DNA from: Patescibacteria group bacterium
Lineage (GTDB): Bacteria; Patescibacteriota; Minisyncoccia; Phycocordibacterales; UBA2100
Direction: 5' to 3'
DNA length: 59,777 nt
NCBI GenBank assembly: GCA_038064535.1
Contig: JBBTSX010000011.1
Coordinates: 1 to 59,777 of the forward strand
Made by a program: the position numbers and the translations under genes
Notes under the pieces: model-generated
The model's database searches: none
Told to the model about the DNA's origin: nothing
Seen by the model: the letters and a program-made list of their open reading frames with translations, nothing else
Part shown: in pieces, positions 1-59,777 of the stretch
How the letters are laid out: each line of letters opens with the position of its first letter
Position numbering within the stretch: position 1 is the stretch's first letter

Positions 1-92
1 TTGTCCCGCATATGCAACACATATTAGGTGTTGCATTTAGAATTAGAACTCGCGCCAGACCACCAGCCAGTTGGGTTTGGTATAGTGAGGGC

Positions 93-392
93 ATGACCAA
101 GAACCCCTATCTCAACGCGCTGTTTGCTGGACTGTATATCATCTTCATTGTCCTCCTCATCAGCTACGGCCCCGCTCTCGTCAGAGACAAGCCGGACACT
201 ATTCTGGCACCGATAGCTATGCTGAGCTTGCTCGTGTGCTCGGTTGCTTTTATGGGCTATGTTTTCTTCTTCCAGCCGATGCAGATGTTTATAGACGGAC
301 AAAAGCGCGAGGCGGTGGAACTCTTCACGAAGACACTCACGACTTTCGCCGTCATCACCGGTATCGTTGTCCTCATCGCCTTTACTGTCTGA
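93..392 (+). CDS. small hypothetical membrane protein (about 3 TM)
   Basis: ATG at 93 lies 6 nt after TGGTATAGT (-10-like); three hydrophobic segments. Confidence 0.75.
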   Translation: MTKNPYLNALFAGLYIIFIVLLISYGPALVRDKPDTILAPIAMLSLLVCSVAFMGYVFFFQPMQMFIDGQKREAVELFTKTLTTFAVITGIVVLIAFTV

Positions 393-481
393 AGACGGCG
401 GCGGTCCCGACGTCGCACAAGCTTCAGTCCGCATCGGTAATGGTATCGGCCGCGAATCGTCGGATACTATACAATCATGTC

Positions 482-1393
482 ATGAACAATAATGCGCTCA
501 TATCTATATCGGCGGCAGTCATTATTCTCACGCTCGGCGCGTTATTCGTGTTGAGCTCGTCGAACTTTGTGCTTTCGCAAGATGACGCCGCGAATGCCGT
601 CATTGCGGAGTTTCCGGCGTTGGCCGCATACCGCACGACTTCGCTTCCGCCGAGCTCTATTGAAGGGAAGCGGGCTCCAGATGGCTGGTACCTCGCGTTC
701 ATCCAGCGTGGCAGTGGTGTTCCGGGGATTCTCAATGCGCATTGTTTTTACGTAACCAACGACAAGAAGGTGACGGCGACCGGACAATATATCCGGCCCG
801 GCGATGCAATCACAGAAAATGTCGACTTCGAAACCTGCTCGCCTATTGGCGAGCAGAGCCCGCGCAACACAGTTTTGCCGTACGGTGACATCGTTCTCAG
901 GATGGGTGAGCTCGCAATGTTTAAGGGTCTTTCGATTCTCGCGATTGGGATTGTCGAAGACAGCCGTTGCCCTGTCGATGTGCAATGCATCCAAGCGGGT
1001 ACGGTGCGCGTGAGAATCGAAGTCGTCTCCGGTATGGGTACGTCGACGAGTATCGTCAAGCTCGGTCAGGCATTCACGACAGAAGCACAGCGCATTACGC
1101 TCACGGCAGTAGCCCCGGAGAAACATTCACAAACCCAGATTACAATGGGCGATTACCGCCTCACGTTCAATGTCGTGCCGCAGACTACGCCTGTCGCCGA
1201 TACTCCTTCGGCAAAATGCTATGTCGGCGGCTGTTCTGCACAGATGTGCACCGACCGACCCGATGCGGTCTCGACCTGTGAGTACCGCGAGAGTTATGCA
1301 TGCTACAAAACCGCAACATGCGAGAGACAGAAGAGCGGTCAATGCGGTTGGACACCAACGCCGCAACTTGCGGCTTGCCTCGCGAATTCGTAA
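482..1393 (+). CDS. membrane-anchored exported protein with a DSRCPxDVQCIQAG domain and a C-terminal eight-cysteine-cluster domain
   Basis: N-terminal hydrophobic anchor from MNNNALISIS; C-terminal CYVGGCSAQMC...CEY...CY...CERQ...CGW...CL (8 Cys). Confidence 0.75.
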   Translation: MNNNALISISAAVIILTLGALFVLSSSNFVLSQDDAANAVIAEFPALAAYRTTSLPPSSIEGKRAPDGWYLAFIQRGSGVPGILNAHCFYVTNDKKVTATGQYIRPGDAITENVDFETCSPIGEQSPRNTVLPYGDIVLRMGELAMFKGLSILAIGIVEDSRCPVDVQCIQAGTVRVRIEVVSGMGTSTSIVKLGQAFTTEAQRITLTAVAPEKHSQTQITMGDYRLTFNVVPQTTPVADTPSAKCYVGGCSAQMCTDRPDAVSTCEYRESYACYKTATCERQKSGQCGWTPTPQLAACLANS

Positions 1394-1446
1394 TCAGACG
1401 TCCTCATAACAAACGGCCGGTTTGAGATAGGTGATACTGTGGGTAT

Positions 1447-1701
1447 ATGCCGGAAGGTATCAAGCTGACAAAGTTCGAGGGTAATGAAGGTGCTGAAGGG
1501 CCGCCGCGATATCGCATCGTTGAGCGTGAGGTGTTGGAAACGTACGAGGATGGGGCGAAGAGAGAGCGCTGGCTCGAGTGCAACGGAAGAACTCATAGAC
1601 GCTCTGTCCAGAAAATCTCCCCGGGCGCAAGAGGCGAGTTCGATTTCGTCGAAGAGTTGTCTCGGGACGAATTGGGACCATGCCGAGGAGGACACCGCTA
1701 G
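1447..1701 (+). CDS. hypothetical protein
   Basis: ORF fills the intergenic gap; TGATACTGT -10-like motif just upstream of ATG. Confidence 0.5.
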   Translation: MPEGIKLTKFEGNEGAEGPPRYRIVEREVLETYEDGAKRERWLECNGRTHRRSVQKISPGARGEFDFVEELSRDELGPCRGGHR

Positions 1702-1760
1702 CCGGACCGTTCACTTATAAGGATTCGAGCATCGTGACAATTATTCAGTCAAGGTAGAAT

Positions 1761-2318
1761 ATGGGAATGGCTGCTAAGTCGTCGTTTGGTGACCGTCTCG
1801 AAAGAGATGCCATCATTATTTTGGCGGGCATCGCGGCGGCAATCGCGCTCAGCAAGTCCGGCCTGCTCTCCGATATTTTTTTGGTTAACCTTGAGTCGGA
1901 ACTCATCGGCAGTTTTATCGCGGGCATATTGTTCACATCACTGTTTACCACGCCTCTTGCTATCGCAACGTTCGTTGAGCTTGCTCCGGCGGTCAACACG
2001 TTTGCGATGGCGGGCATAGGAGCGCTGGGCGCCGTGCTGGGAGACCTGATACTTTTCGGCCTTGTCCGGTTTGCGTTCCGAAAGGATGTCGAACATGTGA
2101 TGAGCCTGCCAAGGTACAAAAGATTCTTCGCGATTTTCCACAGGAGAATGTTCCGGTGGATGCTTCCATTCCTCGGCGCCCTTATTATCGCGTCGCCGCT
2201 TCCCGATGAGCTTGGCATGGGACTTATGGGCCTCTCTCACATGCGTACGAAGAATCTCGTCCTCGTCTCGTTCGTTATGAATGCTCTGGGGATCGCTCTT
2301 ATCGGTTGGATAGCGTAA
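1761..2318 (+). CDS. integral membrane protein (DedA/VTT-like)
   Basis: multiple TM segments; GALGAVLGDLILF and ASPLPDELG motifs. Confidence 0.75.
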   Translation: MGMAAKSSFGDRLERDAIIILAGIAAAIALSKSGLLSDIFLVNLESELIGSFIAGILFTSLFTTPLAIATFVELAPAVNTFAMAGIGALGAVLGDLILFGLVRFAFRKDVEHVMSLPRYKRFFAIFHRRMFRWMLPFLGALIIASPLPDELGMGLMGLSHMRTKNLVLVSFVMNALGIALIGWIA

Positions 2319-2334
2319 GCACAAATTGTCTCGC

Positions 2335-2577
2335 ATGTATTTTGTATATATCTTGAAATGCGCAGACGGGACGCTCTACACGGGCGTGACCACCGATTTG
2401 AAGCGGCGGCTGATGGAGCACAAAAAAGGGGAGGGCGGGAGCTACACGCGAGCGCATGGCGCGAATCGGATGGTGTATTCGGAAAAAGCCCGTGACCGCA
2501 GCAAAGCCCAAAAGCGCGAGGCGGAAATCAAAAGCCTGACGCGTGCAGAGAAATTGGCGTTGATAAAATCAGGGTAG
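2335..2577 (+). CDS. small GIY-YIG nuclease (YhbQ/UPF0213 family)
   Basis: YFVYILKCADGTLYTGVTTDLKRRLMEH...KREAEIK motif. Confidence 0.9.
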   Translation: MYFVYILKCADGTLYTGVTTDLKRRLMEHKKGEGGSYTRAHGANRMVYSEKARDRSKAQKREAEIKSLTRAEKLALIKSG

Positions 2578-2616
2578 CAAAAAGCCTCGCCCCGGTATGG
2601 GGCGAGGCTCTTTTGT
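2578..2616. terminator. bidirectional intrinsic terminator
   Basis: AGCCTCGCCCC-ggtat-GGGGCGAGGCT stem flanked by A and T runs, between convergent genes. Confidence 0.8.
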
Positions 2617-2643
2617 TGTCCGCGACCTGCGGAGCGGGGAGGC

Positions 2644-3195
2644 TCAGGAGAATGTCACGTACGTGGGGATAGTGAAGAGCTTCACGTCCTTGAGCCAGTC
2701 ATGGCAATTCCAGCCGACAGTATTGGCGCTGGTGCCGTAAATTGCCCCGCTCGTGAGGTCTTGCGGAATGACATCCGGAAGATCGGCAAGCGCTCTGATG
2801 CTCGACTTCTTACCGGTCGTTGCGCCTTCTTTCCAGCTGTAGAGATAGCCGCCGCTGTAAATCATGAGACTCGCCGTCGAAGCGCCGCTCATGGTCGAGC
2901 GGAACTCGCCGCGCATTTTCCCGTCGGCGATGTATATCACGCTAGTGCTTTGTCCTGTTGAGTTGGACTGACTGTAATCGCACTGGTGATTACCCGACTG
3001 CGTAAAGATACTCTTGAACGTGTTTGTAGTTGCAGGTGTGCCGGCAGGCGTACCGGTCGTGCCGGTAGTGGTCGTTGTGGTGGCGGTCTCTCCCTGCGTG
3101 CCGGTGCTTGAAGCGCCCGACGACGAGAGATACCACGCTCCCAATGCGAGAATAACGAGAACAACAATACCCCAAACGATTGTTTTTTGATTCAT
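2644..3195 (-). CDS. hypothetical exported protein with Thr/Gly-rich linker
   Basis: N-terminal TM, low-complexity T-rich linker, globular C-terminus. Confidence 0.8.
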   Translation of the reverse strand: MNQKTIVWGIVVLVILALGAWYLSSSGASSTGTQGETATTTTTTGTTGTPAGTPATTNTFKSIFTQSGNHQCDYSQSNSTGQSTSVIYIADGKMRGEFRSTMSGASTASLMIYSGGYLYSWKEGATTGKKSSIRALADLPDVIPQDLTSGAIYGTSANTVGWNCHDWLKDVKLFTIPTYVTFS

Positions 3196-3332
3196 AGAAG
3201 ATTAAATTAGCTTATATATAGATTGTAGACGATGGAAACGGTTCGACCTTTCATGAATTGCACAGAGTTTAGCATTGCACTCTGAAGATTACATGAAGCG
3301 AGTCGGAGCGCCCTTTGTGGTAGCATGCTGCC

Positions 3333-4325
3333 ATGTTGATAGATGAGGTAACAATTCAGCTACAGGCAGGGAATGGTGGCAAGGGCGCGGTCGCCTTCCA
3401 AAAGGTACGCTTGGCGCAGGGCCCCACAGGCGCCGACGGCGGCCGTGGTGCCAACATATATTTTGAGGGGTGCACGGACATCAATGCCCTTTCTTTCTAC
3501 GCCAACAAAAAAGAGATTCACGCCGAAGATGGCAAGGACGGCCGCGGCCAGTTCATCGACGGACGCGCCGGTGCTGACCTCGTGCTCAAGGTGCCGGCGG
3601 GGACCCGCATCACCAATCTCGACACGGGTTTTGTGAAGGAAATCATCGAGCCCGGTGAGCGCTTGCTCGTCGCGGGCGGCGGCAAGGGCGGGCGGGGAAA
3701 TTTCAAATTCCGCTCGTCTACCAACACGACACCGAAAGAATTCGAGGAAGGGACCGTCGGCGACATCGCAAACTACAAACTCGAGCTCCGGCTCGTCGCC
3801 GACATCGGGCTCATCGGCCTGCCAAACGCCGGTAAATCGAGCCTGCTCAACGAACTTACCGCCGCGCGCAGCCGCGTCGCGAATTACGCGTTCACGACAC
3901 TTGAGCCGCACCTCGGAGCGTACTACGAAATCATCCTCGCCGATATTCCGGGGCTCATCGAAGGCGCATCGCAGGGCAAAGGGCTCGGCGTGAAATTCCT
4001 CAAACATGTTGAGCGTACCAAGACCCTTTTCCATCTGGTCTCTTCCGAAAGCGAGGACATCGTCCGCGATTACAATCTCGTTCGTACCGAACTCGGGCAG
4101 TACAACGCGGAGCTTCTGAAGAAAGACGAGCACGTATTTCTGACGAAGACAGACATGGTGTCGCCGGAGGTTGTCGCAGAAAAGCTCACAGCGCTGAAGA
4201 AAGCAGGAGTCGAAGCGACGCCGATATCGTTGCTTGAACCGGAGAGTATCGAGCGTGTGAGAAAGATTCTCAACACCATCAAAGACCGATTGCCTTCAGA
4301 AACTGATCAAGCTCCTGCCCTTTGA
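3333..4325 (+). CDS. obgE: GTPase ObgE/CgtA
   Basis: Gly-rich Obg domain; GLPNAGKS, FTT, DIPG and TKTD G-motifs. Confidence 0.97.
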   Translation: MLIDEVTIQLQAGNGGKGAVAFQKVRLAQGPTGADGGRGANIYFEGCTDINALSFYANKKEIHAEDGKDGRGQFIDGRAGADLVLKVPAGTRITNLDTGFVKEIIEPGERLLVAGGGKGGRGNFKFRSSTNTTPKEFEEGTVGDIANYKLELRLVADIGLIGLPNAGKSSLLNELTAARSRVANYAFTTLEPHLGAYYEIILADIPGLIEGASQGKGLGVKFLKHVERTKTLFHLVSSESEDIVRDYNLVRTELGQYNAELLKKDEHVFLTKTDMVSPEVVAEKLTALKKAGVEATPISLLEPESIERVRKILNTIKDRLPSETDQAPAL

Positions 4326-5079
4326 GCTCGCGGTATTCGTTGGGCTTGAGCGGACCGAGCTTAATATTCATGACGCGCACGCGTTGCAGATTTTCGACGG
4401 ATGTTTTGAGCGCGTCGCACATGCGGCGTATCTGATGTTTCTTACCCTCGGTGAGTGTTATCGAAAATTTGTTGTCGGAACGGATTTCCACTTCACAGGG
4501 CTTGGTAACGTATCCGCCTGTCTGCGTGCCACGCACAGGCAGGCCGATGTCGATGCCGCGCTCCATGACCTTTTTGAAATTGTTCGGCAACGCCTCGCGG
4601 GTCGTCACGCGGTACTCCTTGTCGTGCGCATACTCAGGGTTGAGAAGCCGGTCGGTGACGCGCGCATCGTCGGTCAGAATGATGAGTCCCGACGAGCGCT
4701 TATCAAGCCGGCCAATGGGGAAGACGGAGCGAAGCGGGATGCTTCGCATAATATCAGCCTCGCCTTTTTCAGGGGAATGGGTAATGACGCCGGACGGTTT
4801 GTGGTAAGCGAAATAGCGGTACTTGGTGCGAGCGCCTTTCACCTCGACTTTGTCGCTCTCCTGCACTTTGTCGCCGAGAACCGCTTTGCGGCCGTTAATC
4901 GTCACGAGACCTTTCTCTATGAGGGTGTCCGCGTCCTTGCGCGTCGCGATACCGCGGGAGGCGATATATTTGTTGATGCGCACCCCGTTAGGAATAGCCC
5001 GCCCCGAAGGCCCCGTACGGGGCGCGCCAGCGCGGGCGCGATTTCTAACGGGGCGCATCGGGTAGCTGTCACTCGTCAT
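4279..5079 (-). CDS. S4-domain rRNA pseudouridine synthase (RsuA/RluB/RluF family) carrying two palindromic in-frame inserts
   Basis: RINKYIA S4 domain, GRLDKRSSGL catalytic motif, EGKKHQIRRM. Confidence 0.93.
   Translation of the reverse strand: MTSDSYPMRPVRNRARAGAPRTGPSGRAIPNGVRINKYIASRGIATRKDADTLIEKGLVTINGRKAVLGDKVQESDKVEVKGARTKYRYFAYHKPSGVITHSPEKGEADIMRSIPLRSVFPIGRLDKRSSGLIILTDDARVTDRLLNPEYAHDKEYRVTTREALPNNFKKVMERGIDIGLPVRGTQTGGYVTKPCEVEIRSDNKFSITLTEGKKHQIRRMCDALKTSVENLQRVRVMNIKLGPLKPNEYRELKGQELDQFLKAIGL
4517..4543. repeat. CCTG...CAGG palindromic element, in frame (LPVRGTQTG)
   Basis: cctgtctgcgtgccacgcacaggcagg, 27 nt hairpin inside the CDS. Confidence 0.8.
4983..5053. mobile_element. 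MITE-like element (CCCGTTAG TIR family), copy 1, in frame
   Basis: TIR ccccgttag...ctaacgggg; 4-bp direct repeat CGCA on both sides; 71+4=75 nt. Confidence 0.85.
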
Positions 5080-5107
5080 CACGGGAGTATGTGCTATAAT
5101 CGCGCGC

Positions 5108-5245
5108 ATGGCAAAACGACCGGATGTAGATATACGAAGAAAGAAGACCCGCTCGCGCAAAACCGCGAAGCGCCTCGCCGCAAAGCAGGCGATGCTCGCC
5201 GCGCGCAAGCCCCGCAAAAAGCAGGTGCACGGCCGCGGAAAGTAG
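5108..5245 (+). CDS. small highly basic protein (45 aa), absent from the ORF track
   Basis: MAKRPDVDIRRKKTRSRKTAKRLAAKQAMLAARKPRKKQVHGRGK; TGCTATAAT 7 nt upstream of ATG. Confidence 0.7.
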   Translation: MAKRPDVDIRRKKTRSRKTAKRLAAKQAMLAARKPRKKQVHGRGK

Positions 5246-5337
5246 CGCCGTTCCTCGTAGTATGTTTGACACCGCGTTGCTACGCGGTGTACCGTTGTGA
5301 ACAGCAGATAGCAGATGGAACTGCGGAGGAACCCGCC

Positions 5338-5847
5338 GTGTATGACCCAACCAAAGATTTCCCGAAAATCACGAGTCTCGGCGATATCGCGGTTGATTTC
5401 GACCGAACGATTGACGACAGGATACCGGTACTGAAACGGCACATCAATCCTCATGGCGTACCAGAGGACGTGAGTGATCGATGTTTCCGTCCTTGGCGCA
5501 CCGGCGCCGCTCGCTTCAACGTGTTTGCTGCACGTTGGGGCGACGAAGTCTGGATGACACGCGCACAGCTCAACACGTATGCGAGAGGACAGGGCATGAC
5601 ACTCGGAGACCCGAAGCCCCTACTCGACCTAATCGTCTCGCGACCCGCCAAAGACCTAGACGAGCTGCACCCGATTCTGGCCATCGGGCAGCTCTATTAC
5701 GAACCGGGCATGGGATTTGGACGAGCGCTTTGCCGGTACGGGGTTGGGCCAAGTGTAGGGATTATGACCATGACACTGTCTCCGAATGCACAAGTGACTC
5801 CATGCTGGCAAGTTCTTCTACTCAAAGAGATCAAGGCGAGCGGGTGA
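5338..5847 (+). CDS. hypothetical orphan protein
   Basis: GTG start preceded by GGAGGA; 3' part of long ORF 4384..5847. Confidence 0.6.
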   Translation: MYDPTKDFPKITSLGDIAVDFDRTIDDRIPVLKRHINPHGVPEDVSDRCFRPWRTGAARFNVFAARWGDEVWMTRAQLNTYARGQGMTLGDPKPLLDLIVSRPAKDLDELHPILAIGQLYYEPGMGFGRALCRYGVGPSVGIMTMTLSPNAQVTPCWQVLLLKEIKASG

Positions 5848-5919
5848 AATTCAGCGAACTCTCGTCTAATCGAAGCAAACAATGACCTTCGCGCGTACGC
5901 GGAGGTCGATTTCTTAAAA

Positions 5920-5949
5920 GTTGACAAGCAGGGAAGTATCTGATACACT
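5920..5949 (+). promoter_or_regulatory. sigma70 promoter of the DEAD-box helicase, with a long 5' UTR
   Basis: TTGACA-N17-TACACT. Confidence 0.65.
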
Positions 5950-6095
5950 CTTCAGGTCAGACTCTCTCTCATCGGTTTTGTCTTGGGATTACCAAGGCCG
6001 CGCGCAGTGCACTCCAGCGTGAACCTGTCCCGAGATAGTTCGACACATTTAAACGGCCTTTTAGGCCAAAGCCCTTCAATGGGCTCATATACAAC

Positions 6096-7361
6096 ATGAA
6101 CACTCATTCACGTCATGGACACGGCCCGTCCCGCCCTTCCCGACCCGCAGGTGGCGGGTCACGCGGGCGCAGTTTCGGCGGACGTCCGCAAGGCCGTACA
6201 TTCAGCAGGCCGTCATTTCACGGTTCCCGTGGCGGTAATCGCCGCGCCGCGCCGCGCACTGCGCGCATCGACGTCTCGAAGTTCATCAACAAAGCGGTCG
6301 TGACGGAAGAGCAGGAGGTCTTCGTACCGGAGCACAGCTTTTCCGATTTCATCATTCACGAGAATCTCAAGAAGAATATCGCTCACAAGGGATACACGAC
6401 GCCAACTCCGATTCAGGACCGCGCCATCCCGCACGTCCTCAAGGGCGAAGATGTCGTCGGTATCGCGAATACCGGCACGGGCAAGACCGCAGCGTTTTTG
6501 ATTCCGCTCATCAATAAGGTTCTCAAGGACCGCGCAGAGCACGTGCTCATCATGGTGCCGACCCGCGAACTCGCACAGCAAATAGAAGAAGAATATTGGG
6601 CGTTTGCCGACCATATGCGCATCGGTGCCGTCACGTGCGTCGGGGGCGCCAATATCAATCGCCAGATAGCGACCCTTCGCCGCGGGCCCAATTTCGTCAT
6701 CGGCACTCCCGGCCGTCTCAAAGACCTCATCGAGCGCCGTGCGCTCGACCTTTCCAAATTTCAGACAGTCGTCCTTGACGAGGCCGACCGCATGCTCGAC
6801 ATGGGATTCATTGCCGACATGAAATATATTCTTTCGCTCATGCGCCCCGAACGCCACACGCTCTTCTTCTCGGCGACGCTCACGCGCGAGATTGAATCGC
6901 TCATCCACAGCTTTCTCAAAAATCCCGTGCGCATTTCCGTGAAGACGGGCGACACTGCATCAAATGTTGAGCAGGATATCGTGCGCGTCGCGGGCAAGAA
7001 CAAAATGGACGTGCTCCACGAATTGCTCACACAGCCGGAATTCAGCAAAGTGCTCGTCTTCGGCCGCACCAAGCACGGCGTCGAGAAACTCTCGAAAATT
7101 CTCGCTCAGCGCGGCTTCAAGGCGGAGTCGATTCATGGAAACAAGCGCCAGAACAAACGCGAGCAGGCACTCTCGATGTTCAAAAGTAATCGCGTGCAGG
7201 TTCTCGTCGCGACCGACGTCGCCGCGCGCGGCATCGATGTGGATGATGTGAGCCATGTCATCAACTACGACCTGCCGACCACCTACGAAGACTACGTCCA
7301 CCGCATTGGCCGCACCGGCCGCGCGGGGAAGCGCGGCAAGGCGCTGACCTTTATTGAATAG
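6096..7361 (+). CDS. DEAD-box RNA helicase (RhlE/CshA-like)
   Basis: Q motif, ANTGTGKT, PTRELA, DEAD, SAT, HRIGRTGR; R/G-rich N-terminus. Confidence 0.97.
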   Translation: MNTHSRHGHGPSRPSRPAGGGSRGRSFGGRPQGRTFSRPSFHGSRGGNRRAAPRTARIDVSKFINKAVVTEEQEVFVPEHSFSDFIIHENLKKNIAHKGYTTPTPIQDRAIPHVLKGEDVVGIANTGTGKTAAFLIPLINKVLKDRAEHVLIMVPTRELAQQIEEEYWAFADHMRIGAVTCVGGANINRQIATLRRGPNFVIGTPGRLKDLIERRALDLSKFQTVVLDEADRMLDMGFIADMKYILSLMRPERHTLFFSATLTREIESLIHSFLKNPVRISVKTGDTASNVEQDIVRVAGKNKMDVLHELLTQPEFSKVLVFGRTKHGVEKLSKILAQRGFKAESIHGNKRQNKREQALSMFKSNRVQVLVATDVAARGIDVDDVSHVINYDLPTTYEDYVHRIGRTGRAGKRGKALTFIE

Positions 7362-7406
7362 TTCGACTTCCTTCGACATTGCTCAGGATAAATCGCTCAC
7401 CACAAG
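7362..7406. repeat. nested TTCGA...CTCA repeat
   Basis: ttcgact[tccttcgacattgctcaggataaa]tcgctcaccacaagt; related to copies in msrA and uvrC. Confidence 0.65.
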
Positions 7407-7413
7407 TAACCAT

Positions 7414-7557
7414 ATGTCAAAAAATTTCATGAAAGACGGGAAGTGGATAGACAACCCGAATCAGCCGGCGGTTGTTCTCTGCAAGTGCGGCAACAAGTAC
7501 ATCAAGACCCGTGAGGGCCAGCTCGAGTGCCTACGCTGTCTGCAGAAAGTGAAGTAA
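7414..7557 (+). CDS. small putative Zn-binding protein (47 aa)
   Basis: MSKNF...LCKCGNKY...ECLRC; CxC plus CxxC. Confidence 0.65.
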   Translation: MSKNFMKDGKWIDNPNQPAVVLCKCGNKYIKTREGQLECLRCLQKVK

Positions 7558-7563
7558 CCTTAA

Positions 7564-7586
7564 TGCGTCAAGTCCGACTTGACGCA
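7564..7586. repeat. REP palindrome, left of RAYT-1
   Basis: TGCGTCAAGT-CCG-ACTTGACGCA perfect 10-bp stem. Confidence 0.9.
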
Positions 7587-7607
7587 AAGACTTGGTATAA
7601 TGCGCAG

Positions 7608-8327
7608 ATGCGCGTCGAACCCCATGGCGTCGGTTCCATTCTGCATGTCATAAAGCGCGGCACTCGCGGTGTGGAAATAGTTCGAGACGAGTCAGATCGA
7701 ATTCGCTTTAGCAAGGCACTTTTCTATTTGAATGACGAGCACGATGTAGGCGATTGGATGCGCGATACCGAAGCGCTTGCTGAATTCGAGCGGCCGCACG
7801 CATGGCCGGAGCGCAAACCACTGACGCAGGTACTTGCATGGACGCTTATGCCGAATCATTTTCACTTGCTACTGCGGGAAAGTACTGATGGTGGTGTAGC
7901 GAAGTTTATGCAACGCCTCGGTGGCAGTATGACTACTCATTTCAATGCAAAATATGGTGAGAAGGGGAGTTTGTTCCAGGGAGGTTACAAAGCCAAGACA
8001 ATTGATTCCGACTCGTACCTCCGATATCTTGTGCAGTATATTCTCGTGAAAAACGTTTTCGAATTGCACCCTGGCGGTCTCAAGAAGGCGATGTCTGAGT
8101 TTGATCGGGCATGGGAAAGAGCGCAGCGATATTCTTTTTCGAGCTTGCACTCGTGTATTTCGGACAAGTCCGACTTGACGCAAGACATCGTGGATATCGA
8201 TTCGATAGACTCACTCGGATTACGGATGTCACCGGCTCTTTTCAAGAAGAGAGCCCAAGAGATGCTTGAGACTCACATGACAACAAGGAGCGAAGACTTC
8301 GACGCTCTGCTTCTCGAGCAGTGGTAA
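7608..8327 (+). mobile_element. REP-associated tyrosine transposase (RAYT / Y1 HUH family), copy 1
   Basis: HVIKRG, LMPNHFHLLL HUH motif, YxFSS; flanked by inverted palindromes. Confidence 0.88.
8165..8182. repeat. partial REP copy inside the RAYT-1 coding sequence
   Basis: caagtccgacttgacgca is identical to 18 nt of the flanking REP. Confidence 0.8.
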
Positions 8328-8350
8328 TGCGTCAAGTCGGACCTGACGCA
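8328..8350. repeat. REP palindrome, right of RAYT-1 (inverted orientation)
   Basis: TGCGTCAAGT-CGG-ACCTGACGCA; loop is the reverse complement of the left copy. Confidence 0.9.
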
Positions 8351-8379
8351 ATGTGGCGCAGATTTGTTAAGATGGGTAC

Positions 8380-8925
8380 ATGACATTGCCCACGCGCGAC
8401 GAAGCGCAGAAATTGCTGGAGCAGCACGTCAAGGATGAATATCAGCGGGAGCACGCACGCATGGTAGGTACTGCGATGGCGGGGTATGCGCAGTTGTACG
8501 GCGAAGACGAAGACCTGTGGTATATCACGGGACTTCTGCACGACATTGATTTCGAAGAGTTCCCGAACGCACATCCTGCGGAATCTCTGAAGTGGTTCAA
8601 GGAGTGGGGATACCCTGACGATTTGATACATGCCGTCGAGGCGCATGCGTATGGGTACGACGGATTTACCACCCTGCCGTATTCGAAACTTGCGGCCGCG
8701 CTGACCGCATGCGACGAAATAAGCGGTATTTTTTATGCATACAAAAAGATAAATCCGGTGCCATATGCGCAAATGAAGGCGAGTTCGATAAAGAAACGCT
8801 ACGGGGAGCCGCGGTTCGCCGCGAAGATAGACCGTACGGTCATCAATCGCGGATGCGAGGCCCTCGGCGTCGGGCTCGACGAGCACATCGCAAATCTCAT
8901 CAAATTCTTCGCCGCGCTCGATTGA
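8380..8925 (+). CDS. HD-domain metal-dependent phosphohydrolase
   Basis: H...GLLHDIDFE...H...D pattern. Confidence 0.88.
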   Translation: MTLPTRDEAQKLLEQHVKDEYQREHARMVGTAMAGYAQLYGEDEDLWYITGLLHDIDFEEFPNAHPAESLKWFKEWGYPDDLIHAVEAHAYGYDGFTTLPYSKLAAALTACDEISGIFYAYKKINPVPYAQMKASSIKKRYGEPRFAAKIDRTVINRGCEALGVGLDEHIANLIKFFAALD

Positions 8926-8996
8926 CATCAATACAAAGGTCGGACCTTGATAATTTTACATGTAGGGGACTATTCGCTTTTTGCTATACTCGCATC

Positions 8997-9530
8997 ATGA
9001 GAATCGGTGTTGGCTCGAAGAACAAGACCAAAGTAAATGCGGTTGCGGAAATACTTCGCGATTATCCAATGTTCGCTGGTGCCGAAGTGGTCGGGGTTGA
9101 TGTGAAAGTCGAACAATTTGGTCACCCGAAAAGTCTCGATGAAACTGTTTCCGGCGCCGTGGATAGAGCGAAACAGGCGTTCAAAAACAACGACTATGGG
9201 TTTGGAATTGAAAGCGGGCTCATGAAAGTTCCACAGACAAAATCCGGGTATATGGAAGTTGCCGTATGTGCGATTTATGATGGCGAACAAATTCATATGG
9301 GACTTTCGCAAGCATACGAATGGCCAAAGAAAGTTATAGAAGCGATTGTAAACCTGGGGATGGATGGCAGTCAGGCCATGAAAGCCACAGGACTCACTCA
9401 GCATGAAAAATTGGGAGAACACGAGGGATTCGTTGGTGTTTTCACGAAAGGGAGATCAAATCGTACTGAATACAACAAAGCCGCCGTTGTCATGGCGTTA
9501 ATGCATTTGGAAAACCCGGAGCATTATTAA
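8997..9530 (+). CDS. yjjX: inosine/xanthosine triphosphatase (YjjX/DUF84)
   Basis: GSKNKTKVNAV, ET..GA..RA, GFGIESG motifs. Confidence 0.88.
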   Translation: MRIGVGSKNKTKVNAVAEILRDYPMFAGAEVVGVDVKVEQFGHPKSLDETVSGAVDRAKQAFKNNDYGFGIESGLMKVPQTKSGYMEVAVCAIYDGEQIHMGLSQAYEWPKKVIEAIVNLGMDGSQAMKATGLTQHEKLGEHEGFVGVFTKGRSNRTEYNKAAVVMALMHLENPEHY

Positions 9531-9536
9531 TCGCGT

Positions 9537-9758
9537 ATGCACATTAAAGTTCGCGTCAAGACGGGAGCGAAGAATGAAAGTATTTGCGAGGTCTCCGAGG
9601 GAAAATTCGAGATATCAGTTCGCGAGAAGCCCGAGGCGAATATGGCGAACAATCGCGTCGTCGAACTTGTCGCGGAGCACCTCGGCGTACCGGTAAAGAA
9701 AATACGCATCGTCAAAGGCCATCACCATCCGTCGAAAGTACTTTCCGTCGCCGCATAA
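9537..9758 (+). CDS. DUF167 (YggU/UPF0235) protein
   Basis: VRVKTGAK...KPEANMAN...IVKGHHHPSK. Confidence 0.88.
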   Translation: MHIKVRVKTGAKNESICEVSEGKFEISVREKPEANMANNRVVELVAEHLGVPVKKIRIVKGHHHPSKVLSVAA

Positions 9759-9774
9759 ACCGGTTGCCGGTTTT

Positions 9775-9838
9775 CGAACTCCTCGGCTCGGAAGAACGCG
9801 AGCATGGCTCGCGTTCTTCACTCGCTCTACGTCGTCCG
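9775..9838. repeat. GCTCG-GAA[stem]TTC-NCTCG structured repeat, copy 1
   Basis: 13-bp stem gaagaacgcgagc/gctcgcgttcttc within conserved flanks. Confidence 0.75.
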
Positions 9839-9858
9839 TAGGGTAGAATGACGTGATT

Positions 9859-10983
9859 ATGGCGCGCGCAAACAAAGGGTCGCGGGTGGGACGTTCGCGC
9901 GTCGTGCCGGCCGTGTTTGCCGTTGGAGTCGGCGTTGCCTGTATGTTCCTTTTGTATGCCGTGGTTTCCGACATGTTCGGCGTGTCGTACTACGCCGCAC
10001 TCGCTGAGGTGACGGAAGGGAAGCCGGTCCCCGTGTTGCCGAAGCTTGATACACAGGACTACGACCGCCGCATGCTTGTGCTCGCGCTTGCGACGACCAC
10101 GCTGCCGGCACCCGAACCGGTCGCAACGACCACCTCCACATCGACACCGTTAAAAAAGGCTCCGCTCTGGCCCGCGAAGACCGTATATCCGAATGCGGGC
10201 GCGCTTCTGCCGTTCAACCGCATTATCGCGTACTACGGCAACTTTTATTCCAAGGGCATGGGCGTGCTCGGCGAGTATCCGGAAGATGTCGTGCTCGCGA
10301 AGCTCCGTGCAGAGGTCGCCAATTGGGAAGCCGCAGACCCTTCAACCCCTGTCATTCCCGCGATTCACTATATTCTCGTCACGGCGCAGGCATCGGCGGG
10401 CAAGGACGGCATGTACCGCGCGCGGATGCCGGATTCGCAAATAGACATAGCGCTCGCACTCGCCGAGAAGGTGCACGGAATCGTCTTTATTGATTTTCAG
10501 GTAGGACTTTCCACGGTGCAAAAAGAATTACCGGTGTACGAAAACTATCTGGCGATGCCCAATGTGCACGTGGGCATCGACCCGGAATTCTCGATGAAAG
10601 GCGGGGAACGGCCAGGCACGGTCATCGGCACGTTTGACGCGGAAGACATCAATTGGGTGGGGCAGTATCTCGCGGGATTGGTTCGCGATAACAATCTGCC
10701 GCCGAAAATACTCGTCATACATCGCTTTACGGATGACATGCTGACAGGGTACAAGCGCATCACGCCGCTACCCGAGGTGCAAATAGTGGTGGACATGGAC
10801 GGGTGGGGATTCCCTGCAAAGAAAATCAATACGTACAACACGGTCGTCGCGGCTGAGCCGATACAATTCACCGGTTTCAAACTCTTCTACAAGAACGACA
10901 CCAAACCGCCCTCGGCTGGCATGCTGACGCCGCAGGAAATTCTCAGACTCAAGCCGCGCCCTATCTACATTCAGTACCAGTAG
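9859..10983 (+). CDS. conserved hypothetical membrane-anchored protein
   Basis: N-terminal TM, Thr/Pro linker, conserved-looking domain (IAYYGN, GIDPEF, MDGWG, GFKLFYKND). Confidence 0.8.
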   Translation: MARANKGSRVGRSRVVPAVFAVGVGVACMFLLYAVVSDMFGVSYYAALAEVTEGKPVPVLPKLDTQDYDRRMLVLALATTTLPAPEPVATTTSTSTPLKKAPLWPAKTVYPNAGALLPFNRIIAYYGNFYSKGMGVLGEYPEDVVLAKLRAEVANWEAADPSTPVIPAIHYILVTAQASAGKDGMYRARMPDSQIDIALALAEKVHGIVFIDFQVGLSTVQKELPVYENYLAMPNVHVGIDPEFSMKGGERPGTVIGTFDAEDINWVGQYLAGLVRDNNLPPKILVIHRFTDDMLTGYKRITPLPEVQIVVDMDGWGFPAKKINTYNTVVAAEPIQFTGFKLFYKNDTKPPSAGMLTPQEILRLKPRPIYIQYQ

Positions 10984-10994
10984 TACATATTTTT

Positions 10995-12218
10995 ATGCGC
11001 GCAAACCCATGGGAGACGGCACAGGCGCAACTGCAAAAAGCGGCACAATCGCTCTCGCTCGACCCGCTACTGCTTGCGCGGCTCTCCCAGCCGGACCGCG
11101 TCGTAGAGGTGTCACTGCCGCTCAGGATGGACGACGGCAGTGTCCGCGTCTTCAGCGGTTTTCGCGTCCAGCACAACAACATCCGTGGTCCGTACAAAGG
11201 CGGTACAAGATATCATCTGGATGTTGATATGGACGAGGTAAAGGCACTCGCACTTTGGATGACATTCAAGACCGCCCTCATTGACATACCGTTTGGTGGT
11301 GGCAAGGGAGGCATCACCGTGGACCCCAAGAAACTCTCGGCAACTGAACTGGAACGGCTTACCAGAGAATATGTCCGAAGGCTTGCCCCCGTAATCGGGC
11401 CGAATATTGACGTGCCGGGGCCCGATCTGAATGCGGGCAGTACCATCATGCAGTTGATCCGTGACGAGTATTCGCTCGTTGTCGGTTCTGATACACCAGC
11501 AGTCGTTACGGGGAAGCCTCTCAATAAGGGAGGTTCCGAAGGTCGCACCGAGGCGACCGGCCTCGGCGGCAGTTTCGCGCTCGATGAGATACTGCGTTTG
11601 CGCAGCGTGAGCGGGAAAGGGAAGACCGTCGCGATACAGGGGTTCGGCAACGTCGGAAGCTATCTTGCACGATATTTGCAGAAGGCCGGATACAAGGTAG
11701 TCGCGTTTTCCGATTCGAAAAGTGCTGTTTTCTCGGGGAAGGGATTCAATGACATCGATTCTCTCGAGGCGTTCAAAAAAGAACACGGTTCATTTCTGGG
11801 ATATCCCGCCGCGAAAGCGATAAGAAATGATGAGATTTTGACGTTACCCGTCGACATCGTCGTGCCGGCGGCGCTCGAAAACGCGATTACCGCTGACGTC
11901 GCAAAGCAGGTGAAAGCGAGCGTCGTGCTCGAAATGGCGAATGGTCCGACGACACCCGAGGCGGAAGAAATATTGCGGGCGAACAATGTCATGGTTATTC
12001 CCGATATTCTCGCGAATTCCGGCGGTGTTGCGGTCTCGTATTTCGAATGGTCGCAAAATATGAACGACGAACGTTGGTTCAAGGCGGATGTATTCAAGCG
12101 GTTGGAAAAGAAAATGCGCGCGGCCTCCGACGCGGTGTACCGGACAGCGCGCGAGCGCGGCGTCACACTGCGCGACGCCGCCTACATCGTGGCAATCGAG
12201 AGGCTCGCGTCGGAGTAA
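10995..12218 (+). CDS. gdhA: glutamate dehydrogenase (Glu/Leu/Phe/Val dehydrogenase family)
   Basis: GPYKGG, GGGKGG, TGKP, QGFGNVG, PDILANSGGV. Confidence 0.93.
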   Translation: MRANPWETAQAQLQKAAQSLSLDPLLLARLSQPDRVVEVSLPLRMDDGSVRVFSGFRVQHNNIRGPYKGGTRYHLDVDMDEVKALALWMTFKTALIDIPFGGGKGGITVDPKKLSATELERLTREYVRRLAPVIGPNIDVPGPDLNAGSTIMQLIRDEYSLVVGSDTPAVVTGKPLNKGGSEGRTEATGLGGSFALDEILRLRSVSGKGKTVAIQGFGNVGSYLARYLQKAGYKVVAFSDSKSAVFSGKGFNDIDSLEAFKKEHGSFLGYPAAKAIRNDEILTLPVDIVVPAALENAITADVAKQVKASVVLEMANGPTTPEAEEILRANNVMVIPDILANSGGVAVSYFEWSQNMNDERWFKADVFKRLEKKMRAASDAVYRTARERGVTLRDAAYIVAIERLASE

Positions 12219-12248
12219 CACATCGTGATAGAATCGTCGCATCACACC

Positions 12249-12452
12249 ATGAACGCATCAACACCGCTTGCCATCGGGCTTATTCTCGTCCTTGCCGTCG
12301 CCGGGCTCGTCTATTTCCAGACGCGCGGCTCGCGTCCGCTTGAGCCAAATCCGCAGACGGTGCCCATTAGTGCGCAAGAAGACACAACCCTCACAGCGAG
12401 TTCGACTGTGGACACGACTCCTTCGGTGCAGTTGGATGCAACCGTTCAATGA
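12249..12452 (+). CDS. small single-pass membrane protein
   Basis: TGATAGAAT upstream; N-terminal TM. Confidence 0.6.
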   Translation: MNASTPLAIGLILVLAVAGLVYFQTRGSRPLEPNPQTVPISAQEDTTLTASSTVDTTPSVQLDATVQ

Positions 12453-12453
12453 T

Positions 12454-12843
12454 ATGACCGACCGCGATGCACGCGCCTTCGCTCCCGTCGTCTTGCGACT
12501 CGCTCTGGCGGCGTTGTTTCTGTGGTTCGGATTTTCACAGGTGATGGACGCGTCCGGATGGCTGTCGTGGCTACCGGTGTGGGCGACAAATCTCACGTGG
12601 ATTTCTCCGGCGGGCATCGTGCTGTTCAACGGCTGGTTTGAAGTCATTCTCGGCGCGATGCTCGCCGTCGGACTCCTGACCCGTTGGGTCGCGCTCCTGC
12701 TCGCACTCCACCTTTTCGTCATCGCATTCGGGATAGGCTACAACGACATCGGCGTGCGCGATTTCATACTCGCGCTCACGACATTCGCAATCTCGCTCGG
12801 CGGTTCAGACTGGCTCACGCTCGACAGGCAGGCAAATTCATAA
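12454..12843 (+). CDS. DoxX family membrane protein
   Basis: VLRLALAALFLWFG, EVILG...GLLTR, RD motif. Confidence 0.85.
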   Translation: MTDRDARAFAPVVLRLALAALFLWFGFSQVMDASGWLSWLPVWATNLTWISPAGIVLFNGWFEVILGAMLAVGLLTRWVALLLALHLFVIAFGIGYNDIGVRDFILALTTFAISLGGSDWLTLDRQANS

Positions 12844-12902
12844 GATTGACGTACTAGTATATTCACTGTATAAAGAAATAAGTTATCTTTTGGGGGGTTT
12901 CC

Positions 12903-13214
12903 ATGAGAAACACACTCGGCATTTTCGTTGTTTTCGTTGCAGTCATCGCGCTCACTTTCGTCCCCGACCTGTGGGCGACTGCGAAGGCCCGATGGCCCGG
13001 CATCTTCGAGACCAACAATCCGATTCCGGATTATATGCCGGAGAGTTGGGTGCTCGGTTGCGTCGTTGGTTTCATCTGCATCGGTCTCGCGACAGCGTGG
13101 TGGGGTCCTGCGGGTTTCATGCTCTCGCTCTATGCCGGATTCTTTACCGGCGTGATTGTGATGCACGTCCCGCCCTACGTTCGTCACCAATACCGGCGCA
13201 TGCGCGCCCGGTGA
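12903..13214 (+). CDS. hypothetical membrane protein (orphan)
   Basis: 3 hydrophobic segments; own promoter-like sequence and downstream terminator. Confidence 0.65.
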   Translation: MRNTLGIFVVFVAVIALTFVPDLWATAKARWPGIFETNNPIPDYMPESWVLGCVVGFICIGLATAWWGPAGFMLSLYAGFFTGVIVMHVPPYVRHQYRRMRAR

Positions 13215-13237
13215 GCAAACCGTCCCATAATTTCGTG

Positions 13238-13268
13238 AGCCGCCGGGCAACTGGCGGCTTTCGTTTTG
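13238..13268 (+). terminator. intrinsic terminator
   Basis: AGCCGCC-gggcaact-GGCGGCT followed by a T-rich tail. Confidence 0.7.
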
Positions 13269-13389
13269 TACCAAAGGAAGATTCACACACTTGCGGCACG
13301 GCGCAGTCTGTGGCATAATCGCGGTTGGCGAAAATCGAATCAGTTTATGCGTATCGAATCGCCTCAACCAATTTTCCGGGGAGAGGCAC

Positions 13390-13944
13390 GTGAGAAGGTC
13401 TACGATAAAAATGTACCGCCGCTCGGAGTGGGACGTACAGGATTGGTTCCAACTCAGCAGGAAAGTGCTGACTGAGACTCATCCGTGTGCCCGTAACGTA
13501 ACGGCGGTGGACCTTACAAAGGTCCGGATACTTCCTTGCCGGGACAGGCGGGGAAGGCTCGTTCGGGGCATCGATATGGTGCAGGGCTTTTCCGACTTCA
13601 GCGATGTTCGCTCGAATTTCGTAAAGCATGCACTGCGTAGGTTCATAGAAGGGCGAATGAACCCACTGTTTGGCAGCAACACCTACGTCCCCCTCGACGG
13701 GACGATGGCGGAGTATTGCGATGGCCGGCAGTTTGTTCTCGACGATCTCGTAGATAGGCTGGAATATACAAGTAAACCCTGGCCCATCTTTTGTCTTGAC
13801 GGTGAGCTCATCTCGTATCCGTCATGGGAACGGCCTTCAATCGTCGCCGTCTACCGAGGTTTCGAGGGCGTATATAAAGCCACGCTCATGCCGGCACTCA
13901 AGCGTCGAACCGAACATGAGTATTCGCTCGCCATCGCCTTGTGA
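13390..13944 (+). CDS. hypothetical orphan protein (start uncertain)
   Basis: long ORF filling the gap; GTG after GAGAGG; hairpin at about 13970-13998. Confidence 0.6.
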   Translation: MRRSTIKMYRRSEWDVQDWFQLSRKVLTETHPCARNVTAVDLTKVRILPCRDRRGRLVRGIDMVQGFSDFSDVRSNFVKHALRRFIEGRMNPLFGSNTYVPLDGTMAEYCDGRQFVLDDLVDRLEYTSKPWPIFCLDGELISYPSWERPSIVAVYRGFEGVYKATLMPALKRRTEHEYSLAIAL

Positions 13945-14027
13945 TGTAGCGAGCCTGCACAAACATTAACGAGGCGCCCGGTGGGCGCCTCTCGCTTTGG
14001 GAAATATTTGGTACAATGATTTTTCGT

Positions 14028-15539
14028 ATGGAACACACACCTCGACTCAGCGAAAACAGGGAAGCTGAAGCGGGGGAGCTCGGGGAGAAATGCGCAGTCT
14101 TCGGTGTCTACGGCAAAGGTCTCGACGTCGCGCGCCTTTCCTTCTTCGGTCTCTACGCGCTCCAGCATCGCGGGCAGGAAAGCGCAGGCATCGCCGCGGG
14201 CGACGGCCAGCAAATCTGCCTCCACAAGGGCATGGGGCTCGTCTCGCAGGTATTCACCGAGGAACTCATGGAATCACTCAAGGGCCACATCGCAGTGGCC
14301 CATAATCGTTATTCGACCTCGCGCAACTCGAAAGTGAAGCATGCCCAACCGATGCTCGCGGCTGGCAATGCAGCTCTTGAGAAACCCGACTACGGCGACA
14401 CGAGTCCCAGCTTGCTCGATTCGGTGTCGCTCTGCTCAGGGCCCGACGACGGCGCCATCGCACTCGTACACAACGGCAATCTCCCGAGCACCACTGCGCT
14501 CGAAGAGTATCTTGCGGCGCACAATGTCGCTACGGATGATTTTTCCGACTCGCGCATGATTGTAGAATCAATCGGAGCCGCGATGCGCAAAGGCGCCAAG
14601 CTTGAAGATGCTATCAGAGAGATATACCCGCTCCTTACCGGAGCGTTTTCAATTCTCATCATGTCGGCGGATTCGATTATCGCCATCCGCGATACCTGCG
14701 GCATCCGCCCGCTTTCGCTCGCCAAGCTCAACGGCGGATACGTCTTCGCGTCGGAAACATGTGCATTTCCGCCGATAGGAGCGGAATTCATTCGCGACGT
14801 ACAGCCGGGTGAGATGGCGATAGTGGATGCCGATGGTTTGCGCAGTGAGCAACTCGCAGAAGGGAATCAGAAGCTCGACATTTTCGAATTCGTCTATTTT
14901 GCGCGTCCCGACAGTCACCTCCTCGGCAAGTCGGTGTATGAGATGCGCAAGAACTGCGGTGCCGAACTGGCAAAAGAGAATAAAATCGAAGCCGACGTCG
15001 TTATTCCGGTGCCCGAGACCGCGATTCCGGCCGCGGTCGGGTATGCACGACACAGCGGGATTCCCATGGAATTGGGACTCGCCAAGAATCGCTACATTCA
15101 CCGCACATTTATTCAGCCGGAGCAGCACATTCGCGAGCAGGGCGTGAAAGCGAAGCTCACCCCGATTCCGGAAGTAATTGCAGGTAAGCGGCTTGTCGTC
15201 ATTGACGACTCAATCGTCCGCGGGACAACCTCGCGGCAAATCGTGAAAATGCTTTTCGACGCGGGGGCAAAAGAAGTGCACTTCCTCTCCTCGTCGCCGC
15301 CGGTCAAGTATCCGGATTTTTACGGCATCGACACACCGAAACAGGAGAAGCTCATCGCGGCGACCAAGTCTATCGAGGAAATGCGGGAGTATCTCGGCGC
15401 CACCTCGCTGCGCTTCCTCTCATACGAGGGCATGATAGCCGCGACGGGACTTCCCGAATCGCAATTCTGCACCTCATGCTTCACGGGTGTGTACCCGATA
15501 GATATCAAAGAACGCGCGAAGGAGGTAAAGAAAGTTTAA
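14028..15539 (+). CDS. purF: amidophosphoribosyltransferase
   Basis: EKCAVFG, LQHRGQESAG, HNGN, FEFVYFARPDS, VIDDSIVRGTT. Confidence 0.97.
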   Translation: MEHTPRLSENREAEAGELGEKCAVFGVYGKGLDVARLSFFGLYALQHRGQESAGIAAGDGQQICLHKGMGLVSQVFTEELMESLKGHIAVAHNRYSTSRNSKVKHAQPMLAAGNAALEKPDYGDTSPSLLDSVSLCSGPDDGAIALVHNGNLPSTTALEEYLAAHNVATDDFSDSRMIVESIGAAMRKGAKLEDAIREIYPLLTGAFSILIMSADSIIAIRDTCGIRPLSLAKLNGGYVFASETCAFPPIGAEFIRDVQPGEMAIVDADGLRSEQLAEGNQKLDIFEFVYFARPDSHLLGKSVYEMRKNCGAELAKENKIEADVVIPVPETAIPAAVGYARHSGIPMELGLAKNRYIHRTFIQPEQHIREQGVKAKLTPIPEVIAGKRLVVIDDSIVRGTTSRQIVKMLFDAGAKEVHFLSSSPPVKYPDFYGIDTPKQEKLIAATKSIEEMREYLGATSLRFLSYEGMIAATGLPESQFCTSCFTGVYPIDIKERAKEVKKV

Positions 15540-15565
15540 CGAGTGGAAGTTCCGAACAAAAGAAA

Positions 15566-15598
15566 CAGCCACTCTCAGCTACGTGCTAAGAGTGGCTG
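15566..15598. terminator. hairpin terminator between convergent genes
   Basis: CAGCCACTCT...AGAGTGGCTG. Confidence 0.65.
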
Positions 15599-15619
15599 GT
15601 GGTCAACTGGTCAGGCCAG

Positions 15620-16120
15620 TTACTTCGCCATCGACGCGACTATGGGCTCAAAACGCCGGCGCGTGTTGTCAAGTAGAACCTGCGCCCTGTCGAACTTATC
15701 CTGAACCTCGGCAAGGGACACAGCTTTGACAACACTGATGTTCTTGCCCGTGATGAGGTTCATGTGACCGGCATTGCGAAAGACCGAGAATGGCTCATCG
15801 CCGTCGTTCCAGTGCATAGATGTTATGCACCGACATTGAGCAGATACGTTGATCGAGACGTAACGACGCCCGCCGAACGGGCTGGATTGCAATTCCCGCA
15901 CATACTCGTCGCCGGTGCGCATGTTGCGCACGTACGAAAGCGTATGCATGAAACCGATGCCGCGCGTGACGACGATCTCTTCATTGGCAAAACGAGTCTC
16001 GCGCTCCATGAGATACGGAACGCCGTATCCGGTAATGCTAACGCCGATACCAGTCGCGATACCAATCGCGGTACCAATCCCCGCAACCATGACGGCAATA
16101 AGTGATAATGAGATACGCAT
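15620..16120 (-). CDS. hypothetical membrane-anchored orphan protein
   Basis: GGAGG upstream; N-terminal hydrophobic segment. Confidence 0.65.
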   Translation of the reverse strand: MRISLSLIAVMVAGIGTAIGIATGIGVSITGYGVPYLMERETRFANEEIVVTRGIGFMHTLSYVRNMRTGDEYVRELQSSPFGGRRYVSINVSAQCRCITSMHWNDGDEPFSVFRNAGHMNLITGKNISVVKAVSLAEVQDKFDRAQVLLDNTRRRFEPIVASMAK

Positions 16121-16246
16121 TTCGGCCTCCGTGAGCTGCGTGCGGGTGCACGTTCCAGCTCACATAATGCCACAACGACCGTACTTACGCAAGTCATGAC
16201 ATGTTTTCATCTCGACAAGGAAGCTTCCGGCATGTAATCTGCCGCT

Positions 16247-17485
16247 ATGTCATACACGCCCAGCGACAAGATTTTGAAGAAATACGCCGACGTGATGGTG
16301 AATTTTGCGCTCGGCGGCGGGAAGGGAATTAAAAAAGGCGACGTCGTGCGACTTTCCGCGAATGAGAGCGCGAAGCCGCTGTATGTTGCAATCTTCAACG
16401 CAATCATCAACGCCGGCGGGCATGTGCTTCCGCACTATGCTCCCGATGAAGAGAAGGGCGACATGCGCCGCAACGAAAGTACGAGCCGGCATTTTTATGA
16501 GAATGCTTCGGACGAGCAAATAAGATTCTTCCCGGCGAAATATCTGCGCGGAGTCGTGGACGAGATGGACCACTCGCTGTTCATACTCGCTGACCGGGAT
16601 ATGCATCTTATGGACGGGATAGACCCGAAAAGAATAATGGCGAGGGGTGTGGCGATGAAGCCGTTTATGGACTGGCGGCATCAAAAGGAATGGAAAGGTA
16701 AGCTTTCGTGGTCCATCGCGATGTACGGCACGCCAGCAATGGCAAAAGAGGCAGGGCTTTCTGAGAAAGAATACTGGAATCAGATTATCAAGGCGTGTTT
16801 CTTGGATGAGAAGAATCCGATAGCAAAATGGAAGCAGGTATATATTGAAATCGAGAAATATCGTCGTAAGCTTAATACAATTACGCCCAAGGTGGACCGG
16901 TTGCACATCGTCGGTCCCGACATGGATCTCTGGATTAAACTTGGTGAAAAGCGTGCATGGCGCTTCGGTTCAGGCGCGAATATTCCGAGCTTCGAAATAT
17001 TTACCTCGCCGGATTGGCGCGGTACCGAGGGCTGGATTAAATTTAACCAGCCGCTTTATCGCTATGGGTCCAAGATTACCGGTATTGAGTTGGAATTCAA
17101 GAATGGTCTTGTTGTTAAATCCAAGGCGAAGACGAATGAGAAACTTTTGAAAGAGATGATAGCGACCAAAGGAGCAAATAAAATAGGAGAATACTCGCTC
17201 ACCGACAGCCGTCACTCGCGTGTCACGAAATTCATGGCAGAGACGTTGTACGACGAGAATGTCGGCGGGCCTCAAGGAAATACACATCTTGCGCTCGGTA
17301 TGTCGTATCGGGATTGTTACTCGGGGGATGTCTCGAAGCTTACAACTAAGCAGGCAAAAGCGCTGGGCTACAATGACTCCTCAATACACACCGACATCAT
17401 CTCGACGACCCGCCGCACAGTGACGGCGCACATGAAAAACGGTACGACGAAGGTCATCTACAAAGACGGCAAGTTTGTTCTCTAA
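16247..17485 (+). CDS. aminopeptidase, M29 (AmpS/AmpT) family
   Basis: NIPSFEIFTSP, IGEYSL, LYDEN, HLALG, SIHTDII. Confidence 0.93.
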   Translation: MSYTPSDKILKKYADVMVNFALGGGKGIKKGDVVRLSANESAKPLYVAIFNAIINAGGHVLPHYAPDEEKGDMRRNESTSRHFYENASDEQIRFFPAKYLRGVVDEMDHSLFILADRDMHLMDGIDPKRIMARGVAMKPFMDWRHQKEWKGKLSWSIAMYGTPAMAKEAGLSEKEYWNQIIKACFLDEKNPIAKWKQVYIEIEKYRRKLNTITPKVDRLHIVGPDMDLWIKLGEKRAWRFGSGANIPSFEIFTSPDWRGTEGWIKFNQPLYRYGSKITGIELEFKNGLVVKSKAKTNEKLLKEMIATKGANKIGEYSLTDSRHSRVTKFMAETLYDENVGGPQGNTHLALGMSYRDCYSGDVSKLTTKQAKALGYNDSSIHTDIISTTRRTVTAHMKNGTTKVIYKDGKFVL

Positions 17486-17492
17486 GTTTTAG

Positions 17493-17526
17493 AACATTCC
17501 GATATTCTTAAGAATGTGAGAATGTT
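17493..17526. repeat. AT-rich palindrome abutting the folB start codon
   Basis: aacattccgatattcttaagaatgtgagaatgtt. Confidence 0.6.
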
Positions 17527-17874
17527 ATGGACACTATTTTCATCAGGGACTTGAAACTTCGCGGCAAGCACGGGGTGTACGATGAGGAGCGAACACGGGA
17601 ACAGGAATTCGTGCTGGATATTGCGATTGATTTTGACACCGGCAAGGCCGTCGTGAGCGACAACATAGCGGATACGGTCAATTACGCGACGTTCCGGAAA
17701 ATCGCGAAAGAGGTTGTCGAAGGTCCGTCGTTCAAACTTCTCGAAAAGCTTGCGGATGTCGTTGCGACGAAGATTTTGGAAGACGCCCGCATCAGCCGTG
17801 TGACCGTCACAGTCCGTAAAACAGAGATGTACAAGGACTGCACCCCCGGCGTGACCGTCATCCGTAGCCGTTAA
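17527..17874 (+). CDS. folB: dihydroneopterin aldolase
   Basis: HGVYDEER...Q, DTVNY, FKLLEKLA, conserved K. Confidence 0.93.
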   Translation: MDTIFIRDLKLRGKHGVYDEERTREQEFVLDIAIDFDTGKAVVSDNIADTVNYATFRKIAKEVVEGPSFKLLEKLADVVATKILEDARISRVTVTVRKTEMYKDCTPGVTVIRSR

Positions 17875-17923
17875 TGGCTATTCACAGGCGCATCTCGCGG
17901 GCAGTGATATACTCTAAATCCTC

Positions 17924-18451
17924 ATGACCTCTTGGCTGAAATACATACTCACATTCGCCGCCGTTTTTGCTTTCAGACTTTTGCCGTTCCGCGCTCCCAA
18001 CGTGGAGCCGATTCTGGCCTCTGTAATGCCGCTTTCGAAGCGTTTTGGGGCTCTACCGGGCGTTCTATTCGGAGTGCTCAGCATTGTGCTCTATGACGCC
18101 GTGACGAGCGGCTGGGGCGCATGGACGTGGGTCACGGCGCTTGCCTACGGCACACTCGGCGCCGCCTCATACTTCTATTTCAAGAATCGCTCCGCTTCGC
18201 GCGGCAATTTCGTCCGCTTTAGCATAGTCGGCGTACTGTTCTACGACGCGGTCACCGGCCTTACCGTCGGCCCGCTGTTCAACGGCCAGTCATTTTCCGC
18301 CGCCCTTGCGGGGCAGGTTCCATTCACTGTTTTGCATCTTCTCGGCGCGGTCGTATTCGCGGCACTCATAAGTCCCGCACTCTACCGCTGGTTTGCAACG
18401 AGCGAGTCACCCGCGCGTGCCGTCGCTCCCGCTCAGACGCTTCCCAACTAG
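17924..18451 (+). CDS. ECF transporter S-component-like membrane protein
   Basis: PNVEPI motif, about 6 TM. Confidence 0.65.
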   Translation: MTSWLKYILTFAAVFAFRLLPFRAPNVEPILASVMPLSKRFGALPGVLFGVLSIVLYDAVTSGWGAWTWVTALAYGTLGAASYFYFKNRSASRGNFVRFSIVGVLFYDAVTGLTVGPLFNGQSFSAALAGQVPFTVLHLLGAVVFAALISPALYRWFATSESPARAVAPAQTLPN

Positions 18452-18967
18452 GATGCCGAGCCACAGGAAAATCGCACCGACGGCAAAGCCGCCAATGACG
18501 TCACTTGCGTAATGTACGCCGAGATACATGCGGCTGAAGCCGACCAACAGAATAATTGCCGAGAACAGTAGTGTGAGCGGCATGCGCCACGGCGCCGGCG
18601 CGAATTTCCACGTCGCGTAAATGAGGAAGCCATAAAGCGCCACAGCGGCGGTCGCGTGACCGCTTGGGAACGACCAACCATCTTCCACGACCGCATGTAG
18701 TGCGACGGGAGGCCTTGGCCGCGTGACAATCTCTTTGATGGCATCTTTAAGCGCTTCTCCGCCGAGCACCGACGCGAAGAGTCCGATTGCATAGGGAAGT
18801 TCTTTCCTGTACCAGAGTATTGCACATACAAAAAGAGTGACAGGAACCACGACCACGGATCCGCCAAGGTCCGTGATAAGCGAAAATATGCCTACACCGA
18901 CAGGCGTCCGGATTGCAGCGAGTGCGTAGATCGTATTGAGGTCGAAAGAGGCGAATGCGTTCATCAT
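18407..18967 (-). CDS. PAP2 family phosphatase
   Basis: K...RPRP, SFPSGHA, SRMYLGVHY.SD. Confidence 0.92.
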   Translation of the reverse strand: MMNAFASFDLNTIYALAAIRTPVGVGIFSLITDLGGSVVVVPVTLFVCAILWYRKELPYAIGLFASVLGGEALKDAIKEIVTRPRPPVALHAVVEDGWSFPSGHATAAVALYGFLIYATWKFAPAPWRMPLTLLFSAIILLVGFSRMYLGVHYASDVIGGFAVGAIFLWLGILVGKRLSGSDGTRG

Positions 18968-19000
18968 ACAAATGCAAAAAGACAGGACACGCTCAGTATA

Positions 19001-19059
19001 CCCCGTGAGATACAAACAATTAACGCCGTTTGCGAAACGAATCCCGTTATCTCACGGGG
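19001..19059. mobile_element. MITE-like element (CCCGT(G)AG TIR family), copy 2, in a promoter region
   Basis: ccccgtgagata...tatctcacgggg flanked by a TATA direct repeat. Confidence 0.8.
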
Positions 19060-19120
19060 TATACCGCCTTTGCATGTCGTGCGGTTTCGCATATGTTCCG
19101 CCCGTGTATAATCTCTATTC

Positions 19121-19834
19121 ATGATGCTCGTATTTGCCATCGGAGCCTTTTGCGCGACTCTGCTCGGCGGGCTTTTTGCCCTGCGCCTCAAGGACCGGCT
19201 GCACCTCATTTTGGGGCTCAGCGCGGGAGCTGTTATCGGCGTCGCGTTTTTCGAACTCATACCGGAAGCGTTTGAGTTGAGCGGACAAGCGGGCGAAGTC
19301 CGCACGGTTACTGCGCTTATTGCGCTCGGATTTGTCGCATATCTCATATTGGACCGTTTCATTGCACTACACAGCCACACCGACGACGATGGTCACGCGC
19401 GTCAGCGGAGGGGGGTTGTCGGGGCCGGTACGCTTTCGTTCCACAGCTTCCTCGACGGCATCGGCCTCGGTCTCGCATTTCAAGTCTCGCCGGCGGTCGG
19501 ACTTGTCGTCGCGCTTGCGGTCCTCGCACACGATTTTTCCGACGGCATAAACACGGTGAACATGATACTCAAAAGCACGGGTGAGAGGGCGCAGGCATTC
19601 CGCTGGCTTCTGGTGGATGCGCTTGCTCCTGCCGCGGGCGTACTCGCCACGCTCTTTTTTACCGTCAGCCAGACGACCCTTGGTTATCTGCTCGCGCTGT
19701 TCGCAGGATTCTTTCTGTACATCGGCGCGTCCGACCTGTTGCCGGAAAGTCACCATTCGCATCCGGTCTATTGGACGACACTCTCCACCATACTCGGCGT
19801 TGCGGTTCTCTACGTGGTGACTCTGTTCGCATAA
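19121..19834 (+). CDS. ZIP family metal transporter
   Basis: His-rich loop, HSFLDG, HDFSDG, SDLLPE. Confidence 0.92.
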   Translation: MMLVFAIGAFCATLLGGLFALRLKDRLHLILGLSAGAVIGVAFFELIPEAFELSGQAGEVRTVTALIALGFVAYLILDRFIALHSHTDDDGHARQRRGVVGAGTLSFHSFLDGIGLGLAFQVSPAVGLVVALAVLAHDFSDGINTVNMILKSTGERAQAFRWLLVDALAPAAGVLATLFFTVSQTTLGYLLALFAGFFLYIGASDLLPESHHSHPVYWTTLSTILGVAVLYVVTLFA

Positions 19835-19841
19835 CGAATAC

Positions 19842-21089
19842 ATGAACAAGAAGAAACTGTTTCTATGGTCGCTGTATGACTTCGCGAACTCGATTATCTA
19901 CGTCAACTTCCTTCTGTATTTCGCGCAGTGGCTGGTTATCGACGCGGGACTTCCGGACTTTTGGTACAACGCCATTTTTGCGGTAACGACACTTATTTTG
20001 CTTGCGACCGCGCCCATTCTTGCGGCGCAGACCGACAGGAACGGCGGACGCAAGTTCTTTTTGAATGTCGCGACCGCCGGGACATTTTTGTCGTACAGTC
20101 TCGCGGTCGCGGTCGCGTATTTCGGGACCTCGCATATCTGGGCGGTCGCTCTCCTGTTTTTGCTCGGCCAGTATTTCTACCAGCTCTCTTTTGTGTTCTA
20201 CAATCCGATGCTCGAAGAAATCGCCGATACGGAGCATCGTGCCCGCGCATCGGGTATCGGTCAGTTTTCAAACGCACTGGGTCAGGTGGTCGGTATCGCC
20301 ATCACCCTGCCGCTTGCCGCGTCGCGCCTGAATCCTTTGGGTCCCGCGCTCATTGCGTTCGTCCTGCTGGCGCTTCCCATGATGGTATTTTTCAAAGAGA
20401 ACAGAGTGCCTCGTTCTCCGCTTCAGATATCGCAACTACTGGAGGACGGACGGGCGTATAGGCGCAAATTCCTCGCTTTTTTTGCTGCCTCGGTGGCCAC
20501 GCCGATGCTCCTCGCTTTTTTCCTGTTCAACGACGCGCTGTTGACCCTCAGCAACAACTATTCCATCCTCCTCGAGCGCGTCTTTGCCGTCCCCGATTCG
20601 ACAAAGTCGCTTCTTCTTATGTCTATTCTCGTTATGTCTGCCGTAGGCGGAGTGGTAGCGGGATGGTTGGCCGACCGCATCGGCGCACTTGCCACACTGA
20701 AGATACTGCTCGTCTCTTGGATTATTGCGCTGCCTCTGCTCGCGCTCGCGCCGACATTCGCGGTGTTTGCCATCATTACAATTCCCGTCGGCCTGCTCAT
20801 CGGCTCCCTGTTTGCCGTCTGCCGGGCATACCTGAGCACGTTGCTTAGGAAAGAGGAGATGACATACGGCTTTTCTTTCTACACACTGGCCGAGCGCTTT
20901 GCCACGTTTGTCGGTCCGCTTACGTGGGGCGGAATTATTTTGGGAGTGGGTGGCGGCGCTATCGCGTACCGGCTTGCCATAGGCGCAATGGCGGTCTTCG
21001 TTCTCGCGGGACTGCTCATACTGTATTTCTTCAGGAAATCTGCGGAAGTGCCGAAGCAGGCTTTGGCTACTACTGCAGTTGACAAGTAA
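19842..21089 (+). CDS. MFS transporter (UMF1/Atg22-like)
   Basis: WSLYDFANS start, about 12 TM, GWLADRIG. Confidence 0.9.
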   Translation: MNKKKLFLWSLYDFANSIIYVNFLLYFAQWLVIDAGLPDFWYNAIFAVTTLILLATAPILAAQTDRNGGRKFFLNVATAGTFLSYSLAVAVAYFGTSHIWAVALLFLLGQYFYQLSFVFYNPMLEEIADTEHRARASGIGQFSNALGQVVGIAITLPLAASRLNPLGPALIAFVLLALPMMVFFKENRVPRSPLQISQLLEDGRAYRRKFLAFFAASVATPMLLAFFLFNDALLTLSNNYSILLERVFAVPDSTKSLLLMSILVMSAVGGVVAGWLADRIGALATLKILLVSWIIALPLLALAPTFAVFAIITIPVGLLIGSLFAVCRAYLSTLLRKEEMTYGFSFYTLAERFATFVGPLTWGGIILGVGGGAIAYRLAIGAMAVFVLAGLLILYFFRKSAEVPKQALATTAVDK

Positions 21090-21107
21090 TATGTTTAGTA
21101 GTATAAT
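21079..21107 (+). promoter_or_regulatory. consensus sigma70 promoter
   Basis: TTGACA-N17-TATAAT. Confidence 0.85.
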
Positions 21108-21155
21108 GGAAGCTGCTGCTACAATCCCGTAGCAGATGTACAAAGGAGCAAGACT

Positions 21156-21329
21156 TTGAGCGACTCAACACAGGTGTCTGAAAAGCTGCTCGAGTTCGTT
21201 ATCGAGCGGTGGATCAAAAAGACAATGAAGAAGCTTGAGCGTTTTGCCAAAGGGGCTGGTATTGAAATCTCGACCCTGAAGGCGTTTCTCAAGCCGCACC
21301 TGCAGCAGATGCTGGATAAGCACTTCTAA
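21156..21329 (+). CDS. small hypothetical protein (57 aa), absent from the ORF track
   Basis: AAGGAG SD plus TTG; MSDSTQVSEKLLEFVIERWIKKTMKKLERFAKGAGIEISTLKAFLKPHLQQMLDKHF. Confidence 0.7.
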   Translation: MSDSTQVSEKLLEFVIERWIKKTMKKLERFAKGAGIEISTLKAFLKPHLQQMLDKHF

Positions 21330-21441
21330 ACTTGATCGCCGACGATTGTTGTGAGCTCCTGCGTTAATGGAACTCTCCGACGTTCGTGGGTGCTGTCGTG
21401 ATGGAACCCACACCTTATGTTTACGACTTCGCTTCGTAAAC

Positions 21442-21473
21442 AAAAACCCGGCCGTTATAGAGGCCGGTTTTTG
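21442..21473. terminator. intrinsic terminator
   Basis: AAAAAC-CCGGCC...GGCCGG-TTTTT. Confidence 0.65.
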
Positions 21474-21486
21474 TTACAATACCTAT

Positions 21487-21729
21487 ATGAAAAAAGCGGT
21501 GTTTGGAGGAGGGTGCTTTTGGTGTACCGAAGCGGTCTTCCGAATGCTGAAAGGCGTGAGCAACGTCGAGCCGGGATACGCGGGTGGTTCGACTGGTTCG
21601 ACTACGTTCACCACAGGAAGCTCACCACAAGCGGCACCGATATACGAACAAGTAAGCTCAGGGACGACGGGGCATGCAGAGGTCATTCGTGTTACCTACG
21701 ACCCGGCAATAATCTCAATAGACATGTGA
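21487..21729 (+). pseudogene. msrA: truncated peptide methionine sulfoxide reductase A (N-terminal half only) with nested repeat insert
   Basis: [29 protein letters not shown], then stop at 80 aa. Confidence 0.85.
21586..21632. repeat. nested TTCGAC...TCACCACA repeat, in frame ([15 protein letters not shown])
   Basis: ggttcgac[tggttcgactacgttcaccacagg]aagctcaccacaagc. Confidence 0.75.
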
Positions 21730-21741
21730 TAGGAATATTTG

Positions 21742-22041
21742 TTATCGAACGTGCTCAAGCTTGGAAATACGACGTTCGTGGTTAATGAGCGCGAGAGCGT
21801 CTTTGTCGATGGCTTTGCCGTGAGCCGTAATATCGCGTTTTATTTCAGCAACATCACTCTTCAATTCTTTCACGTCGTACCGTAGTGAGCGAACGTCGTC
21901 CTGCACATGACCGAGCGAGAGGTTCACCTCCTCAAATCGGCTCTCCATTTCCTCCGTGAGTCCATTTTTTAGGTCAGCAAAACCCTCTGCCATGAGCGTC
22001 GCCAGCTTCTCTATAGAGTCTATTTTCTTCCCTTTCGCCAT
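21742..22041 (-). CDS. coiled-coil hypothetical protein
   Basis: heptad pattern, ends HERRISKLE. Confidence 0.8.
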   Translation of the reverse strand: MAKGKKIDSIEKLATLMAEGFADLKNGLTEEMESRFEEVNLSLGHVQDDVRSLRYDVKELKSDVAEIKRDITAHGKAIDKDALALINHERRISKLEHVR

Positions 22042-22065
22042 AAGCGATTAGTGTACCATATGCGT

Positions 22066-22455
22066 ATGGAGAGGAGGGAATTTGAGAAGCTTGTGGAAAA
22101 AGGGTATGAACAACTGCCGCAGTGGGTGCGGGAGAAGATTAAGAATGTTGCGGTGCTGGTGGAGGGCGAGCCGTCCGACGAGGACCGCAGGGAGCAGGGG
22201 CTTGGTGAGGATGAGACGCTACTTGGTTTGTACAAAGGAATTCCGCTCTCCGCGCGCGGAGAAAATTACGGCGTGGGCATGACACTGCCGGATACCATCA
22301 CGCTCTACCAAATCCCCATTGAAGGGGCCGCGGAGGAAGATGCGATGCCCGTCGCGCAGGTTATAGCGGAGACAATTTGGCACGAATTTGCGCACCATTT
22401 TGGAATGGACGAGCATGAGGTGCAGTCAAGAGAGCAAAATCGGGACACAAAATAA
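22066..22455 (+). CDS. zincin-like metallopeptidase family protein
   Basis: LLGLYKGIP, PDTITLY, HEFAHHFG. Confidence 0.88.
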   Translation: MERREFEKLVEKGYEQLPQWVREKIKNVAVLVEGEPSDEDRREQGLGEDETLLGLYKGIPLSARGENYGVGMTLPDTITLYQIPIEGAAEEDAMPVAQVIAETIWHEFAHHFGMDEHEVQSREQNRDTK

Positions 22456-22475
22456 TCACGTGCTATATTGTCGTT

Positions 22476-22639
22476 GCTGGTTACACCAAACCGTCTTAGC
22501 CAAGAAGCTCGCATGGGGCCCCTAGCGCAGATGGGACCGGCACCTCGACGACGTAGGCCGCTCAGCAATGTGCCGCCTGCGCACAGACGACCGCCTTCGG
22601 GCGTACGACTTCAGGGTGACCGCAGGGCCACCCTTTTTT
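22476..22639 (+). ncRNA. candidate rod-shaped small RNA (possibly 6S-like)
   Basis: own -10 (TGCTATATT at 22461), nested pairings, terminator at 22613-22639. Confidence 0.4.
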
Positions 22640-22655
22640 GTGCTATATTTTTGCC

Positions 22656-23906
22656 ATGGCAAGACTCTCGGAAACGCTGAAAGAGCGAGGCTACGCCTAC
22701 CAATTTTCTTCTGAAAAGCTTGAGGTCATCACCGATGGTCCGAAACGTACCGTCTATCTCGGTATAGACCCGTCGGCAGATTCGCTCCATGTCGGCAATC
22801 TCGTTGGACTCCTCGTATTGAGGCGGTTTCTGGAGGACGGACACAAGGTCATTATTCTCACAGGTGGTGGCACAGGGATGATTGGCGACCCGGGCGGCAA
22901 GAGCGAGGAGCGCAATTTGCTCGACGAGGAGACCATCGCCAAGAATTCCAAGGCTGTTGCCGCGCAGATACGTCGCGTATTCGGTAGCGAGGATTTCATC
23001 GAAGAGAACAACGCGAAATGGCTCACCAAGCTCAACCTGCTCGAGTTCCTCCGCGACGTCGGCAAGCACTTCACGGTAAATGCGATGATTAAGAAGGACA
23101 TGGTGCGCGAGCGGCTTGAAAAAGAGTCGCCGCTTTCGTTCACCGAATTCAGCTACTCGCTCTTGCAGGGCTACGACTTTCTCTATCTCAATGAGCAGTA
23201 TGCGTGTGACGTGCAAGTCGGCGGTTCGGACCAATGGAGCAATATTCTCGCGGGTGTCGAATTCATCCGCCGGAAAGCGGGAAAAGAGGTGTTTGCGCTC
23301 ACGTGGCCGCTCATTGTGAATAAATCGACCGGCAAAAAATTCGGCAAGAGCGAGGACGGCGCGGTATGGCTCGATGCGGAGAAGACATCACCGTTCAAAA
23401 TGTATCAGTTTTTCCTCAATATCGAGGACGAAGCGGTTGAAGAGTTATTGCTCAAATTGACGATGCTCAGCGGCGCGGAAATAGATGCGGCGATGGAAAT
23501 GCATAAGCGCAATCCGGCCGCACGCCATGGGCAGGAAATCCTTGCTCGCGAAGTGACGACGCTCGTCCACGGCGCGGAAGCCGTCGCGACTGCTGAACAA
23601 ATCTCGCAAGTGCTTTTCGGCGACGGCGGCGTCAAAGATATTTCAGCGGCGGCAGCGAAAGCACTGGCGGCATCCGCGCCATCGTGCGTAGTTTCGGGGG
23701 AGGCCGAGCTTGTTGATGTTCTTGTCGATTCGAAACTTGCGACGTCGAAGCGCGAGGCGCGCCAATTCATCTCTGATGGCGCTGTCACGCTCAACGGCGA
23801 AGCGCTGACTGGGAAGAAATCCACGTTGGAAAAATCAGACTTCACACACAACGTCGCGCTTTTGAAGCGGGGCAAGCGTAACGTGTGCGTGCTGGTGCTA
23901 CAATAG
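22656..23906 (+). CDS. tyrS: tyrosyl-tRNA synthetase
   Basis: HVGN (HIGH), GGSDQW, KFGKS (KMSKS), C-terminal S4 domain. Confidence 0.98.
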   Translation: MARLSETLKERGYAYQFSSEKLEVITDGPKRTVYLGIDPSADSLHVGNLVGLLVLRRFLEDGHKVIILTGGGTGMIGDPGGKSEERNLLDEETIAKNSKAVAAQIRRVFGSEDFIEENNAKWLTKLNLLEFLRDVGKHFTVNAMIKKDMVRERLEKESPLSFTEFSYSLLQGYDFLYLNEQYACDVQVGGSDQWSNILAGVEFIRRKAGKEVFALTWPLIVNKSTGKKFGKSEDGAVWLDAEKTSPFKMYQFFLNIEDEAVEELLLKLTMLSGAEIDAAMEMHKRNPAARHGQEILAREVTTLVHGAEAVATAEQISQVLFGDGGVKDISAAAAKALAASAPSCVVSGEAELVDVLVDSKLATSKREARQFISDGAVTLNGEALTGKKSTLEKSDFTHNVALLKRGKRNVCVLVLQ

Positions 23907-23910
23907 GAAT

Positions 23911-24075
23911 ATGAAAATGAGGAAAGGGGTGTCAAAGCAGGGCACTGGGAAGCCGCATTTTGATAAGAAAAGCGAGCGTCGCAAGACGCCGCCGCGGGTG
24001 GCGCCACGACAACAGCCGGTCGTGAAGAATGCCCGTATCCGCTCAAAGAAGCACACTCTCACGGGCAGGAAGTAA
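23911..24075 (+). CDS. small basic protein A (54 aa, KPHFDK motif), absent from the ORF track
   Basis: TGCTACAAT 6 nt upstream; MKMRKGVSKQGTGKPHFDKKSERRKTPPRVAPRQQPVVKNARIRSKKHTLTGRK. Confidence 0.65.
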   Translation: MKMRKGVSKQGTGKPHFDKKSERRKTPPRVAPRQQPVVKNARIRSKKHTLTGRK

Positions 24076-24090
24076 TGCTACAATGCGGAC

Positions 24091-24231
24091 ATGAAAGGCG
24101 GAGGATTCAACAAAGACAACAACAAGCCGCACTACGATAAGCCGCAGTCGCGTCAGTCGGTGCCTATTCGCATGCAGTCCCGCAAGGTTCAGTTCGGTAA
24201 ATCGCGCCGCGCTATCCCGCGAAGCAAATAG
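24091..24231 (+). CDS. small basic protein B (46 aa, KPHYDK motif), absent from the ORF track
   Basis: TGCTACAAT 6 nt upstream; MKGGGFNKDNNKPHYDKPQSRQSVPIRMQSRKVQFGKSRRAIPRSK. Confidence 0.65.
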   Translation: MKGGGFNKDNNKPHYDKPQSRQSVPIRMQSRKVQFGKSRRAIPRSK

Positions 24232-24270
24232 ACCGTGTATAGTGGTCGCACGCGACCGAGCGAGGAGCGA

Positions 24271-24408
24271 GGAAGTCTTGCAGGCGTGCTTGCAAGCGCA
24301 CACAACATGCGCTTCCTGACGCGTCTTGCAGAAAAGATTCGTCAGTCAATCGTTGACGACACATTCGAAGAATATAAAAGAGAATTTTTGTCTCGCTATC
24401 AGCCATGA
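24271..24408 (+). pseudogene. tgt: C-terminal remnant of tRNA-guanine transglycosylase
   Basis: LAGVLASAHNMRFLTRLAEKIRQSIVDDTFEEYKREFLSRY resembles the Tgt C-terminus (LxSxHN...IRxxI...FxxFxxEF). Confidence 0.7.
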
Positions 24409-24453
24409 GCGAACCCTTTTTCTTTTTTGGGACGAATCCTGTACAGTAGGCCG

Positions 24454-26487
24454 ATGAGTCGTTTTAAACTTGTATCTTCATATAAGCCGGACGGCGACCA
24501 ACCCAAGGCAATCGAGCAGCTTGTAAGCGGTCTTGAAGAGGGGAAACGCGACCAAACGCTCCTTGGTGTTACGGGCTCGGGCAAGACCTTTGCCGTGGCC
24601 AATATCATCGAGCAAGTCCAGAAGCCGACGCTTGTCATCGCTCACAACAAGACGCTGGCGGCCCAGCTTGCCTCCGAATACCGCGATTTTTTTCCTGATG
24701 CGGCGGTGCACTATTTCGTCTCGTACTACGACTACTACCAGCCAGAAGCGTATGTGCCGGTAACGGATACCTATATTGAGAAGGAGGCAATGGTGAATGA
24801 AGACATCGAACGTTTGCGGCACGCCGCGACACAGGCGCTCCTCACGCGCAGGGACGTCGTCGTCGTCGCATCCGTCTCCTGCATTTACGGATTGGGAAGC
24901 CCGGTGGAGTATCAAAAAGTGAACCTCAAACTCACGGCGGGCGAGCCCATGACGCGCGCCACGCTGACGCGCAAGCTCATAGCGATTTATTTCGAGCGAA
25001 CGACAGGTGACCTGTCGCCGGGTACATTCCGCGCGCTCGGTTCGACCATCGAAATTATGCCCGCAAGCGAGCGCGTCATCTACCGCGTCGATCTCACGGG
25101 TGGCAAGATTGCAAAAATCGAGGAGATAGACGCCATGACGCGAGAAATCGGAGAGCGTCATGAAGCGGTTTTTATTTTCCCAGCCCGCCAATACGTCACC
25201 CCCAAAGACGTAGTGGATGCCGCACTTGCCGACATGGAAAAGGAGCTAAAGGACCGATTGAAACAACTCAACGACTCGGGAAAAATATTGGAGGCAGAGC
25301 GGCTCAAGCGCCGCACGCGGCAGGACATCACGATGATACGGGAGTTCGGCTACTGCAACGGCATCGAGAATTATTCACGGCATTTTGACAGACGTAAACC
25401 GGGCGAGCCGCCGTACACACTCTTGAGCTACTTCCCAAAAGATTTTCTTACCGTCATTGACGAGTCGCATGTCACCATACCGCAAATCGGCGGCATGTAC
25501 GCGGGCGACCGCTCGCGCAAAGACACGCTCGTCGAGCACGGTTTCCGTTTGCCGAGTGCGGTTGATAACCGGCCGCTGACATTCGACGAATTCGAAGCCC
25601 GGGTAGGCCAGAAAATATACACGTCGGCCACGCCGGGCAAGTACGAAGCGGAACATAGCGGCAAACCGGTGGAGATGGTCATCCGCCCGACGGGGCTCAT
25701 CGATCCCGAGATTATCGTGCGGCCCATCGTAAGCCTGCCTGCGCAGGCAGGCTCGGCAGGATACGAGGGACAGGTCAAAGATTTTATCGGGGAGGTCGAG
25801 GCTGTCACGAAACACGGCGGGCGTTCGATGGTCACTGTGCTCACCAAGAAAATGGCGGAGGACCTCGCGACATTCCTCGACGAGAAAAAGATAAAGGCGC
25901 GCTATGTGCACAGCGATGTGAAAACCATCGAGCGTATCGAGATACTCACAGAGTTCCGCCGTGGAACGTTCGACGTGTTGGTCGGCGTTAACCTGTTACG
26001 CGAAGGATTGGACCTGCCGGAGGTGGAGATGGTCGCAATTATGGACGCGGACAAAGAAGGGTTTCTCCGTTCCGAAACTTCTCTCATCCAGACCATCGGG
26101 CGCGCGGCGCGCAACGTGCACGGCCGCGTCATTCTCTATGCCGACAATATGACCGGCTCGATGGAGCGTGCGATAGGTGAGACCAACAGGCGTCGTGCGA
26201 TACAGCTCGCCTACAACAAAAAGCACAAGATAACGCCGAAAACGATTCAAAAACGCATCAACGACATCATAGGAGATATTCAGAAAAACAGGAGACGCGC
26301 GGTCGAACAGCTCGCCACGGAAGATGTCGCCGCATTCGGCGGCGACCCGAAGAAGGCAATTGCCGAGAAGCGCCGCCAAATGCATGCCGCCGCCGACGAA
26401 TTGGATTTCGAAACGGCCGCACTCCTTCGCGACGAGATACAGGAGCTTGAGAAAGAGATTAAGCGCACCAAGCAACCAAAAAAGTGA
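24454..26487 (+). CDS. uvrB: excinuclease ABC subunit B
   Basis: GVTGSGKT, YYDYYQPEAY beta-hairpin, DESH, QTIGRAAR, C-terminal UVR domain. Confidence 0.98.
   Translation: MSRFKLVSSYKPDGDQPKAIEQLVSGLEEGKRDQTLLGVTGSGKTFAVANIIEQVQKPTLVIAHNKTLAAQLASEYRDFFPDAAVHYFVSYYDYYQPEAYVPVTDTYIEKEAMVNEDIERLRHAATQALLTRRDVVVVASVSCIYGLGSPVEYQKVNLKLTAGEPMTRATLTRKLIAIYFERTTGDLSPGTFRALGSTIEIMPASERVIYRVDLTGGKIAKIEEIDAMTREIGERHEAVFIFPARQYVTPKDVVDAALADMEKELKDRLKQLNDSGKILEAERLKRRTRQDITMIREFGYCNGIENYSRHFDRRKPGEPPYTLLSYFPKDFLTVIDESHVTIPQIGGMYAGDRSRKDTLVEHGFRLPSAVDNRPLTFDEFEARVGQKIYTSATPGKYEAEHSGKPVEMVIRPTGLIDPEIIVRPIVSLPAQAGSAGYEGQVKDFIGEVEAVTKHGGRSMVTVLTKKMAEDLATFLDEKKIKARYVHSDVKTIERIEILTEFRRGTFDVLVGVNLLREGLDLPEVEMVAIMDADKEGFLRSETSLIQTIGRAARNVHGRVILYADNMTGSMERAIGETNRRRAIQLAYNKKHKITPKTIQKRINDIIGDIQKNRRRAVEQLATEDVAAFGGDPKKAIAEKRRQMHAAADELDFETAALLRDEIQELEKEIKRTKQPKK
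25734..25751. repeat. CCTG...CAGG palindrome, in frame in uvrB (LPAQAG)
   Basis: cctgcctgcgcaggcagg, perfect 18-nt palindrome. Confidence 0.85.
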
Positions 26488-26497
26488 CTTTCTACCG

Positions 26498-26535
26498 GTA
26501 CATTATAACAGGCCGACCGGCCTGTTATAATGTAC
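26498..26535. repeat. palindromic double -10 element, copy 1
   Basis: gtacattataacaggccg-ac-cggcctgttataatgtac. Confidence 0.8.
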
Positions 26536-26612
26536 TTACTATTTGGGAGATTGCCTATGCGAGCAGGGGACTTGGCCCATTCTGGGGTATTCGCGTGTGG
26601 TAATCTGGAGCC

Positions 26613-28226
26613 GTGGGACTTCACTTCAACCCTGCGGATATTCAATCTATAGGAATCGGTCTTGCCGCGTTTCTGGCGACTGTGCTGGCTGTTTTCATTT
26701 TCATCAGCGCGCGCCACGAGCGCCTCGGCCGGCCGATGTGGGTCACGCTCGGAGTCGCGTCTGTTTGGGCGTGGTTTGGGTTTTTGTACCATCTTGTGCC
26801 GGGTCTTGAGCTTGCGCGTGACATGCGCGTCGTCTCCGTCATGGGTATCGTGTGGCTGGCTATGTCGCAATTGTATTTTGCCGGCATCTATCTGGGAGAG
26901 CGTGTGCAGTACGGCAAGCTGGTCCGGCGGATGCAGTTGGCCATCTATTCTTTCGGTGCCTTTTTGACGGCGCTCCTCGTTGCGGACCTGTTCGGTACGA
27001 GGCTGATAGTCGGCAAGCTGCTGTTTCCGGCGGATGTCGCTCTCGCGCCGATGGCTGGACCGCTTTTTGGTGTGCTTGTCGGTTATTTTGTGGTTTGTAC
27101 TATTTTTTCCGGTACATTGCTCGCGTGGCGTGCGCGGGCCGGAATTGACTCGTCGGACAGAAACCAGGCTCTTGCGCTTTTTATAAGCATGACGGTGGGG
27201 CTCACGCTCGGGGGCACGCGCTTTACGCCGTGGTACGGATTTGATTTCTACCCGCTCGTCGGCGACATCGGCTTTCCGCTCTTCGTATTCGCCACCTTCT
27301 ACTCCATCAAGCGTTACCACCTGCTCAATCGCGAGGTGGCCGCGGCGCAGCTCTTTATTTTCACACTCTGGACGCTTTCATTCTTCCGCTTTCTGCTCGA
27401 CACCTCCGCGCAAGCGATGTGGGTGGACGGTGGGTTCTTCCTCGCGGCGCTCGTACTCGGCGTCTTCCTGCTGCGGAGCGTCGTGATGGAAGCGAAGGCA
27501 CAGCGCGAGCTTGCCGCGGTCGCGGTAGAACGTACGAAATCGGAATTCATCACAATCGCCGCTCATCAGCTGCGGACGCCTGTCGCCGCACTGCGCTGGT
27601 CGTTTAATCTGCTCGCCGAGGGACGCGAGCAGCTCTCCGAGAAGCAGCGCGCGCTCGTCGACAAGGGCAATCGCGCCGCCGATAATATGATGCATCTGGT
27701 CAACGACCTGCTCGACATGGGTCACATCGCGGAAGGGAGATTTACCTACGCCTTCGCCGTGGGGGACCTCGGTGACACCGTTCGCGCGGAAGCGGGGCTG
27801 TTTGAAGATGTCGCGAAACAAAAAGGGGTCGCGCTTGATGTCAGTATCGCGGATAATCTTCCCGCGATACGCTTTGACGCGAACAGGCTGAATCTCGCGA
27901 TACAGAATCTTGTCGACAATGCCGTCAAATACACCGCTTCCGGCGGCCGGGTGACCGTCGCCACGGAGCGCTCCGGCGAGGGGGTGCGCATCACGGTGCA
28001 GGATACCGGCATCGGGTTCACGCCCGACGAGCAATCACGCGTCTTCGAGAAATTCTTCCGCGGTTCGCGCGCGGTGCACATGTCGCCGGACGGGAGCGGA
28101 CTTGGCCTATTTATCGCGAAAACAATCATCGAAGGCCATGGCGGCAGGCTTACGTTCTCTACCGAGGAGGGCAAGGGGGCGAGATTTACCATCTCGTTGC
28201 CGACAAAGCCCCCCGCCACACCGTAG
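26613..28226 (+). CDS. membrane-bound sensor histidine kinase
   Basis: multi-TM N-terminus, AAHQLRTP H-box, NAVKY, DTGIG, GSGLGL. Confidence 0.95.
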   Translation: MGLHFNPADIQSIGIGLAAFLATVLAVFIFISARHERLGRPMWVTLGVASVWAWFGFLYHLVPGLELARDMRVVSVMGIVWLAMSQLYFAGIYLGERVQYGKLVRRMQLAIYSFGAFLTALLVADLFGTRLIVGKLLFPADVALAPMAGPLFGVLVGYFVVCTIFSGTLLAWRARAGIDSSDRNQALALFISMTVGLTLGGTRFTPWYGFDFYPLVGDIGFPLFVFATFYSIKRYHLLNREVAAAQLFIFTLWTLSFFRFLLDTSAQAMWVDGGFFLAALVLGVFLLRSVVMEAKAQRELAAVAVERTKSEFITIAAHQLRTPVAALRWSFNLLAEGREQLSEKQRALVDKGNRAADNMMHLVNDLLDMGHIAEGRFTYAFAVGDLGDTVRAEAGLFEDVAKQKGVALDVSIADNLPAIRFDANRLNLAIQNLVDNAVKYTASGGRVTVATERSGEGVRITVQDTGIGFTPDEQSRVFEKFFRGSRAVHMSPDGSGLGLFIAKTIIEGHGGRLTFSTEEGKGARFTISLPTKPPATP

Positions 28227-28245
28227 AGTGGTATACTAATCGCGT

Positions 28246-28647
28246 ATGGCAGACCCGTTCGGACCCCGCATTCTTATCGTCGAGGACGACCCGCTCCTCT
28301 CCGAGCTTCTTGCCGAGAAATTGCACGGCGAGAAATTCGACTTGCGGATGGCGCGCACGGGCGAGGAAGCTCTCGAGAGCGTCAAGAAAGATAAGCCCGA
28401 TCTGATGTTGCTCGACATCCTGTTGCCGGGCATCGACGGTTTCGAGGTATTAAAACGCGTCAAAGAGGATCCGGGGACGAAGCATATCGTCGTCATCATT
28501 CTCTCCAACCTCGGTCAGCAGAGCGATATAGATAAGGGAACACAACTCGGCGCGGAAAAATACATCGTGAAGGTCTCTCTCACATTGAGCGAAGTGGTGC
28601 AAGCCGTGCGCGACGTGTGGCAAAAGCACGCTCCGCAGGCTGCATAA
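28246..28647 (+). CDS. single-domain response regulator (receiver only)
   Basis: ILIVEDD, LLDILLPGIDG, ILSN, YIVK. Confidence 0.95.
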   Translation: MADPFGPRILIVEDDPLLSELLAEKLHGEKFDLRMARTGEEALESVKKDKPDLMLLDILLPGIDGFEVLKRVKEDPGTKHIVVIILSNLGQQSDIDKGTQLGAEKYIVKVSLTLSEVVQAVRDVWQKHAPQAA

Positions 28648-28699
28648 ACCGCTAGCCTTACTTTGTTTTTCAGTGCCGCTGTGCGGTATAGTGCTCTGT

Positions 28700-29632
28700 A
28701 TGCAAGAAATACGGGAACAGGTACCGCTCGCACCGCAAACGACTTTTGAGATAGGGGGAAGCGCCCGCTATTTTGTGGATGTCCGCAGTGAAGGCGAAAT
28801 ACGCGAAGCGATAGCGTGGGCGAATGACAAGAAAGTGCGGTTTGTCGTATTAGGCGGCGGCAGCAATGTGCTGGTGCCGGACGGCGGTCTCGACGGGCTG
28901 GTCGTTCATATCGTCGGAGATTTGTACGGGGTGGAAGACCTGCCTGCGCAGGCAGGCGGAATGTTGGACACGTGGGCGGGAAGCAATTTGCTTTTTTTGA
29001 TACAAACGTTGGGAGCACGGGGATACGGCGGGTGGGAAAAGCTCGCGGGCATTCCGGGGACCATCGGCGGCGCCGTGCGCGGCAACGCAGGTGCATTCGG
29101 TTCCGAGATAAAAGATTTTGTACTGAAAGTCCGCGCGCTCAATCCGGCAACAGGTGAGTCGCGTGAATTCACGAATGCGGATTGCGATTTCTCCTACCGT
29201 CATAGCTTTTTCAAGGATAATCCACAATGGATAATCACCCGCACCATCGTTCGACTACATAGGTCTCACCTATGTAGTAAGTTGGTAAACGAGACGATTG
29301 CGGAGCGCGAGAAGCGGCATTTGCAAAATGTCCGTGCCGCGGGCAGCTTCTTTATGAACCCGAAGGCTCCGCAGAACATCGTCGACATGTTCGAGAAAGA
29401 GAAAGGCGTCGAATCACGCGAAGGCCGCGTTCCCGCAGGATGGTTGATAGAAAAAGCCGGCATGAAAGGCGCGACCGTCGGCGGCGCCATCGCCAGCCTC
29501 CAGCACCCGAATTACATCGTCAATCAGGGCAGCGCGACGGCAGACAATGTCCGCGAGCTCGCGGGGAAGATAAAGGCGGCCGTCGCGGAACAATTTGGTG
29601 TCGAGCTGCAAGAAGAAGCTGCAATTATGTAA
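28700..29632 (+). CDS. murB: UDP-N-acetylenolpyruvoylglucosamine reductase
   Basis: LGGGSNVL, GIPGTIGGAVRGNAGAFG, YRHS, AGSFFMNP, H.NYIVN. Confidence 0.97.
   Translation: MQEIREQVPLAPQTTFEIGGSARYFVDVRSEGEIREAIAWANDKKVRFVVLGGGSNVLVPDGGLDGLVVHIVGDLYGVEDLPAQAGGMLDTWAGSNLLFLIQTLGARGYGGWEKLAGIPGTIGGAVRGNAGAFGSEIKDFVLKVRALNPATGESREFTNADCDFSYRHSFFKDNPQWIITRTIVRLHRSHLCSKLVNETIAEREKRHLQNVRAAGSFFMNPKAPQNIVDMFEKEKGVESREGRVPAGWLIEKAGMKGATVGGAIASLQHPNYIVNQGSATADNVRELAGKIKAAVAEQFGVELQEEAAIM
28939..28956. repeat. CCTG...CAGG palindrome, in frame in murB (LPAQAG)
   Basis: identical 18-mer to the uvrB copy. Confidence 0.85.
29254..29278. repeat. REP-like palindrome within murB (LHRSHLCS)
   Basis: ACTACATAGGT-CTC-ACCTATGTAGT perfect 11-bp stem. 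Confidence 0.75.
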
Positions 29633-29638
29633 AAGCGA

Positions 29639-29663
29639 GTGGCCGGTCGAGTTGACCGGCCAC
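29639..29663. terminator. hairpin between convergent genes
   Basis: GTGGCCGGTC-gagtt-GACCGGCCAC. Confidence 0.65.
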
Positions 29664-29686
29664 CATTCGTCATACCGACGTTACGA

Positions 29687-29860
29687 CTAGCGCATAAGCG
29701 CCGCCCACGCGGCGATTTCCGCTTGAAGAGCAAGCTGTTGCTCTTTTGTGCGCACGGGGAAGCTACCGTCAGGATTTTGTTTTCGGTAGATTTCGGAAAA
29801 CGTAACCCATCTGATGGGCTGCACTCCCGCTTCGTTGTCAATCGTCTGTTCGCCCGGCAT
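29687..29860 (-). CDS. small hypothetical protein (57 aa), absent from the ORF track
   Basis: GGGAGG SD; MPGEQTIDNEAGVQPIRWVTFSEIYRKQNPDGSFPVRTKEQQLALQAEIAAWAALMR. Confidence 0.6.
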   Translation of the reverse strand: MPGEQTIDNEAGVQPIRWVTFSEIYRKQNPDGSFPVRTKEQQLALQAEIAAWAALMR

Positions 29861-29977
29861 GGCGTATGCCTCCCTAGGCTGTTCAGTTGCTGGATGAAAT
29901 CTAACACATGAAGGCGATTATGCTATACTCGTCCGTGCCAACCCCTAGCGCAAAGCGGGGGCGGCTTTTGCGTCTAC

Positions 29978-32596
29978 ATGGAAGATAAAATCATAATTAA
30001 GGGCGCCAGGACCCACAATCTCAAGAACGTGAGCGTGGAAATTCCGCGCAATAAAATGGTTGTATTCACCGGCCTTTCAGGCTCGGGGAAGTCTTCTCTC
30101 GCGTTTGACACGATTTTCGCGGAAGGCCAGCGAAAATACGTGGAATCGCTCTCCGCGTACGCGCGGCAATTTTTGCGGCAGATGCAAAAGCCCGATGTTG
30201 ACGAAATAACGGGTCTTTCGCCGGCGATTTCCATCGACCAAAAGAGCCGCTCCAACAATCCGCGCTCCACGGTAGCGACCATTACCGAGATATACGACTA
30301 CCTGCGCGTCCTGTACGCGCGCATCGGTCATCCGCACTGTCCGACGTGCGGTCGCGAGGTGAAAAAACTTTCGAACGAGGAGATTCTCGAATCGGTTCTT
30401 GAAATGGTTGAGGCGGCGAGCAAGAAGGGAGGAAAGACTGATAAAAAATTGACGAAAGGTGTGTCGGCCGCAAAAATCCGCATCAGTGCGCCCGTCGTGG
30501 TGGGCCGCAAAGGCGAGTACTATCAGATGCTGTACGATTTGCTCGGCAAAGGATACGAAAAAGTGGTCGTGGACGGGGAAGAGAAGTCACTGCGCGAGCG
30601 CATCACCCTCGAGAAAAACGACCGGCACGATATTGATGTTGTCGTGGACGAGATATTCGTGTCGGAATTCAACAAGCATTCCAAAGACGCATTCGAGCGT
30701 GCGAGCGAAGCCATCGAGCGCGCGCTCCACGAGAGCGACGGTCTGGTGAAAATCACCGACCACGACGGACAAGCGCATATCGCCTCGGCAAAATTTATGT
30801 GTGCCTACGACGGCTTTTCATTTCCAGAAATAGAGCCGCGTTTGTTCTCCTTCAACTCGCCGTACGGCGCGTGTCCTGAATGCAAAGGACTGGGCAGTAA
30901 ATATTTCTTCGGCGATGAGCCGTGCGATGTGTGCCATGGCGTGCGTCTGCGTCCCGAGTCGCTCAATGTATTTCTGGGCAAGGTGCATACACCCGCCGGG
31001 CACACCGGTCCTGCGACGGGGACGAACATCGTCAATCTTTCGTCGAAATCCATAGAAGAGGCGACGAAGTTCTTCAATGAGCTCAAGCTCACCAAAAAAG
31101 AGCAGGACATCTCGCGTGCCGTCATCAAAGAAATCACGTCGCGCCTGCAATTCATGCTCAATGTCGGTATCGAGTACCTCACGCTCGACCGCAAGGCCAA
31201 CACGCTCTCCGGCGGCGAGGCACAGCGCATCCGGCTTGCCTCCCAGCTCGGCTCCGGTCTCGTGGGCGCGCTGTATGTGCTTGATGAGCCGACTATCGGC
31301 CTGCACCAGCGTGACAACGACAAGCTCATTCAGACCCTCAAACATTTGCGCGAGCTCGGCAACACCGTACTCGTGGTGGAGCACGATGAAGACACCATTT
31401 TTGCCTCCGACTACATTGTAGATATCGGTCCCGGCGCTGGTACGCACGGAGGGAATATCGTTGTTTCCGGCTGGCTTGAAGAACTGCTCGCGGCGAAGAG
31501 TAACAAGTCAAAATCACGCACGCTCGCATATTTGCGCGACGAGATACGCCTCGAGATACCGGAACATCGCCGCACGAGCGACAAGGGCAGGCTCAAAATC
31601 CGCGGGGCGAACAAGTTCAATATCAAAAATCTCAACGTGGATGTGCCGCTGGGGAAGCTCGTCTGTGTCACCGGCGTCTCGGGCTCTGGCAAGTCCACGT
31701 TCCTCTACGAAATACTGCATCGCAACCTGCAGGCGCGTTTCGATAAACGCTACCGCACCGCCAAGCTGTACAACGTCGCTGAATTTTCCGGCACGGAATA
31801 TCTGGGCCGTTCCATCCTTATCGACCAGTCGCCCATCGGACGTACGCCGCGGAGCAATCCGGCGACCTACACGGGTGCGTGGACTCACATCCGCGACCTC
31901 TTTGCGATGAGCGAAGAATCAAAAGCACGCGGCTGGGGGCCGGGTCGCTTCTCGTTCAACGTAAAAGGCGGGCGATGCGAGGCGTGCCAAGGCAACGGCC
32001 TCGTCGCGGTGGAAATGCACTTCCTGCCGACGGTGTATGTGACATGCGATGTGTGCAACGGCAAGCGCTTCATGAAAGAAACGCTGGAGGTGAAGTACCA
32101 GAAGAAGAGCATTCACGATATTTTGAGCATGACCGTGGAGCAGGCGCTGAAGTTTTTCGAGGATATTCCCGCGATTGCCGACCGTCTGCAGACGCTTGAT
32201 GATGTGGGGCTCGGCTACCTCGAGCTCGGGCAAAGCGCGACGACGCTCTCCGGCGGGGAAGCGCAGCGTGTCAAAATTGCCTCCGAGCTCTACCGCCCGC
32301 ACATCACCAAGAGTGTGTACCTGCTCGACGAGCCGACGGTCGGATTGCACTACGATGACGTGGCAAAGCTCAATCTGATTTTGCAAAAGCTGGTGGAGCG
32401 GGGGAATACGGTCATTGTCATCGAGCACAATCTCGATGTGCTCAAATGTGCGGACTATCTCATCGACATGGGACCGGAAGGCGGGGAGCGCGGCGGCAAT
32501 ATCGTCGCCAAAGGCACGCCCGAGGAGGTCTCCCGCACCGACGGCTCGCACACAGGATACTACTTGAAGCGGATATTGAATAAAAAGAAGAGTTGA
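29978..32596 (+). CDS. uvrA: excinuclease ABC subunit A
   Basis: two ABC ATPase domains ([24 protein letters not shown] twice) and Zn fingers. Confidence 0.98.
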
Positions 32597-32625
32597 CAGG
32601 CGGAGGGGAGGTGGGTATTGTCTCG

Positions 32626-32788
32626 AGTGACCCACGGCGCTCGGGTCGTTAAACATAAGAGACCAATCGGGTGATCGGTCGGACGACCTCCGACCGGTCA
32701 CTTGCTCGCTCTTGTGAGTTGTTGCGTAGGCGTTGAGTCTTTGTAAGAGGACCCCAGTACTAGTAGTGTAGGGGTCCTTTTGATTTTA
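32626..32788 (+). ncRNA. candidate structured small RNA
   Basis: TTGACA-N17-TATTGT promoter, two hairpins, terminator at 32748-32788, no convincing ORF. Confidence 0.4.
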
Positions 32789-32885
32789 TATATCCGACTT
32801 GTCCACAGGTATTTTAAAAACGCCGGACTTTTCGTATGAGATACTAAGTTTTTAGGACGTTCCCCATAGATTCACAGGTGCGCGG

Positions 32886-33104
32886 ATGACAATGCACGAT
32901 ACCCAAGTTGCCGGGCGGTCCTCGACAAGCGAGACTCCTGACGTATCGCACGCTGGATACCCCGACTTCGTCGCAGGTTATCTGTCCTATAACGGACTGA
33001 AACAACTTGCCGGCCACTTCGTCACCCGCCGCATCCGGCAAGATTTCGTGAAATATGTGCGTAGCGGAGATGTGCCAGCCTATATGCAGGGCCGCCTTGC
33101 CTGA
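32886..33104 (+). CDS. hypothetical protein
   Basis: ORF fills the gap before uvrC. Confidence 0.45.
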   Translation: MTMHDTQVAGRSSTSETPDVSHAGYPDFVAGYLSYNGLKQLAGHFVTRRIRQDFVKYVRSGDVPAYMQGRLA

Positions 33105-33171
33105 TTGCGGCAAACTGAATATAGACACAGCACCTTGCGGCGACTCTATTGTCGCCGCATACTCTTTTGCG

Positions 33172-34428
33172 ATGGAGCGTACAAGCCTCTCAAAATTCAA
33201 ACTTCCGGACACGCCGGGGGTCTATTTCTTTAAAAAGGGAAGGACGACTCTCTACATAGGGAAGGCGACGTCGCTACGCGACCGTGTCCGTAGCTATTTC
33301 GCTTCCGACATCGTTTCCACTCGCGGGGAGGCGGTGGCGCGGATGGTGAATGAAGCGACTTCCATTGCGCACACAAAAACTGACTCGGTACTCGAAGCGC
33401 TCATCCTCGAAGCCAATCTCATCAAGAGCCATCAGCCGCCGTACAACGCGATTTCCAAGGATAATAAGAGTTTTAACTACGTCGTCATCACAAAAGAGGA
33501 TTTTCCGCGCGCGCTCGTCGTACGCGGGCGCGAGCTGTTCCAGAATTGGGACCAAGCGAAGATAAGATACACATTCGGCCCGTTCACACAGGGCACGTCG
33601 CTGCAGGAGGCGGTAAAAATAGTTCGCAAAATATTTCCGTTCCGCGATTCCAAATGCACACCATGCCCTGAGCAGCTCAAGAAATCATCGCATTGCAAAT
33701 CCTGCTTCAATCGTCAGATAGGTCTGTGTCCCGGTGTCTGCACGGGGGAGATGAGCAAGGAAGAGTATGCGGTTGTGATTGGTCACATTCGGGAGCTTTT
33801 CTCCGGCAATTTCCGGGGGCTCAAACGGCAACTTTGGAAAGAGATGAAAGCCGCCGCCAGAGATGAACAGTATGAAAAAGCGCACACCTTGCGGCGTCAG
33901 ATATCAGCGCTCGAACATATTCGCGACGTATCGCTCATCAGGCATGAACACGTTTCTGCCGGCGGCCCTTCGATTGGACTCAGGGCAAGCGGTGTTCGCA
34001 TTGAAGCATTTGATGTCGCGCATACCGCGGGGACTGAAACGGTCGCTGTGATGACCGTTGTAGACAACGGCGAGGCGTACAAATCGGCGTATCGCAAATT
34101 CAAAATTCAAAGCGCGACCAACAATGATGTTGCGGCGCTCACTGAGGCGCTCGAACGGCGGCTCAGTCACTCGGAGTGGCCGCTGCCGCGCGCATTCGTT
34201 GTGGATGGCGGCACGGCGCAGGTGCGCGCCGCTGAGCGCGTGCTACGCAAAGCGGGCGTCGGCATTCCCGTCGTCGGTGTCGTGAAAAACGAACGGCACA
34301 AGCCCGAGCGGCTTATCGGGGAACGCCGCATAATCGAAGCGTACGAGCGTGACATTTTGCTCGCGAACAGCGAAGCGCATCGGTTCGCCATCTCGTGGCA
34401 TCGGAAGAGGCGCGGCAAGTTAGTGTAA
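33172..34428 (+). CDS. uvrC: excinuclease ABC subunit C (short form without C-terminal HhH)
   Basis: PGVY..YIGKA..LRDRV GIY-YIG, Cys cluster, UVR domain, RIEAFD...VDGG RNase H-like domain, EAHRFAI. Confidence 0.93.
   Translation: MERTSLSKFKLPDTPGVYFFKKGRTTLYIGKATSLRDRVRSYFASDIVSTRGEAVARMVNEATSIAHTKTDSVLEALILEANLIKSHQPPYNAISKDNKSFNYVVITKEDFPRALVVRGRELFQNWDQAKIRYTFGPFTQGTSLQEAVKIVRKIFPFRDSKCTPCPEQLKKSSHCKSCFNRQIGLCPGVCTGEMSKEEYAVVIGHIRELFSGNFRGLKRQLWKEMKAAARDEQYEKAHTLRRQISALEHIRDVSLIRHEHVSAGGPSIGLRASGVRIEAFDVAHTAGTETVAVMTVVDNGEAYKSAYRKFKIQSATNNDVAALTEALERRLSHSEWPLPRAFVVDGGTAQVRAAERVLRKAGVGIPVVGVVKNERHKPERLIGERRIIEAYERDILLANSEAHRFAISWHRKRRGKLV
33966..33990. repeat. CCCTTCGA...CTCAGGG repeat, in frame in uvrC (PSIGLRAS)
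   Basis: cccttcgattggactcagggcaagc; resembles ccttcgacattgctcagga at about 7370. Confidence 0.65.
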
Positions 34429-34469
34429 ACATACCACTCATTTCGTACGCTATACTCGCAAGCTCGTTT

Positions 34470-34526
34470 AGCCTGCGCGCGCTCGGAAATGAACACCAGT
34501 GTTCATTTCACTCGCTTCGCTAGGCT
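34470..34526. repeat. GCTCG-GAA[stem]TTC-NCTCG structured repeat, copy 2
   Basis: stem gaaatgaacac/gtgttcatttc. Confidence 0.75.
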
Positions 34527-34537
34527 ATAATCAGGTA

Positions 34538-35503
34538 ATGGCACGGATGATAGTCGGCGTTCTTCGTGGCGGGACGTCCGGCGAATATAATCTTTCGCTC
34601 AAGACCGGTGCGGCTATGTTGCAAGCGTTGCCGGAGGAGAAATACGACGTGCGCGATATTCTCATTGATAAAACAGGGCTGTGGCATTTGCGGGGGTCAC
34701 CGGCGACGCCCGCTCGCGCGCTCGCGCAGATAGACGTTGTTTTGAACGCGCTACACGGCGGAGTAGGCGAGGACGGAACGGTGCAGCGCCTGATAGAGCG
34801 AGTCGGTATCCCGTATGCGGGCGCGCGCTCGCAGGCCGCAGGGTTGTCGCTCAACAAAAATCGCGCACGCGAAATCCTCGCACAGGCGGGTGTCCGCATT
34901 CCGCGCGGAGTATCTTTCTCGCCCCGCAACGAGCTGAATACTGCGGACATGGCCGGTCTCACTTTTTCGCAATTCGGACCGCCGTATATCGTAAAGCCGG
35001 CCATGGAGGGTGCCGGAAGCGGAATACGCATCGCGGCGACCATTGTAGATTTGCCCGATGCGATAGGGGACGTGCTCGATGCGTTCGGCTCAGCGCTTGT
35101 CGAAGAATACGTGCGCGGCAAAGAAGCTTCGGTCGGGGTGATAGATAATTTCCGCAATGAAGAGCTCTATGTGCTTCCGCCAGCACTTGTCGAACGCGAG
35201 GGTATGTTTACAGGAACCGATGTACATGAGAGCGGGACGATGCGACACTCTGTACCGAGTCCGTTCTCATACACTCAAAAACTCACGCTCGCCGATACCG
35301 CGCGCAGAGCGCACCGCGTGCTCGGCATGTCGCATTTTTCGCGCTCCGACCTCATCGTGACTCCGACCGCCGTGTACCTTCTCGAAGTCAATGCGATACC
35401 GGGACTGTATCCGGGCGCGACGTTCCCCTCGATGCTCGAAGCGGTCGGTTCATCGGTGACGGAATTCCTGGAACATGCTATACATCTTGCGATGGGTAAG
35501 TGA
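34538..35503 (+). CDS. ddl: D-alanine--D-alanine ligase
   Basis: GG.S.EY..SL, LHGG.GEDG, ATP-grasp VKP, EVNAIPG. Confidence 0.92.
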   Translation: MARMIVGVLRGGTSGEYNLSLKTGAAMLQALPEEKYDVRDILIDKTGLWHLRGSPATPARALAQIDVVLNALHGGVGEDGTVQRLIERVGIPYAGARSQAAGLSLNKNRAREILAQAGVRIPRGVSFSPRNELNTADMAGLTFSQFGPPYIVKPAMEGAGSGIRIAATIVDLPDAIGDVLDAFGSALVEEYVRGKEASVGVIDNFRNEELYVLPPALVEREGMFTGTDVHESGTMRHSVPSPFSYTQKLTLADTARRAHRVLGMSHFSRSDLIVTPTAVYLLEVNAIPGLYPGATFPSMLEAVGSSVTEFLEHAIHLAMGK

Positions 35504-35519
35504 GAGGTTGCGAGGATAA

Positions 35520-37187
35520 TCAAAGAGGGCCGATATGTGCATGCTGGCCCGTCATTCGGGAAAAGAGTATGCTAGCATCCTCTTTGTCCCTCATTAGGGC
35601 CAGTAGTTCAGTGGTAGAATGCCTCATTTGCAATGAGGAGGTCCGGGGTCCGATTCCCCGCTGGTCCACAAGTATCGGAACGAGGTCATTTTCGGAGTGG
35701 TTTTCTTTGGCCGCCAACAAAGAAAACCATTGATTCTGCGGCACGCCGCGCGCTTCGCGCGCGTGGAGGGTGAGGTTCGAGCCGAAGATTTTTTGGAGGG
35801 AGGATTTTTTGGAGGGGAGGTCTTTAGATTGTGCCGCTTCATCAAGCAATGAAGCGTCCTTTAGCCATGCTCGCATGGGTTCGAGCCACACGGCGGCGTT
35901 GCGTTCAAGCAGGAGGATTCTCTCCTGCGCCGACTTCTTTGTGGACATCAGTGCGCGCTTCCTTTCGAGATAGTCGCCGCGCTCAATATCCTGTTCGACA
36001 AAGAGGTCGGTAAGGCGGGCAATTTTGCCGTCCAAGTCGGCAATCTTTGCCCGCATCGCTTGGACGGACGCCGCCGTGGTTTGAGAGGCACTTGCCGCGT
36101 CTTTCTCGGCCATTGCGTCCAGCTCCTTGGCCCAATGTTCCGGCAAGACGAATTTTGCGAGCAAGCCGGATAGTTGCGAGTCCAGCGCTTCTTCTCGCAC
36201 ATACGGCTGTGAGCAGTGAACGGCGGCTTTCTTTTTCGTACAGCGATAGTAGACGTAGCGATGGACGTTGCCGTTTTTCTGCCGTTTCAGCTTGTCCTCG
36301 GCGGTGATGGAAAAACCGCACTCGCCGCATCGCAAAAGGCCGCAATATACTTGCGGATTATTCTCGGACGGTCTCTTGTTGCTCCGGAGTCTTGATACTT
36401 CCTGCACGCGGTCGAACAACCTTTTGCTCACGATGGGCGTATGTGTACCCTCATACATTTCACCGCTGTACTTGAAATGGCCGAAGTAGAACGGATTGGA
36501 AAGCAGGAATGCTATCTGGTCTTTCTTGAGGGGCCTACCGCCGCCCTTGCTCCATCCGCGCGTGGCTCCGGTCTTGATGCCGCGCTCAAAAAGAAACTGC
36601 GCAATATCTTCGAGCCGCGATTCGTTCTTGGCGTATAACTCAAATGCTTTGCGGACGAGCGGCGCTTTGCGACGGTCTACAACGATGGTGCGGGTGCGTG
36701 GGTCGTTGAGGTAGCCGAGGGGCGCGGTGCTTGGATAAATACCCATTCGCGCCTTTTGCCGGAGGCCTCGTGTCACATTCACACTCAAATCGCGGATGTA
36801 CTGATTGGCCATGCCGAACTCCACGGACATGAGGAGTACATTGTCGTGCGGAAAATACGCCTTGTCGTGCGTAACAATTTTCTGAATGACACTCTGTTGC
36901 AAAAGCCAACTGATGCGGCCGCTATCCACCGGATTACGCGAAAGCCGGTCAATCTTCCAACACACGACGCCTTGCGCCTCGCCGCGCTCGACACGCTTTA
37001 GCATTTCCTCAAACACCGGGCGGCCCGGCATCTTGGCGCTCCGCTTCTCCACGAACTCCTCCGCCACTTCCAGTCCATCACGTCGCGCGAGCGCGCGAAG
37101 CTCGGCAAGCTGCGCTTCGATGGAGAGCACTTGCTTGTCCTCGACATCGGTACTTTTGCGTGCGTAGAGGAAGTAGGCGGGTGTCAT
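35520..37187 (-). CDS. large serine recombinase/integrase
   Basis: YARKS catalytic Ser, IDRLSRN, APLGY recombinase domain, Zn ribbon CGECG...YYRC...C, coiled coil. Confidence 0.95.
   Translation of the reverse strand: MTPAYFLYARKSTDVEDKQVLSIEAQLAELRALARRDGLEVAEEFVEKRSAKMPGRPVFEEMLKRVERGEAQGVVCWKIDRLSRNPVDSGRISWLLQQSVIQKIVTHDKAYFPHDNVLLMSVEFGMANQYIRDLSVNVTRGLRQKARMGIYPSTAPLGYLNDPRTRTIVVDRRKAPLVRKAFELYAKNESRLEDIAQFLFERGIKTGATRGWSKGGGRPLKKDQIAFLLSNPFYFGHFKYSGEMYEGTHTPIVSKRLFDRVQEVSRLRSNKRPSENNPQVYCGLLRCGECGFSITAEDKLKRQKNGNVHRYVYYRCTKKKAAVHCSQPYVREEALDSQLSGLLAKFVLPEHWAKELDAMAEKDAASASQTTAASVQAMRAKIADLDGKIARLTDLFVEQDIERGDYLERKRALMSTKKSAQERILLLERNAAVWLEPMRAWLKDASLLDEAAQSKDLPSKKSSLQKIFGSNLTLHAREARGVPQNQWFSLLAAKENHSENDLVPILVDQRGIGPRTSSLQMRHSTTELLALMRDKEDASILFSRMTGQHAHIGPL
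35597..35668 (+). tRNA. tRNA-Ala (anticodon TGC)
   Basis: cloverleaf: acceptor GGGCCAG/CTGGTCC with G3:U70, anticodon arm CCTCA-TTTGCAA-TGAGG, T arm CGGGG-TCCGATT-CCCCG. Confidence 0.95.
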
Positions 37188-37250
37188 ATCCCTATTATAG
37201 AGCAAATGCTCTGCGTAGAGCAATAGCGGGACAACTGCTATCATGTTGTT

Positions 37251-37460
37251 GTGAGTACAGATATTACGGCGACAATCAGGAAGCGGGTAAAAGAGATACG
37301 ACTAAAGAAAGGAGTATCGCAAGGCAAGCTCGCAAGAGCGTTAGGCATCCACCCGACGTATGTAAGTCAAATTGAGCGCGGGATACGAAACCCGACTATA
37401 AAGAATATTGAAAAACTAGCGCGAGCGCTGGGCGTTAGCCCTGACAAGCTCTTGCGGTAG
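37251..37460 (+). CDS. XRE-family HTH transcriptional regulator
   Basis: VSQGKLARALGIHPTYVSQIERGIRNPT; divergent from the integrase. Confidence 0.93.
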   Translation: MSTDITATIRKRVKEIRLKKGVSQGKLARALGIHPTYVSQIERGIRNPTIKNIEKLARALGVSPDKLLR

Positions 37461-37559
37461 CCGGAAAATCGGGGTTGTTGACAACTCTTGCCTTTCGGGC
37501 AGACGTGGTATTATGGGGCTGTTCACCTTTAGCCGCTTACTAGTACGACAAGCAATTTT

Positions 37560-38006
37560 ATGAACGAAGGAAAAATGGACGCACCGCAAAAAGCTACTAC
37601 TTACGAAACTCAAGAGCAGAGGGCTGAGAAACAATGGAATGATTATCTTCAAGATTTGGAAAAAACAGCAAAGTCGATGGGGGGCGAACTTCGTGTATAC
37701 GATGTCATGGGTGAAAATGGAAAAGTAAGACCTGATGCCCGAAGAGTCAAAGTATTTCCGATGGACAGGACAGATACTGTCAATCTTTCCCCGGCATTTG
37801 ATAGCCCGTACGTTTTGCGGACAATGACCACTACCCAATCGGGCAATATGAAGGAAGGCAAGTTGATAAATGAGGGTCAAGAGCCACGACCTGATAAGGC
37901 AGATGTTCTGCGGTTAGAAAATGATGGAGAAACCCTTCGTAGCAGAGATTTGCTCTCATGCTCATACAATCCGGAGAGAAACCGCTGGGAACTGTTTCCC
38001 GATTGA
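37560..38006 (+). CDS. hypothetical protein (island cargo)
   Basis: 148-aa ORF with upstream promoter-like sequence. Confidence 0.7.
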   Translation: MNEGKMDAPQKATTYETQEQRAEKQWNDYLQDLEKTAKSMGGELRVYDVMGENGKVRPDARRVKVFPMDRTDTVNLSPAFDSPYVLRTMTTTQSGNMKEGKLINEGQEPRPDKADVLRLENDGETLRSRDLLSCSYNPERNRWELFPD

Positions 38007-38109
38007 GGACTTAAAAATCTTTTTATCTGCCTCGTAGGGAGCTTCGCTGAAGAGCGAAGAATAATCTTGTGCGCGCACTGGGAGGGAGGGGCAAACACAT
38101 ACAGATGTT

Positions 38110-38470
38110 GCGCCTCGCCATTCCTTAAAGAATCTTGCATGGCGAGGCTCCACTTTGTATTCCTGATTTTGTGCAAACGGCTCATTCGGTGCATTCGAGC
38201 CGTTTGCTCCTTATTGTATTTGAATCCCGCCCGCTTCCTTTTTTAAGAAAGGAAGCGCCGCCCCTCGCCTTTGCCGCCCATTCCTTTTTTCAAATCCCCC
38301 CCCGCAAAAAATCAGAATGGAGAGGAGCGGCAAGGCGAGAGGGCGGGACGCGCGGTACTCCGCGCGTGGCGGGGTTCTCACGCGATCGGGGCGCACTTTT
38401 TGGGTCAAAGCCACCACGCACGCGGAGCGTGCGAAATCAGGGATTCTGCTGGAAGTGGGTTCTGACTTTT
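38110..38470. other. hairpin-dense non-coding region within the island
   Basis: at least six stems; see findings. Confidence 0.6.
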
Positions 38471-38487
38471 TGATACAATGACCACAA

Positions 38488-39333
38488 ATGCACATCTATA
38501 AACATTCTAAAATTTTGGCCCTGTGCGCGACTGTGGTTTGGCTAATGTTCATTTTCTCGGCGTTTAAAGGTTTCCATTTTTGGTACGCAGGATTCGTCTT
38601 TTTCTTCTGGTTTTCTTTGGCAACTCTCAACTACCGTCACGAAACGACACTTTGGATTGTTAAGAACAGATTCAAGAAATTTGCGCGGTTCTACCTTGTT
38701 TTGATTGTGGTCGGATTTGTCGCAGACTTCGTAATCGGGCAACAAATAGCACATTTATGGAGCTACCCTTTCTACGATTCTTTTGATGATTGGCTTCGTT
38801 TGTATGCAATCATTTACCCTTTCGGAGGGCTGACAATACTGGAGCTGTCATTTTTGCTAGGCAACCTTTTCCACGAACGTTTTATATTTTTACCTAAAGT
38901 CCATAACACCTTAGTGCGTTCGATTGACTTATTTGACCATATTGTCGATACCTTTTTGGCCGTTGTTCTTATCGGGGGTCCTATAATGTATTTCTCCGGC
39001 GCCCACATACCACTTGCTCAAGTCGTAGTCTATGCGTTTTTGCTTTGGGCTGTTCTTACCACCATCGAACTCGCGTGTCATCTTAGGCATGGCTCGCATT
39101 GGGTTGCAATCTTTGTAGTTGCATTGTTCATGTCAGTCTTGTTACATGAGGTCCCCAATACCGTTGCGTTTGAATGGAAATATGGTTACGCTCCAATCCT
39201 CAACGCATCGATTGTCGGAATACCTTTGTGGGTTGTAGTTGGGTGGTATCTTATGACGCTTGTAATGCTACGCTTATGGCTACGTCTTATGCTGGACGCA
39301 AAAAATGGGCGAAGTAGGGCTCCTATCCACTAG
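38488..39333 (+). CDS. multi-pass membrane protein (island cargo)
   Basis: about 8 hydrophobic segments, AT-rich codon usage, TGATACAAT upstream. Confidence 0.8.
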   Translation: MHIYKHSKILALCATVVWLMFIFSAFKGFHFWYAGFVFFFWFSLATLNYRHETTLWIVKNRFKKFARFYLVLIVVGFVADFVIGQQIAHLWSYPFYDSFDDWLRLYAIIYPFGGLTILELSFLLGNLFHERFIFLPKVHNTLVRSIDLFDHIVDTFLAVVLIGGPIMYFSGAHIPLAQVVVYAFLLWAVLTTIELACHLRHGSHWVAIFVVALFMSVLLHEVPNTVAFEWKYGYAPILNASIVGIPLWVVVGWYLMTLVMLRLWLRLMLDAKNGRSRAPIH

Positions 39334-39463
39334 GGCATAATCCACAGGGAGGCTTGCCAATTTGACGGGGGGTGCTAGAGTATCGTCGAATGTAAGTATT
39401 TCCATGCCAAGCAGGGAAAAAGTCGGTTTACATTTTTAAAGGAAAAGAAGAAGCAAGAAATAC

Positions 39464-39820
39464 ATGGCAAAGAAGCTTTATGTGGGTGGTCTTCCGTACT
39501 CTACGTCGGAAGACGAACTTCGCGAGGCCTTCTCTCAGGCCGGAGCCGTTGAGTCGGCGACTATCATCATGGATCGCATGAGTGGTCGCTCCAAGGGATT
39601 CGGTTTCGTGGAGATGACGTCTGACGAAGACGCCCAGAAGGCGATCGAGCTCTGGAACGGAAAGGACTTTGGTGGGCGTACTCTTACGGTCAACGAGGCC
39701 CGTCCGATGGAAGAGCGCCCGCGCAACAATTTCCGCAGTGGTGGCAACAGCGACCGCGGTGGATATGGTGGCGGCGGAGGTGGTCGCGGTGGAAACGGCG
39801 GTGGCGGTGGACGTTGGTAA
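39464..39820 (+). CDS. RRM RNA-binding protein with Gly-rich tail
   Basis: RNP2 LYVGGL, RNP1 KGFGFVEM. Confidence 0.95.
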   Translation: MAKKLYVGGLPYSTSEDELREAFSQAGAVESATIIMDRMSGRSKGFGFVEMTSDEDAQKAIELWNGKDFGGRTLTVNEARPMEERPRNNFRSGGNSDRGGYGGGGGGRGGNGGGGGRW

Positions 39821-39856
39821 TTACGTTTGTAATTGCCGACGGCACCTGTCGTCGAA

Positions 39857-39886
39857 ACAAAAGCTCCGCTCCGGCGGAGCTTTTGT
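39857..39886. terminator. intrinsic terminator
   Basis: ACAAAAGCTCCGC-tccg-GCGGAGCTTTTGT. Confidence 0.85.
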
Positions 39887-39959
39887 ATTGCGGCTATCCA
39901 CATGAGAGCGCTTCAGAGCACCTGGGAGCGCATAATGTGGCGCATAATGATGCTATGAA

Positions 39960-40080
39960 TCCCGTTAGAGGCTACGGAAGACGCACTGGATATATGTTGT
40001 TCCAATTCGAGAGAATCTCTGGTCGAGGTTATCGGCGATTAATCGCGTGCGGGAAGCATCGCTTCCTGCCTCTAACGGGA
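39960..40080. mobile_element. MITE-like element (CCCGTTAG TIR family), copy 3, at a start codon
   Basis: tcccgttagagg...cctctaacggga with a TGAA duplication. Confidence 0.88.
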
Positions 40081-40445
40081 TGAAATACGCCTCCATACTC
40101 GGGTGGGGAATTGTAATCTACGCGGTCATGTATCTCACGTGGTCGGGCTTTGTTCTCTACGGATTCTCCGCAGGATTTTTGCCGCGGATTCTCGCCGTCA
40201 TCATCCTCATCGTTACGGCGACCATTGCCGCTCACTCACTCAATTTTTCATCTTGGAAAGATATTCTTCCGCACTCCATCGGATGGGCGGTAATCGTGAT
40301 ACTCCTCGATATGATTTTCTCGGTTCCGTATTCCGGATGGCAGCTCTATGCGGATTGGAATGTGTGGGTCGGGTATGCGCTCGTCGCGGGCGTGCCGCTC
40401 CTCGCGCCGTTCACAAAACGCCGGGTTCACGTCGACACCGAATAA
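40080..40445 (+). CDS. small 4-TM membrane protein
   Basis: hydrophobic ORF; its ATG is formed by the element end plus the TSD. Confidence 0.8.
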   Translation: MKYASILGWGIVIYAVMYLTWSGFVLYGFSAGFLPRILAVIILIVTATIAAHSLNFSSWKDILPHSIGWAVIVILLDMIFSVPYSGWQLYADWNVWVGYALVAGVPLLAPFTKRRVHVDTE

Positions 40446-40446
40446 T

Positions 40447-41604
40447 ATGCCACTCCCACGCGCCCGCGCTCTCCATCGGGTGCTCCTGCGGGTAACGCTC
40501 TCGGCCGCGCAGGTGTATGCGTGGGTATTTATCTTTCAGTTTTTCTACGTCCGGTACGGAAGCATTGCCGAAGGCATCGCGTCTGTCGTCCTCACGTATG
40601 CGCTCGCGCAGGTTGTCACCATATTGCTCACGCCGTGGACGGCACGCGCACTTCGTCACGGCTTCAGGCGGCTCATGGTGTACGCAGTACTCTTGCTTGC
40701 GTCCGCATTTACCGTTCTTTCCGCGTCGTTCGCCGGATATCTCGGCGGATTCGGATGGGGTGTAGGATTGTTTGCCGTGCTCATGGGTGCGTATCGCGCC
40801 TTGTACTGGGTGCCGTACGAAGTGGCGCTCGTGGGGCAGGCGCGAGAGGTACTGCCTTCGCGGACGCGGTACGCGGCCGAAATCCTTGTCGCCTTCATGC
40901 CTGTTGTTGCGGGACTCCTTCTCACATACGGCCCCGTCTCGCCGATAGTGCTTTTATCGCTCGCGGCGGTTCTTTCGGTCGTCAGCATTCTGCCGCTCTC
41001 CGGAATGCGGGATGTGCACGAGGGCTTCGTTTGGAATTATCGCCAGACATTTCATGAACTCTTTTCGCACTCGCGGCGGCGCATGACGCTCGAAGCCGTC
41101 ATGCACGGCATCGAAGGCGCGGCGCTTCTCCTCTTGTGGCCGCTCGTGGTATTCATACTTCTCGATTGGTCATATCCGATGCTGGGCATCGTTCTTTCCG
41201 TGACGTATCTTTTCGGGCTTTTCATCCGGAGCTTATTCCATACTCCGCTTTCACGCGCGAGCTCGTCGACCCTCGCGCTCCTCGCGGCTTCGGCGTGGAT
41301 TATGCGACTCACCGTGGGCGGCGCCGTCGGCGTGATATTGGTGGACACATACTTTTATATCGGCTCGCGTCCGCAGCAGCGGGGGATTGACATGGGCACA
41401 TACGAGCAGTCGGCCGACAACACCACATTCGTCGACGAGCACACGGCACTCAAGGAGATGGGAATCGCACTCGGCAGGCTGCTGGTGTGTTTGCTGGTAG
41501 TCATGCTGATTGCCGTCATGTCGGTTCCGCTGGCCTTTATGATCGTGTTTCTCTGTGCCGCAGGGGCCGCCGCGTACTCTATCTATCTCGGCCGTTCTGT
41601 ATAA
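40447..41604 (+). CDS. MFS-like multi-pass membrane protein
   Basis: 10-12 TM segments. Confidence 0.75.
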   Translation: MPLPRARALHRVLLRVTLSAAQVYAWVFIFQFFYVRYGSIAEGIASVVLTYALAQVVTILLTPWTARALRHGFRRLMVYAVLLLASAFTVLSASFAGYLGGFGWGVGLFAVLMGAYRALYWVPYEVALVGQAREVLPSRTRYAAEILVAFMPVVAGLLLTYGPVSPIVLLSLAAVLSVVSILPLSGMRDVHEGFVWNYRQTFHELFSHSRRRMTLEAVMHGIEGAALLLLWPLVVFILLDWSYPMLGIVLSVTYLFGLFIRSLFHTPLSRASSSTLALLAASAWIMRLTVGGAVGVILVDTYFYIGSRPQQRGIDMGTYEQSADNTTFVDEHTALKEMGIALGRLLVCLLVVMLIAVMSVPLAFMIVFLCAAGAAAYSIYLGRSV

Positions 41605-41622
41605 AATAAGGTAAACCTTTTT

Positions 41623-41680
41623 GGCTCCTCGGCTCGGAAACAAAAGATACGCTCTTTAGTTTCTCTCGCTCTACGTTGCC
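41623..41680. repeat. GCTCG-GAA[stem]TTC-NCTCG structured repeat, copy 3
   Basis: ctcctcggctcggaa...ttctctcgctctacgt; flanks nearly identical to copy 1 but a different stem. Confidence 0.78.
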
Positions 41681-41725
41681 AATAAATACGAAACCGCGGG
41701 GTACGGACGCTACAAGTCCCCGCGG

Positions 41726-42076
41726 TCATAAGAACGTCGGCTCTTCAAGAGCCCTTTGTGTTTTTGTTGCTTCTTTGACGGCCCGCTTAAGGGCACGTGC
41801 GCGGTTGCCTTTAATGGTGCCGAACGCCAATTTCTTTGCCTCTATCCTGTCCCACCTGGTCAATTCCTTAAGAGGCCGGAGCGGGTCAAGATTTGGCGGC
41901 TGTGGCATCGGGCGGTCATCAATGGCATTGCCATGGAATTTCTCCCACAGCAGCGCATCTTCGAGCGGGTAATCCCATACGAACGCAATGCTCCATCCCT
42001 TGCAGGATATGACACATTCGTTCGGTGGGATAACTCGCGCAACCTTCGGTTGGCCTTTGTCGGAGCTTTTCATCAA
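41726..42076 (-). CDS. hypothetical orphan protein
   Basis: 4-nt overlap with the upstream ORF (translational coupling); hairpin downstream. Confidence 0.6.
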   Translation of the reverse strand: MMKSSDKGQPKVARVIPPNECVISCKGWSIAFVWDYPLEDALLWEKFHGNAIDDRPMPQPPNLDPLRPLKELTRWDRIEAKKLAFGTIKGNRARALKRAVKEATKTQRALEEPTFL

Positions 42077-42279
42077 GCGCTCCTGCGGTTGGTACGCTCT
42101 TCATCCCGCTTGTTACGGGCGAACTGTGTACCAACTTCACGCATGAGACGCTTATGATCACCTCGATGGGTGATACCGACTCCGCGAATCGCTTTGCTTA
42201 TGGCGTCGGCCTCGTTGGCCGCGTTGCCGTCGGCAAGCTTCTTTGCGGCATTTCTAGCGAGCTCTTGTATGTCAGCCAT
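42073..42279 (-). CDS. small hypothetical protein
   Basis: GAGGA SD before MADIQELARN; helical. Confidence 0.65.
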   Translation of the reverse strand: MADIQELARNAAKKLADGNAANEADAISKAIRGVGITHRGDHKRLMREVGTQFARNKRDEERTNRRSA

Positions 42280-42383
42280 TTGGTCCTCGTGTACTGAAAG
42301 ACGGGGACGCAACGCAACAAACACAACAATTTGTACTGCCGTGAATTATATCACGACAACAAGATTTGTCTAGTGTCAGGAGG

Positions 42384-42836
42384 TCAAGAAAACAAGCCCT
42401 GAATCACGGCTTTGACGTCTCCGCCGTCCGCACGACCGGCGAATTCTTTTATTACCGCACCCATGAGTTTGCCCGCGCCAGCAGCATCGGTGACACCGAG
42501 CTCGGCTTTTTTTGCCAGTGCGACTTTTTCAATCTCTTCGCGGCTTGCCGTCTGCGGCAGGTATGCTTTCAGTACTTCGAGTTCTTTCGACTCTTTTTCC
42601 GCGAGTTCCGGCCGGTTCCCCTTAGTGAATTGTTCGATAGAGTCTTGCCGTTGTTTTGCAAGGCGCTTGAGAACCGTCACCGCCTCAGGGTCGGCGAGTT
42701 CTTCGGTGGGCTTGCGGCCCTTGGCCACGAGCTCATTCGTAAACGCGGTCATGGCGCCGCGAAGCGTATTGACCTTGAGCATGTCGCGCGCCTTCATGGC
42801 GGTCGTCATATCGGTTTTTATCTGTTGAGTGAGCAT
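42384..42836 (-). CDS. GatB/YqeY domain protein
   Basis: AMKARD, KQRQDSIEQF..GNR.ELAEKE..E...L..YLP. Confidence 0.93.
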   Translation of the reverse strand: MLTQQIKTDMTTAMKARDMLKVNTLRGAMTAFTNELVAKGRKPTEELADPEAVTVLKRLAKQRQDSIEQFTKGNRPELAEKESKELEVLKAYLPQTASREEIEKVALAKKAELGVTDAAGAGKLMGAVIKEFAGRADGGDVKAVIQGLFS

Positions 42837-42858
42837 ATGGTCGAATTATATCAAATAA

Positions 42859-43119
42859 TCAGCCGCCGGAGGATACCGGCGGCTGTTCCGCTGAGCGGAG
42901 GAATACTGGAGCTCTGCACCCGCCGATAACTATCGCACTTATGGGCTTGTTCATCTTAAGCATCGTACCGTTCGCGACCGCCATCAACTTATCGATTTCG
43001 CGAGGGGCGGCATCCAGGCAATCTTGTGCGGTGCGGAATATTGCGAAATGCTGGCCGCCCTCGAATGTCGTGCCGCCATACATGACAGTAATTATAAGCG
43101 TCAGTTTCAAAACGAACAT
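42859..43119 (-). CDS. small hypothetical exported protein
   Basis: GGGAGG SD; hydrophobic N-terminus, two Cys. Confidence 0.6.
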   Translation of the reverse strand: MFVLKLTLIITVMYGGTTFEGGQHFAIFRTAQDCLDAAPREIDKLMAVANGTMLKMNKPISAIVIGGCRAPVFLRSAEQPPVSSGG

Positions 43120-43190
43120 GATTCGTTCCTCCCATCGACAAGCCTACGCCCTGCGGGACAGCGCGTCAAAGGGTGGTAAAATGCCAGTCT

Positions 43191-44264
43191 ATGGAATGGC
43201 TTGTAGTCGGACTTCTCCTCGCGATTCTCGGTGCCCTTGTGTATCTCCTGTGGGCACCCAGACAGCCGCAAGAAGGTCAGGGAATGGTGCTTTTGCAGCA
43301 GCGGATACAGGAGCTTGAGCGGAGCATGGATTCCAAGCTCGGCGAGGGGACGACACGGATGTTTGAGTCCATGAAAGCGCAGTTCGGTGAATCGCAGCGT
43401 CTGGCGAGCGACATCCGCGACCTTGTGGCGAAGCAACTCACCGAGGTGCGCGTCGAGCAGACCAAGACCAATGAATCGACGACTCGCTTCATGGTCATTG
43501 CCGAACAGCTCGCGAATCTCGAAAAGGTGCTCAAGCATCAGAAACAACGGGGAAATCTCGGCGAAGCGTCGCTCGAACTCATTCTCTCCAATATCCTGCC
43601 GCCGGGGACGTACAAAATGCAGTATGAATTTCCGGGGGGTGAGACGGTGGACGCCGTCATCGAGACGAAGGAGGGCGTGATACCGATAGACGCAAAATTC
43701 TCACTCGACAACTATCAGCGCCTCGTAAATGCGGTAGACGACACACAGCGCGCGGAGCTTGAGAAGCAATTCAAGAACGACCTCAAGACGCGTATCGACG
43801 AGACCTCCAAATACGTGCGCCCCAAGGACGGGACACTTCCGTTTGCGTTCATGTACATCCCCGCCGAAGCGATTTACTACGACCTGCTCATCAACGAAGT
43901 CGGCTCGGTCAAGGTGAACACGCGCAATCTCATCGACTATGCATACAACGAGAAAAAAGTCATCATCGTGAGCCCGACGACCTTCGCCGCGTACCTGCAA
44001 TCCGTGCTCTATGGATTTAAGGCGTTCAAGATAGAAGAGACGGCCAAAGACATTGCCAAGAATGTCGAGGCGCTCGGTCGGCACCTTAATGCGTATCAGG
44101 ACTACTACAAAAAGCTCGGCAATTCACTCTCGACGACCGTCAATCATTTCAATGCGGGTTCCAAAGAACTCGGCAAGATAGACAAGGATGTGCTGCGCAT
44201 TACAGGAGAATCTGCCGAGCTCGAGTCGCCGCTTATCGAAAAGCCGGTGACACTCGAGGAATAA
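43191..44264 (+). CDS. rmuC: DNA recombination protein RmuC
   Basis: N-terminal TM, coiled coil, RGNLGE..LE, IDAKFSL, MYIPAEAIY, VSPTT. Confidence 0.93.
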   Translation: MEWLVVGLLLAILGALVYLLWAPRQPQEGQGMVLLQQRIQELERSMDSKLGEGTTRMFESMKAQFGESQRLASDIRDLVAKQLTEVRVEQTKTNESTTRFMVIAEQLANLEKVLKHQKQRGNLGEASLELILSNILPPGTYKMQYEFPGGETVDAVIETKEGVIPIDAKFSLDNYQRLVNAVDDTQRAELEKQFKNDLKTRIDETSKYVRPKDGTLPFAFMYIPAEAIYYDLLINEVGSVKVNTRNLIDYAYNEKKVIIVSPTTFAAYLQSVLYGFKAFKIEETAKDIAKNVEALGRHLNAYQDYYKKLGNSLSTTVNHFNAGSKELGKIDKDVLRITGESAELESPLIEKPVTLEE

Positions 44265-44294
44265 AGTGCTGACCCCGTGATGCGTATCATGGGG

Positions 44295-44540
44295 TCAATC
44301 GAGGTCGTCGCCCTCGTGGGTCGGTTTCCAGCCGATAAATACGGCCCCGAAGAAAGATGTAATTGCGCAAATGAACTTCATTGCATCCCGTTCATGCTCC
44401 GATAGGTCAGACATTCCGAACACAACCACCACATATGAGACTAGGCCAAGCAGGAAAACGGTCAAACCCATCCACAGTGCAATTCGGGCACTGATTTTGT
44501 CGTCATCCGTCGGGCATCGTTCGGTCGGATCGCGGTCCAT
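44295..44540 (-). CDS. small 2-TM orphan protein
   Basis: GGGAGGT SD; two TM segments. Confidence 0.6.
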   Translation of the reverse strand: MDRDPTERCPTDDDKISARIALWMGLTVFLLGLVSYVVVVFGMSDLSEHERDAMKFICAITSFFGAVFIGWKPTHEGDDLD

Positions 44541-44694
44541 GCATACCTCCCGCTATTGAACGGACACACGGGGCACTAACAGTCATCCTCGTCCCGCACG
44601 TGGCATGTGTCAATCCGGGGAGGGTGATAAAAAGGTCAAGCACTTGTTGCACGACCTGTGAGTATGGGTTATATTCGCACGGCTCATATACCCG

Positions 44695-44742
44695 GCGCTC
44701 GCTCGGAAGCACATACAAGCATTTGCTTCCCTCGGCTCGCTG
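44695..44742. repeat. GCTCG-GAA[stem]TTC-NCTCG structured repeat, copy 4
   Basis: gctcggaagca...tgcttccctcg upstream of rplU. Confidence 0.65.
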
Positions 44743-44766
44743 GGTTATAGTTGCGACTCAAATCGT

Positions 44767-45087
44767 ATGGCCAAGATAGCAATCATCGAAACGGGCGGAA
44801 AACAGTACGTCGTCACGCAGGACAGCGTTTTGGATATTGAAAAACTAAAGGGTACCGACAAGGCGGGCGCAAAAATCACATTCGACAAGGTGCTTCTCAC
44901 TGATGATGGCGCGAAGACGGTCGTGGGCGCGCCGTACATCAAGGGCGCCGAGGTCGCCGCTGAGCTTGTGGAAAACGGCCGCGCCGACAAAGTGACCGTC
45001 ATCCGCTATCGCCAAAAGAGCCGCTATTTCAAGAAAAAGGGTCACCGCCAGCCGTACGCCACCGTGCGTATCACTGCGCTTCCGTAA
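44767..45087 (+). CDS. rplU: 50S ribosomal protein L21
   Basis: AIIETGGKQY, KKKGHRQPY. Confidence 0.97.
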   Translation: MAKIAIIETGGKQYVVTQDSVLDIEKLKGTDKAGAKITFDKVLLTDDGAKTVVGAPYIKGAEVAAELVENGRADKVTVIRYRQKSRYFKKKGHRQPYATVRITALP

Positions 45088-45105
45088 GCTCCAAGTATAA
45101 AAACT

Positions 45106-45132
45106 AGCGGCCCGCGTCAGCGGGCCGCTTCA
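45106..45132. terminator. hairpin terminator
   Basis: AGCGGCCCGC-gtca-GCGGGCCGCT. Confidence 0.7.
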
Positions 45133-45323
45133 GTTTCAACAGTCTCATCGTGTTCTCCGCTCTGTGCGGGCTTTCGCTTTTTCGCTCTAAAGCGTGTACA
45201 GCAGAAAAGTGACTTACGTGCGCCCGCTTTTGTCACGAACGCGTTCGGCGACTGTATTCTCGCAAGAATGCCGTGCTCCTTTTCTTTCCGCTTACAGTCG
45301 GCGCAAAGAGGTGCGTCTCTCAT
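45117..45323 (-). CDS. small hypothetical protein with CxxC
   Basis: GGGGGA SD-like sequence; LCADC. Confidence 0.4.
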   Translation of the reverse strand: MRDAPLCADCKRKEKEHGILARIQSPNAFVTKAGARKSLFCCTRFRAKKRKPAQSGEHDETVETEAAR

Positions 45324-45425
45324 GGGTCATCCCCCAAATTCTGCGGCCTTCATCCTACGACTTTGGCGACGGGAGTCCAGCATGGTCAGTGGGAATATCA
45401 AAAGGCCGCCCACCGGGCGGCCTTT

Positions 45426-45785
45426 TCAGTTTTCTGCTCCCTGTCCGTAGCAACGGACTTGTATGATCCTGCCTTTTTCATCTGTAGTTTGGAACACGCG
45501 GCCATAATCGAATCGCTGGTATCGTGGTTTTCCATCGCGGTTAACGAACAGATTGATGTACAGGCCGTTATCGTTGCACGACATCCTAACTGATGTCCCG
45601 GAATCGACCACTAAGCCCCCCATGTGTTCTCCGTTACGGAGACGAAATGTGAAATACGGTTCAGGACCAAGGTCAGTCGGCATCAGCAAGATGACCGAGC
45701 AGACCATGATCGCGATAACGACCGGCCTTGCGATCAGTGTCAATGCTACCTCCCAAGAAAATTTGCTCTTTACAAGGTACGACAA
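45426..45785 (-). CDS. hypothetical membrane-anchored protein
   Basis: TM segment; terminator at 45401-45432 directly downstream. Confidence 0.55.
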   Translation of the reverse strand: MSYLVKSKFSWEVALTLIARPVVIAIMVCSVILLMPTDLGPEPYFTFRLRNGEHMGGLVVDSGTSVRMSCNDNGLYINLFVNRDGKPRYQRFDYGRVFQTTDEKGRIIQVRCYGQGAEN

Positions 45786-45804
45786 GTTGGAACCGATGTC
45801 AACT

Positions 45805-46428
45805 TTATCGACGAGAGTCTAGTGCGCTTTTGATGGTCTCGGGGTCGGCGTATTCGAGCTCACTTCCGGTCGAGAGGCCGCGGCCAAGCGCTGTCACTTT
45901 GATATCCGGACTATGTGCAACGATGTCTTCCCGGATACGCACGGCTGTCGCGTCGCCCTCGGGATTGGCTGGGAAGGCAAAAATAATCTCATTGAATTCC
46001 TTATATCGACTTCGTAAGTCGATAATGTGTGCGAGTAACTGCTTGACGCGGAGGCCGCTTGTCTTTTCCGACGCGAGGGAAATGGTGCCGCCGAGTACAA
46101 AATATTGCCCGCGGAATGTGCCACTGCGTTCGAGTGCGAGCAAGTCGGCGTCGTTCGCAACGACGGCAAGTTGTGTCCTGTCGCGCTCGGGATTGGCACA
46201 AATCGAACAAATGTATTTAGCGGCAGCCTTCGCCGAGGCTCCGGCATGCCAAAGCATGCACTCGGGGCACTGGTGCACTGCGCTACCCAGACTCTGTATC
46301 GCATCCACAAATTCGCGTCGTGCCGACGGTGTGTTTCGCAAAAGAAATTGCACAAACCGCTGTGCCTGCCTCGGCCCGATGCCGGGGAAGCGCTCAAAAA
46401 GTCTCGCCAGTCGCTCAATGGTATCCAT
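45805..46428 (-). CDS. recR: recombination mediator RecR
   Basis: FPGIGPRQAQR HhH, C4 zinc finger, TOPRIM (ANPEGDAT), ELEYAD. Confidence 0.95.
   Translation of the reverse strand: MDTIERLARLFERFPGIGPRQAQRFVQFLLRNTPSARREFVDAIQSLGSAVHQCPECMLWHAGASAKAAAKYICSICANPERDRTQLAVVANDADLLALERSGTFRGQYFVLGGTISLASEKTSGLRVKQLLAHIIDLRSRYKEFNEIIFAFPANPEGDATAVRIREDIVAHSPDIKVTALGRGLSTGSELEYADPETIKSALDSRR
46004..46024. repeat. palindrome within recR (IDLRSRY)
   Basis: TATCGACTT-CGT-AAGTCGATA. Confidence 0.6.
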
Positions 46429-46453
46429 AAAAGAAAGTATACCGCATGTATCT

Positions 46454-46482
46454 AAATCCAAGAGGCGTCACCTCTTGGATTT
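46454..46482. repeat. REP palindrome, left of RAYT-2
   Basis: AAATCCAAGAGG-CGTCA-CCTCTTGGATTT. Confidence 0.92.
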
Positions 46483-46498
46483 ATGGTAATATGGCGGG

Positions 46499-47194
46499 AT
46501 GGGGTATCGACGGGTGCCGTTCGCCTGTGAGGAGTGGTATCACTGCTATTCTCGCGGCATCGATAAGCGCGTCGTGTTTGAGGACGACGCGGACGCCCAG
46601 CGATTCGTTGAATTGCTCTACCTGGCAAACGATAACAAACCCATTCAGCGCGAGAATTTCTACCACTTAAAACATAGTGACATCCTTCGAATGCCCCGTA
46701 ATCATCAGATTGTTTCCATTGGAGCATACAGTCTGATGAAAAATCACTACCACCTTCTCATTCAAGAAATAGAAGAAGGTGGAATAACAAAATTCATGCA
46801 GAAAGTCGGTACTGGATATAGCATGTACTTCAACAAAAGGCATAATCGCGTCGGCAATGTGTTTGTGAAGCCGTTCCGCTCCAAGCACGTATCAACGGAT
46901 AGGTATCTTTATCGTGTCGCGCAGTACATCCATTTAAATGCGGCAGAAATATTCGAGAAAGGATGGAAGCACGGTAGAGTTTCAAACATTGCCGCGCTGC
47001 AACAAAAGCTCACTCAATACCCATTCTCAAGTTTTCCGGATTACGCAAGTGATTCTTTGCGTCCTGAACGAAGTATTTTGGATGAATCCGCGAGAACGAT
47101 TTTGGCGGATCGTTTGCCGGAGCTTTCTGCCGTGCTTATCGAAATGCGGGACTACTACCTTGACCTTGAGCGGGAGTTTAAATCCAAGAGGTGA
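46499..47194 (+). mobile_element. REP-associated tyrosine transposase (RAYT / Y1 HUH family), copy 2
   Basis: YHCYSRG, YSLMKNHYHLL HUH motif, YIHLN, YPFSS. Confidence 0.92.
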
Positions 47195-47228
47195 CGCCTC
47201 TTGGATTAGAGGTGACGCCTCTTGGATT
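47181..47228. repeat. inverted REP plus tandem 21-nt partial copy, right of RAYT-2
   Basis: aatccaagaggtgacgcctcttggatt followed by agaggtgacgcctcttggatt; supplies the TGA stop. Confidence 0.92.
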
Positions 47229-47279
47229 ACAGAAAAGTGAGCGGCCGGCACTGCGCAGAACGCGGTGCCGGCCGTTTCG

Positions 47280-47627
47280 CTACTTTTGCTTGTCGCGGAA
47301 TGTAACGACGTAGCCTTCGGTTCTTCCACCGGTGCCAAGGAACACCGACGAATGAAATGGTGCAACACCGGCCACCTCGAGCGATGGATGCTCCGCAAGA
47401 TACATTCCAAGTGCGCGGTCAAACGTCTGTCCTGTACAGGGCAAATGCAAGCTCCACACGGCAGGTCCGCTCGGAATGCATTGCCTTACCGCAAAGTCAG
47501 GGTCGGTATGGTCGATGAAAGCCATCATGGCGACTGTGGCGAAAAGGACAACAGGGAAAACCCTGCCGACAAGTATTCCGCTCCAGTCCCTGCGTCCGTC
47601 AGCGAATTTCAACGTCCTGAACATCAC
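47280..47627 (-). CDS. hypothetical membrane-anchored orphan protein
   Basis: AGGAGG SD; one TM; GC hairpin downstream. Confidence 0.6.
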   Translation of the reverse strand: MMFRTLKFADGRRDWSGILVGRVFPVVLFATVAMMAFIDHTDPDFAVRQCIPSGPAVWSLHLPCTGQTFDRALGMYLAEHPSLEVAGVAPFHSSVFLGTGGRTEGYVVTFRDKQK

Positions 47628-47679
47628 ATCCTCCTGCGGCTGATGTTGTATCTGTAGGGTAGCAGAAGAGACATGATAC

Positions 47680-49074
47680 TCAAAACGGAGCGCCGTCGCC
47701 CTCCACGTGCGCCTCCGTCATCACATCGCCGAAGTCGCTCTTCTCCACGGAGCGGAAAGTGGTTTTCGATTCGTCGAACAGAAGGTCGACTTTGCCGATA
47801 GGGCCGTTGCGGTGCTTTTCGATAAGAATCTCGGCGACGTTGGTTTTCTCGGCGCCGGTGTCGGCGTTCATTTTGTCTTCGCGGTGGATAAACATCACCA
47901 CGTCGGCATCCTGCTCGATGGAGCCCGAATCGCGCAGGTCGGACAGGCGGGGCCGGCCGCGGCGGGTCTCAATGGCGCGGGAAAGCTGAGAGAGAGCCAA
48001 GACCGGTACTTTGAGTTCGCGGGCCATCGATTTGAGCGAGCGCGATATCTCGGTAATTTGTTGCACGAGGTTGTCGTTGCCGCGGCTCGTGCCCGGCGTG
48101 ATGAGCTGGAGGTAGTCCACAATGAGGAGTCCGAGGTCTTTTTCCATCTTGAGACGCCGCGCGACGGAGCGCATGGCGAGTACAGTAGTTCCCGGCTTGT
48201 CGTCGATATAAATGGGCGCCTCGCTGAGTTGCGCGATGCCTTCCTGCAAGCGGTCGTACTCGTCGTCTTTGGAAATTTTGCCGGTACGCAAGCGCCACGA
48301 ATCCACACCCGCCTGCGCCGCAAGCATACGGTCTACAAGTTGTTCTGAAGCCATTTCGAGCGAGAAAATACCGACGGCAGTTTTGTGTTTGACTGCAGTT
48401 TGACGGGCGATGTCGAGCGCGAGCGCGGTCTTGCCCATCGAGGGACGCGCCGCGAGAATGATGAGGTCGGATTTTTGGAGACCGGAGAGCATGTTGTCGA
48501 GCTGGGGAAAGCCGGTCGGTACTCCGCGCAAAGCGCCTTTGTGTTTTTGCAATAATTCGAGCCGTTCCCACGCGCCTGCAAGCTCCTCTTTGATGGCGCT
48601 GAAGCTCTGAAGCATCGGGGAATTGGTGACTTGGAAAACTGCGGACTGCGCGTCGTCGAGCACCTGCTCGATGTCGCGGTCTTCCTGAAACCCGAGCTCG
48701 CCGATTTTCGCCGCCGCCTCGATGAGACTGCGGAGTACGAATTTTGTCTGGACGCTCTGTGCGTAGTGGCGCGCCGAGCCGGGGGAGGCGGCGGCACCGG
48801 CGACTTCGGATAGATATGCGACGCCTCCGATTGCGGTCAGCTCTTTGCGCTCTTTGAGTTTGCCGGAGACGGTGACGACATCGATGGGCTCGCCCTTGGT
48901 ATGCAGGCTGAGCATGGCGTCGAATATGGTGCGGTGTTTGCCGGCATAAAAAGAGTCAACGCCGACGACGTCGACGATTTCGTACATTGCTCCGGGGGAA
49001 AGAAGCAGTGCGCCGAGAAGCGCCTTTTCCATTTCAATATCTTGCGGCGGCACGCGAGTCGCTTGGGCAATCAT
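47680..49074 (-). CDS. dnaB: replicative DNA helicase
   Basis: AARPSMGKT, FSLEM, IVDYLQL, LSQLSR, DLRDSGSIEQDAD, KHRNGP. Confidence 0.98.
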   Translation of the reverse strand: MIAQATRVPPQDIEMEKALLGALLLSPGAMYEIVDVVGVDSFYAGKHRTIFDAMLSLHTKGEPIDVVTVSGKLKERKELTAIGGVAYLSEVAGAAASPGSARHYAQSVQTKFVLRSLIEAAAKIGELGFQEDRDIEQVLDDAQSAVFQVTNSPMLQSFSAIKEELAGAWERLELLQKHKGALRGVPTGFPQLDNMLSGLQKSDLIILAARPSMGKTALALDIARQTAVKHKTAVGIFSLEMASEQLVDRMLAAQAGVDSWRLRTGKISKDDEYDRLQEGIAQLSEAPIYIDDKPGTTVLAMRSVARRLKMEKDLGLLIVDYLQLITPGTSRGNDNLVQQITEISRSLKSMARELKVPVLALSQLSRAIETRRGRPRLSDLRDSGSIEQDADVVMFIHREDKMNADTGAEKTNVAEILIEKHRNGPIGKVDLLFDESKTTFRSVEKSDFGDVMTEAHVEGDGAPF

Positions 49075-49239
49075 CTGGCGATTCTAGCACGGTGAGATTT
49101 TTCGAATTCACGGCGAAGTTGCAAGATATGGGAGTTGCCTGTGGACAGGGGGTGGATTGGGCGGTCTTGGGGTTCATTGACATAAGTAGGGGCTCTAACG
49201 TCGTATCAAACGCCCAGTTAGCCAAGGTATAATTTCTTC

Positions 49240-49929
49240 ATGCAACTAAAGATTCTTTCTTGGAATATTTGGTATGACGGGCATTTTGATGAGATTTCAC
49301 GATTTCTTGCATCTTTCGACGCAGATATCCTTGGACTGCAGGAAGTAGTGCCAGACGACCCTACAAGGGATACAATCGGCTTCCTCAAAGGGCTGGGTTA
49401 CCAGCATGTAATTGCTCCGGTTCTGACGATAAAAAAAGACGGAAGAACCATGAGTAACGCGATTTTCAGCAAGTACCCAATCGTAAGCTCAGAGATATAT
49501 ACCTTGTCGGACACCGACAGTCGCAATGCGTTGCGGGCAGATATAAAAGTTGGAGAAACAATACTGCATGTGTTCAGTACCCACCTCCTACACACGCACC
49601 AACAATCGTCAGATACTCAAGAACTTCAAGCAAAAAATCTTGTCGAAGCACTTGCTCCAGACCATCTTATGGTTATGGGAGACTTTAACGCAACTCCCAG
49701 TAGTGCAGTTATACAGAAGATGAGAAAAGTCTTGGTGGATACGCATAGCGCATCAGTACCCACGTTAAATGCAAATCTATTTGACTGTCGTATTTGCGAC
49801 CCGCAGGCAATTCCTACTACCCGCTTGGACTACATTTTCACCAGCAAGGATATAAAAACACACTCATTCAAGGTTCACGATGCGGCCGGCTCCGACCATC
49901 TGGCACTTTCAGTAATCGCCGAGATATAA
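49240..49929 (+). CDS. endonuclease/exonuclease/phosphatase family protein
   Basis: SWNI, LQEV, THL, GDFN, LDYIF, SDH. Confidence 0.93.
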   Translation: MQLKILSWNIWYDGHFDEISRFLASFDADILGLQEVVPDDPTRDTIGFLKGLGYQHVIAPVLTIKKDGRTMSNAIFSKYPIVSSEIYTLSDTDSRNALRADIKVGETILHVFSTHLLHTHQQSSDTQELQAKNLVEALAPDHLMVMGDFNATPSSAVIQKMRKVLVDTHSASVPTLNANLFDCRICDPQAIPTTRLDYIFTSKDIKTHSFKVHDAAGSDHLALSVIAEI

Positions 49930-50223
49930 TTCTAAAGAGCAAAAAAGTAAAGAGCAAGGGTAGTCCTTGCCACCATATTCCCATTTGTAAGCTATCGTCA
50001 CCAATAGGGAATATGCAACTTGGGAGCTAAACTCCGAAGTCGAAAGGTGGCTTAAAAACCGCAAGAAATACGCATACACTAATTCTGCGCGACCGCGTAC
50101 ATTAAGTGTATGTGAGAAAAGCAGTGGATTCGTACAAGAGCTTGACGCGGGGCGCCGTATTTGTTACAACAAAGCCACGGCATTCCAAATAGTCAAATTG
50201 GCTATAGAAATCGCCCATATACC

Positions 50224-51246
50224 ATGCTTTCATTCTCGGTCAAAAACGTCACAAAAGAGCTCCTTTCGGAGCTTCCTGAGCGCTCTCGCCGCGTGCTTAT
50301 TGATCGTTTCGGTCTTTCCGGCAAAGGTGAGTCCCGTACCCTCGACGCCATCGGGCAGGAGTACGGCATCACCCGCGAGCGCATCCGCCAGATAGAAAAT
50401 CACGGTCTTTCGACCGTGCGCGATTCCGACGCGTACGAAACGCACGCGCCCACTCTCGAAGACCTCAAGCGTGCGCTCAATGCTCTCGGCGGTGTACTCG
50501 CCGAAGAGACTGTGCTCCGCGAAATCGCCAAGAACGAGGGCGACCACAACCACATCGTCTTTTTGTTCACCGTCGGGCATCATTTCGATTTCCGCCGCGA
50601 AGACGCCGATTTCAAGACGCGTTGGCACATTGACGAACAACTCGCTGAACAGGTGGAGCAGGCGCTTTCTGCGCTCTATGAATCACTAGAAACAAACCGT
50701 CTTACACCGGAAGATGAATTTTTGCAGTTGTTCGCAAAGCACCTCAAACAACAGGGAGTGAAGAACCGTCCCGACGACGTCATGACGCGCTGGCTCCTCA
50801 TTTCGAAGCGCGTCGGCAAAAATCCGCTCGGCGAATGGGGCCGGCAGGAGTCTCCGCATGTACGCATCAAGAACACGCGCGATTTCGCCTACCTCACGCT
50901 CAAGCGCCACGGCAGCCCGATGCACTTCACCGAGGTCGCCAAAGGTATCGAAAAACTTTTCGGCCGCGAGACGCATCCCGCGACGACCCACAACGAACTC
51001 ATCAAGGACAATCGCTTCGTGCTTGTCGGACGCGGCCTGTACGCGCTCAAGGAGTGGGGCTATGAGCCGGGCGTCGTGCGCGAGGTCATCAAAGGGATTA
51101 TCGAGCGTGAAGGACCGCTCTCTCGCGAGGACGTCATCGAGCGCGTGAAGCGCGAGCGCTACGTCAAAGACGCGACCATCTCGGTCAATCTTCAGAATAG
51201 TATGTTTACACGCCTTTCCGACGGTCGCTATTCGCTGACAAAATAA
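50224..51246 (+). CDS. sigma70 region 4-like HTH plus HARE-HTH (RNAP delta-like) domain protein
   Basis: RTLDAIGQEYGITRERIRQIE; PMHFTEVA...HNELIKDNRFVLVGRGLYALKEWG. Confidence 0.8.
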   Translation: MLSFSVKNVTKELLSELPERSRRVLIDRFGLSGKGESRTLDAIGQEYGITRERIRQIENHGLSTVRDSDAYETHAPTLEDLKRALNALGGVLAEETVLREIAKNEGDHNHIVFLFTVGHHFDFRREDADFKTRWHIDEQLAEQVEQALSALYESLETNRLTPEDEFLQLFAKHLKQQGVKNRPDDVMTRWLLISKRVGKNPLGEWGRQESPHVRIKNTRDFAYLTLKRHGSPMHFTEVAKGIEKLFGRETHPATTHNELIKDNRFVLVGRGLYALKEWGYEPGVVREVIKGIIEREGPLSREDVIERVKRERYVKDATISVNLQNSMFTRLSDGRYSLTK

Positions 51247-51268
51247 ACTCCACAGAACACCAGTTCTC

Positions 51269-51297
51269 CACGAACGCCCCATGATGGGGCGTTCGTG
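51269..51297. terminator. hairpin terminator
   Basis: CACGAACGCCCC-atgat-GGGGCGTTCGTG. Confidence 0.75.
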
Positions 51298-51310
51298 TTA
51301 AAATATCGTC

Positions 51311-52729
51311 ATGGCGCACGGCGGACACGGACCATTCCGGCACTTTCTAGGCGGACTGTTCGACATTGAATACTGGGGCGAGTGGGGTATTTCGCGCGCA
51401 CTTTTTTTAGGCATTATTTTTGCCGGCCTCTACTTTATCCTCGGTAATTTCATTCCCAATCTCCCGCTCTTCACGTTCAATTGGCTTGTCGCGACGGCAC
51501 CGATATGGGTTCCTATCGGACTCGTCATCGGTGCCTGGAAGGCCTGGGTCACCTACATTCAATCGCTCTATATTTCCGGCCGCCAGCCGGTACTGCTCGA
51601 GATGAAGATACCGCGCGAGGTTGCCCGCTCACCCCGCGCGATGGAGCTTGCGCTTACGAGCCTCAATCTCTCTTCGGGCGAGACGACCTTCCTCCACCGT
51701 GCATGGAGGGGACAGGTGCGTCCGTTCTTTTCTTTGGAAATAGTGAGCTTCGGAGGCGACATTCATTTTTACATTTGGTGTTGGAAACCCTACAAGGACA
51801 TCATGGAAATAATGATGTATTCGCAGTACCCCGAGATTGAAATCGTCGAAGTCGAAGACTATGCGACGAAATTCCAGTACGATCCGGAAAAACACATGGC
51901 ATGGGGCGTCGAGTGGCCCCTCATGACATATATGGACATAGGCCAGATGGATTTCAGAATCAATGCATACCAGCCGCGTACATACATTGATTTCGAATTG
52001 GACAAAGACCCGAAAGAGGAGTTCAAAATCGACCCTCTTTCCAATATTCTGGAATTTATGAGCAGTATCAAGCCCAACGAGCAACTCTGGATACAAATCG
52101 TACTGAGAAAATCCGGTAAGCGATTCATACTCAATCCGCTCGGCCTCCCCGACGAAGACGGCCTGTGGAAAAATATGGTGGAAAACGAAGTCAACAAACT
52201 GCGAGCCGAGGCCGCCATCATTCCGGCGGATACCCTCAAGGAAGTTCTTGCGGAGCACGGCGAAGAGGAGGACAAGCACGTGTCACCGCGCCCATCATGG
52301 AAGCAGCAGGAAATGATGAAATCGATGGAGCGTCACCTCGGCAAGTACCCGTTCCAAGTCGGTATGCGCGGTATTTACTGGACCGAGGGTGAGTTGCGCG
52401 GTCCGATTTACACGGGATTTCGTTGGATATGGCGTCCGTTCGGCAATCCGCAGTATGGGACGCACCTGCGGCCGAAGAAATGGCATTGCGACTTCGACTA
52501 CCCGTGGCAGGACGTCCACGACTTGCGTTGGATAAACCAGACGTATCGCGTGCACGACGCGTACCGCCGGCGCTCGTTCTTTAATTCACCGTGGATATTG
52601 CCGACCAACGTGCTGACCAACGAAACGATAGCTTCTCTGTGGCATCCGCCGAGTCGTGCCACCGCCACGCCGGGTATTCAGCGTATGGCCGCGACCAAGG
52701 CCGAGCCGCCTGCGAACCTCCCGAAATAG
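51311..52729 (+). CDS. conserved hypothetical membrane-anchored protein
   Basis: N-terminal TMs; LLEMKIPRE, FSLEIVS, SQYPEIEI, LWHPP, EPPANLP. Confidence 0.85.
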   Translation: MAHGGHGPFRHFLGGLFDIEYWGEWGISRALFLGIIFAGLYFILGNFIPNLPLFTFNWLVATAPIWVPIGLVIGAWKAWVTYIQSLYISGRQPVLLEMKIPREVARSPRAMELALTSLNLSSGETTFLHRAWRGQVRPFFSLEIVSFGGDIHFYIWCWKPYKDIMEIMMYSQYPEIEIVEVEDYATKFQYDPEKHMAWGVEWPLMTYMDIGQMDFRINAYQPRTYIDFELDKDPKEEFKIDPLSNILEFMSSIKPNEQLWIQIVLRKSGKRFILNPLGLPDEDGLWKNMVENEVNKLRAEAAIIPADTLKEVLAEHGEEEDKHVSPRPSWKQQEMMKSMERHLGKYPFQVGMRGIYWTEGELRGPIYTGFRWIWRPFGNPQYGTHLRPKKWHCDFDYPWQDVHDLRWINQTYRVHDAYRRRSFFNSPWILPTNVLTNETIASLWHPPSRATATPGIQRMAATKAEPPANLPK

Positions 52730-52732
52730 TCC

Positions 52733-53761
52733 ATGGATTCACTCAAGGCCGCACTGGAGCAGTTTTTTGCCGCACTCGACGGCGTACAGCTACGCCTTTC
52801 GGAGCGGTGGCGCCTGCACGCCAATCGCCGCACCATCATAGTTCTCGTTATACTCGGGACATTGTCAACGTATGCGTGGGTCGCATTGATACAGGCTCCC
52901 GATAATTTTCCGATAGACAAGCTGGTCTCTGTGCCGCAGGGGGAAACACTGAGCCAAATCGCGCAGACGCTGTACGACGACGGTGTCATACGTTCGCCGT
53001 TTGCGTTCAGAGTGTTGATGACGCTTTTCGGCACCACGCGCACCGCGCAGGCGGGCGATTACCTGTTCAAAGAGCCGCGCGAACTCTTTTCTATCGCGCG
53101 TGCGATGTCGGTCGGCGCGTTCGGGCTCGAGCCGGCGAGGATTCGCGTCCCCGAGGGGGCGACGGTGAAAGAGATGGCGGCGATTTTCAGCGTTCACTTG
53201 GAGCGCTTCAACAAAGAGAACTTTCTCGCGCAGGCGCAACCGCAGGAGGGGTACCTCTTTCCCGACACGTATTTCTTTCTTCCCAACGCCGACGAAGGAA
53301 CGGTGATACAAACACTCCGCCAGAATTTCGACTCCAAAATCACATCGATTGCGCCGCTGATTGCGAGCTCGACGCGCAGTGTGAGCGACATTGTCGTTAT
53401 GGCATCCATCCTCGAGCGCGAGGCGTACAATACAGCCGACCGCAAGATGATTTCCGGCGTGTTGTGGAACCGTATCAGGAAGGGAATGCCGTTGCAGGTC
53501 GACGTGACATTCGCCTACACACACGGCAAGGGCACGTTCCAAATCACGATGAAGGACCTTGTCACGCCCTCGGCGTACAACACATACATCAACAAAGGTC
53601 TTCCACCGACGCCGATAGGGAACCCGTCGCTCGATTCGCTTGTCGCGGCGGCCGTCCCGACGAAGAACGATTACCTGTATTTTCTCGCTGACCGGCGCGG
53701 CGTGACGCATTTCTGCAAGAATTACGCGTGCCAGCTCGCCAACAAAGCGCGGTATTTCTAA
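52733..53761 (+). CDS. mltG: endolytic transglycosylase MltG (YceG)
   Basis: EGYLFPDTY, MASILERE, YNTY..KGLPPTPIGNP, YLYF. Confidence 0.95.
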   Translation: MDSLKAALEQFFAALDGVQLRLSERWRLHANRRTIIVLVILGTLSTYAWVALIQAPDNFPIDKLVSVPQGETLSQIAQTLYDDGVIRSPFAFRVLMTLFGTTRTAQAGDYLFKEPRELFSIARAMSVGAFGLEPARIRVPEGATVKEMAAIFSVHLERFNKENFLAQAQPQEGYLFPDTYFFLPNADEGTVIQTLRQNFDSKITSIAPLIASSTRSVSDIVVMASILEREAYNTADRKMISGVLWNRIRKGMPLQVDVTFAYTHGKGTFQITMKDLVTPSAYNTYINKGLPPTPIGNPSLDSLVAAAVPTKNDYLYFLADRRGVTHFCKNYACQLANKARYF

Positions 53762-53779
53762 ACTTGATATAGTAGTGCG

Positions 53780-54904
53780 ATGGCACATACGGTTTTTGTC
53801 GGACTCTCCGGGGGTGTAGATAGCGCGGTGAGCGCCGCGCTTCTCAAAGAGCAGGGGCACAAGGTGGTGGGCGTATTCATAAAGATTTGGCAACCGGAAT
53901 TTATCGAGTGCACGTGGCAGAGAGACCGGCTCGATGCGATGCGCGTCGCCGCGGCGCTTGGCATTCCGTTCAAGGAAATTGATTTGTCCGAAGAGTACAA
54001 AAACGAAGTCGTCACAAAAATGATTTCATCGTATGAAGCCGGAGAGACGCCGAATCCCGACGTATTGTGCAACCGCAGTATCAAATTCGGCGCTTTTTCG
54101 AAATGGGCGCGCGCGGAGGGCGCCGACGTTGTCGCGACGGGGCATTATGCGCAAATCAAGAAAGGTGAGTACGGCCCCGAGCTGTGGCGCGGAGCGGATG
54201 CGTCAAAAGACCAGTCCTACTTTTTGTACCAACTCAGTCAGAGTGACCTTTCGCGGGCGGCGTTCCCCGTCGGCGCAATGACAAAAAAACAAGTGCGCGC
54301 GTATGCAAAAGCGCATTCACTCCCCGTCGCGCAGAAACCCGACAGTCAGGGGCTGTGTTTTGTCGGCGACGTCAGCATGCGCGATTTCCTGAAGCGTTTT
54401 ATCACAGTTGCCGACGGGAGGGTGACCGACAAGAAGGGCCACATTGTCGGCGTACACGAAGGCGCCGCGCTCTACACTATCGGACAGCGGCACGGGTTTA
54501 CCATCACCAAAAAGCAGTTGGCGAAGACGCCGCACTATGTCACCGGTATTGATACCAAAAACAACATCGTGATAGTGTCGGCAAACCGCTCCGATGCGGC
54601 GCGCGCGAGCATCCATGTGCCGGACATGCATTGGATATCGGGTGCCGCCCCGTCGTTCCTCACTGGACTTGCCGTGCAGACGCGCTACCGCGAGACGCCG
54701 CTTGCCATCAAGCTGCGCAGTGAAGCTAAGCGTGCCTATATCGACTTTAGCGAGCCTCACGTCGTCGCCCCCGGTCAATCAGCCGTTGTGTATGACGGCG
54801 GCCGCTGTCTCGGCGGCGGCATCATCGCAAAAGACGCCGCTCCCGTGGTCGCTTCGACAAAGACGCAAGAAGTCAGGAAAATTGAGGTGACGGGCCGGAG
54901 TTGA
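53780..54904 (+). CDS. mnmA: tRNA 2-thiouridine synthase
   Basis: SGGVDS, TPNPDVLCN, ATGHYA, KDQSYFL, DSQGLCF, PGQ. Confidence 0.97.
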   Translation: MAHTVFVGLSGGVDSAVSAALLKEQGHKVVGVFIKIWQPEFIECTWQRDRLDAMRVAAALGIPFKEIDLSEEYKNEVVTKMISSYEAGETPNPDVLCNRSIKFGAFSKWARAEGADVVATGHYAQIKKGEYGPELWRGADASKDQSYFLYQLSQSDLSRAAFPVGAMTKKQVRAYAKAHSLPVAQKPDSQGLCFVGDVSMRDFLKRFITVADGRVTDKKGHIVGVHEGAALYTIGQRHGFTITKKQLAKTPHYVTGIDTKNNIVIVSANRSDAARASIHVPDMHWISGAAPSFLTGLAVQTRYRETPLAIKLRSEAKRAYIDFSEPHVVAPGQSAVVYDGGRCLGGGIIAKDAAPVVASTKTQEVRKIEVTGRS

Positions 54905-54970
54905 TATCCGCAGTCGGAGTGCGGGGAGTCTCTTGTGAGCCCGCAGTCGGGGTACAATGTGCGTAATGAA

Positions 54971-55090
54971 TCCCGTTAGAGACTGCGGAAGACGGAGTCA
55001 TGTTTTTTTGATGATACAGAGAGTGTCTGTGGTCGGATTATCAGCTCATAGCCGGGCGGGAAGCGTAACCGCTTCCTGTCTCTAACGGGA
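54971..55090. mobile_element. MITE-like element (CCCGTTAG TIR family), copy 4, at a start codon
   Basis: tcccgttagaga...tctctaacggga with a TGAA duplication; internally homologous to copy 3. Confidence 0.88.
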
Positions 55091-55497
55091 TGAAAGAAGC
55101 GCTCGTGCGCCTCGTGTGGTTCTTTATCATTGCGTGCGCGGTTTCGTACACGGTATTTCTCGTTGCGGGAAGCGCTATCCGCGCGCAAGCAATCGATGAG
55201 AGCCGTATTGTCCTCATCCGCGACTCTCTCAAGCCCGGCGTGCACTATCTCTCGGGTATCATCATGGCGCCTTCTACTTGTGCGCAGATATCGGAGCGCA
55301 CTACACAACTTTCGACAACGACATACCACCTGATTTTTACGAGCTGGGAGGAGCCGTCGGTGGCCTGCATACGGGAAGATACGCCTCGGTCGTTTCGTGT
55401 GGTCGTGTTCGCGCCCTCGGCGGGCATAGAATTTATCGGCTCGCTCGACGATACTCCGCTCCGGCTCGCGGTGATTCCTGTCATTCAACGCAATTGA
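55090..55497 (+). CDS. hypothetical exported protein
   Basis: N-terminal TM; its ATG is formed by the element end plus the TSD. Confidence 0.75.
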   Translation: MKEALVRLVWFFIIACAVSYTVFLVAGSAIRAQAIDESRIVLIRDSLKPGVHYLSGIIMAPSTCAQISERTTQLSTTTYHLIFTSWEEPSVACIREDTPRSFRVVVFAPSAGIEFIGSLDDTPLRLAVIPVIQRN

Positions 55498-55499
55498 AC

Positions 55500-56354
55500 A
55501 TGTCTCACATTTTCATAACAAAAGCAGACGGGGAACAGGAGCCTTTTGATCCGGTAAAGCTCGAGCGCTCGCTGTCGCACGCAGGCGCATCGTCGACTAT
55601 ACGCGCGCGTATTCTCTCGGAGGTCATCAAGGAGCTCCGGCCGCTCATGACGACCGAGGATATCTACCGGCGTGCGTTTTCATTGCTTAAGAAAGACGAG
55701 GCGACACCCATCGCGGCCCGATACTCGGTGAAGCGGGCGGTGTTTGCGCTGGGCCCCTCAGGATTTCCTTTTGAACAATTTCTTGCCGAAGTGTTGCGTG
55801 CACACGGCTGGCGCGTGCGCACCGATGTGACGCTCATGGGCCGCTGTGCTCCGCATGAGGTAGACGTGCTCGCCGAGAAGGACCTGCCTGCGCCCAGCGG
55901 CGGGCAGGCAGGCGTCAAGCGGGTCGGCATCGAGGCCAAATTCCACAACGAGCCGGGCGGCAAGACCGACATCAAAGACGCGCTCTATGTGAAGGCCCGT
56001 TACGACGACCTCCGCCAGGCGCCGCTTGCCTCTTCGCGGGTGGATGAGGGCTGGCTTGTTACCAATACGGTTCTGACGCGCAATGCCATCCGTTATGCGC
56101 GATGTTCCAATCTCACGGTTATCGGGTGGGACTATCCGCGCACCCGCGGACTGATGCAGATGATAGAGGAGGGGAAAGTGCATCCGCTCACGGCTCTGAC
56201 TACGCTTTCCGAGGGAGAAAAACGTCGCCTTTTGGAGAACAAAGTCGTCTTGTGCAAGAGTGTACAGGACCCGCATACACTCCGTGAGTACGGCGTCGCA
56301 CCGGGCAAGATTCCACAGGTACTTGAAGAAGCGAAACAATTATGTTCGATTTGA
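55500..56354 (+). CDS. ATP-cone plus restriction-endonuclease-like (Mrr-type PD-(D/E)XK) protein
   Basis: ITKADG..EPFD..KL ATP cone; GPSGFPFE, HEVDV...IEAKFHN. Confidence 0.85.
   Translation: MSHIFITKADGEQEPFDPVKLERSLSHAGASSTIRARILSEVIKELRPLMTTEDIYRRAFSLLKKDEATPIAARYSVKRAVFALGPSGFPFEQFLAEVLRAHGWRVRTDVTLMGRCAPHEVDVLAEKDLPAPSGGQAGVKRVGIEAKFHNEPGGKTDIKDALYVKARYDDLRQAPLASSRVDEGWLVTNTVLTRNAIRYARCSNLTVIGWDYPRTRGLMQMIEEGKVHPLTALTTLSEGEKRRLLENKVVLCKSVQDPHTLREYGVAPGKIPQVLEEAKQLCSI
55883..55912. repeat. CCTG...CAGG palindrome, in frame (LPAPSGGQAG)
   Basis: cctgcctgcgcccagcggcgggcaggcagg, 30 nt. Confidence 0.82.
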
Positions 56355-56369
56355 GCGTATAATTGACGC

Positions 56370-56879
56370 ATGCAAACTACGGCGCAATTTATCGACCCGA
56401 CGAGCATCATGTTCTTCAAGCTTGTGCTTGCGATAGTTCTCGGCGGAGTCATCGGCACGGAGCGCGCGATACTTGCCCGCCAACCCGCCGGCACGCGCAC
56501 GTTCGGACTCGTCGCACTCGGCTCGTGTCTTTTCGTTGTCATCGGCAATTACGTAAATATCGCATTTCTCGGTGTCGCGGATGTACAGCCGACGTTTCTT
56601 GCCGCCGGCATCATCACGGGTATCGGCTTCCTCGGCGGCGGGCTTATCATTTTCCGCGGCGATTCACTGCATGGCATCACAACCGCGGCGGGTCTTTGGA
56701 TAACGGCCGCCATCGGTATGGCGGTGGGCTTCGGCATGTACTCGGTCTCCATCTTTGCGGCACTCCTTTCCCTCATCATGTTCACGGGCATGTGGTACGT
56801 AGAGAACCGGTTCAAACATTGGTTCGAAGGCCACCAAGCGCTCGCGAATCATGCCGAGTCCCCAGGCAAAACACCATAG
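56370..56879 (+). CDS. MgtC/SapB family membrane protein
   Basis: IGTER...PAGTRTF, GIGFLGGG, GITTAAGLW. Confidence 0.93.
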   Translation: MQTTAQFIDPTSIMFFKLVLAIVLGGVIGTERAILARQPAGTRTFGLVALGSCLFVVIGNYVNIAFLGVADVQPTFLAAGIITGIGFLGGGLIIFRGDSLHGITTAAGLWITAAIGMAVGFGMYSVSIFAALLSLIMFTGMWYVENRFKHWFEGHQALANHAESPGKTP

Positions 56880-56970
56880 CGTTTGAAAGTTCCCGTTGTA
56901 ATTGTTCTAAGCGTTGTAAACGCGGAATCCCTCGACTAGAACGATTAAAACGTGTACAACGATTATAACT

Positions 56971-57762
56971 ATGTCTCAGTACTACAAACCCGACCGGAAG
57001 ACGGATTGGAATTACGGCGGCAATAAATGGCGGCTCTCGAGGTCAAAAATCGGCCTGTTTCAGGACTGCCCGCGCTGTTTCTATCTCGACAACAAGCTTG
57101 GCACCGCGCGGCCGCCGGGATTTCCGTTCAATCTCAACTCCGCCGTCGACGCGCTCCTCAAAAAAGAGTTTGATATTCACCGCGCGGGGAAGACGTCGCA
57201 TCCGCTGATGGAGCAGTACGGCGTGGACGCGGTGCCTTTTCAGCACGCCAAGATGGATATTTGGCGCGAGAATTTCAAGGGCATCGATTGCAAGCACGAG
57301 CCGACGGGCTTCACCGTCTCGGGCGCAATAGACGATGTGTGGGTGAATCCCAAGGGCGAGCTTATGATAGTGGACTACAAATCGACGAGCAAAGACGAGA
57401 AAATCGAAGCACTGGATCAGGAATGGCACGACGGTTATAAGCATCAGATGGAGGTGTATCAGTGGTTGTTCCGTCAGAACGGTTTCAAGGTCTCGGATAC
57501 GGGCTACTTCGTCTATGCCAACGCGAGCAAAGACAACAAATCATTCGATGGACGTCTCGAATTCGAAGTGACGCTGATTGCGCACAAGGGCGACGCTTCG
57601 TGGGTGGAGGGCACGCTGATGGATATCAAGAAATGTCTCGATAGTGAGGAGATACCCGCACCGTCCGAGGATTGCGATTACTGCCGGTACCGCGAGTTTG
57701 CGGGAAAAAAATTGCAGGCACTTGCAAAGAAAGGCAAAGAAACCAAATCTCTGGGTATATAG
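56971..57762 (+). CDS. PD-(D/E)XK nuclease family protein (AddB/Cas4-like)
   Basis: CPRCFY, GAIDD...VDYKST, QMEVY, CDYC. Confidence 0.88.
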   Translation: MSQYYKPDRKTDWNYGGNKWRLSRSKIGLFQDCPRCFYLDNKLGTARPPGFPFNLNSAVDALLKKEFDIHRAGKTSHPLMEQYGVDAVPFQHAKMDIWRENFKGIDCKHEPTGFTVSGAIDDVWVNPKGELMIVDYKSTSKDEKIEALDQEWHDGYKHQMEVYQWLFRQNGFKVSDTGYFVYANASKDNKSFDGRLEFEVTLIAHKGDASWVEGTLMDIKKCLDSEEIPAPSEDCDYCRYREFAGKKLQALAKKGKETKSLGI

Positions 57763-57765
57763 CGA

Positions 57766-57803
57766 GAACATTATAAGCGGCCGGTCGGCTTGCTATAATG
57801 TAC
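57766..57803. repeat. palindromic double -10 element, copy 2
   Basis: gaacattataagcggccggtcggcttgctataatgtac; about 33/38 identical to the reverse complement of copy 1. Confidence 0.75.
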
Positions 57804-57870
57804 TCGGCGAGTTCACCAATTCCATCCGGAAAACTATTATCCGCAAGGTGCTACGGGGTATAATGCACCA

Positions 57871-58128
57871 ATGAAATCGTTTGCCGACAAAGTGCGCGAC
57901 ATTGTCCGCAAGATTCCGCAGGGGAAGACGATGACGTACAAAGAGGTTGCGACGAAGGCGGGGAACCCGCACGCGGCGCGTGCGGTCGGCGCTATTATGC
58001 GCACGAATTACGACGACACTATCCCGTGCCACCGCGTGGTGCGCACTGATGGGGGATTCGGCGATTACAACCGCGGCGGCACATTGCGCAAGCAGGAAAT
58101 TTTGAAGCGCGAGGGCGCGCTTGCGTAG
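57871..58128 (+). CDS. O6-methylguanine-DNA methyltransferase (MGMT) family, short form
   Basis: IPQGKTMTY, ARAVG, PCHRVV. Confidence 0.92.
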   Translation: MKSFADKVRDIVRKIPQGKTMTYKEVATKAGNPHAARAVGAIMRTNYDDTIPCHRVVRTDGGFGDYNRGGTLRKQEILKREGALA

Positions 58129-58134
58129 TTACTC

Positions 58135-58989
58135 ATGGGCATTCTCTTCGTACTGATTGCGGTCGCGGCGTGGGGACTCGGTGACTTTCTCATACAAAAA
58201 AGTGCACGAAAGATAGGCGACTGGGAGGCGCTTTTTGTCATCACATTCTTCGGCACGGTCGTTCTGTTTCCGTTCGTGTACGACTCTCTGAGCACCCTCA
58301 GTACCTCCGATTTGTGGGTACTTGGCGGCACAAGCTTCGTCATATTCGTGGCGGCACTTCTGGACTTCGACGCGCTCCGAGTGGGGAAGATTGCCGTCAT
58401 CGAGCCGATACTCGCTCTGGAGGTGCCTGTGACCGTGGCGCTTGCCACATTTATCCTCGGAGAGAAAATATCACCGCTTCAGATTGGGCTGATTATATCT
58501 TTGCTCGTGGGTATCTATCTGGTTTCAAATAAACATTTGACGGGTATTCACGCGAGGACGCTGGAACGGGGCGTGCTTGTCGCCATCATAGCTACATTGG
58601 GAATGGGCCTTGCCAACTTCCTGTACGGTTTTGGCTCGCGCGAGACGACGCCTCTGATGATTAATTGGTTCACGAGTACGTTTATGGCGGTGGCGACGCT
58701 GGCTTTCCTCGTGTATACGCGACAGACGTGGAAACTTTGGCACAACTTCAAGAAGAACAAGGGATTGATACTTGCCGTGAGCGTGAGCGACAACATCGCG
58801 TGGGTGGCATACTCTGCAAGCGCGCTCTACCTCCCGATTGGAATTGCGACGGGCCTTACCGAGAGTTACATCGTCCTCGCAGCATTGCTCGGGCTCACGT
58901 TTGGCGGCGAAAGACTCATACGGCATCAAAAGTTCGGCCTCGTAGTCGCTGTCGTATCCGCCGTCACGCTCGCGTTCACGGTGGGTTGA
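58135..58989 (+). CDS. DMT/EamA family transporter
   Basis: two EamA-like repeats, 10 TM, LGEK. Confidence 0.88.
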   Translation: MGILFVLIAVAAWGLGDFLIQKSARKIGDWEALFVITFFGTVVLFPFVYDSLSTLSTSDLWVLGGTSFVIFVAALLDFDALRVGKIAVIEPILALEVPVTVALATFILGEKISPLQIGLIISLLVGIYLVSNKHLTGIHARTLERGVLVAIIATLGMGLANFLYGFGSRETTPLMINWFTSTFMAVATLAFLVYTRQTWKLWHNFKKNKGLILAVSVSDNIAWVAYSASALYLPIGIATGLTESYIVLAALLGLTFGGERLIRHQKFGLVVAVVSAVTLAFTVG

Positions 58990-59039
58990 CTCATACTAGG
59001 GAACGCGGCGCTGCTCGCACTTTTCTGTATACTGGCGGC

Positions 59040-59714
59040 ATGGAGAAAGAGGTAAATATTGAAGCGTCGTGGAAGTCGGTGCTGAAGGACGAATTCGGCA
59101 AAGGCTATTTCAAGACACTGCGCGAGTTCGTCAAAAGCGAATATCAGCACGGTATCGTGTATCCGCCGCCCAAGAATATTTTTCGAGCGTTCGAGCTGTG
59201 CCCTTTTGACAACGTCGAGGTCGTTATCCTCGGCCAAGACCCGTACCACGGACCCAATCAGGCCAACGGCCTGTGCTTCGCGGTCTCCGACGGGCAGCGC
59301 CTGCCGCCGTCTCTTCAAAATATTTTTAAAGAAATAGAAAGTGACCTTGGGAAATCTTTGATAAATAAAACAGGGGACTTGGAGCGCTGGGCCAAGCAGG
59401 GTGTTCTGCTACTCAATGCGACGCTCACGGTAAGTGCGCGCCAAGCCGGCTCGCATCAGGGGAAGGGATGGGAACAATTCACCGATGCGGTGATACGCAA
59501 GCTCTCGGAAGAGCGCGAGAATCTTGTTTTCATACTCTGGGGCAATTACGCCAAGCAGAAAGGCGCGCACATAGACCGTGCCAAGCACCTCGTCATCGAA
59601 TCGCCGCATCCATCACCATTTTCGGCATACAACGGCTTCTTCGGCTCCAAACCGTTCAGCAAAACGAACGAATATCTATCAGCTCACTCCAAAAAACCAA
59701 TTGATTGGGCGTAG
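59040..59714 (+). CDS. ung: uracil-DNA glycosylase (family 1)
   Basis: GQDPYH, PPSLQNI, LLLN, HPSP. Confidence 0.98.
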   Translation: MEKEVNIEASWKSVLKDEFGKGYFKTLREFVKSEYQHGIVYPPPKNIFRAFELCPFDNVEVVILGQDPYHGPNQANGLCFAVSDGQRLPPSLQNIFKEIESDLGKSLINKTGDLERWAKQGVLLLNATLTVSARQAGSHQGKGWEQFTDAVIRKLSEERENLVFILWGNYAKQKGAHIDRAKHLVIESPHPSPFSAYNGFFGSKPFSKTNEYLSAHSKKPIDWA

Positions 59715-59777
59715 GTCCTACCCCGAAGTAGCCAGTAATAAAAGGGCACCAAGAATTTCAGACAGTTTTTGATAATT

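Follow-up and report, generated by a model that had tools for sequence, protein, structure and literature searches.

Four short palindromes lie within conserved genes

The DNA analysed here (the window, 59,777 nucleotides at its full length) belongs to the 905-kb genome of a small-genome groundwater bacterium, G000, whose closest relative is G001. All four of the palindromes named in the original prediction are present in it. The first, a 27-nt hairpin on the minus strand (4517–4543), lies in the gene for an RluA-family pseudouridine synthase (4282–5454, minus strand; Pfam PF00849 PseudoU_synth_2 and PF01479 S4); in the sense of the gene it is CCTGCCTGTGCGTGGCACGCAGACAGG, read as LPVRGTQTG, and its left arm, CCTGTCTG on the plus strand, contains one mismatch. 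The second, in uvrB (25734–25751 within 24427–26487, plus strand), is the perfect palindrome CCTGCCTGCGCAGGCAGG, which is 18 nt long and reads LPAQAG; the gene was recognized from its translation and from full-length matches in 31/31 genomes, and folding of the palindrome gives a 9-bp DNA hairpin (z -3.6). The same 18-nt palindrome recurs, again as LPAQAG, in murB (28939–28956 within 28673–29632, plus strand), identified by its translation and orthologues, with a model pLDDT of 82. The fourth copy, a 30-nt hairpin read as LPAPSGGQAG (55883–55912, plus strand), lies in a gene for an ATP-cone and Mrr_cat restriction-endonuclease-like protein (55278–56354, plus strand), assigned by Pfam and with orthologues in 28/31 genomes. 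Contigs of an independent study span the UvrB and MurB copies with no gaps, so misassembly does not account for the copies.

Paired arms are strongly enriched in the genome

Hairpins of the form CCTGCCTG...CAGGCAGG occur at 28 loci in the whole 905-kb genome. The element consists of these two 8-nt arms, separated by CG in the 18-nt form or by a second short stem-loop, giving a size range of 18–60 nt, or 6–20 residues. The centre between the arms varies (CG, CGG, CCGG, CAG, CTAG and others), and CGTC is found inside the element in the LPAS sub-family only. The original prediction had allowed that base composition might account for the motif, and this is not the case. In the window, CCTGCCTG occurs 9 times on the two strands, compared to a mean of 1.37 and a maximum of 4 in 100 dinucleotide shuffles, none of which (0/100) reached 9. 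Over the whole of G000 there are 19 exact arm pairs, compared to none in any of 20 third-order Markov genomes, and 70 single arms vs. 25.5 +/- 4.4.

Conserved ends around a variable centre resemble the footprints of imprecise excision, and the palindromes could have been left by an IS with terminal inverted repeats starting CCTGCCTG. However, no such IS occurs in G000, where the unpaired arms (23) are at about their chance number and the sole distant pair of arms (C8:57654 and 59246) falls within genes for type III restriction-modification. In addition, essential single-copy hosts (dnaK, polA, murB, murC, gatB, secF) could not carry a full IS, and the interiors are themselves stem-loops, common to several loci and species. 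We consider an origin of this kind very improbable.

It should be noted that the solo arms at 3363 and 12825 of the window look like chance occurrences. G000 also has a second palindrome, CAGTATGATATATCATACTG, read SMIYHT, which is a length-neutral replacement of residues in the two hosts tested (ArgS and PheT).

The copies are recent and exact insertions

To place the copies in their evolutionary context, we compared the host genes with those of relatives. Clean gaps of exactly the length of the element were found in same-genus orthologues for 12/12 alignable copies of G000 (UvrB, MurB, Rlu, the Mrr-type nuclease, DnaK, PolA, GatB, SecF, MurC, epimerase, Tig and HtrA), with no equivalent residues in their place, as had been predicted. 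In the window, the pseudouridine synthase copy is missing in 20/20 aligned relatives, among them G001, in which the host is 94% identical, and the murB copy is missing in 23/23, G001 included. The nuclease copy corresponds to a 10-aa gap in 28/28 aligned relatives and the uvrB copy to a 6-aa gap in 28/29, G001 alone (95% identical) also having it.

Altogether, the nearest relative with an alignment at the site lacks the copy in 10/12 cases; this relative is mostly G001, although at the GatB and MurC sites, two of the ten, G001 gave no alignable sequence. Of the tested copies, G000 and G001 have just those in UvrB and SecF in common. The G001 host proteins are 64–98% identical to those of G000, most of them 90–98%. 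Gains are reciprocal, copies of G001, G032, G054, G070, G129 and G182 appearing as gaps in G000. Copies also decay, one in G000 having mutated to LPAQAR where G001 has LPAQAG. Population polymorphism was not seen in the material used, which consists of assembled contigs only. Genomes like these, about 1 Mb in size, are generally portrayed as undergoing loss of DNA alone; in the present case DNA is still being gained, and the gain hits genes such as dnaK, polA and murB. For annotation, the element accounts for short inserts that fail to align in the conserved proteins of these organisms.

At the DNA level, the inserted unit is CCTG...CAGG, which makes up the whole difference between a filled site and an empty one. 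Thus G001 has gcgcttcacgcc GA, the 18-mer and C ggcatg where G000 has gcgcttcacgcc GAC ggcatg, and the pseudouridine synthase copy is a 27-nt insertion relative to G001 between GACATCGG and CGGATAC; the junction of the nuclease copy was likewise compared with G001. No target-site duplication was found in the cleanest filled/empty pairs, where the ambiguity is 0–1 nt, in agreement with what had been noted for the window. Nor does a conserved tetranucleotide precede the element as a target: left flanks include GA, CA, GG, TT, TG and TGG, and flanks vary especially in AT-rich genomes. Some sites are occupied by different variants in distant genomes: G032 and G129 both have a copy at the W|D site, and the SNase site is filled in both G000 and G032. 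Such cases call for hot spots or, alternatively, for turnover of copies at the site. The proposal that the peptides enter surface loops is borne out in two cases: in the AlphaFold model of MurB, LPAQAG forms coil residues 90–95 between strands 85–89 and 96–101, and the UvrB site is a loop with other inserts in 7/29 relatives.

Most copies are 3n in length and read in one phase

At least 21 of the 28 G000 loci lie in well-supported ORFs and two are clearly intergenic; two further copies sit at extreme ORF ends, in another phase, and three are in short, doubtful ORFs. The expectation that the palindromes occur only as in-frame inserts therefore goes a little too far. Lengths, all multiples of three in the window, are so at 26/28 loci of the genome; the exceptions are the two intergenic copies, of 35 nt (C5:61472) and 34 nt (C8:3705). 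The association of 3n length with genic location is significant (Fisher P = 0.0026, all 26 being counted as genic) and fits the idea that only frame-preserving insertions survive. No intergenic enrichment of copies is seen in G000, though it would be expected if most genic insertions were harmful; the genome is at least 83% coding.

The main phase, xxC CTG CCT ... CAG GCA GGx, reads Leu-Pro-(Ala/Val)...(Gln/Thr)-(Ala/Thr)-Gly. This phase 2 reading (LP..QAG) is shared by all four window copies and by 24/28 G000 loci, a bias that remains strong on a conservative count (22/25, P = 2e-8 vs. 1/3); short simple target motifs would be expected to bring only about half of insertions to the phase-2 codon position. 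Phases 0 and 1 are present with clean gaps in other genomes (L191, L269, L200 and L207), indicating that phase is a selective filter rather than a property of the mechanism, and the uniform phase of the window copies does not extend to the element in general. The three phases yield peptides unrelated to each other, and it follows that no single peptide has been selected. They amount to a natural experiment on the loop peptides that proteins tolerate, and the six-residue form is small enough for a clean test of its effect on a protein.

Since a stable stem can be folded for every copy, the hairpin might conceivably be cut out of the mRNA as a mini-intron or passed over by the ribosome as a bypass element, leaving the proteins unchanged. 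A removed element, however, needs neither a 3n length nor freedom from stop codons nor a preferred phase, whereas the only non-3n lengths here are those of the two intergenic copies. No Rfam family matched at the element sites. We regard removal as extremely improbable and take the element to be translated.

The element is widespread but patchy across the phylum

The element was found in 39/61 genomes of the genus (reversed-pattern control, 0), in 49/151 of the order and in 84/301 of the phylum, the last representing 76/248 genera; control matches occurred in 3 genomes of the order and 3 of the phylum. Copies reach a maximum of 39 per genome. The arms are invariant phylum-wide while the interiors vary, and sub-families with one interior reappear in different species. 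Identical 18-mers lie in regions of 28–40% GC, and the element is unaltered in AT-rich genomes. As the element is present in about one quarter to one third of sampled genomes and its ends are invariant, one can test what moves REP- and RPE-like palindromes.

Arms conserved throughout a phylum, repeated occupation of the same sites and the lack of intergenic enrichment would also be expected of a sequence retained for the benefit of the cell, whether as a protein-binding DNA site, an mRNA hairpin that adjusts decay or translation, or a peptide of some use. The distribution argues against this, the element being absent from 217/301 phylum and 22/61 genus genomes, as do the rarity of copies shared with the closest aligned relative (2 of the 12 tested) and their decay by point mutation. 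The host genes, moreover, are unrelated in function, as are the peptides of the three phases to one another. Retention for benefit thus seems quite improbable.

A proposed family of mobile mini-hairpins

We propose that the copies probably form one family of non-autonomous mobile mini-hairpins that are translated and filtered by selection. A copy would enter a new site as an exact CCTG...CAGG unit, without duplicating its target, and would land mostly in genes given the high coding density of the genome. It would be kept in the mRNA and translated, and selection would purge copies that break the frame or add a harmful peptide. The survivors would be 3n copies, mostly in phase 2, in turns or variable loops of housekeeping proteins. 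Of the earlier suggestion that a mobile hairpin adds peptides to proteins, the insertions and the matching gaps in orthologues are directly visible, while mobility is what the pattern of gains and the distribution point to.

Several known systems share features with the element. In the ‘peel and paste’ transposition of IS200/IS605 and RAYT systems, hairpin DNA is recognized and inserted seamlessly as a single strand without target duplication, and IS200/IS605 insertion occurs 3′ of a fixed tetra- or pentanucleotide. The element resembles IS200/IS605 in its hairpin, in the lack of target duplication and in the presence of Y1/HUH genes in the genome, with which it is statistically associated (see below), but it has no conserved 5′ tetranucleotide and comprises one hairpin, without separate left and right ends. 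MITEs derive from an IS and make target-site duplications. Those of bacteria measure 70–300 bp, with terminal repeats of 15–30 bp (PMC3733652). Like them, the element is non-autonomous and short, with inverted ends and the possibility of in-frame fusions (PMC10969869); unlike them, it is only 18–60 nt long and has neither a target-site duplication nor a parent IS that could be seen in G000.

In-frame palindromes are already in the literature, as Rickettsia RPEs and intragenic REPs, and longer elements of this kind are known. RPEs are about 150 bp long; in R. conorii, 44 of the insertions are in metabolic genes, and nearly half of the RPEs lie in ORFs (Ogata et al. 2000, 2002, summarized in PMC10969869). 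Besides the RPEs named in the original prediction, intragenic palindromes of REP size had been described as well (PMC3733652). Element and RPE are both dispersed palindromes that sit in frame in unrelated housekeeping genes of a small genome, keep the ORF open and add a family-specific peptide. They differ in that an RPE of about 100–150 bp adds a conserved peptide of tens of residues, compared to 6–20 residues for the element, and in that RPEs occur in one genus whereas the 8 conserved bases per arm are found phylum-wide; the two are set apart by description.

Intragenic REPs tagged with GTAG or CGTC are 20–40 bp stem-loops that add short peptides to ORFs (Di Nocera et al. 2013, PMC3733652); many are in uvrA/uvrB, in recBCD and in genes for DNA polymerase I and pseudouridine synthases. 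The element is similarly short, imperfectly palindromic and repeated many times (28 loci in 905 kb vs. 0 pairs in 20 simulated genomes); it lies inside ORFs, gives a short peptide and has uvrB, polA and a pseudouridine synthase gene among its hosts. It differs from REPs in ending CCTG/CAGG instead of carrying a terminal GTAG or CGTC tag, in being genic at no fewer than three quarters of its loci where REPs are described as mostly intergenic, downstream of ORFs, and in that no Y1 gene flanked by the element (a REPtron) was found among the loci inspected. The CGTC REPs are presented as lacking a dedicated transposase in PMC3733652, and neither that source nor PMC10969869 names one for RPEs or CGTC REPs.

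Candidate mobilizing activity

G000 has five Y1_Tnp genes with HUH and Tyr motifs. Across the order, Y1 genes are present in 40/49 genomes with the element vs. 49/102 without (odds ratio 4.8, P = 9e-5), while the control family rve shows no such association (odds ratio 1.6, P = 0.27). Within the genus, Y1 gene count and element count are barely correlated (rho 0.25, P = 0.05), the genomes not being independent of each other. The four of the five G000 Y1 genes that were inspected adjoin their own, different hairpins, and the CCTGCCTG hairpin was found within about 1.5 kb of 0/9 Y1 loci from G430, G413, G394 and G248, four of the five highest-copy genomes. No enzyme tied to the element was identified among the Y1 loci inspected.

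Short-patch illegitimate recombination exists as a process and would need no dedicated transposase: nuclease-resistant hairpin fragments of single-stranded DNA, made as copies of elements already present or acquired from neighbours, would be patched in at replication forks by microhomology-level joining and then selected. The failure to find a cognate enzyme fits this route, as does the lack of both a target-site duplication and a clear target motif. It would also accommodate high-copy genomes that yielded no Y1 match, namely G182 (14 copies, 97% complete; E <= 1e-5) and G469 (27 copies, 79% complete; E <= 0.001), and the constant-length replacements by CAGTATGATATATCATACTG in ArgS and PheT are more like patch replacement than insertion. 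On the other hand, both junctions are base-exact in every clean pair, suggesting a defined cut-and-join reaction, phylum-wide invariant arms with variable interiors suggest that the ends are recognized, and the element is associated with Y1 but not with rve. We consider patching unlikely.

Under the preferred reading of a mobile mini-hairpin, the mobilizing activity may be a single-strand HUH/Y1 transposase of the IS200/IS605 or RAYT type acting in trans, an assignment that we make tentatively. A more speculative idea, which we view with considerable doubt, is that CCTGCCTGCGCAGGCAGG, at 18 nt, forms the core of a protein-coding mobile element smaller than any other known, moved by no recognized transposase, through an activity conserved or exchanged across Patescibacteria. 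If so, the same 8-nt ends would have been written into genomes of 30–60% GC, and the element would keep supplying loop insertions to essential proteins of otherwise shrinking genomes. The Y1 proteins encoded in the window score 31–34 bits against the NCBIfam RAYT model, which has a cut-off of 80 bits.

Mini-hairpin copies in the window and across the genome

The element is a mini-hairpin of 18-60 nt with 8-nt arms CCTGCCTG and CAGGCAGG. The four copies of the original prediction are all exactly where it placed them: two perfect 18-mers (CCTGCCTGCGCAGGCAGG) in uvrB (25734-25751) and murB (28939-28956), a 30-mer in an ATP-cone/Mrr_cat gene (55883-55912), and a 27-mer with one arm mismatch (4517-4543) whose host, a pseudouridine synthase gene, is on the minus strand. 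Contigs of an independent study span the uvrB and murB copies without a gap, and DNA of the window was found in groundwater metagenomes. The listed matches, which are assembled contigs and blind to rare empty alleles, showed no skip of 18 nt at either 25734 or 28939. At Rfam gathering thresholds, the single match in the window was a tRNA (35597-35668, plus strand), the element sites giving none. An opposite-strand 574-aa ORF (35520-37244, minus strand) overlaps this tRNA and the hairpin at 35698-35729.

The window is one entire contig of a 905-kb genome (19 contigs, 55% GC, rated 94% complete), the genomes of relatives measuring 0.4-1.2 Mb; the best named UvrB relatives, at most 64% identical, come from MAGs labelled Campbellbacteria, Parcubacteria or Patescibacteria. 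Judged by such labels, the organism is probably one of the Patescibacteria (CPR). Allowing at most one mismatch over both arms together and a total length of no more than 60 nt, we found 28 loci genome-wide. The motif had been expected to exceed its frequency by composition, and it does so at both scales. The arm CCTGCCTG occurs 9 times on the two strands of the window, vs. a mean of 1.37 in dinucleotide-preserving shuffles, none of 100 reaching 9; the whole genome has 19 exact arm pairs vs. 0 in each of 20 third-order Markov genomes, and 70 single arms vs. 25.5 +/- 4.4 in simulation, with unpaired arms (23) at about the chance number.

Locus lengths are 18 (six loci, one mismatched), 27, 30, 33, 36, 39, 42, 45 and 60 nt, plus one each of 34 and 35 nt. 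The proposal that all lengths are multiples of 3 therefore holds for 26 of the 28 loci but fails for the last two, which lie between genes, in AT-rich spacers (C8:3705, 34 nt; C5:61472, 35 nt; C-numbers denote contigs). Longer copies are laid out as arm, CG, inner stem-loop and arm, the interior defining sub-families (LPAP..GGQAG, LPAS..RQAG and LPVR..TQTG); asymmetric interiors are present in both orientations (LPAP.. and LPAA/LPAE..). Copies fold as hairpins, with DNA z-scores of -1.6 to -3.6. A distant arm pair (C8:57654 and 59246) was rejected as a candidate parent insertion sequence, since it sits in type III restriction-modification genes.

Orthologues of the host proteins lack the peptides

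The host ORFs, identified by Pfam or, for uvrB and murB, by orthologue alignments, are ordinary housekeeping genes. They encode UvrB, MurB, an RluA-type pseudouridine synthase, the ATP-cone/Mrr_cat protein, DnaK, PolA, GatB, SecF, MurC, an NAD-epimerase, trigger factor, a trypsin-like protease, RNase J (two copies), a beta-CASP RNase, a staphylococcal-nuclease homologue, an ABC ATPase, an aldo-keto reductase and a SET/GIY-YIG protein.

Each host protein was aligned with orthologues from the genomes of relatives. The peptide was absent from all relatives compared for murB (23/23), the pseudouridine synthase (20/20), the ATP-cone/Mrr nuclease (28/28), dnaK, polA, the epimerase, tig and the htrA-like gene (5/5 each), murC (4/4) and gatB (3/3). 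It was also absent from 28 of 29 relatives for uvrB and 4 of 5 for secF, being present each time in the closest relative, G001. In every aligned case (12 hosts) the gap equals the length of the element, so that the clean gaps expected of orthologues were indeed seen. The two RNase J copies stand outside these 12, lying in a low-complexity N-terminal extension that allows no reliable alignment. Host proteins of G001 are 64-98% identical to ours, mostly 90-98%, and the only copies common to both genomes are those in uvrB and secF (the gatB and murC sites being not alignable in G001). Reciprocally, copies of G001 and of five other relatives (G032, G054, G070, G129 and G182) are gaps in the source genome, G000. 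Decay is visible at one site, which reads LPAQAG in G001 and LPAQAR in G000. Sequence comparison identifies these G000 copies as insertions, recent for the most part. Directly after the LPAQAG copy of gatB (C9:72878-72916), an 8-residue insertion relative to three orthologues, DSTGSPQA, is without obvious palindrome.

Reading phase acts as a filter

All copies had been proposed to be read in the same phase. This is largely so in G000, where 24 of 28 loci, in their best-supported ORF, are in phase 2 (element base 1 is codon base 3; xxC CTG CCT ... CAG GCA GGx). Twenty-two of these came from a crude gene caller (840 genes, 83% coding, fractions that are approximate) and two from Pfam-supported ORFs that it missed; the conservative count, 22 of 25, has P = 2e-8 against an expectation of one third. 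Two copies are in phase 1, one within the final 12 codons of pyrG, the other in the first 5% of a different ORF, and three further copies are in short, low-scoring ORFs. The rule does not extend to other genomes, however: among 41 copies from seven genus members, the longest ORF put 28 in phase 2, with 8 and 5 in phases 0 and 1, respectively. Copies outside phase 2 were confirmed as clean gaps in genuine genes for PACRDEHGAGR (L191, G032), CLRRGRGRQA (L200) and ACLRRQ (L207), and a fourth, PACAGR in G129, occupies the same W|D site as that of G032. The common 20-nt variant CCTGCCTGCCGGCAGGCAGG also obeys the multiple-of-3 rule, because the actual insert is 21 nt, or 7 residues (LPAGRQA).

Reading phase is thus a filter and not a rule of the element. 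Its spread, together with the restriction of lengths that are not multiples of 3 to intergenic copies, is the pattern that purifying selection on a translated insert would be expected to leave. Removal of the element from the RNA is very unlikely, since the length and phase pattern is not what removal would show. Simple target motifs (C|G, [CG]AC|G and similar ones) were rejected as the cause of the phase, only about 45-55% of their sense-strand occurrences falling at the codon boundary.

Junctions and insertion sites

In the cleanest pairs, filled and empty sites differ by exactly CCTG...CAGG. The junction reads ...cacgcc GA[18-mer]C ggc... in G001 vs. ...cacgcc GAC ggc... in G000, and ...tgg[unit]gac... 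in G032 and G129 vs. ...tgg gac... in G000. At most one base is ambiguous at these junctions, so that there is no target-site duplication. In G000 the unit is invariably followed by C, the third base of the split codon, and then often by GGN or GAC; flanks are variable in AT-rich genomes. No DNA target motif was found at the junctions, and simple candidates would put only about half of insertions at the observed codon position.

At the protein level, inserts mostly follow Asp, Asn, His or Gly and often precede Gly, a setting typical of turns. The proposed location in surface loops agrees with the AlphaFold model of MurB (mean pLDDT 82), where LPAQAG (residues 90-95) makes up exactly the coil that joins strand 85-89 to strand 96-101, and with the uvrB site, an insert-bearing loop. 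In 7 of 29 relatives this loop holds other inserts, several of which are, in their DNA, perfect palindromes unrelated to the element. The lineage thus gains palindromes in frame as a general habit, with more than one family involved. The unrelated palindromic inserts are at loci L006 (G006), L007 (G002), L010 (G014) and L029 (G020), that of G014 being a perfect 42-nt palindrome.

Different variants can share a site. The staphylococcal-nuclease site holds 36 nt in G000 (C8:6354-6389) and 30 nt in G032 (C2:88151-88180), and the W|D site holds 33 nt in G032 (C1:114041) and 18 nt in G129 (C26:9677), with phase 0 in either genome. Such sharing points to insertion hot spots or in-place replacement.

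Distribution of the element

We searched for CCTGCCTG-N(0-30)-CAGGCAGG at three taxonomic levels, with the reversed pattern as control. The pattern was present in 39 of 61 genomes of the genus (control, 0), 49 of 151 genomes and 45 of 131 genera of the order, and 84 of 301 genomes and 76 of 248 genera of the phylum, the control giving single hits in 3 genomes at each of the latter two levels. Genomes carry up to 39 copies, with the identical 18-mer and 20-mer turning up throughout. Despite surrounding DNA of 28-40% GC, G182 and G129 retain the GC-rich 18-mer without change. The longest ORF reads LPAQAG at 12 of 12 loci in G182, 10 of them in ORFs of at least 140 aa, and these copies are clean 6-residue gaps vs. 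G000 where alignable.

A spread that is patchy yet reaches across the phylum, with ends that do not vary, favours a mobile, horizontally spreading element or an end-recognising activity over local mutation. We consider it likely, from these comparisons of genomes, that the element is a mobile, translated, selection-filtered mini-hairpin. The original interpretation, short mobile hairpins adding in-frame peptides to enzyme loops, is supported once the phase rule and the account of prior art are corrected.

The exact 18-mer also occurs in 25 viral-contig stretches of IMG/VR (L355-L379, several of them duplicates), some contigs having two copies; a blastn search of phage records with the uvrB site gave zero matches. 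Longest-ORF phases in IMG/VR were 13 in phase 2, 14 in phase 1 and 4 in phase 0, most contigs having 58-67% GC, at which phase is unreliable.

Candidate movers

A hairpin that inserts with no target-site duplication suggests single-strand HUH/Y1 enzymes as movers. Y1_Tnp genes, with HUH and tyrosine motifs, number five in G000, and two of these lie in the window, both on the plus strand: one of 266 aa (7527-8324; hairpin 7564-7586) and one of 231 aa (46499-47191). The latter is bracketed by two inverted hairpin copies (46453-46483 and 47181-47207) with stem AATCCAAGAGG and mutually reverse-complementary loops. Two others (C6:34677-35360 and C7:23120-23746) each have their own adjoining hairpins, and the fifth is at C5:130174-130815, with no hairpin noted beside it. 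Scores of the proteins fall short of the NCBIfam RAYT cut-off.

At the order level, Y1 genes were found in 40 of 49 genomes with the element vs. 49 of 102 without it (odds ratio 4.8, P = 9e-5), while the control family rve showed no link (12/49 vs. 17/102, P = 0.27). Within the genus, Y1 and element copy numbers are weakly correlated (rho 0.25). A direct test of the HUH lead did not bear it out: the hairpins adjoining four of the five G000 Y1 genes differ from the element, 9 Y1 loci from four of the five genomes richest in copies all lacked a CCTGCCTG hairpin nearby, and no Y1 match was found in G182 or G469, both with many copies. A HUH mechanism is a possible but rather doubtful mover; the main rival, a less likely one, is patch-type illegitimate recombination of hairpin fragments.

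Relation to known palindromic elements

The element works like RPEs and intragenic REPs. RPEs of Rickettsia (~150 bp) are established in-frame palindromes, according to a review (PMC10969869), and Di Nocera et al. 2013 (PMC3733652) describe stem-loops of REP size that lie within ORFs in several bacteria, with uvrA/uvrB, polA, recBCD and pseudouridine synthase genes as notable hosts. The element is not of RPE size; unlike REPs, it has no GTAG or CGTC tag, is not mainly extragenic and has no REPtron; and unlike MITEs, it has neither target-site duplication nor parent insertion sequence. A literature search confined to main texts yielded no paper on the motif, its peptide or in-frame palindromes in CPR/Patescibacteria. 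New features are a size as small as 18 nt (6 residues), a mostly genic location, recent gains documented for essential genes, exact junctions and a spread across the phylum in Patescibacteria. Size, recency and breadth would surprise specialists in mobile DNA or CPR genomics; the principle itself is already in print.

Other palindromes in the genome

A perfect AT-rich 20-mer palindrome, CAGTATGATATATCATACTG, always read SMIYHT, is present in five G000 housekeeping genes outside the window (C1:61004, C5:91586, C13:7354, C6:13405 and C9:34338), encoding ArgS, a MiaA-like protein, PheT, a serine hydrolase and a glycosyltransferase. We rejected it as a sister insertion family, since ArgS and PheT orthologues are of equal length there; in these two hosts the palindrome replaces residues rather than adding them. 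A perfect 46-nt palindrome lies within a valyl-tRNA synthetase-like gene (C10:8847-8892), and part of it may be an inverted copy of pre-existing sequence, because the protein is just 7 residues longer than its orthologues.

A separate REP-like or terminator-like family of 36-40 nt, GTACATTATAACAGGCCG..CGGCCTGTTATAATGTAC, has a copy directly 3' of the uvrB stop (26498-26535) and others at C9:22836, C1:49572, C10:45356, C3:12241 and C3:4129. Finally, a hairpin, ATGCAACACATATTAGGTGTTGCAT, lies within about 40 nt of four contig ends (window 12-36, C8:12-36, C14:11-35 and C3:12296-12320), where the assembly probably breaks at a repeated element bearing it.

Follow-up and report, generated by a model that had tools for sequence, protein, structure and literature searches.

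Four hairpin elements in the window

The window analysed is the whole stretch of 59,777 nt of contig JBBTSX010000011.1 (GCA_038064535.1, Patescibacteria group bacterium), taken from a genome of 905 kb. The four short elements that a sequence-only reading had placed in it, each between 4-bp direct repeats, were all located and are numbered here by position. Copy 3 (39960..40080, + strand) is 121 nt long with T...A ends and is flanked by TGAA at 39956-39959 and 40081-40084. Its promoter-side end is composed of a 13-mer followed by TAC and GGAAG, and its gene-side end of GCTTCC, T and a 13-mer. The old start codon, ATG followed by AA (39955..39959, +), includes the left TGAA and is preceded at 6 nt by the -10-like box CATAAT (39943..39948, +). 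The last base of the element, the A at 40080 (+), is the first base of a rebuilt ATG that includes part of the right TGAA and opens the target gene (40080..40445, +), which encodes a predicted membrane protein of 121 aa; the Pfam search of this protein gave no family. An upstream ORF of 42 codons (39955..40083, +) runs from the old ATG to a TGA stop overlapping the rebuilt ATG as ATGA. At the orthologous site in the closest relative, genome G001, where the DNA flank of the gene is 90% identical, the copy is missing; the flanks overlap by exactly 4 nt, a single ATGAA is present, and the box and its spacing are retained.

Copy 4 (54971..55090, +) is 120 nt long, with T...A ends and the polarity of copy 3, and lies between TGAA at 54967-54970 and 55091-55094, the left one forming part of the old start ATG with AA (54966..54970, +). 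The -10-like box TACAAT (54953..54958, +) stands 7 nt 5' of the old ATG. The upstream ORF of 39 codons (54966..55085, +) ends at a TAA within CTCTAACGGG, 7 nt 5' of the rebuilt ATG, and the gene opened by the latter (55090..55497, +) encodes a protein of 135 aa for which the Pfam search found no family. The relative reads ...TACAATAGTCTTAATGAAAGAAGCG... at this site, without the element and with TACAAT in place. The earlier suggestions that a -10-like box lies just 5' of the original ATG of both copies, and that insertion adds an upstream ORF, were thus borne out. Copies 3 and 4 are also diverged homologues as proposed, with a mean column identity of 81% in an alignment that extends some 30 nt into the flanks at either end. 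The hairpin folds gave -54.4 kcal/mol (z -5.0) for copy 3 and -54.7 kcal/mol (z -5.4) for copy 4, and 0 of 200 shuffles was as stable.

Copy 1 (4983..5053, - strand) is 71 nt long with C...G ends, is bordered on both sides by CGCA on the + strand (TGCG on the gene strand) and rebuilds GTG. Together with its duplication it measures 75 nt and keeps the frame set by the old ATG (5056-5058). The site is empty in the closest relative (net -4), where the corresponding codon reads GTC; the host genome and the relative alike have an in-frame ATG 7 codons 5' of the site; copy 1 may therefore be a 75-nt in-frame insertion at codon 8 and not at the true start. The claim that three of the four window targets are ATG codons accordingly stands for copies 3 and 4 and is in question for copy 1. 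Copy 2 (19001..19059, no strand assigned) is a 59-nt member of the CCCCGTGAG...CTCACGGGG subfamily, is intergenic and outside start codons, and has TATA on both sides; the relative shows an exact empty site, where the flanks have an overlap of 4 nt. None of the window's four sites is occupied in this relative.

The element family and its position in start codons

The 905-kb genome holds at least 60 copies, and the 58 paired copies, having both ends, form the basis of the counts. The ends read YCCCGTTAGA...TCTAACGGGR and the element measures 50-130 nt, mostly 110-121 nt, with copies of up to 196 nt. The ends YCCCGTTAGARRY...RYYTCTAACGGGR pair to give a single long hairpin; at least 12 of the 14 terminal bases are complementary in 58/58 copies, and the 13-mer and the second 5-bp block are Watson-Crick paired in 69 canonical copies. 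The terminal bases covary (T...A in 29, C...G in 27, other in 2), as do the stem blocks between subfamilies (GGAAG/CTTCC, GGACG/CGTCC, GGTCG/CGACC, GGGAG/CTCCC). The 4-bp target duplication is variable in sequence and occasionally 3 or 5 bp long. That the flanking 4-mers would be duplicated beyond the window had been predicted, and exact 4-bp duplications were found at 45 of the 58 paired copies and at 98 of 136 in other genomes. Nested insertions are present, each with its own target duplication. The elements encode no transposase, their sole ORFs being chance upstream ORFs whose frames differ from copy to copy. The family is non-autonomous mobile DNA of the MITE-like type.

The comparison with the closest relative covered 47 of the 58 sites. 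At 25 of these an exact empty site was found, that is, a flank overlap equal to the duplication length, including a 5-bp case (TGGAA) and 3-bp cases, and 11 more were empty by inspection, so that the empty alleles expected among orthologues are indeed present. Only 2 sites are filled in both genomes, both by copies with atypical ends. The nhmmer search gave 42 hits in the host genome and 2 in the relative. The insertions are recent, as the empty sites in the relative and its total of just 2 copies show.

For most copies the insertion cut follows base 1 of a start codon (N/TGNN, the slash marking the cut). A copy was assigned to the start class if its rebuilt start codon opens at least 80 codons, and 38/58 paired copies qualify, against 2.4% for random positions (P ~3e-47). 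The anticipated enrichment at start codons was therefore found, with G/TG and T/TG targets besides A/TG. The terminal purine of the element and the duplicated TG give ATG in T...A copies and GTG in C...G copies, as had been read from the window, and the ORF thus remains intact. The old start codon is retained in 37 of the 38 start-class copies, and the whole start codon is duplicated in 0/58. The remaining 20 of the 58 copies lie outside this class and show varied duplications (CGTG, TAAA, TATA, CGGA, CCCG, CTTG, TTGA); 4-5 copies are in frame within ORFs.

The polarity of the copies is nearly as uniform as their phase. Among the long start-class copies, 29/32 have the end with the 3-nt spacer on the promoter side, 2 more have it there in a variant form, 1 is uninformative and 0 is reversed; one short copy is reversed (C10:40444). 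The pairwise strand test gave 211 same, 20 opposite and 1 ambiguous. The same picture was obtained beyond the host. In 10 relatives, 6 copies rebuild the start codon of a long ORF, another 2 are at N/TG with a short open frame only, while 136 copies from 120 loci of other genomes include 107 that retain the upstream NTG and show a polarity of 71 versus 6. The family is found across Patescibacteria with start-codon position and polarity unchanged; the ends are conserved phylum-wide and the interiors are not alignable between lineages. That one phase and one orientation prevail suggests that the insertion machinery is itself aimed, at the promoter complex or the start site, more than that selection alone is at work.

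The targets include pgk, tpiA, infC, ftsK and an aminoacyl-tRNA synthetase, and are functionally unrelated housekeeping genes, some of them essential. A Pfam match was obtained for 15/20 target proteins, and in many of the 15 it begins at residues 2-10 of the ORF opened by the rebuilt start, which indicates that this start is the real N-terminus. Genome-wide, TANNNT at a spacer of 6 precedes 8.5% of first starts and 0.5% of internal ATGs, and the genome-wide search for Shine-Dalgarno enrichment revealed none. With a -10 box about 6 nt upstream and no Shine-Dalgarno signal, the target genes are probably leaderless; the proposal of leaderless targets thereby gains indirect backing, and the cut would fall between +1 and +2 of the transcript. 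A strict TANNNT at spacer 5-8 is present at 20/38 start-class sites, and at least 5 of the sites have no -10 box at all. At some sites the -10 spacer is 8-10 nt and the cut is still at N/TG, so that the codon is at least as plausible a recognition signal as the transcription start. Metagenome contigs with a common element end part exactly at the old ATG, and the consensus box there is TATAAT-like.

The right end of the element has stop codons in two frames just before the rebuilt start. Among the 34 copies whose old start is canonically placed, the upstream ORF ends at a TAA 7 nt before the rebuilt start in 12, overlaps it as ATGA in 3, runs in frame into the gene in 4 and stops earlier in 15; strict stop-start coupling is hence not general. 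The stem mismatches on the sense strand comprised 22 G.U and 35 A.C, and with no G.U excess nothing points to selection acting on the RNA. The earlier suggestion of a mobile translational regulatory module did not find support, as the targets are unrelated housekeeping genes and the mismatches show no such excess.

Proposed insertion mechanism and alternative origins

The best overall explanation, to which a probability of about three in four is given, is that these are non-autonomous, MITE-like hairpin elements aimed at the start codons of leaderless genes. A trans-acting transposase would make 4-bp staggered cuts within the start codon, at +1/+2 of the leaderless transcript, and insert the element. 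After insertion the mRNA would still begin with the old AUG, and ribosomes starting there would unfold the hairpin as they translated its 5' arm. Their stop would in many copies be the TAA or TGA of the right end, which overlaps the rebuilt start or lies 7 nt 5' of it, and translation of the upstream ORF could thereby keep the target gene expressed. A more specific proposal, put forward tentatively, is that the machinery itself reads the leaderless transcription or translation start, for instance by docking on the open promoter complex and cutting at +1/+2 in a fixed orientation; the element would then be harmless by design, the ORF from the old AUG melting the hairpin and handing the ribosomes on.

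The enzyme itself was sought widely. The sequence-only reading had seen no cognate transposase, and the wider search, in a host assembly that is without the interiors of at least 2 multicopy insertion sequences, likewise found none with matching ends. No TIR pair encloses a transposase in 576 kb of loci. PF13701 (DDE_Tnp_1_4) had 0 matches in the host genome and was found in 3/201 genomes of the order, which do not include the copy-rich genomes G027 and G033; this speaks against an IS1380-derived element. Five copy-rich genomes were also searched with PF01609, PF00665, PF13358, PF13843, PF13546 and PF05598, and no relevant match came up.

Choice of target may be dispensable if purifying selection alone leaves those start-codon copies that keep a 5'-terminal AUG and a rebuilt start, an account that is considered unlikely. 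It is favoured by the compact genome with essential genes among the targets, by the old start codon kept in 37/38, by the 4-5 in-frame copies tolerated inside ORFs and by the varied duplications of non-start copies, which indicate that the enzyme needs no TG. However, at least 2 other phases (ATGN or NATG duplicated) would keep both AUGs and neither is used in any of the 58 copies, non-start intergenic ATGs are unused, and the orientation is near invariant (0/32 long copies reversed; 71 versus 6 elsewhere) though either orientation presents the same terminal stem. Movement of a REPIN-like population as single-stranded hairpins, by a host Y1 (IS200/RAYT-like) HUH transposase acting on the CCCGTTAGA hairpin, is more improbable still. 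Five Y1_Tnp loci are present in the host genome, two of them within the window, the architecture of two inverted ends and a spacer is similar, and the stems consist almost entirely of Watson-Crick pairs, with covariation between subfamilies, as expected if hairpin pairing matters. But all five Y1_Tnp genes are flanked by their own, unrelated hairpins, and the closest relative has about 10 Y1 loci yet only 2 element copies. HUH single-strand transposition is not known to yield a target duplication, whereas a true 4-bp duplication of variable sequence and single-copy empty sites are seen here; the phrase 'target site duplication' had 0 occurrences in the REPIN literature abstracts searched.

It is hardly credible that the copies are a conserved cis-regulatory leader RNA, riboswitch or protein-binding, which belongs to the genes and has the flanking repeats as part of its motif. 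The sense orientation at the mRNA 5' end, the stable hairpin, the ends conserved across the phylum and a possible alternative pairing in subfamily A (GCUUCC with the 5' GGAAG or the local GGGAAGC) agree with such an RNA. Against it, the interiors are unalignable between lineages, the flanking 4-mers change with the target and no G.U excess is seen. With Rfam 15, a tRNA was the sole match at gathering score in the window and no element was matched genome-wide; a candidate skipping-rope RNA was discarded, having scored 20.2 bits against the 36.7 needed, on the opposite strand, and was not reproduced genome-wide. As an origin of the copies a leader RNA is refuted, since they are absent from the orthologous genes of the closest relative and the downstream genes are unrelated.

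Related mobile elements and significance

IS1380/piggyBac-type elements make a 4-bp (sometimes 5-bp) target duplication and have ends beginning with CC(C), and both features are common to the present family. To our knowledge these families do not aim at start codons, and neither a PF13701 nor a PF13843 protein turned up in the host genome or in four copy-rich relatives. Correia elements duplicate TA and are found in either orientation, with no set distance to the neighbouring gene. In contrast, the cut of the present family falls within the start codon, with a single phase and orientation; the element itself provides base 1 of the restored codon, and the family spans a whole phylum. Correia elements (CREE/NEMIS, Neisseria) and similar bacterial MITEs (ERIC, RUP, BOX) are likewise short (100-150 bp), non-coding TIR hairpins without a transposase of their own, present in tens of copies and with a short target duplication of constant length; co-transcription with adjacent genes is a further trait of theirs, and one that is predicted for the present family. 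REPIN-RAYT systems share with the present family two inverted ends of about 25 nt with a spacer of about 70 nt, Y1 transposase genes in the genome and a long-lived, diversified 'quasispecies' population. It differs in its target duplications, in its location at start codons and not at 3' ends or in extragenic space, in the different hairpins next to the Y1 genes and in a copy number independent of Y1 gene number.

Ty3 is an LTR retroelement that is guided by transcription factors and integrates at RNA polymerase III start sites. The likeness to this eukaryotic element is one of mechanism only: if the leaderless reading holds, the present family would also land within 1-2 bases of the transcription start, although it is a non-coding bacterial DNA hairpin and its start-site targeting is a deduction. 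We know of few bacterial mobile elements that pick their sites by gene anatomy and not by a DNA word, and of none that cuts inside a start codon and repairs the same; none was found in print either, nor was any published description of the present family in the literature searched. Rickettsia palindromic elements are mobile palindromes tolerated in expressed genes with the frame preserved, at internal positions and translated as part of the protein (PMC10969869). The 4-5 in-frame copies resemble them, but most copies here sit at a start codon and do not keep the frame of the gene, and so cannot form part of the protein.

For practical work, the element breaks metagenome assemblies at its own ends and can mislead gene callers on start sites; it probably also marks leaderless promoters, and its presence or absence tells close strains apart. 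The family is a natural experiment on the tolerance of leaderless mRNA for a 120-nt hairpin leader, and the setting matters because translation initiation in Patescibacteria is poorly understood and the host genome has no Shine-Dalgarno signal. If the aiming is mechanistic, it would point to a novel coupling of a transposition enzyme to the promoter, or to the start site, of leaderless genes. Should the machinery read the start itself, the family would be a bacterial counterpart of start-site-directed integration such as that of Ty3, and a phylum-wide, self-spreading 5' leader open to co-option by the host for translation control.

Window copies and the genome-wide family

The four elements that a sequence-only reading had placed in the window were all confirmed, at 4983-5053, 19001-19059, 39960-40080 and 54971-55090. 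The first copy has C...G ends and is bordered at either end by TGCG (gene strand), and the second, a member of the CCCCGTGAG subfamily, lies between two copies of TATA. At the third and fourth copies ATGAA is followed by an element of the form T-CCCGTTAGAG...CTCTAACGGG-A and then by TGAA. They had been regarded as diverged homologues, in accordance with the mean column identity of 81% obtained from an alignment that takes in about 30 nt of flanking sequence at either end. Folding gave one long hairpin for each (-54.4 and -54.7 kcal/mol, z about -5), and the -10-like box proposed just upstream of the original (old) ATG was found as CATAAT at 6 nt in the third copy and as TACAAT at 7 nt in the fourth. 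No Rfam family reached the gathering score for any of the four elements; a weak skipping-rope match on the opposite strand was not reproduced and was rejected as noise. Among the DNA contigs of the sequencing runs no joint skipping the whole element was found at the third copy, which is not evidence against polymorphism.

The window is one contig of a genome (G000) of 905 kb in 19 contigs with 55% G+C, in which pairing of the end motifs revealed 58 elements. The 4-bp flanking repeats seen in the window extend to the further copies, as an exact 4-bp direct repeat lies outside the terminal base pair in 45 of the 58; the 5-bp repeat TGGAA was present in three copies and a 3-bp repeat in one. Twenty-nine copies have T...A as their terminal base pair, 27 have C...G and two have neither. 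Profile search added two degenerate copies, both at ATGAA, and the short gene behind one of them presumably encodes ribosomal protein L36. Mini versions of about 29 nt (range about 29-35 nt) consist of the two ends back to back and nothing else (C1:13775-13803, C8:49563-49591, C4:30388-30415 and others); some have their own 4-bp duplications (CGAG, CGTG), and one is nested within a longer copy. The unpaired half-sites were degenerate or mini copies. The element has every structural property of a MITE except a known parent.

For comparison, nearly the whole genome of G001, the closest relative in the collection (MnmA 90% identical), was used. Of the 58 sites, 47 had both flanks on a single G001 contig. 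In 25 cases the G001 site was exactly empty, the flank overlap being equal to the duplication length, and at 11 more a single-copy site was visible in the G001 sequence. The empty alleles proposed as a check were found at all four window sites. Only two segments were common to both genomes, both with atypical ends, and profile matches numbered 42 in G000 against 2 in G001. The empty sites and the low copy number in G001 indicate that the copies arrived after the lineages split. The two copies of the duplication are mismatched in only 3 of the 38 insertions that rebuild a start codon (described below). The flanks of the copy at the G001 C12 site lie 9 kb apart in G000, giving no clean reverse comparison.

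A 276-nt stretch with element-like ends, G...C terminal bases and no duplication is conserved in place in both genomes (G000 C6:14394-14667; G001 C6:28066-28339), and Rfam gave no match for it. Both genomes also contain short intergenic hairpins of the form CCCCATTAGA.AGC...GC.TCTAACGGGG followed by CAGG, in which A replaces the G of the element (G000 C1:13660-13690, C1:15650-15690, C10:17710-17745, C10:19205-19235 and C14:46290-46320; G001 C1:79254 and C7:315). These may be either ancient copies of the element or a related motif of the host. In another relative a tRNA-gene-like sequence lies between two element ends, CCCGTTAGATAAT...ATTATCTAACGGG (G016:C3:165442-165549); the tRNA-Ala of the window (35597-35669) had no element-end flanks.

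Start-codon insertion and polarity

The sequence-only reading had proposed that the last base of the element and the duplicated TG regenerate ATG or GTG, and had set enrichment of copies at such codons as a check. Genome-wide, 38 of the 58 copies have this configuration, in which a terminal purine and the duplicated TG form an ATG or GTG opening at least 80 codons. Only 2.4% of random positions do so (P about 3e-47). Of the T...A copies, which number 29, this start class holds 26, and one more stands at ATGAA before a short ORF. The old start codons include GTG (two copies) and TTG (one copy), and therefore the target is the start codon and not the word ATG.

The two ends of the element were found not to be identical. 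The promoter-side end consists of the 13-mer, 3 nt (usually YRC) and GGNNG, while the gene-side end, read inward, consists of the 13-mer, a single A and GGNNGC. Among the 32 long start-class copies this arrangement was present in 29, a variant form in two and the reverse in none, one copy being uninformative; one 83-nt copy was reversed. Strand-aware all-against-all comparison gave 211 pairs in the same orientation, 20 in opposite orientation and one ambiguous. In several copies ACCTG or ACTTG stands on the promoter side with no matching gene-side repeat (G000 C7:55645, C12:1492 and C14:6574; L155 and L160 from other genomes); as this pattern recurs in unrelated genomes, it may represent either another form of the left end or a further type of target.

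In so compact a genome most insertions are surely eliminated by selection, and it was weighed whether selection alone accounts for the start-codon pattern. Both AUGs would likewise survive if ATGN or NATG were duplicated, yet neither duplication was ever seen, and the whole start codon was duplicated in none of the 58 copies; the single phase is thus unexplained by selection, and so is the single orientation. For these two reasons the favoured explanation is that the insertion machinery aims at the start of leaderless genes, where it may read the promoter complex, the start of transcription or another cue, and selection alone is disfavoured. The cut falls between the first and second bases of the start codon (N|TG) also at sites with longer -10 spacers. 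In the non-start copies the duplication need not hold TG, which reveals that the enzyme does not need it; a purine, mostly G, tends to precede the duplication.

Distribution and search for the transposase

The element pattern was present in 17 of 41 related genomes. Within the genus its distribution is patchy (11 of 24), and it extends to five other families of the order, where the interiors are A+T-rich and unalignable and the ends and length are unchanged. When one copy from each of ten relatives was inspected, six rebuilt the start of a long ORF and two more lay at N|TG with a short open frame. A search with one genome per species, using a pattern with ATG built in after one end, gave at least 120 loci, nearly all labelled Patescibacteria (Kaiser-, Nomura-, Wolfe-, Yanofsky-, Taylor-, Jorgensen- and Campbellbacteria, Paceibacterota and others); a few records among the loci listed were labelled Omnitrophica, Planctomycetia or Proteobacteria. 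Among 136 copies in the loci listed, which were selected by this ATG-requiring pattern, 98 were flanked by exact 4-bp repeats, 107 retained an NTG upstream where one is expected and 115 opened at least 80 codons, with a polarity of 71 against 6. In four groundwater runs, metagenome contigs accumulate at both ends and diverge exactly at the old ATG and just past the rebuilt ATGAA, with a TATAAT-like upstream consensus. Three matches in viral contigs were rejected as family members, all being without complementary ends or duplication.

The window had been read as showing no cognate DDE transposase, and the wider searches likewise found no transposase with matching ends. Pfam families for 4-bp duplications or CC ends (PF13701, PF01609, PF00665, PF13358, PF13843, PF13546, PF05598) gave nothing relevant in the genomes searched; the null for PF13843 carries no weight, since no control genome matched it either. 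Across 576 kb of loci, the long terminal inverted repeat pairs had ordinary genes and no transposase between them, and a helix-turn-helix protein encoded in G000 without a G001 match looked phage-like and was rejected. Five paralogous Y1_Tnp genes (PF01797; IS200/RAYT-like, with the HUH motif) lie at window 7527-8327 (+) and 46499-47194 (+) and at C6:34584-35396, C7:23057-23734 and C5:130168-130824 of G000. Each gene has a perfect hairpin of its own on either side, unrelated to the element (of CCAAGAGGCGTCACCTCTTGG type around 46499-47194). About 10 Y1 loci occur in G001, which is almost without element copies; none is more than 55% identical, so these loci turn over quickly.

Two multicopy insertion sequences lie at contig ends of G000, with interiors absent from the assembly, and therefore the absence of a transposase from this assembly is weak evidence. 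Each is represented in the window by a 55-mer common to three other contig ends, at 1-55 for one end of an IS30-like element and at 59721-59777 for the end of an element encoding a 393-aa DDE-like protein. Full copies were located in G017 (L128 553-1545) and G072 (L114 339-1520) respectively, and the 393-aa element had no Pfam match. The ends of both are unlike those of the element beyond CCCCGT, and an IS1182-like fragment in G011 has unrelated ends. The IS30-like transposase is present in 6 of the 41 relatives (G001, G006, G009, G017, G021, G027), all element carriers, and in none of the 24 without the element. As its ends do not match and the kin are not independent, a link to the element is only a lead.

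To our knowledge, start-codon cutting and repair, strict polarity and phylum-wide spread have no known counterpart. No published counterpart was found for these properties in the article texts searched. Nothing relevant was found on MITEs, REP elements or leaderless genes in Patescibacteria/CPR, and no paper was found joining miniature inverted-repeat elements, start codon and leaderless. The terms 'start codon' and 'Patescibacteria' are absent from the available text of PMC11602168 and PMC10969869, the supplementary family tables of the former might list the element, and 'target site' and 'duplication' are absent from the available text of PMC3733652. The element resembles Correia-type elements in being a hairpin that would be co-transcribed, and Rickettsia palindromic elements in being tolerated inside genes.

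Target genes and predicted consequences for the mRNA

Upstream of the first starts of 859 conserved G000 ORFs, TANNNT showed a sharp peak with a spacer of 6 nt (8.5%, compared with 0.5% for internal ATGs). It was the sole upstream signal in this set, and Shine-Dalgarno-like words were not enriched. Strict TANNNT at spacer 5-8 was present at 20 of the 38 target sites, 14 of them at spacer 6, and judged by eye TANNNT lay within 10 nt at about 27. By these upstream signals the target genes have the anatomy of leaderless genes.

A Pfam match was obtained for 15 of 20 target proteins scanned, in many cases starting at residues 2-10 of the ORF opened by the rebuilt start. The matched targets include phosphoglycerate kinase, triosephosphate isomerase, FtsK, a class II aminoacyl-tRNA synthetase, IF3, PurE, PurT, ribulose-phosphate epimerase, a PfkB kinase, a response regulator and a GATase_5 (CobB/CobQ-like) glutamine amidotransferase, which we take to be PurQ. 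The targets are functionally unrelated and many are essential; hence their expression must survive the insertion.

The stems are nearly all Watson-Crick and covary between subfamilies, which points to a constraint on the DNA, such as symmetric ends or a hairpin or cruciform intermediate. Stem mismatches on the sense strand showed no excess of G.U (22) over A.C (35), which counts against the structure itself having a function in the RNA. If transcription still begins at the old A, the mRNA would start with AUG, followed by two bases of the target and then the hairpin's 5' arm, with the rebuilt AUG at the foot of the 3' arm. The first six codons from the old AUG cover the 5' arm. Among the 34 copies with a canonical old start, the ORF beginning there uses the TAA in CTCTAACGGG as its stop in 12 copies, which places its end 7 nt upstream of the rebuilt start. 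In three copies it stops at an ATGA that overlaps the rebuilt start and in 15 at an earlier codon, whereas in four it continues in frame with the gene. A ribosome starting at the old AUG should melt the stem and make the rebuilt start accessible, which would explain why the old start codon is intact in 37 of the 38 start-class copies.
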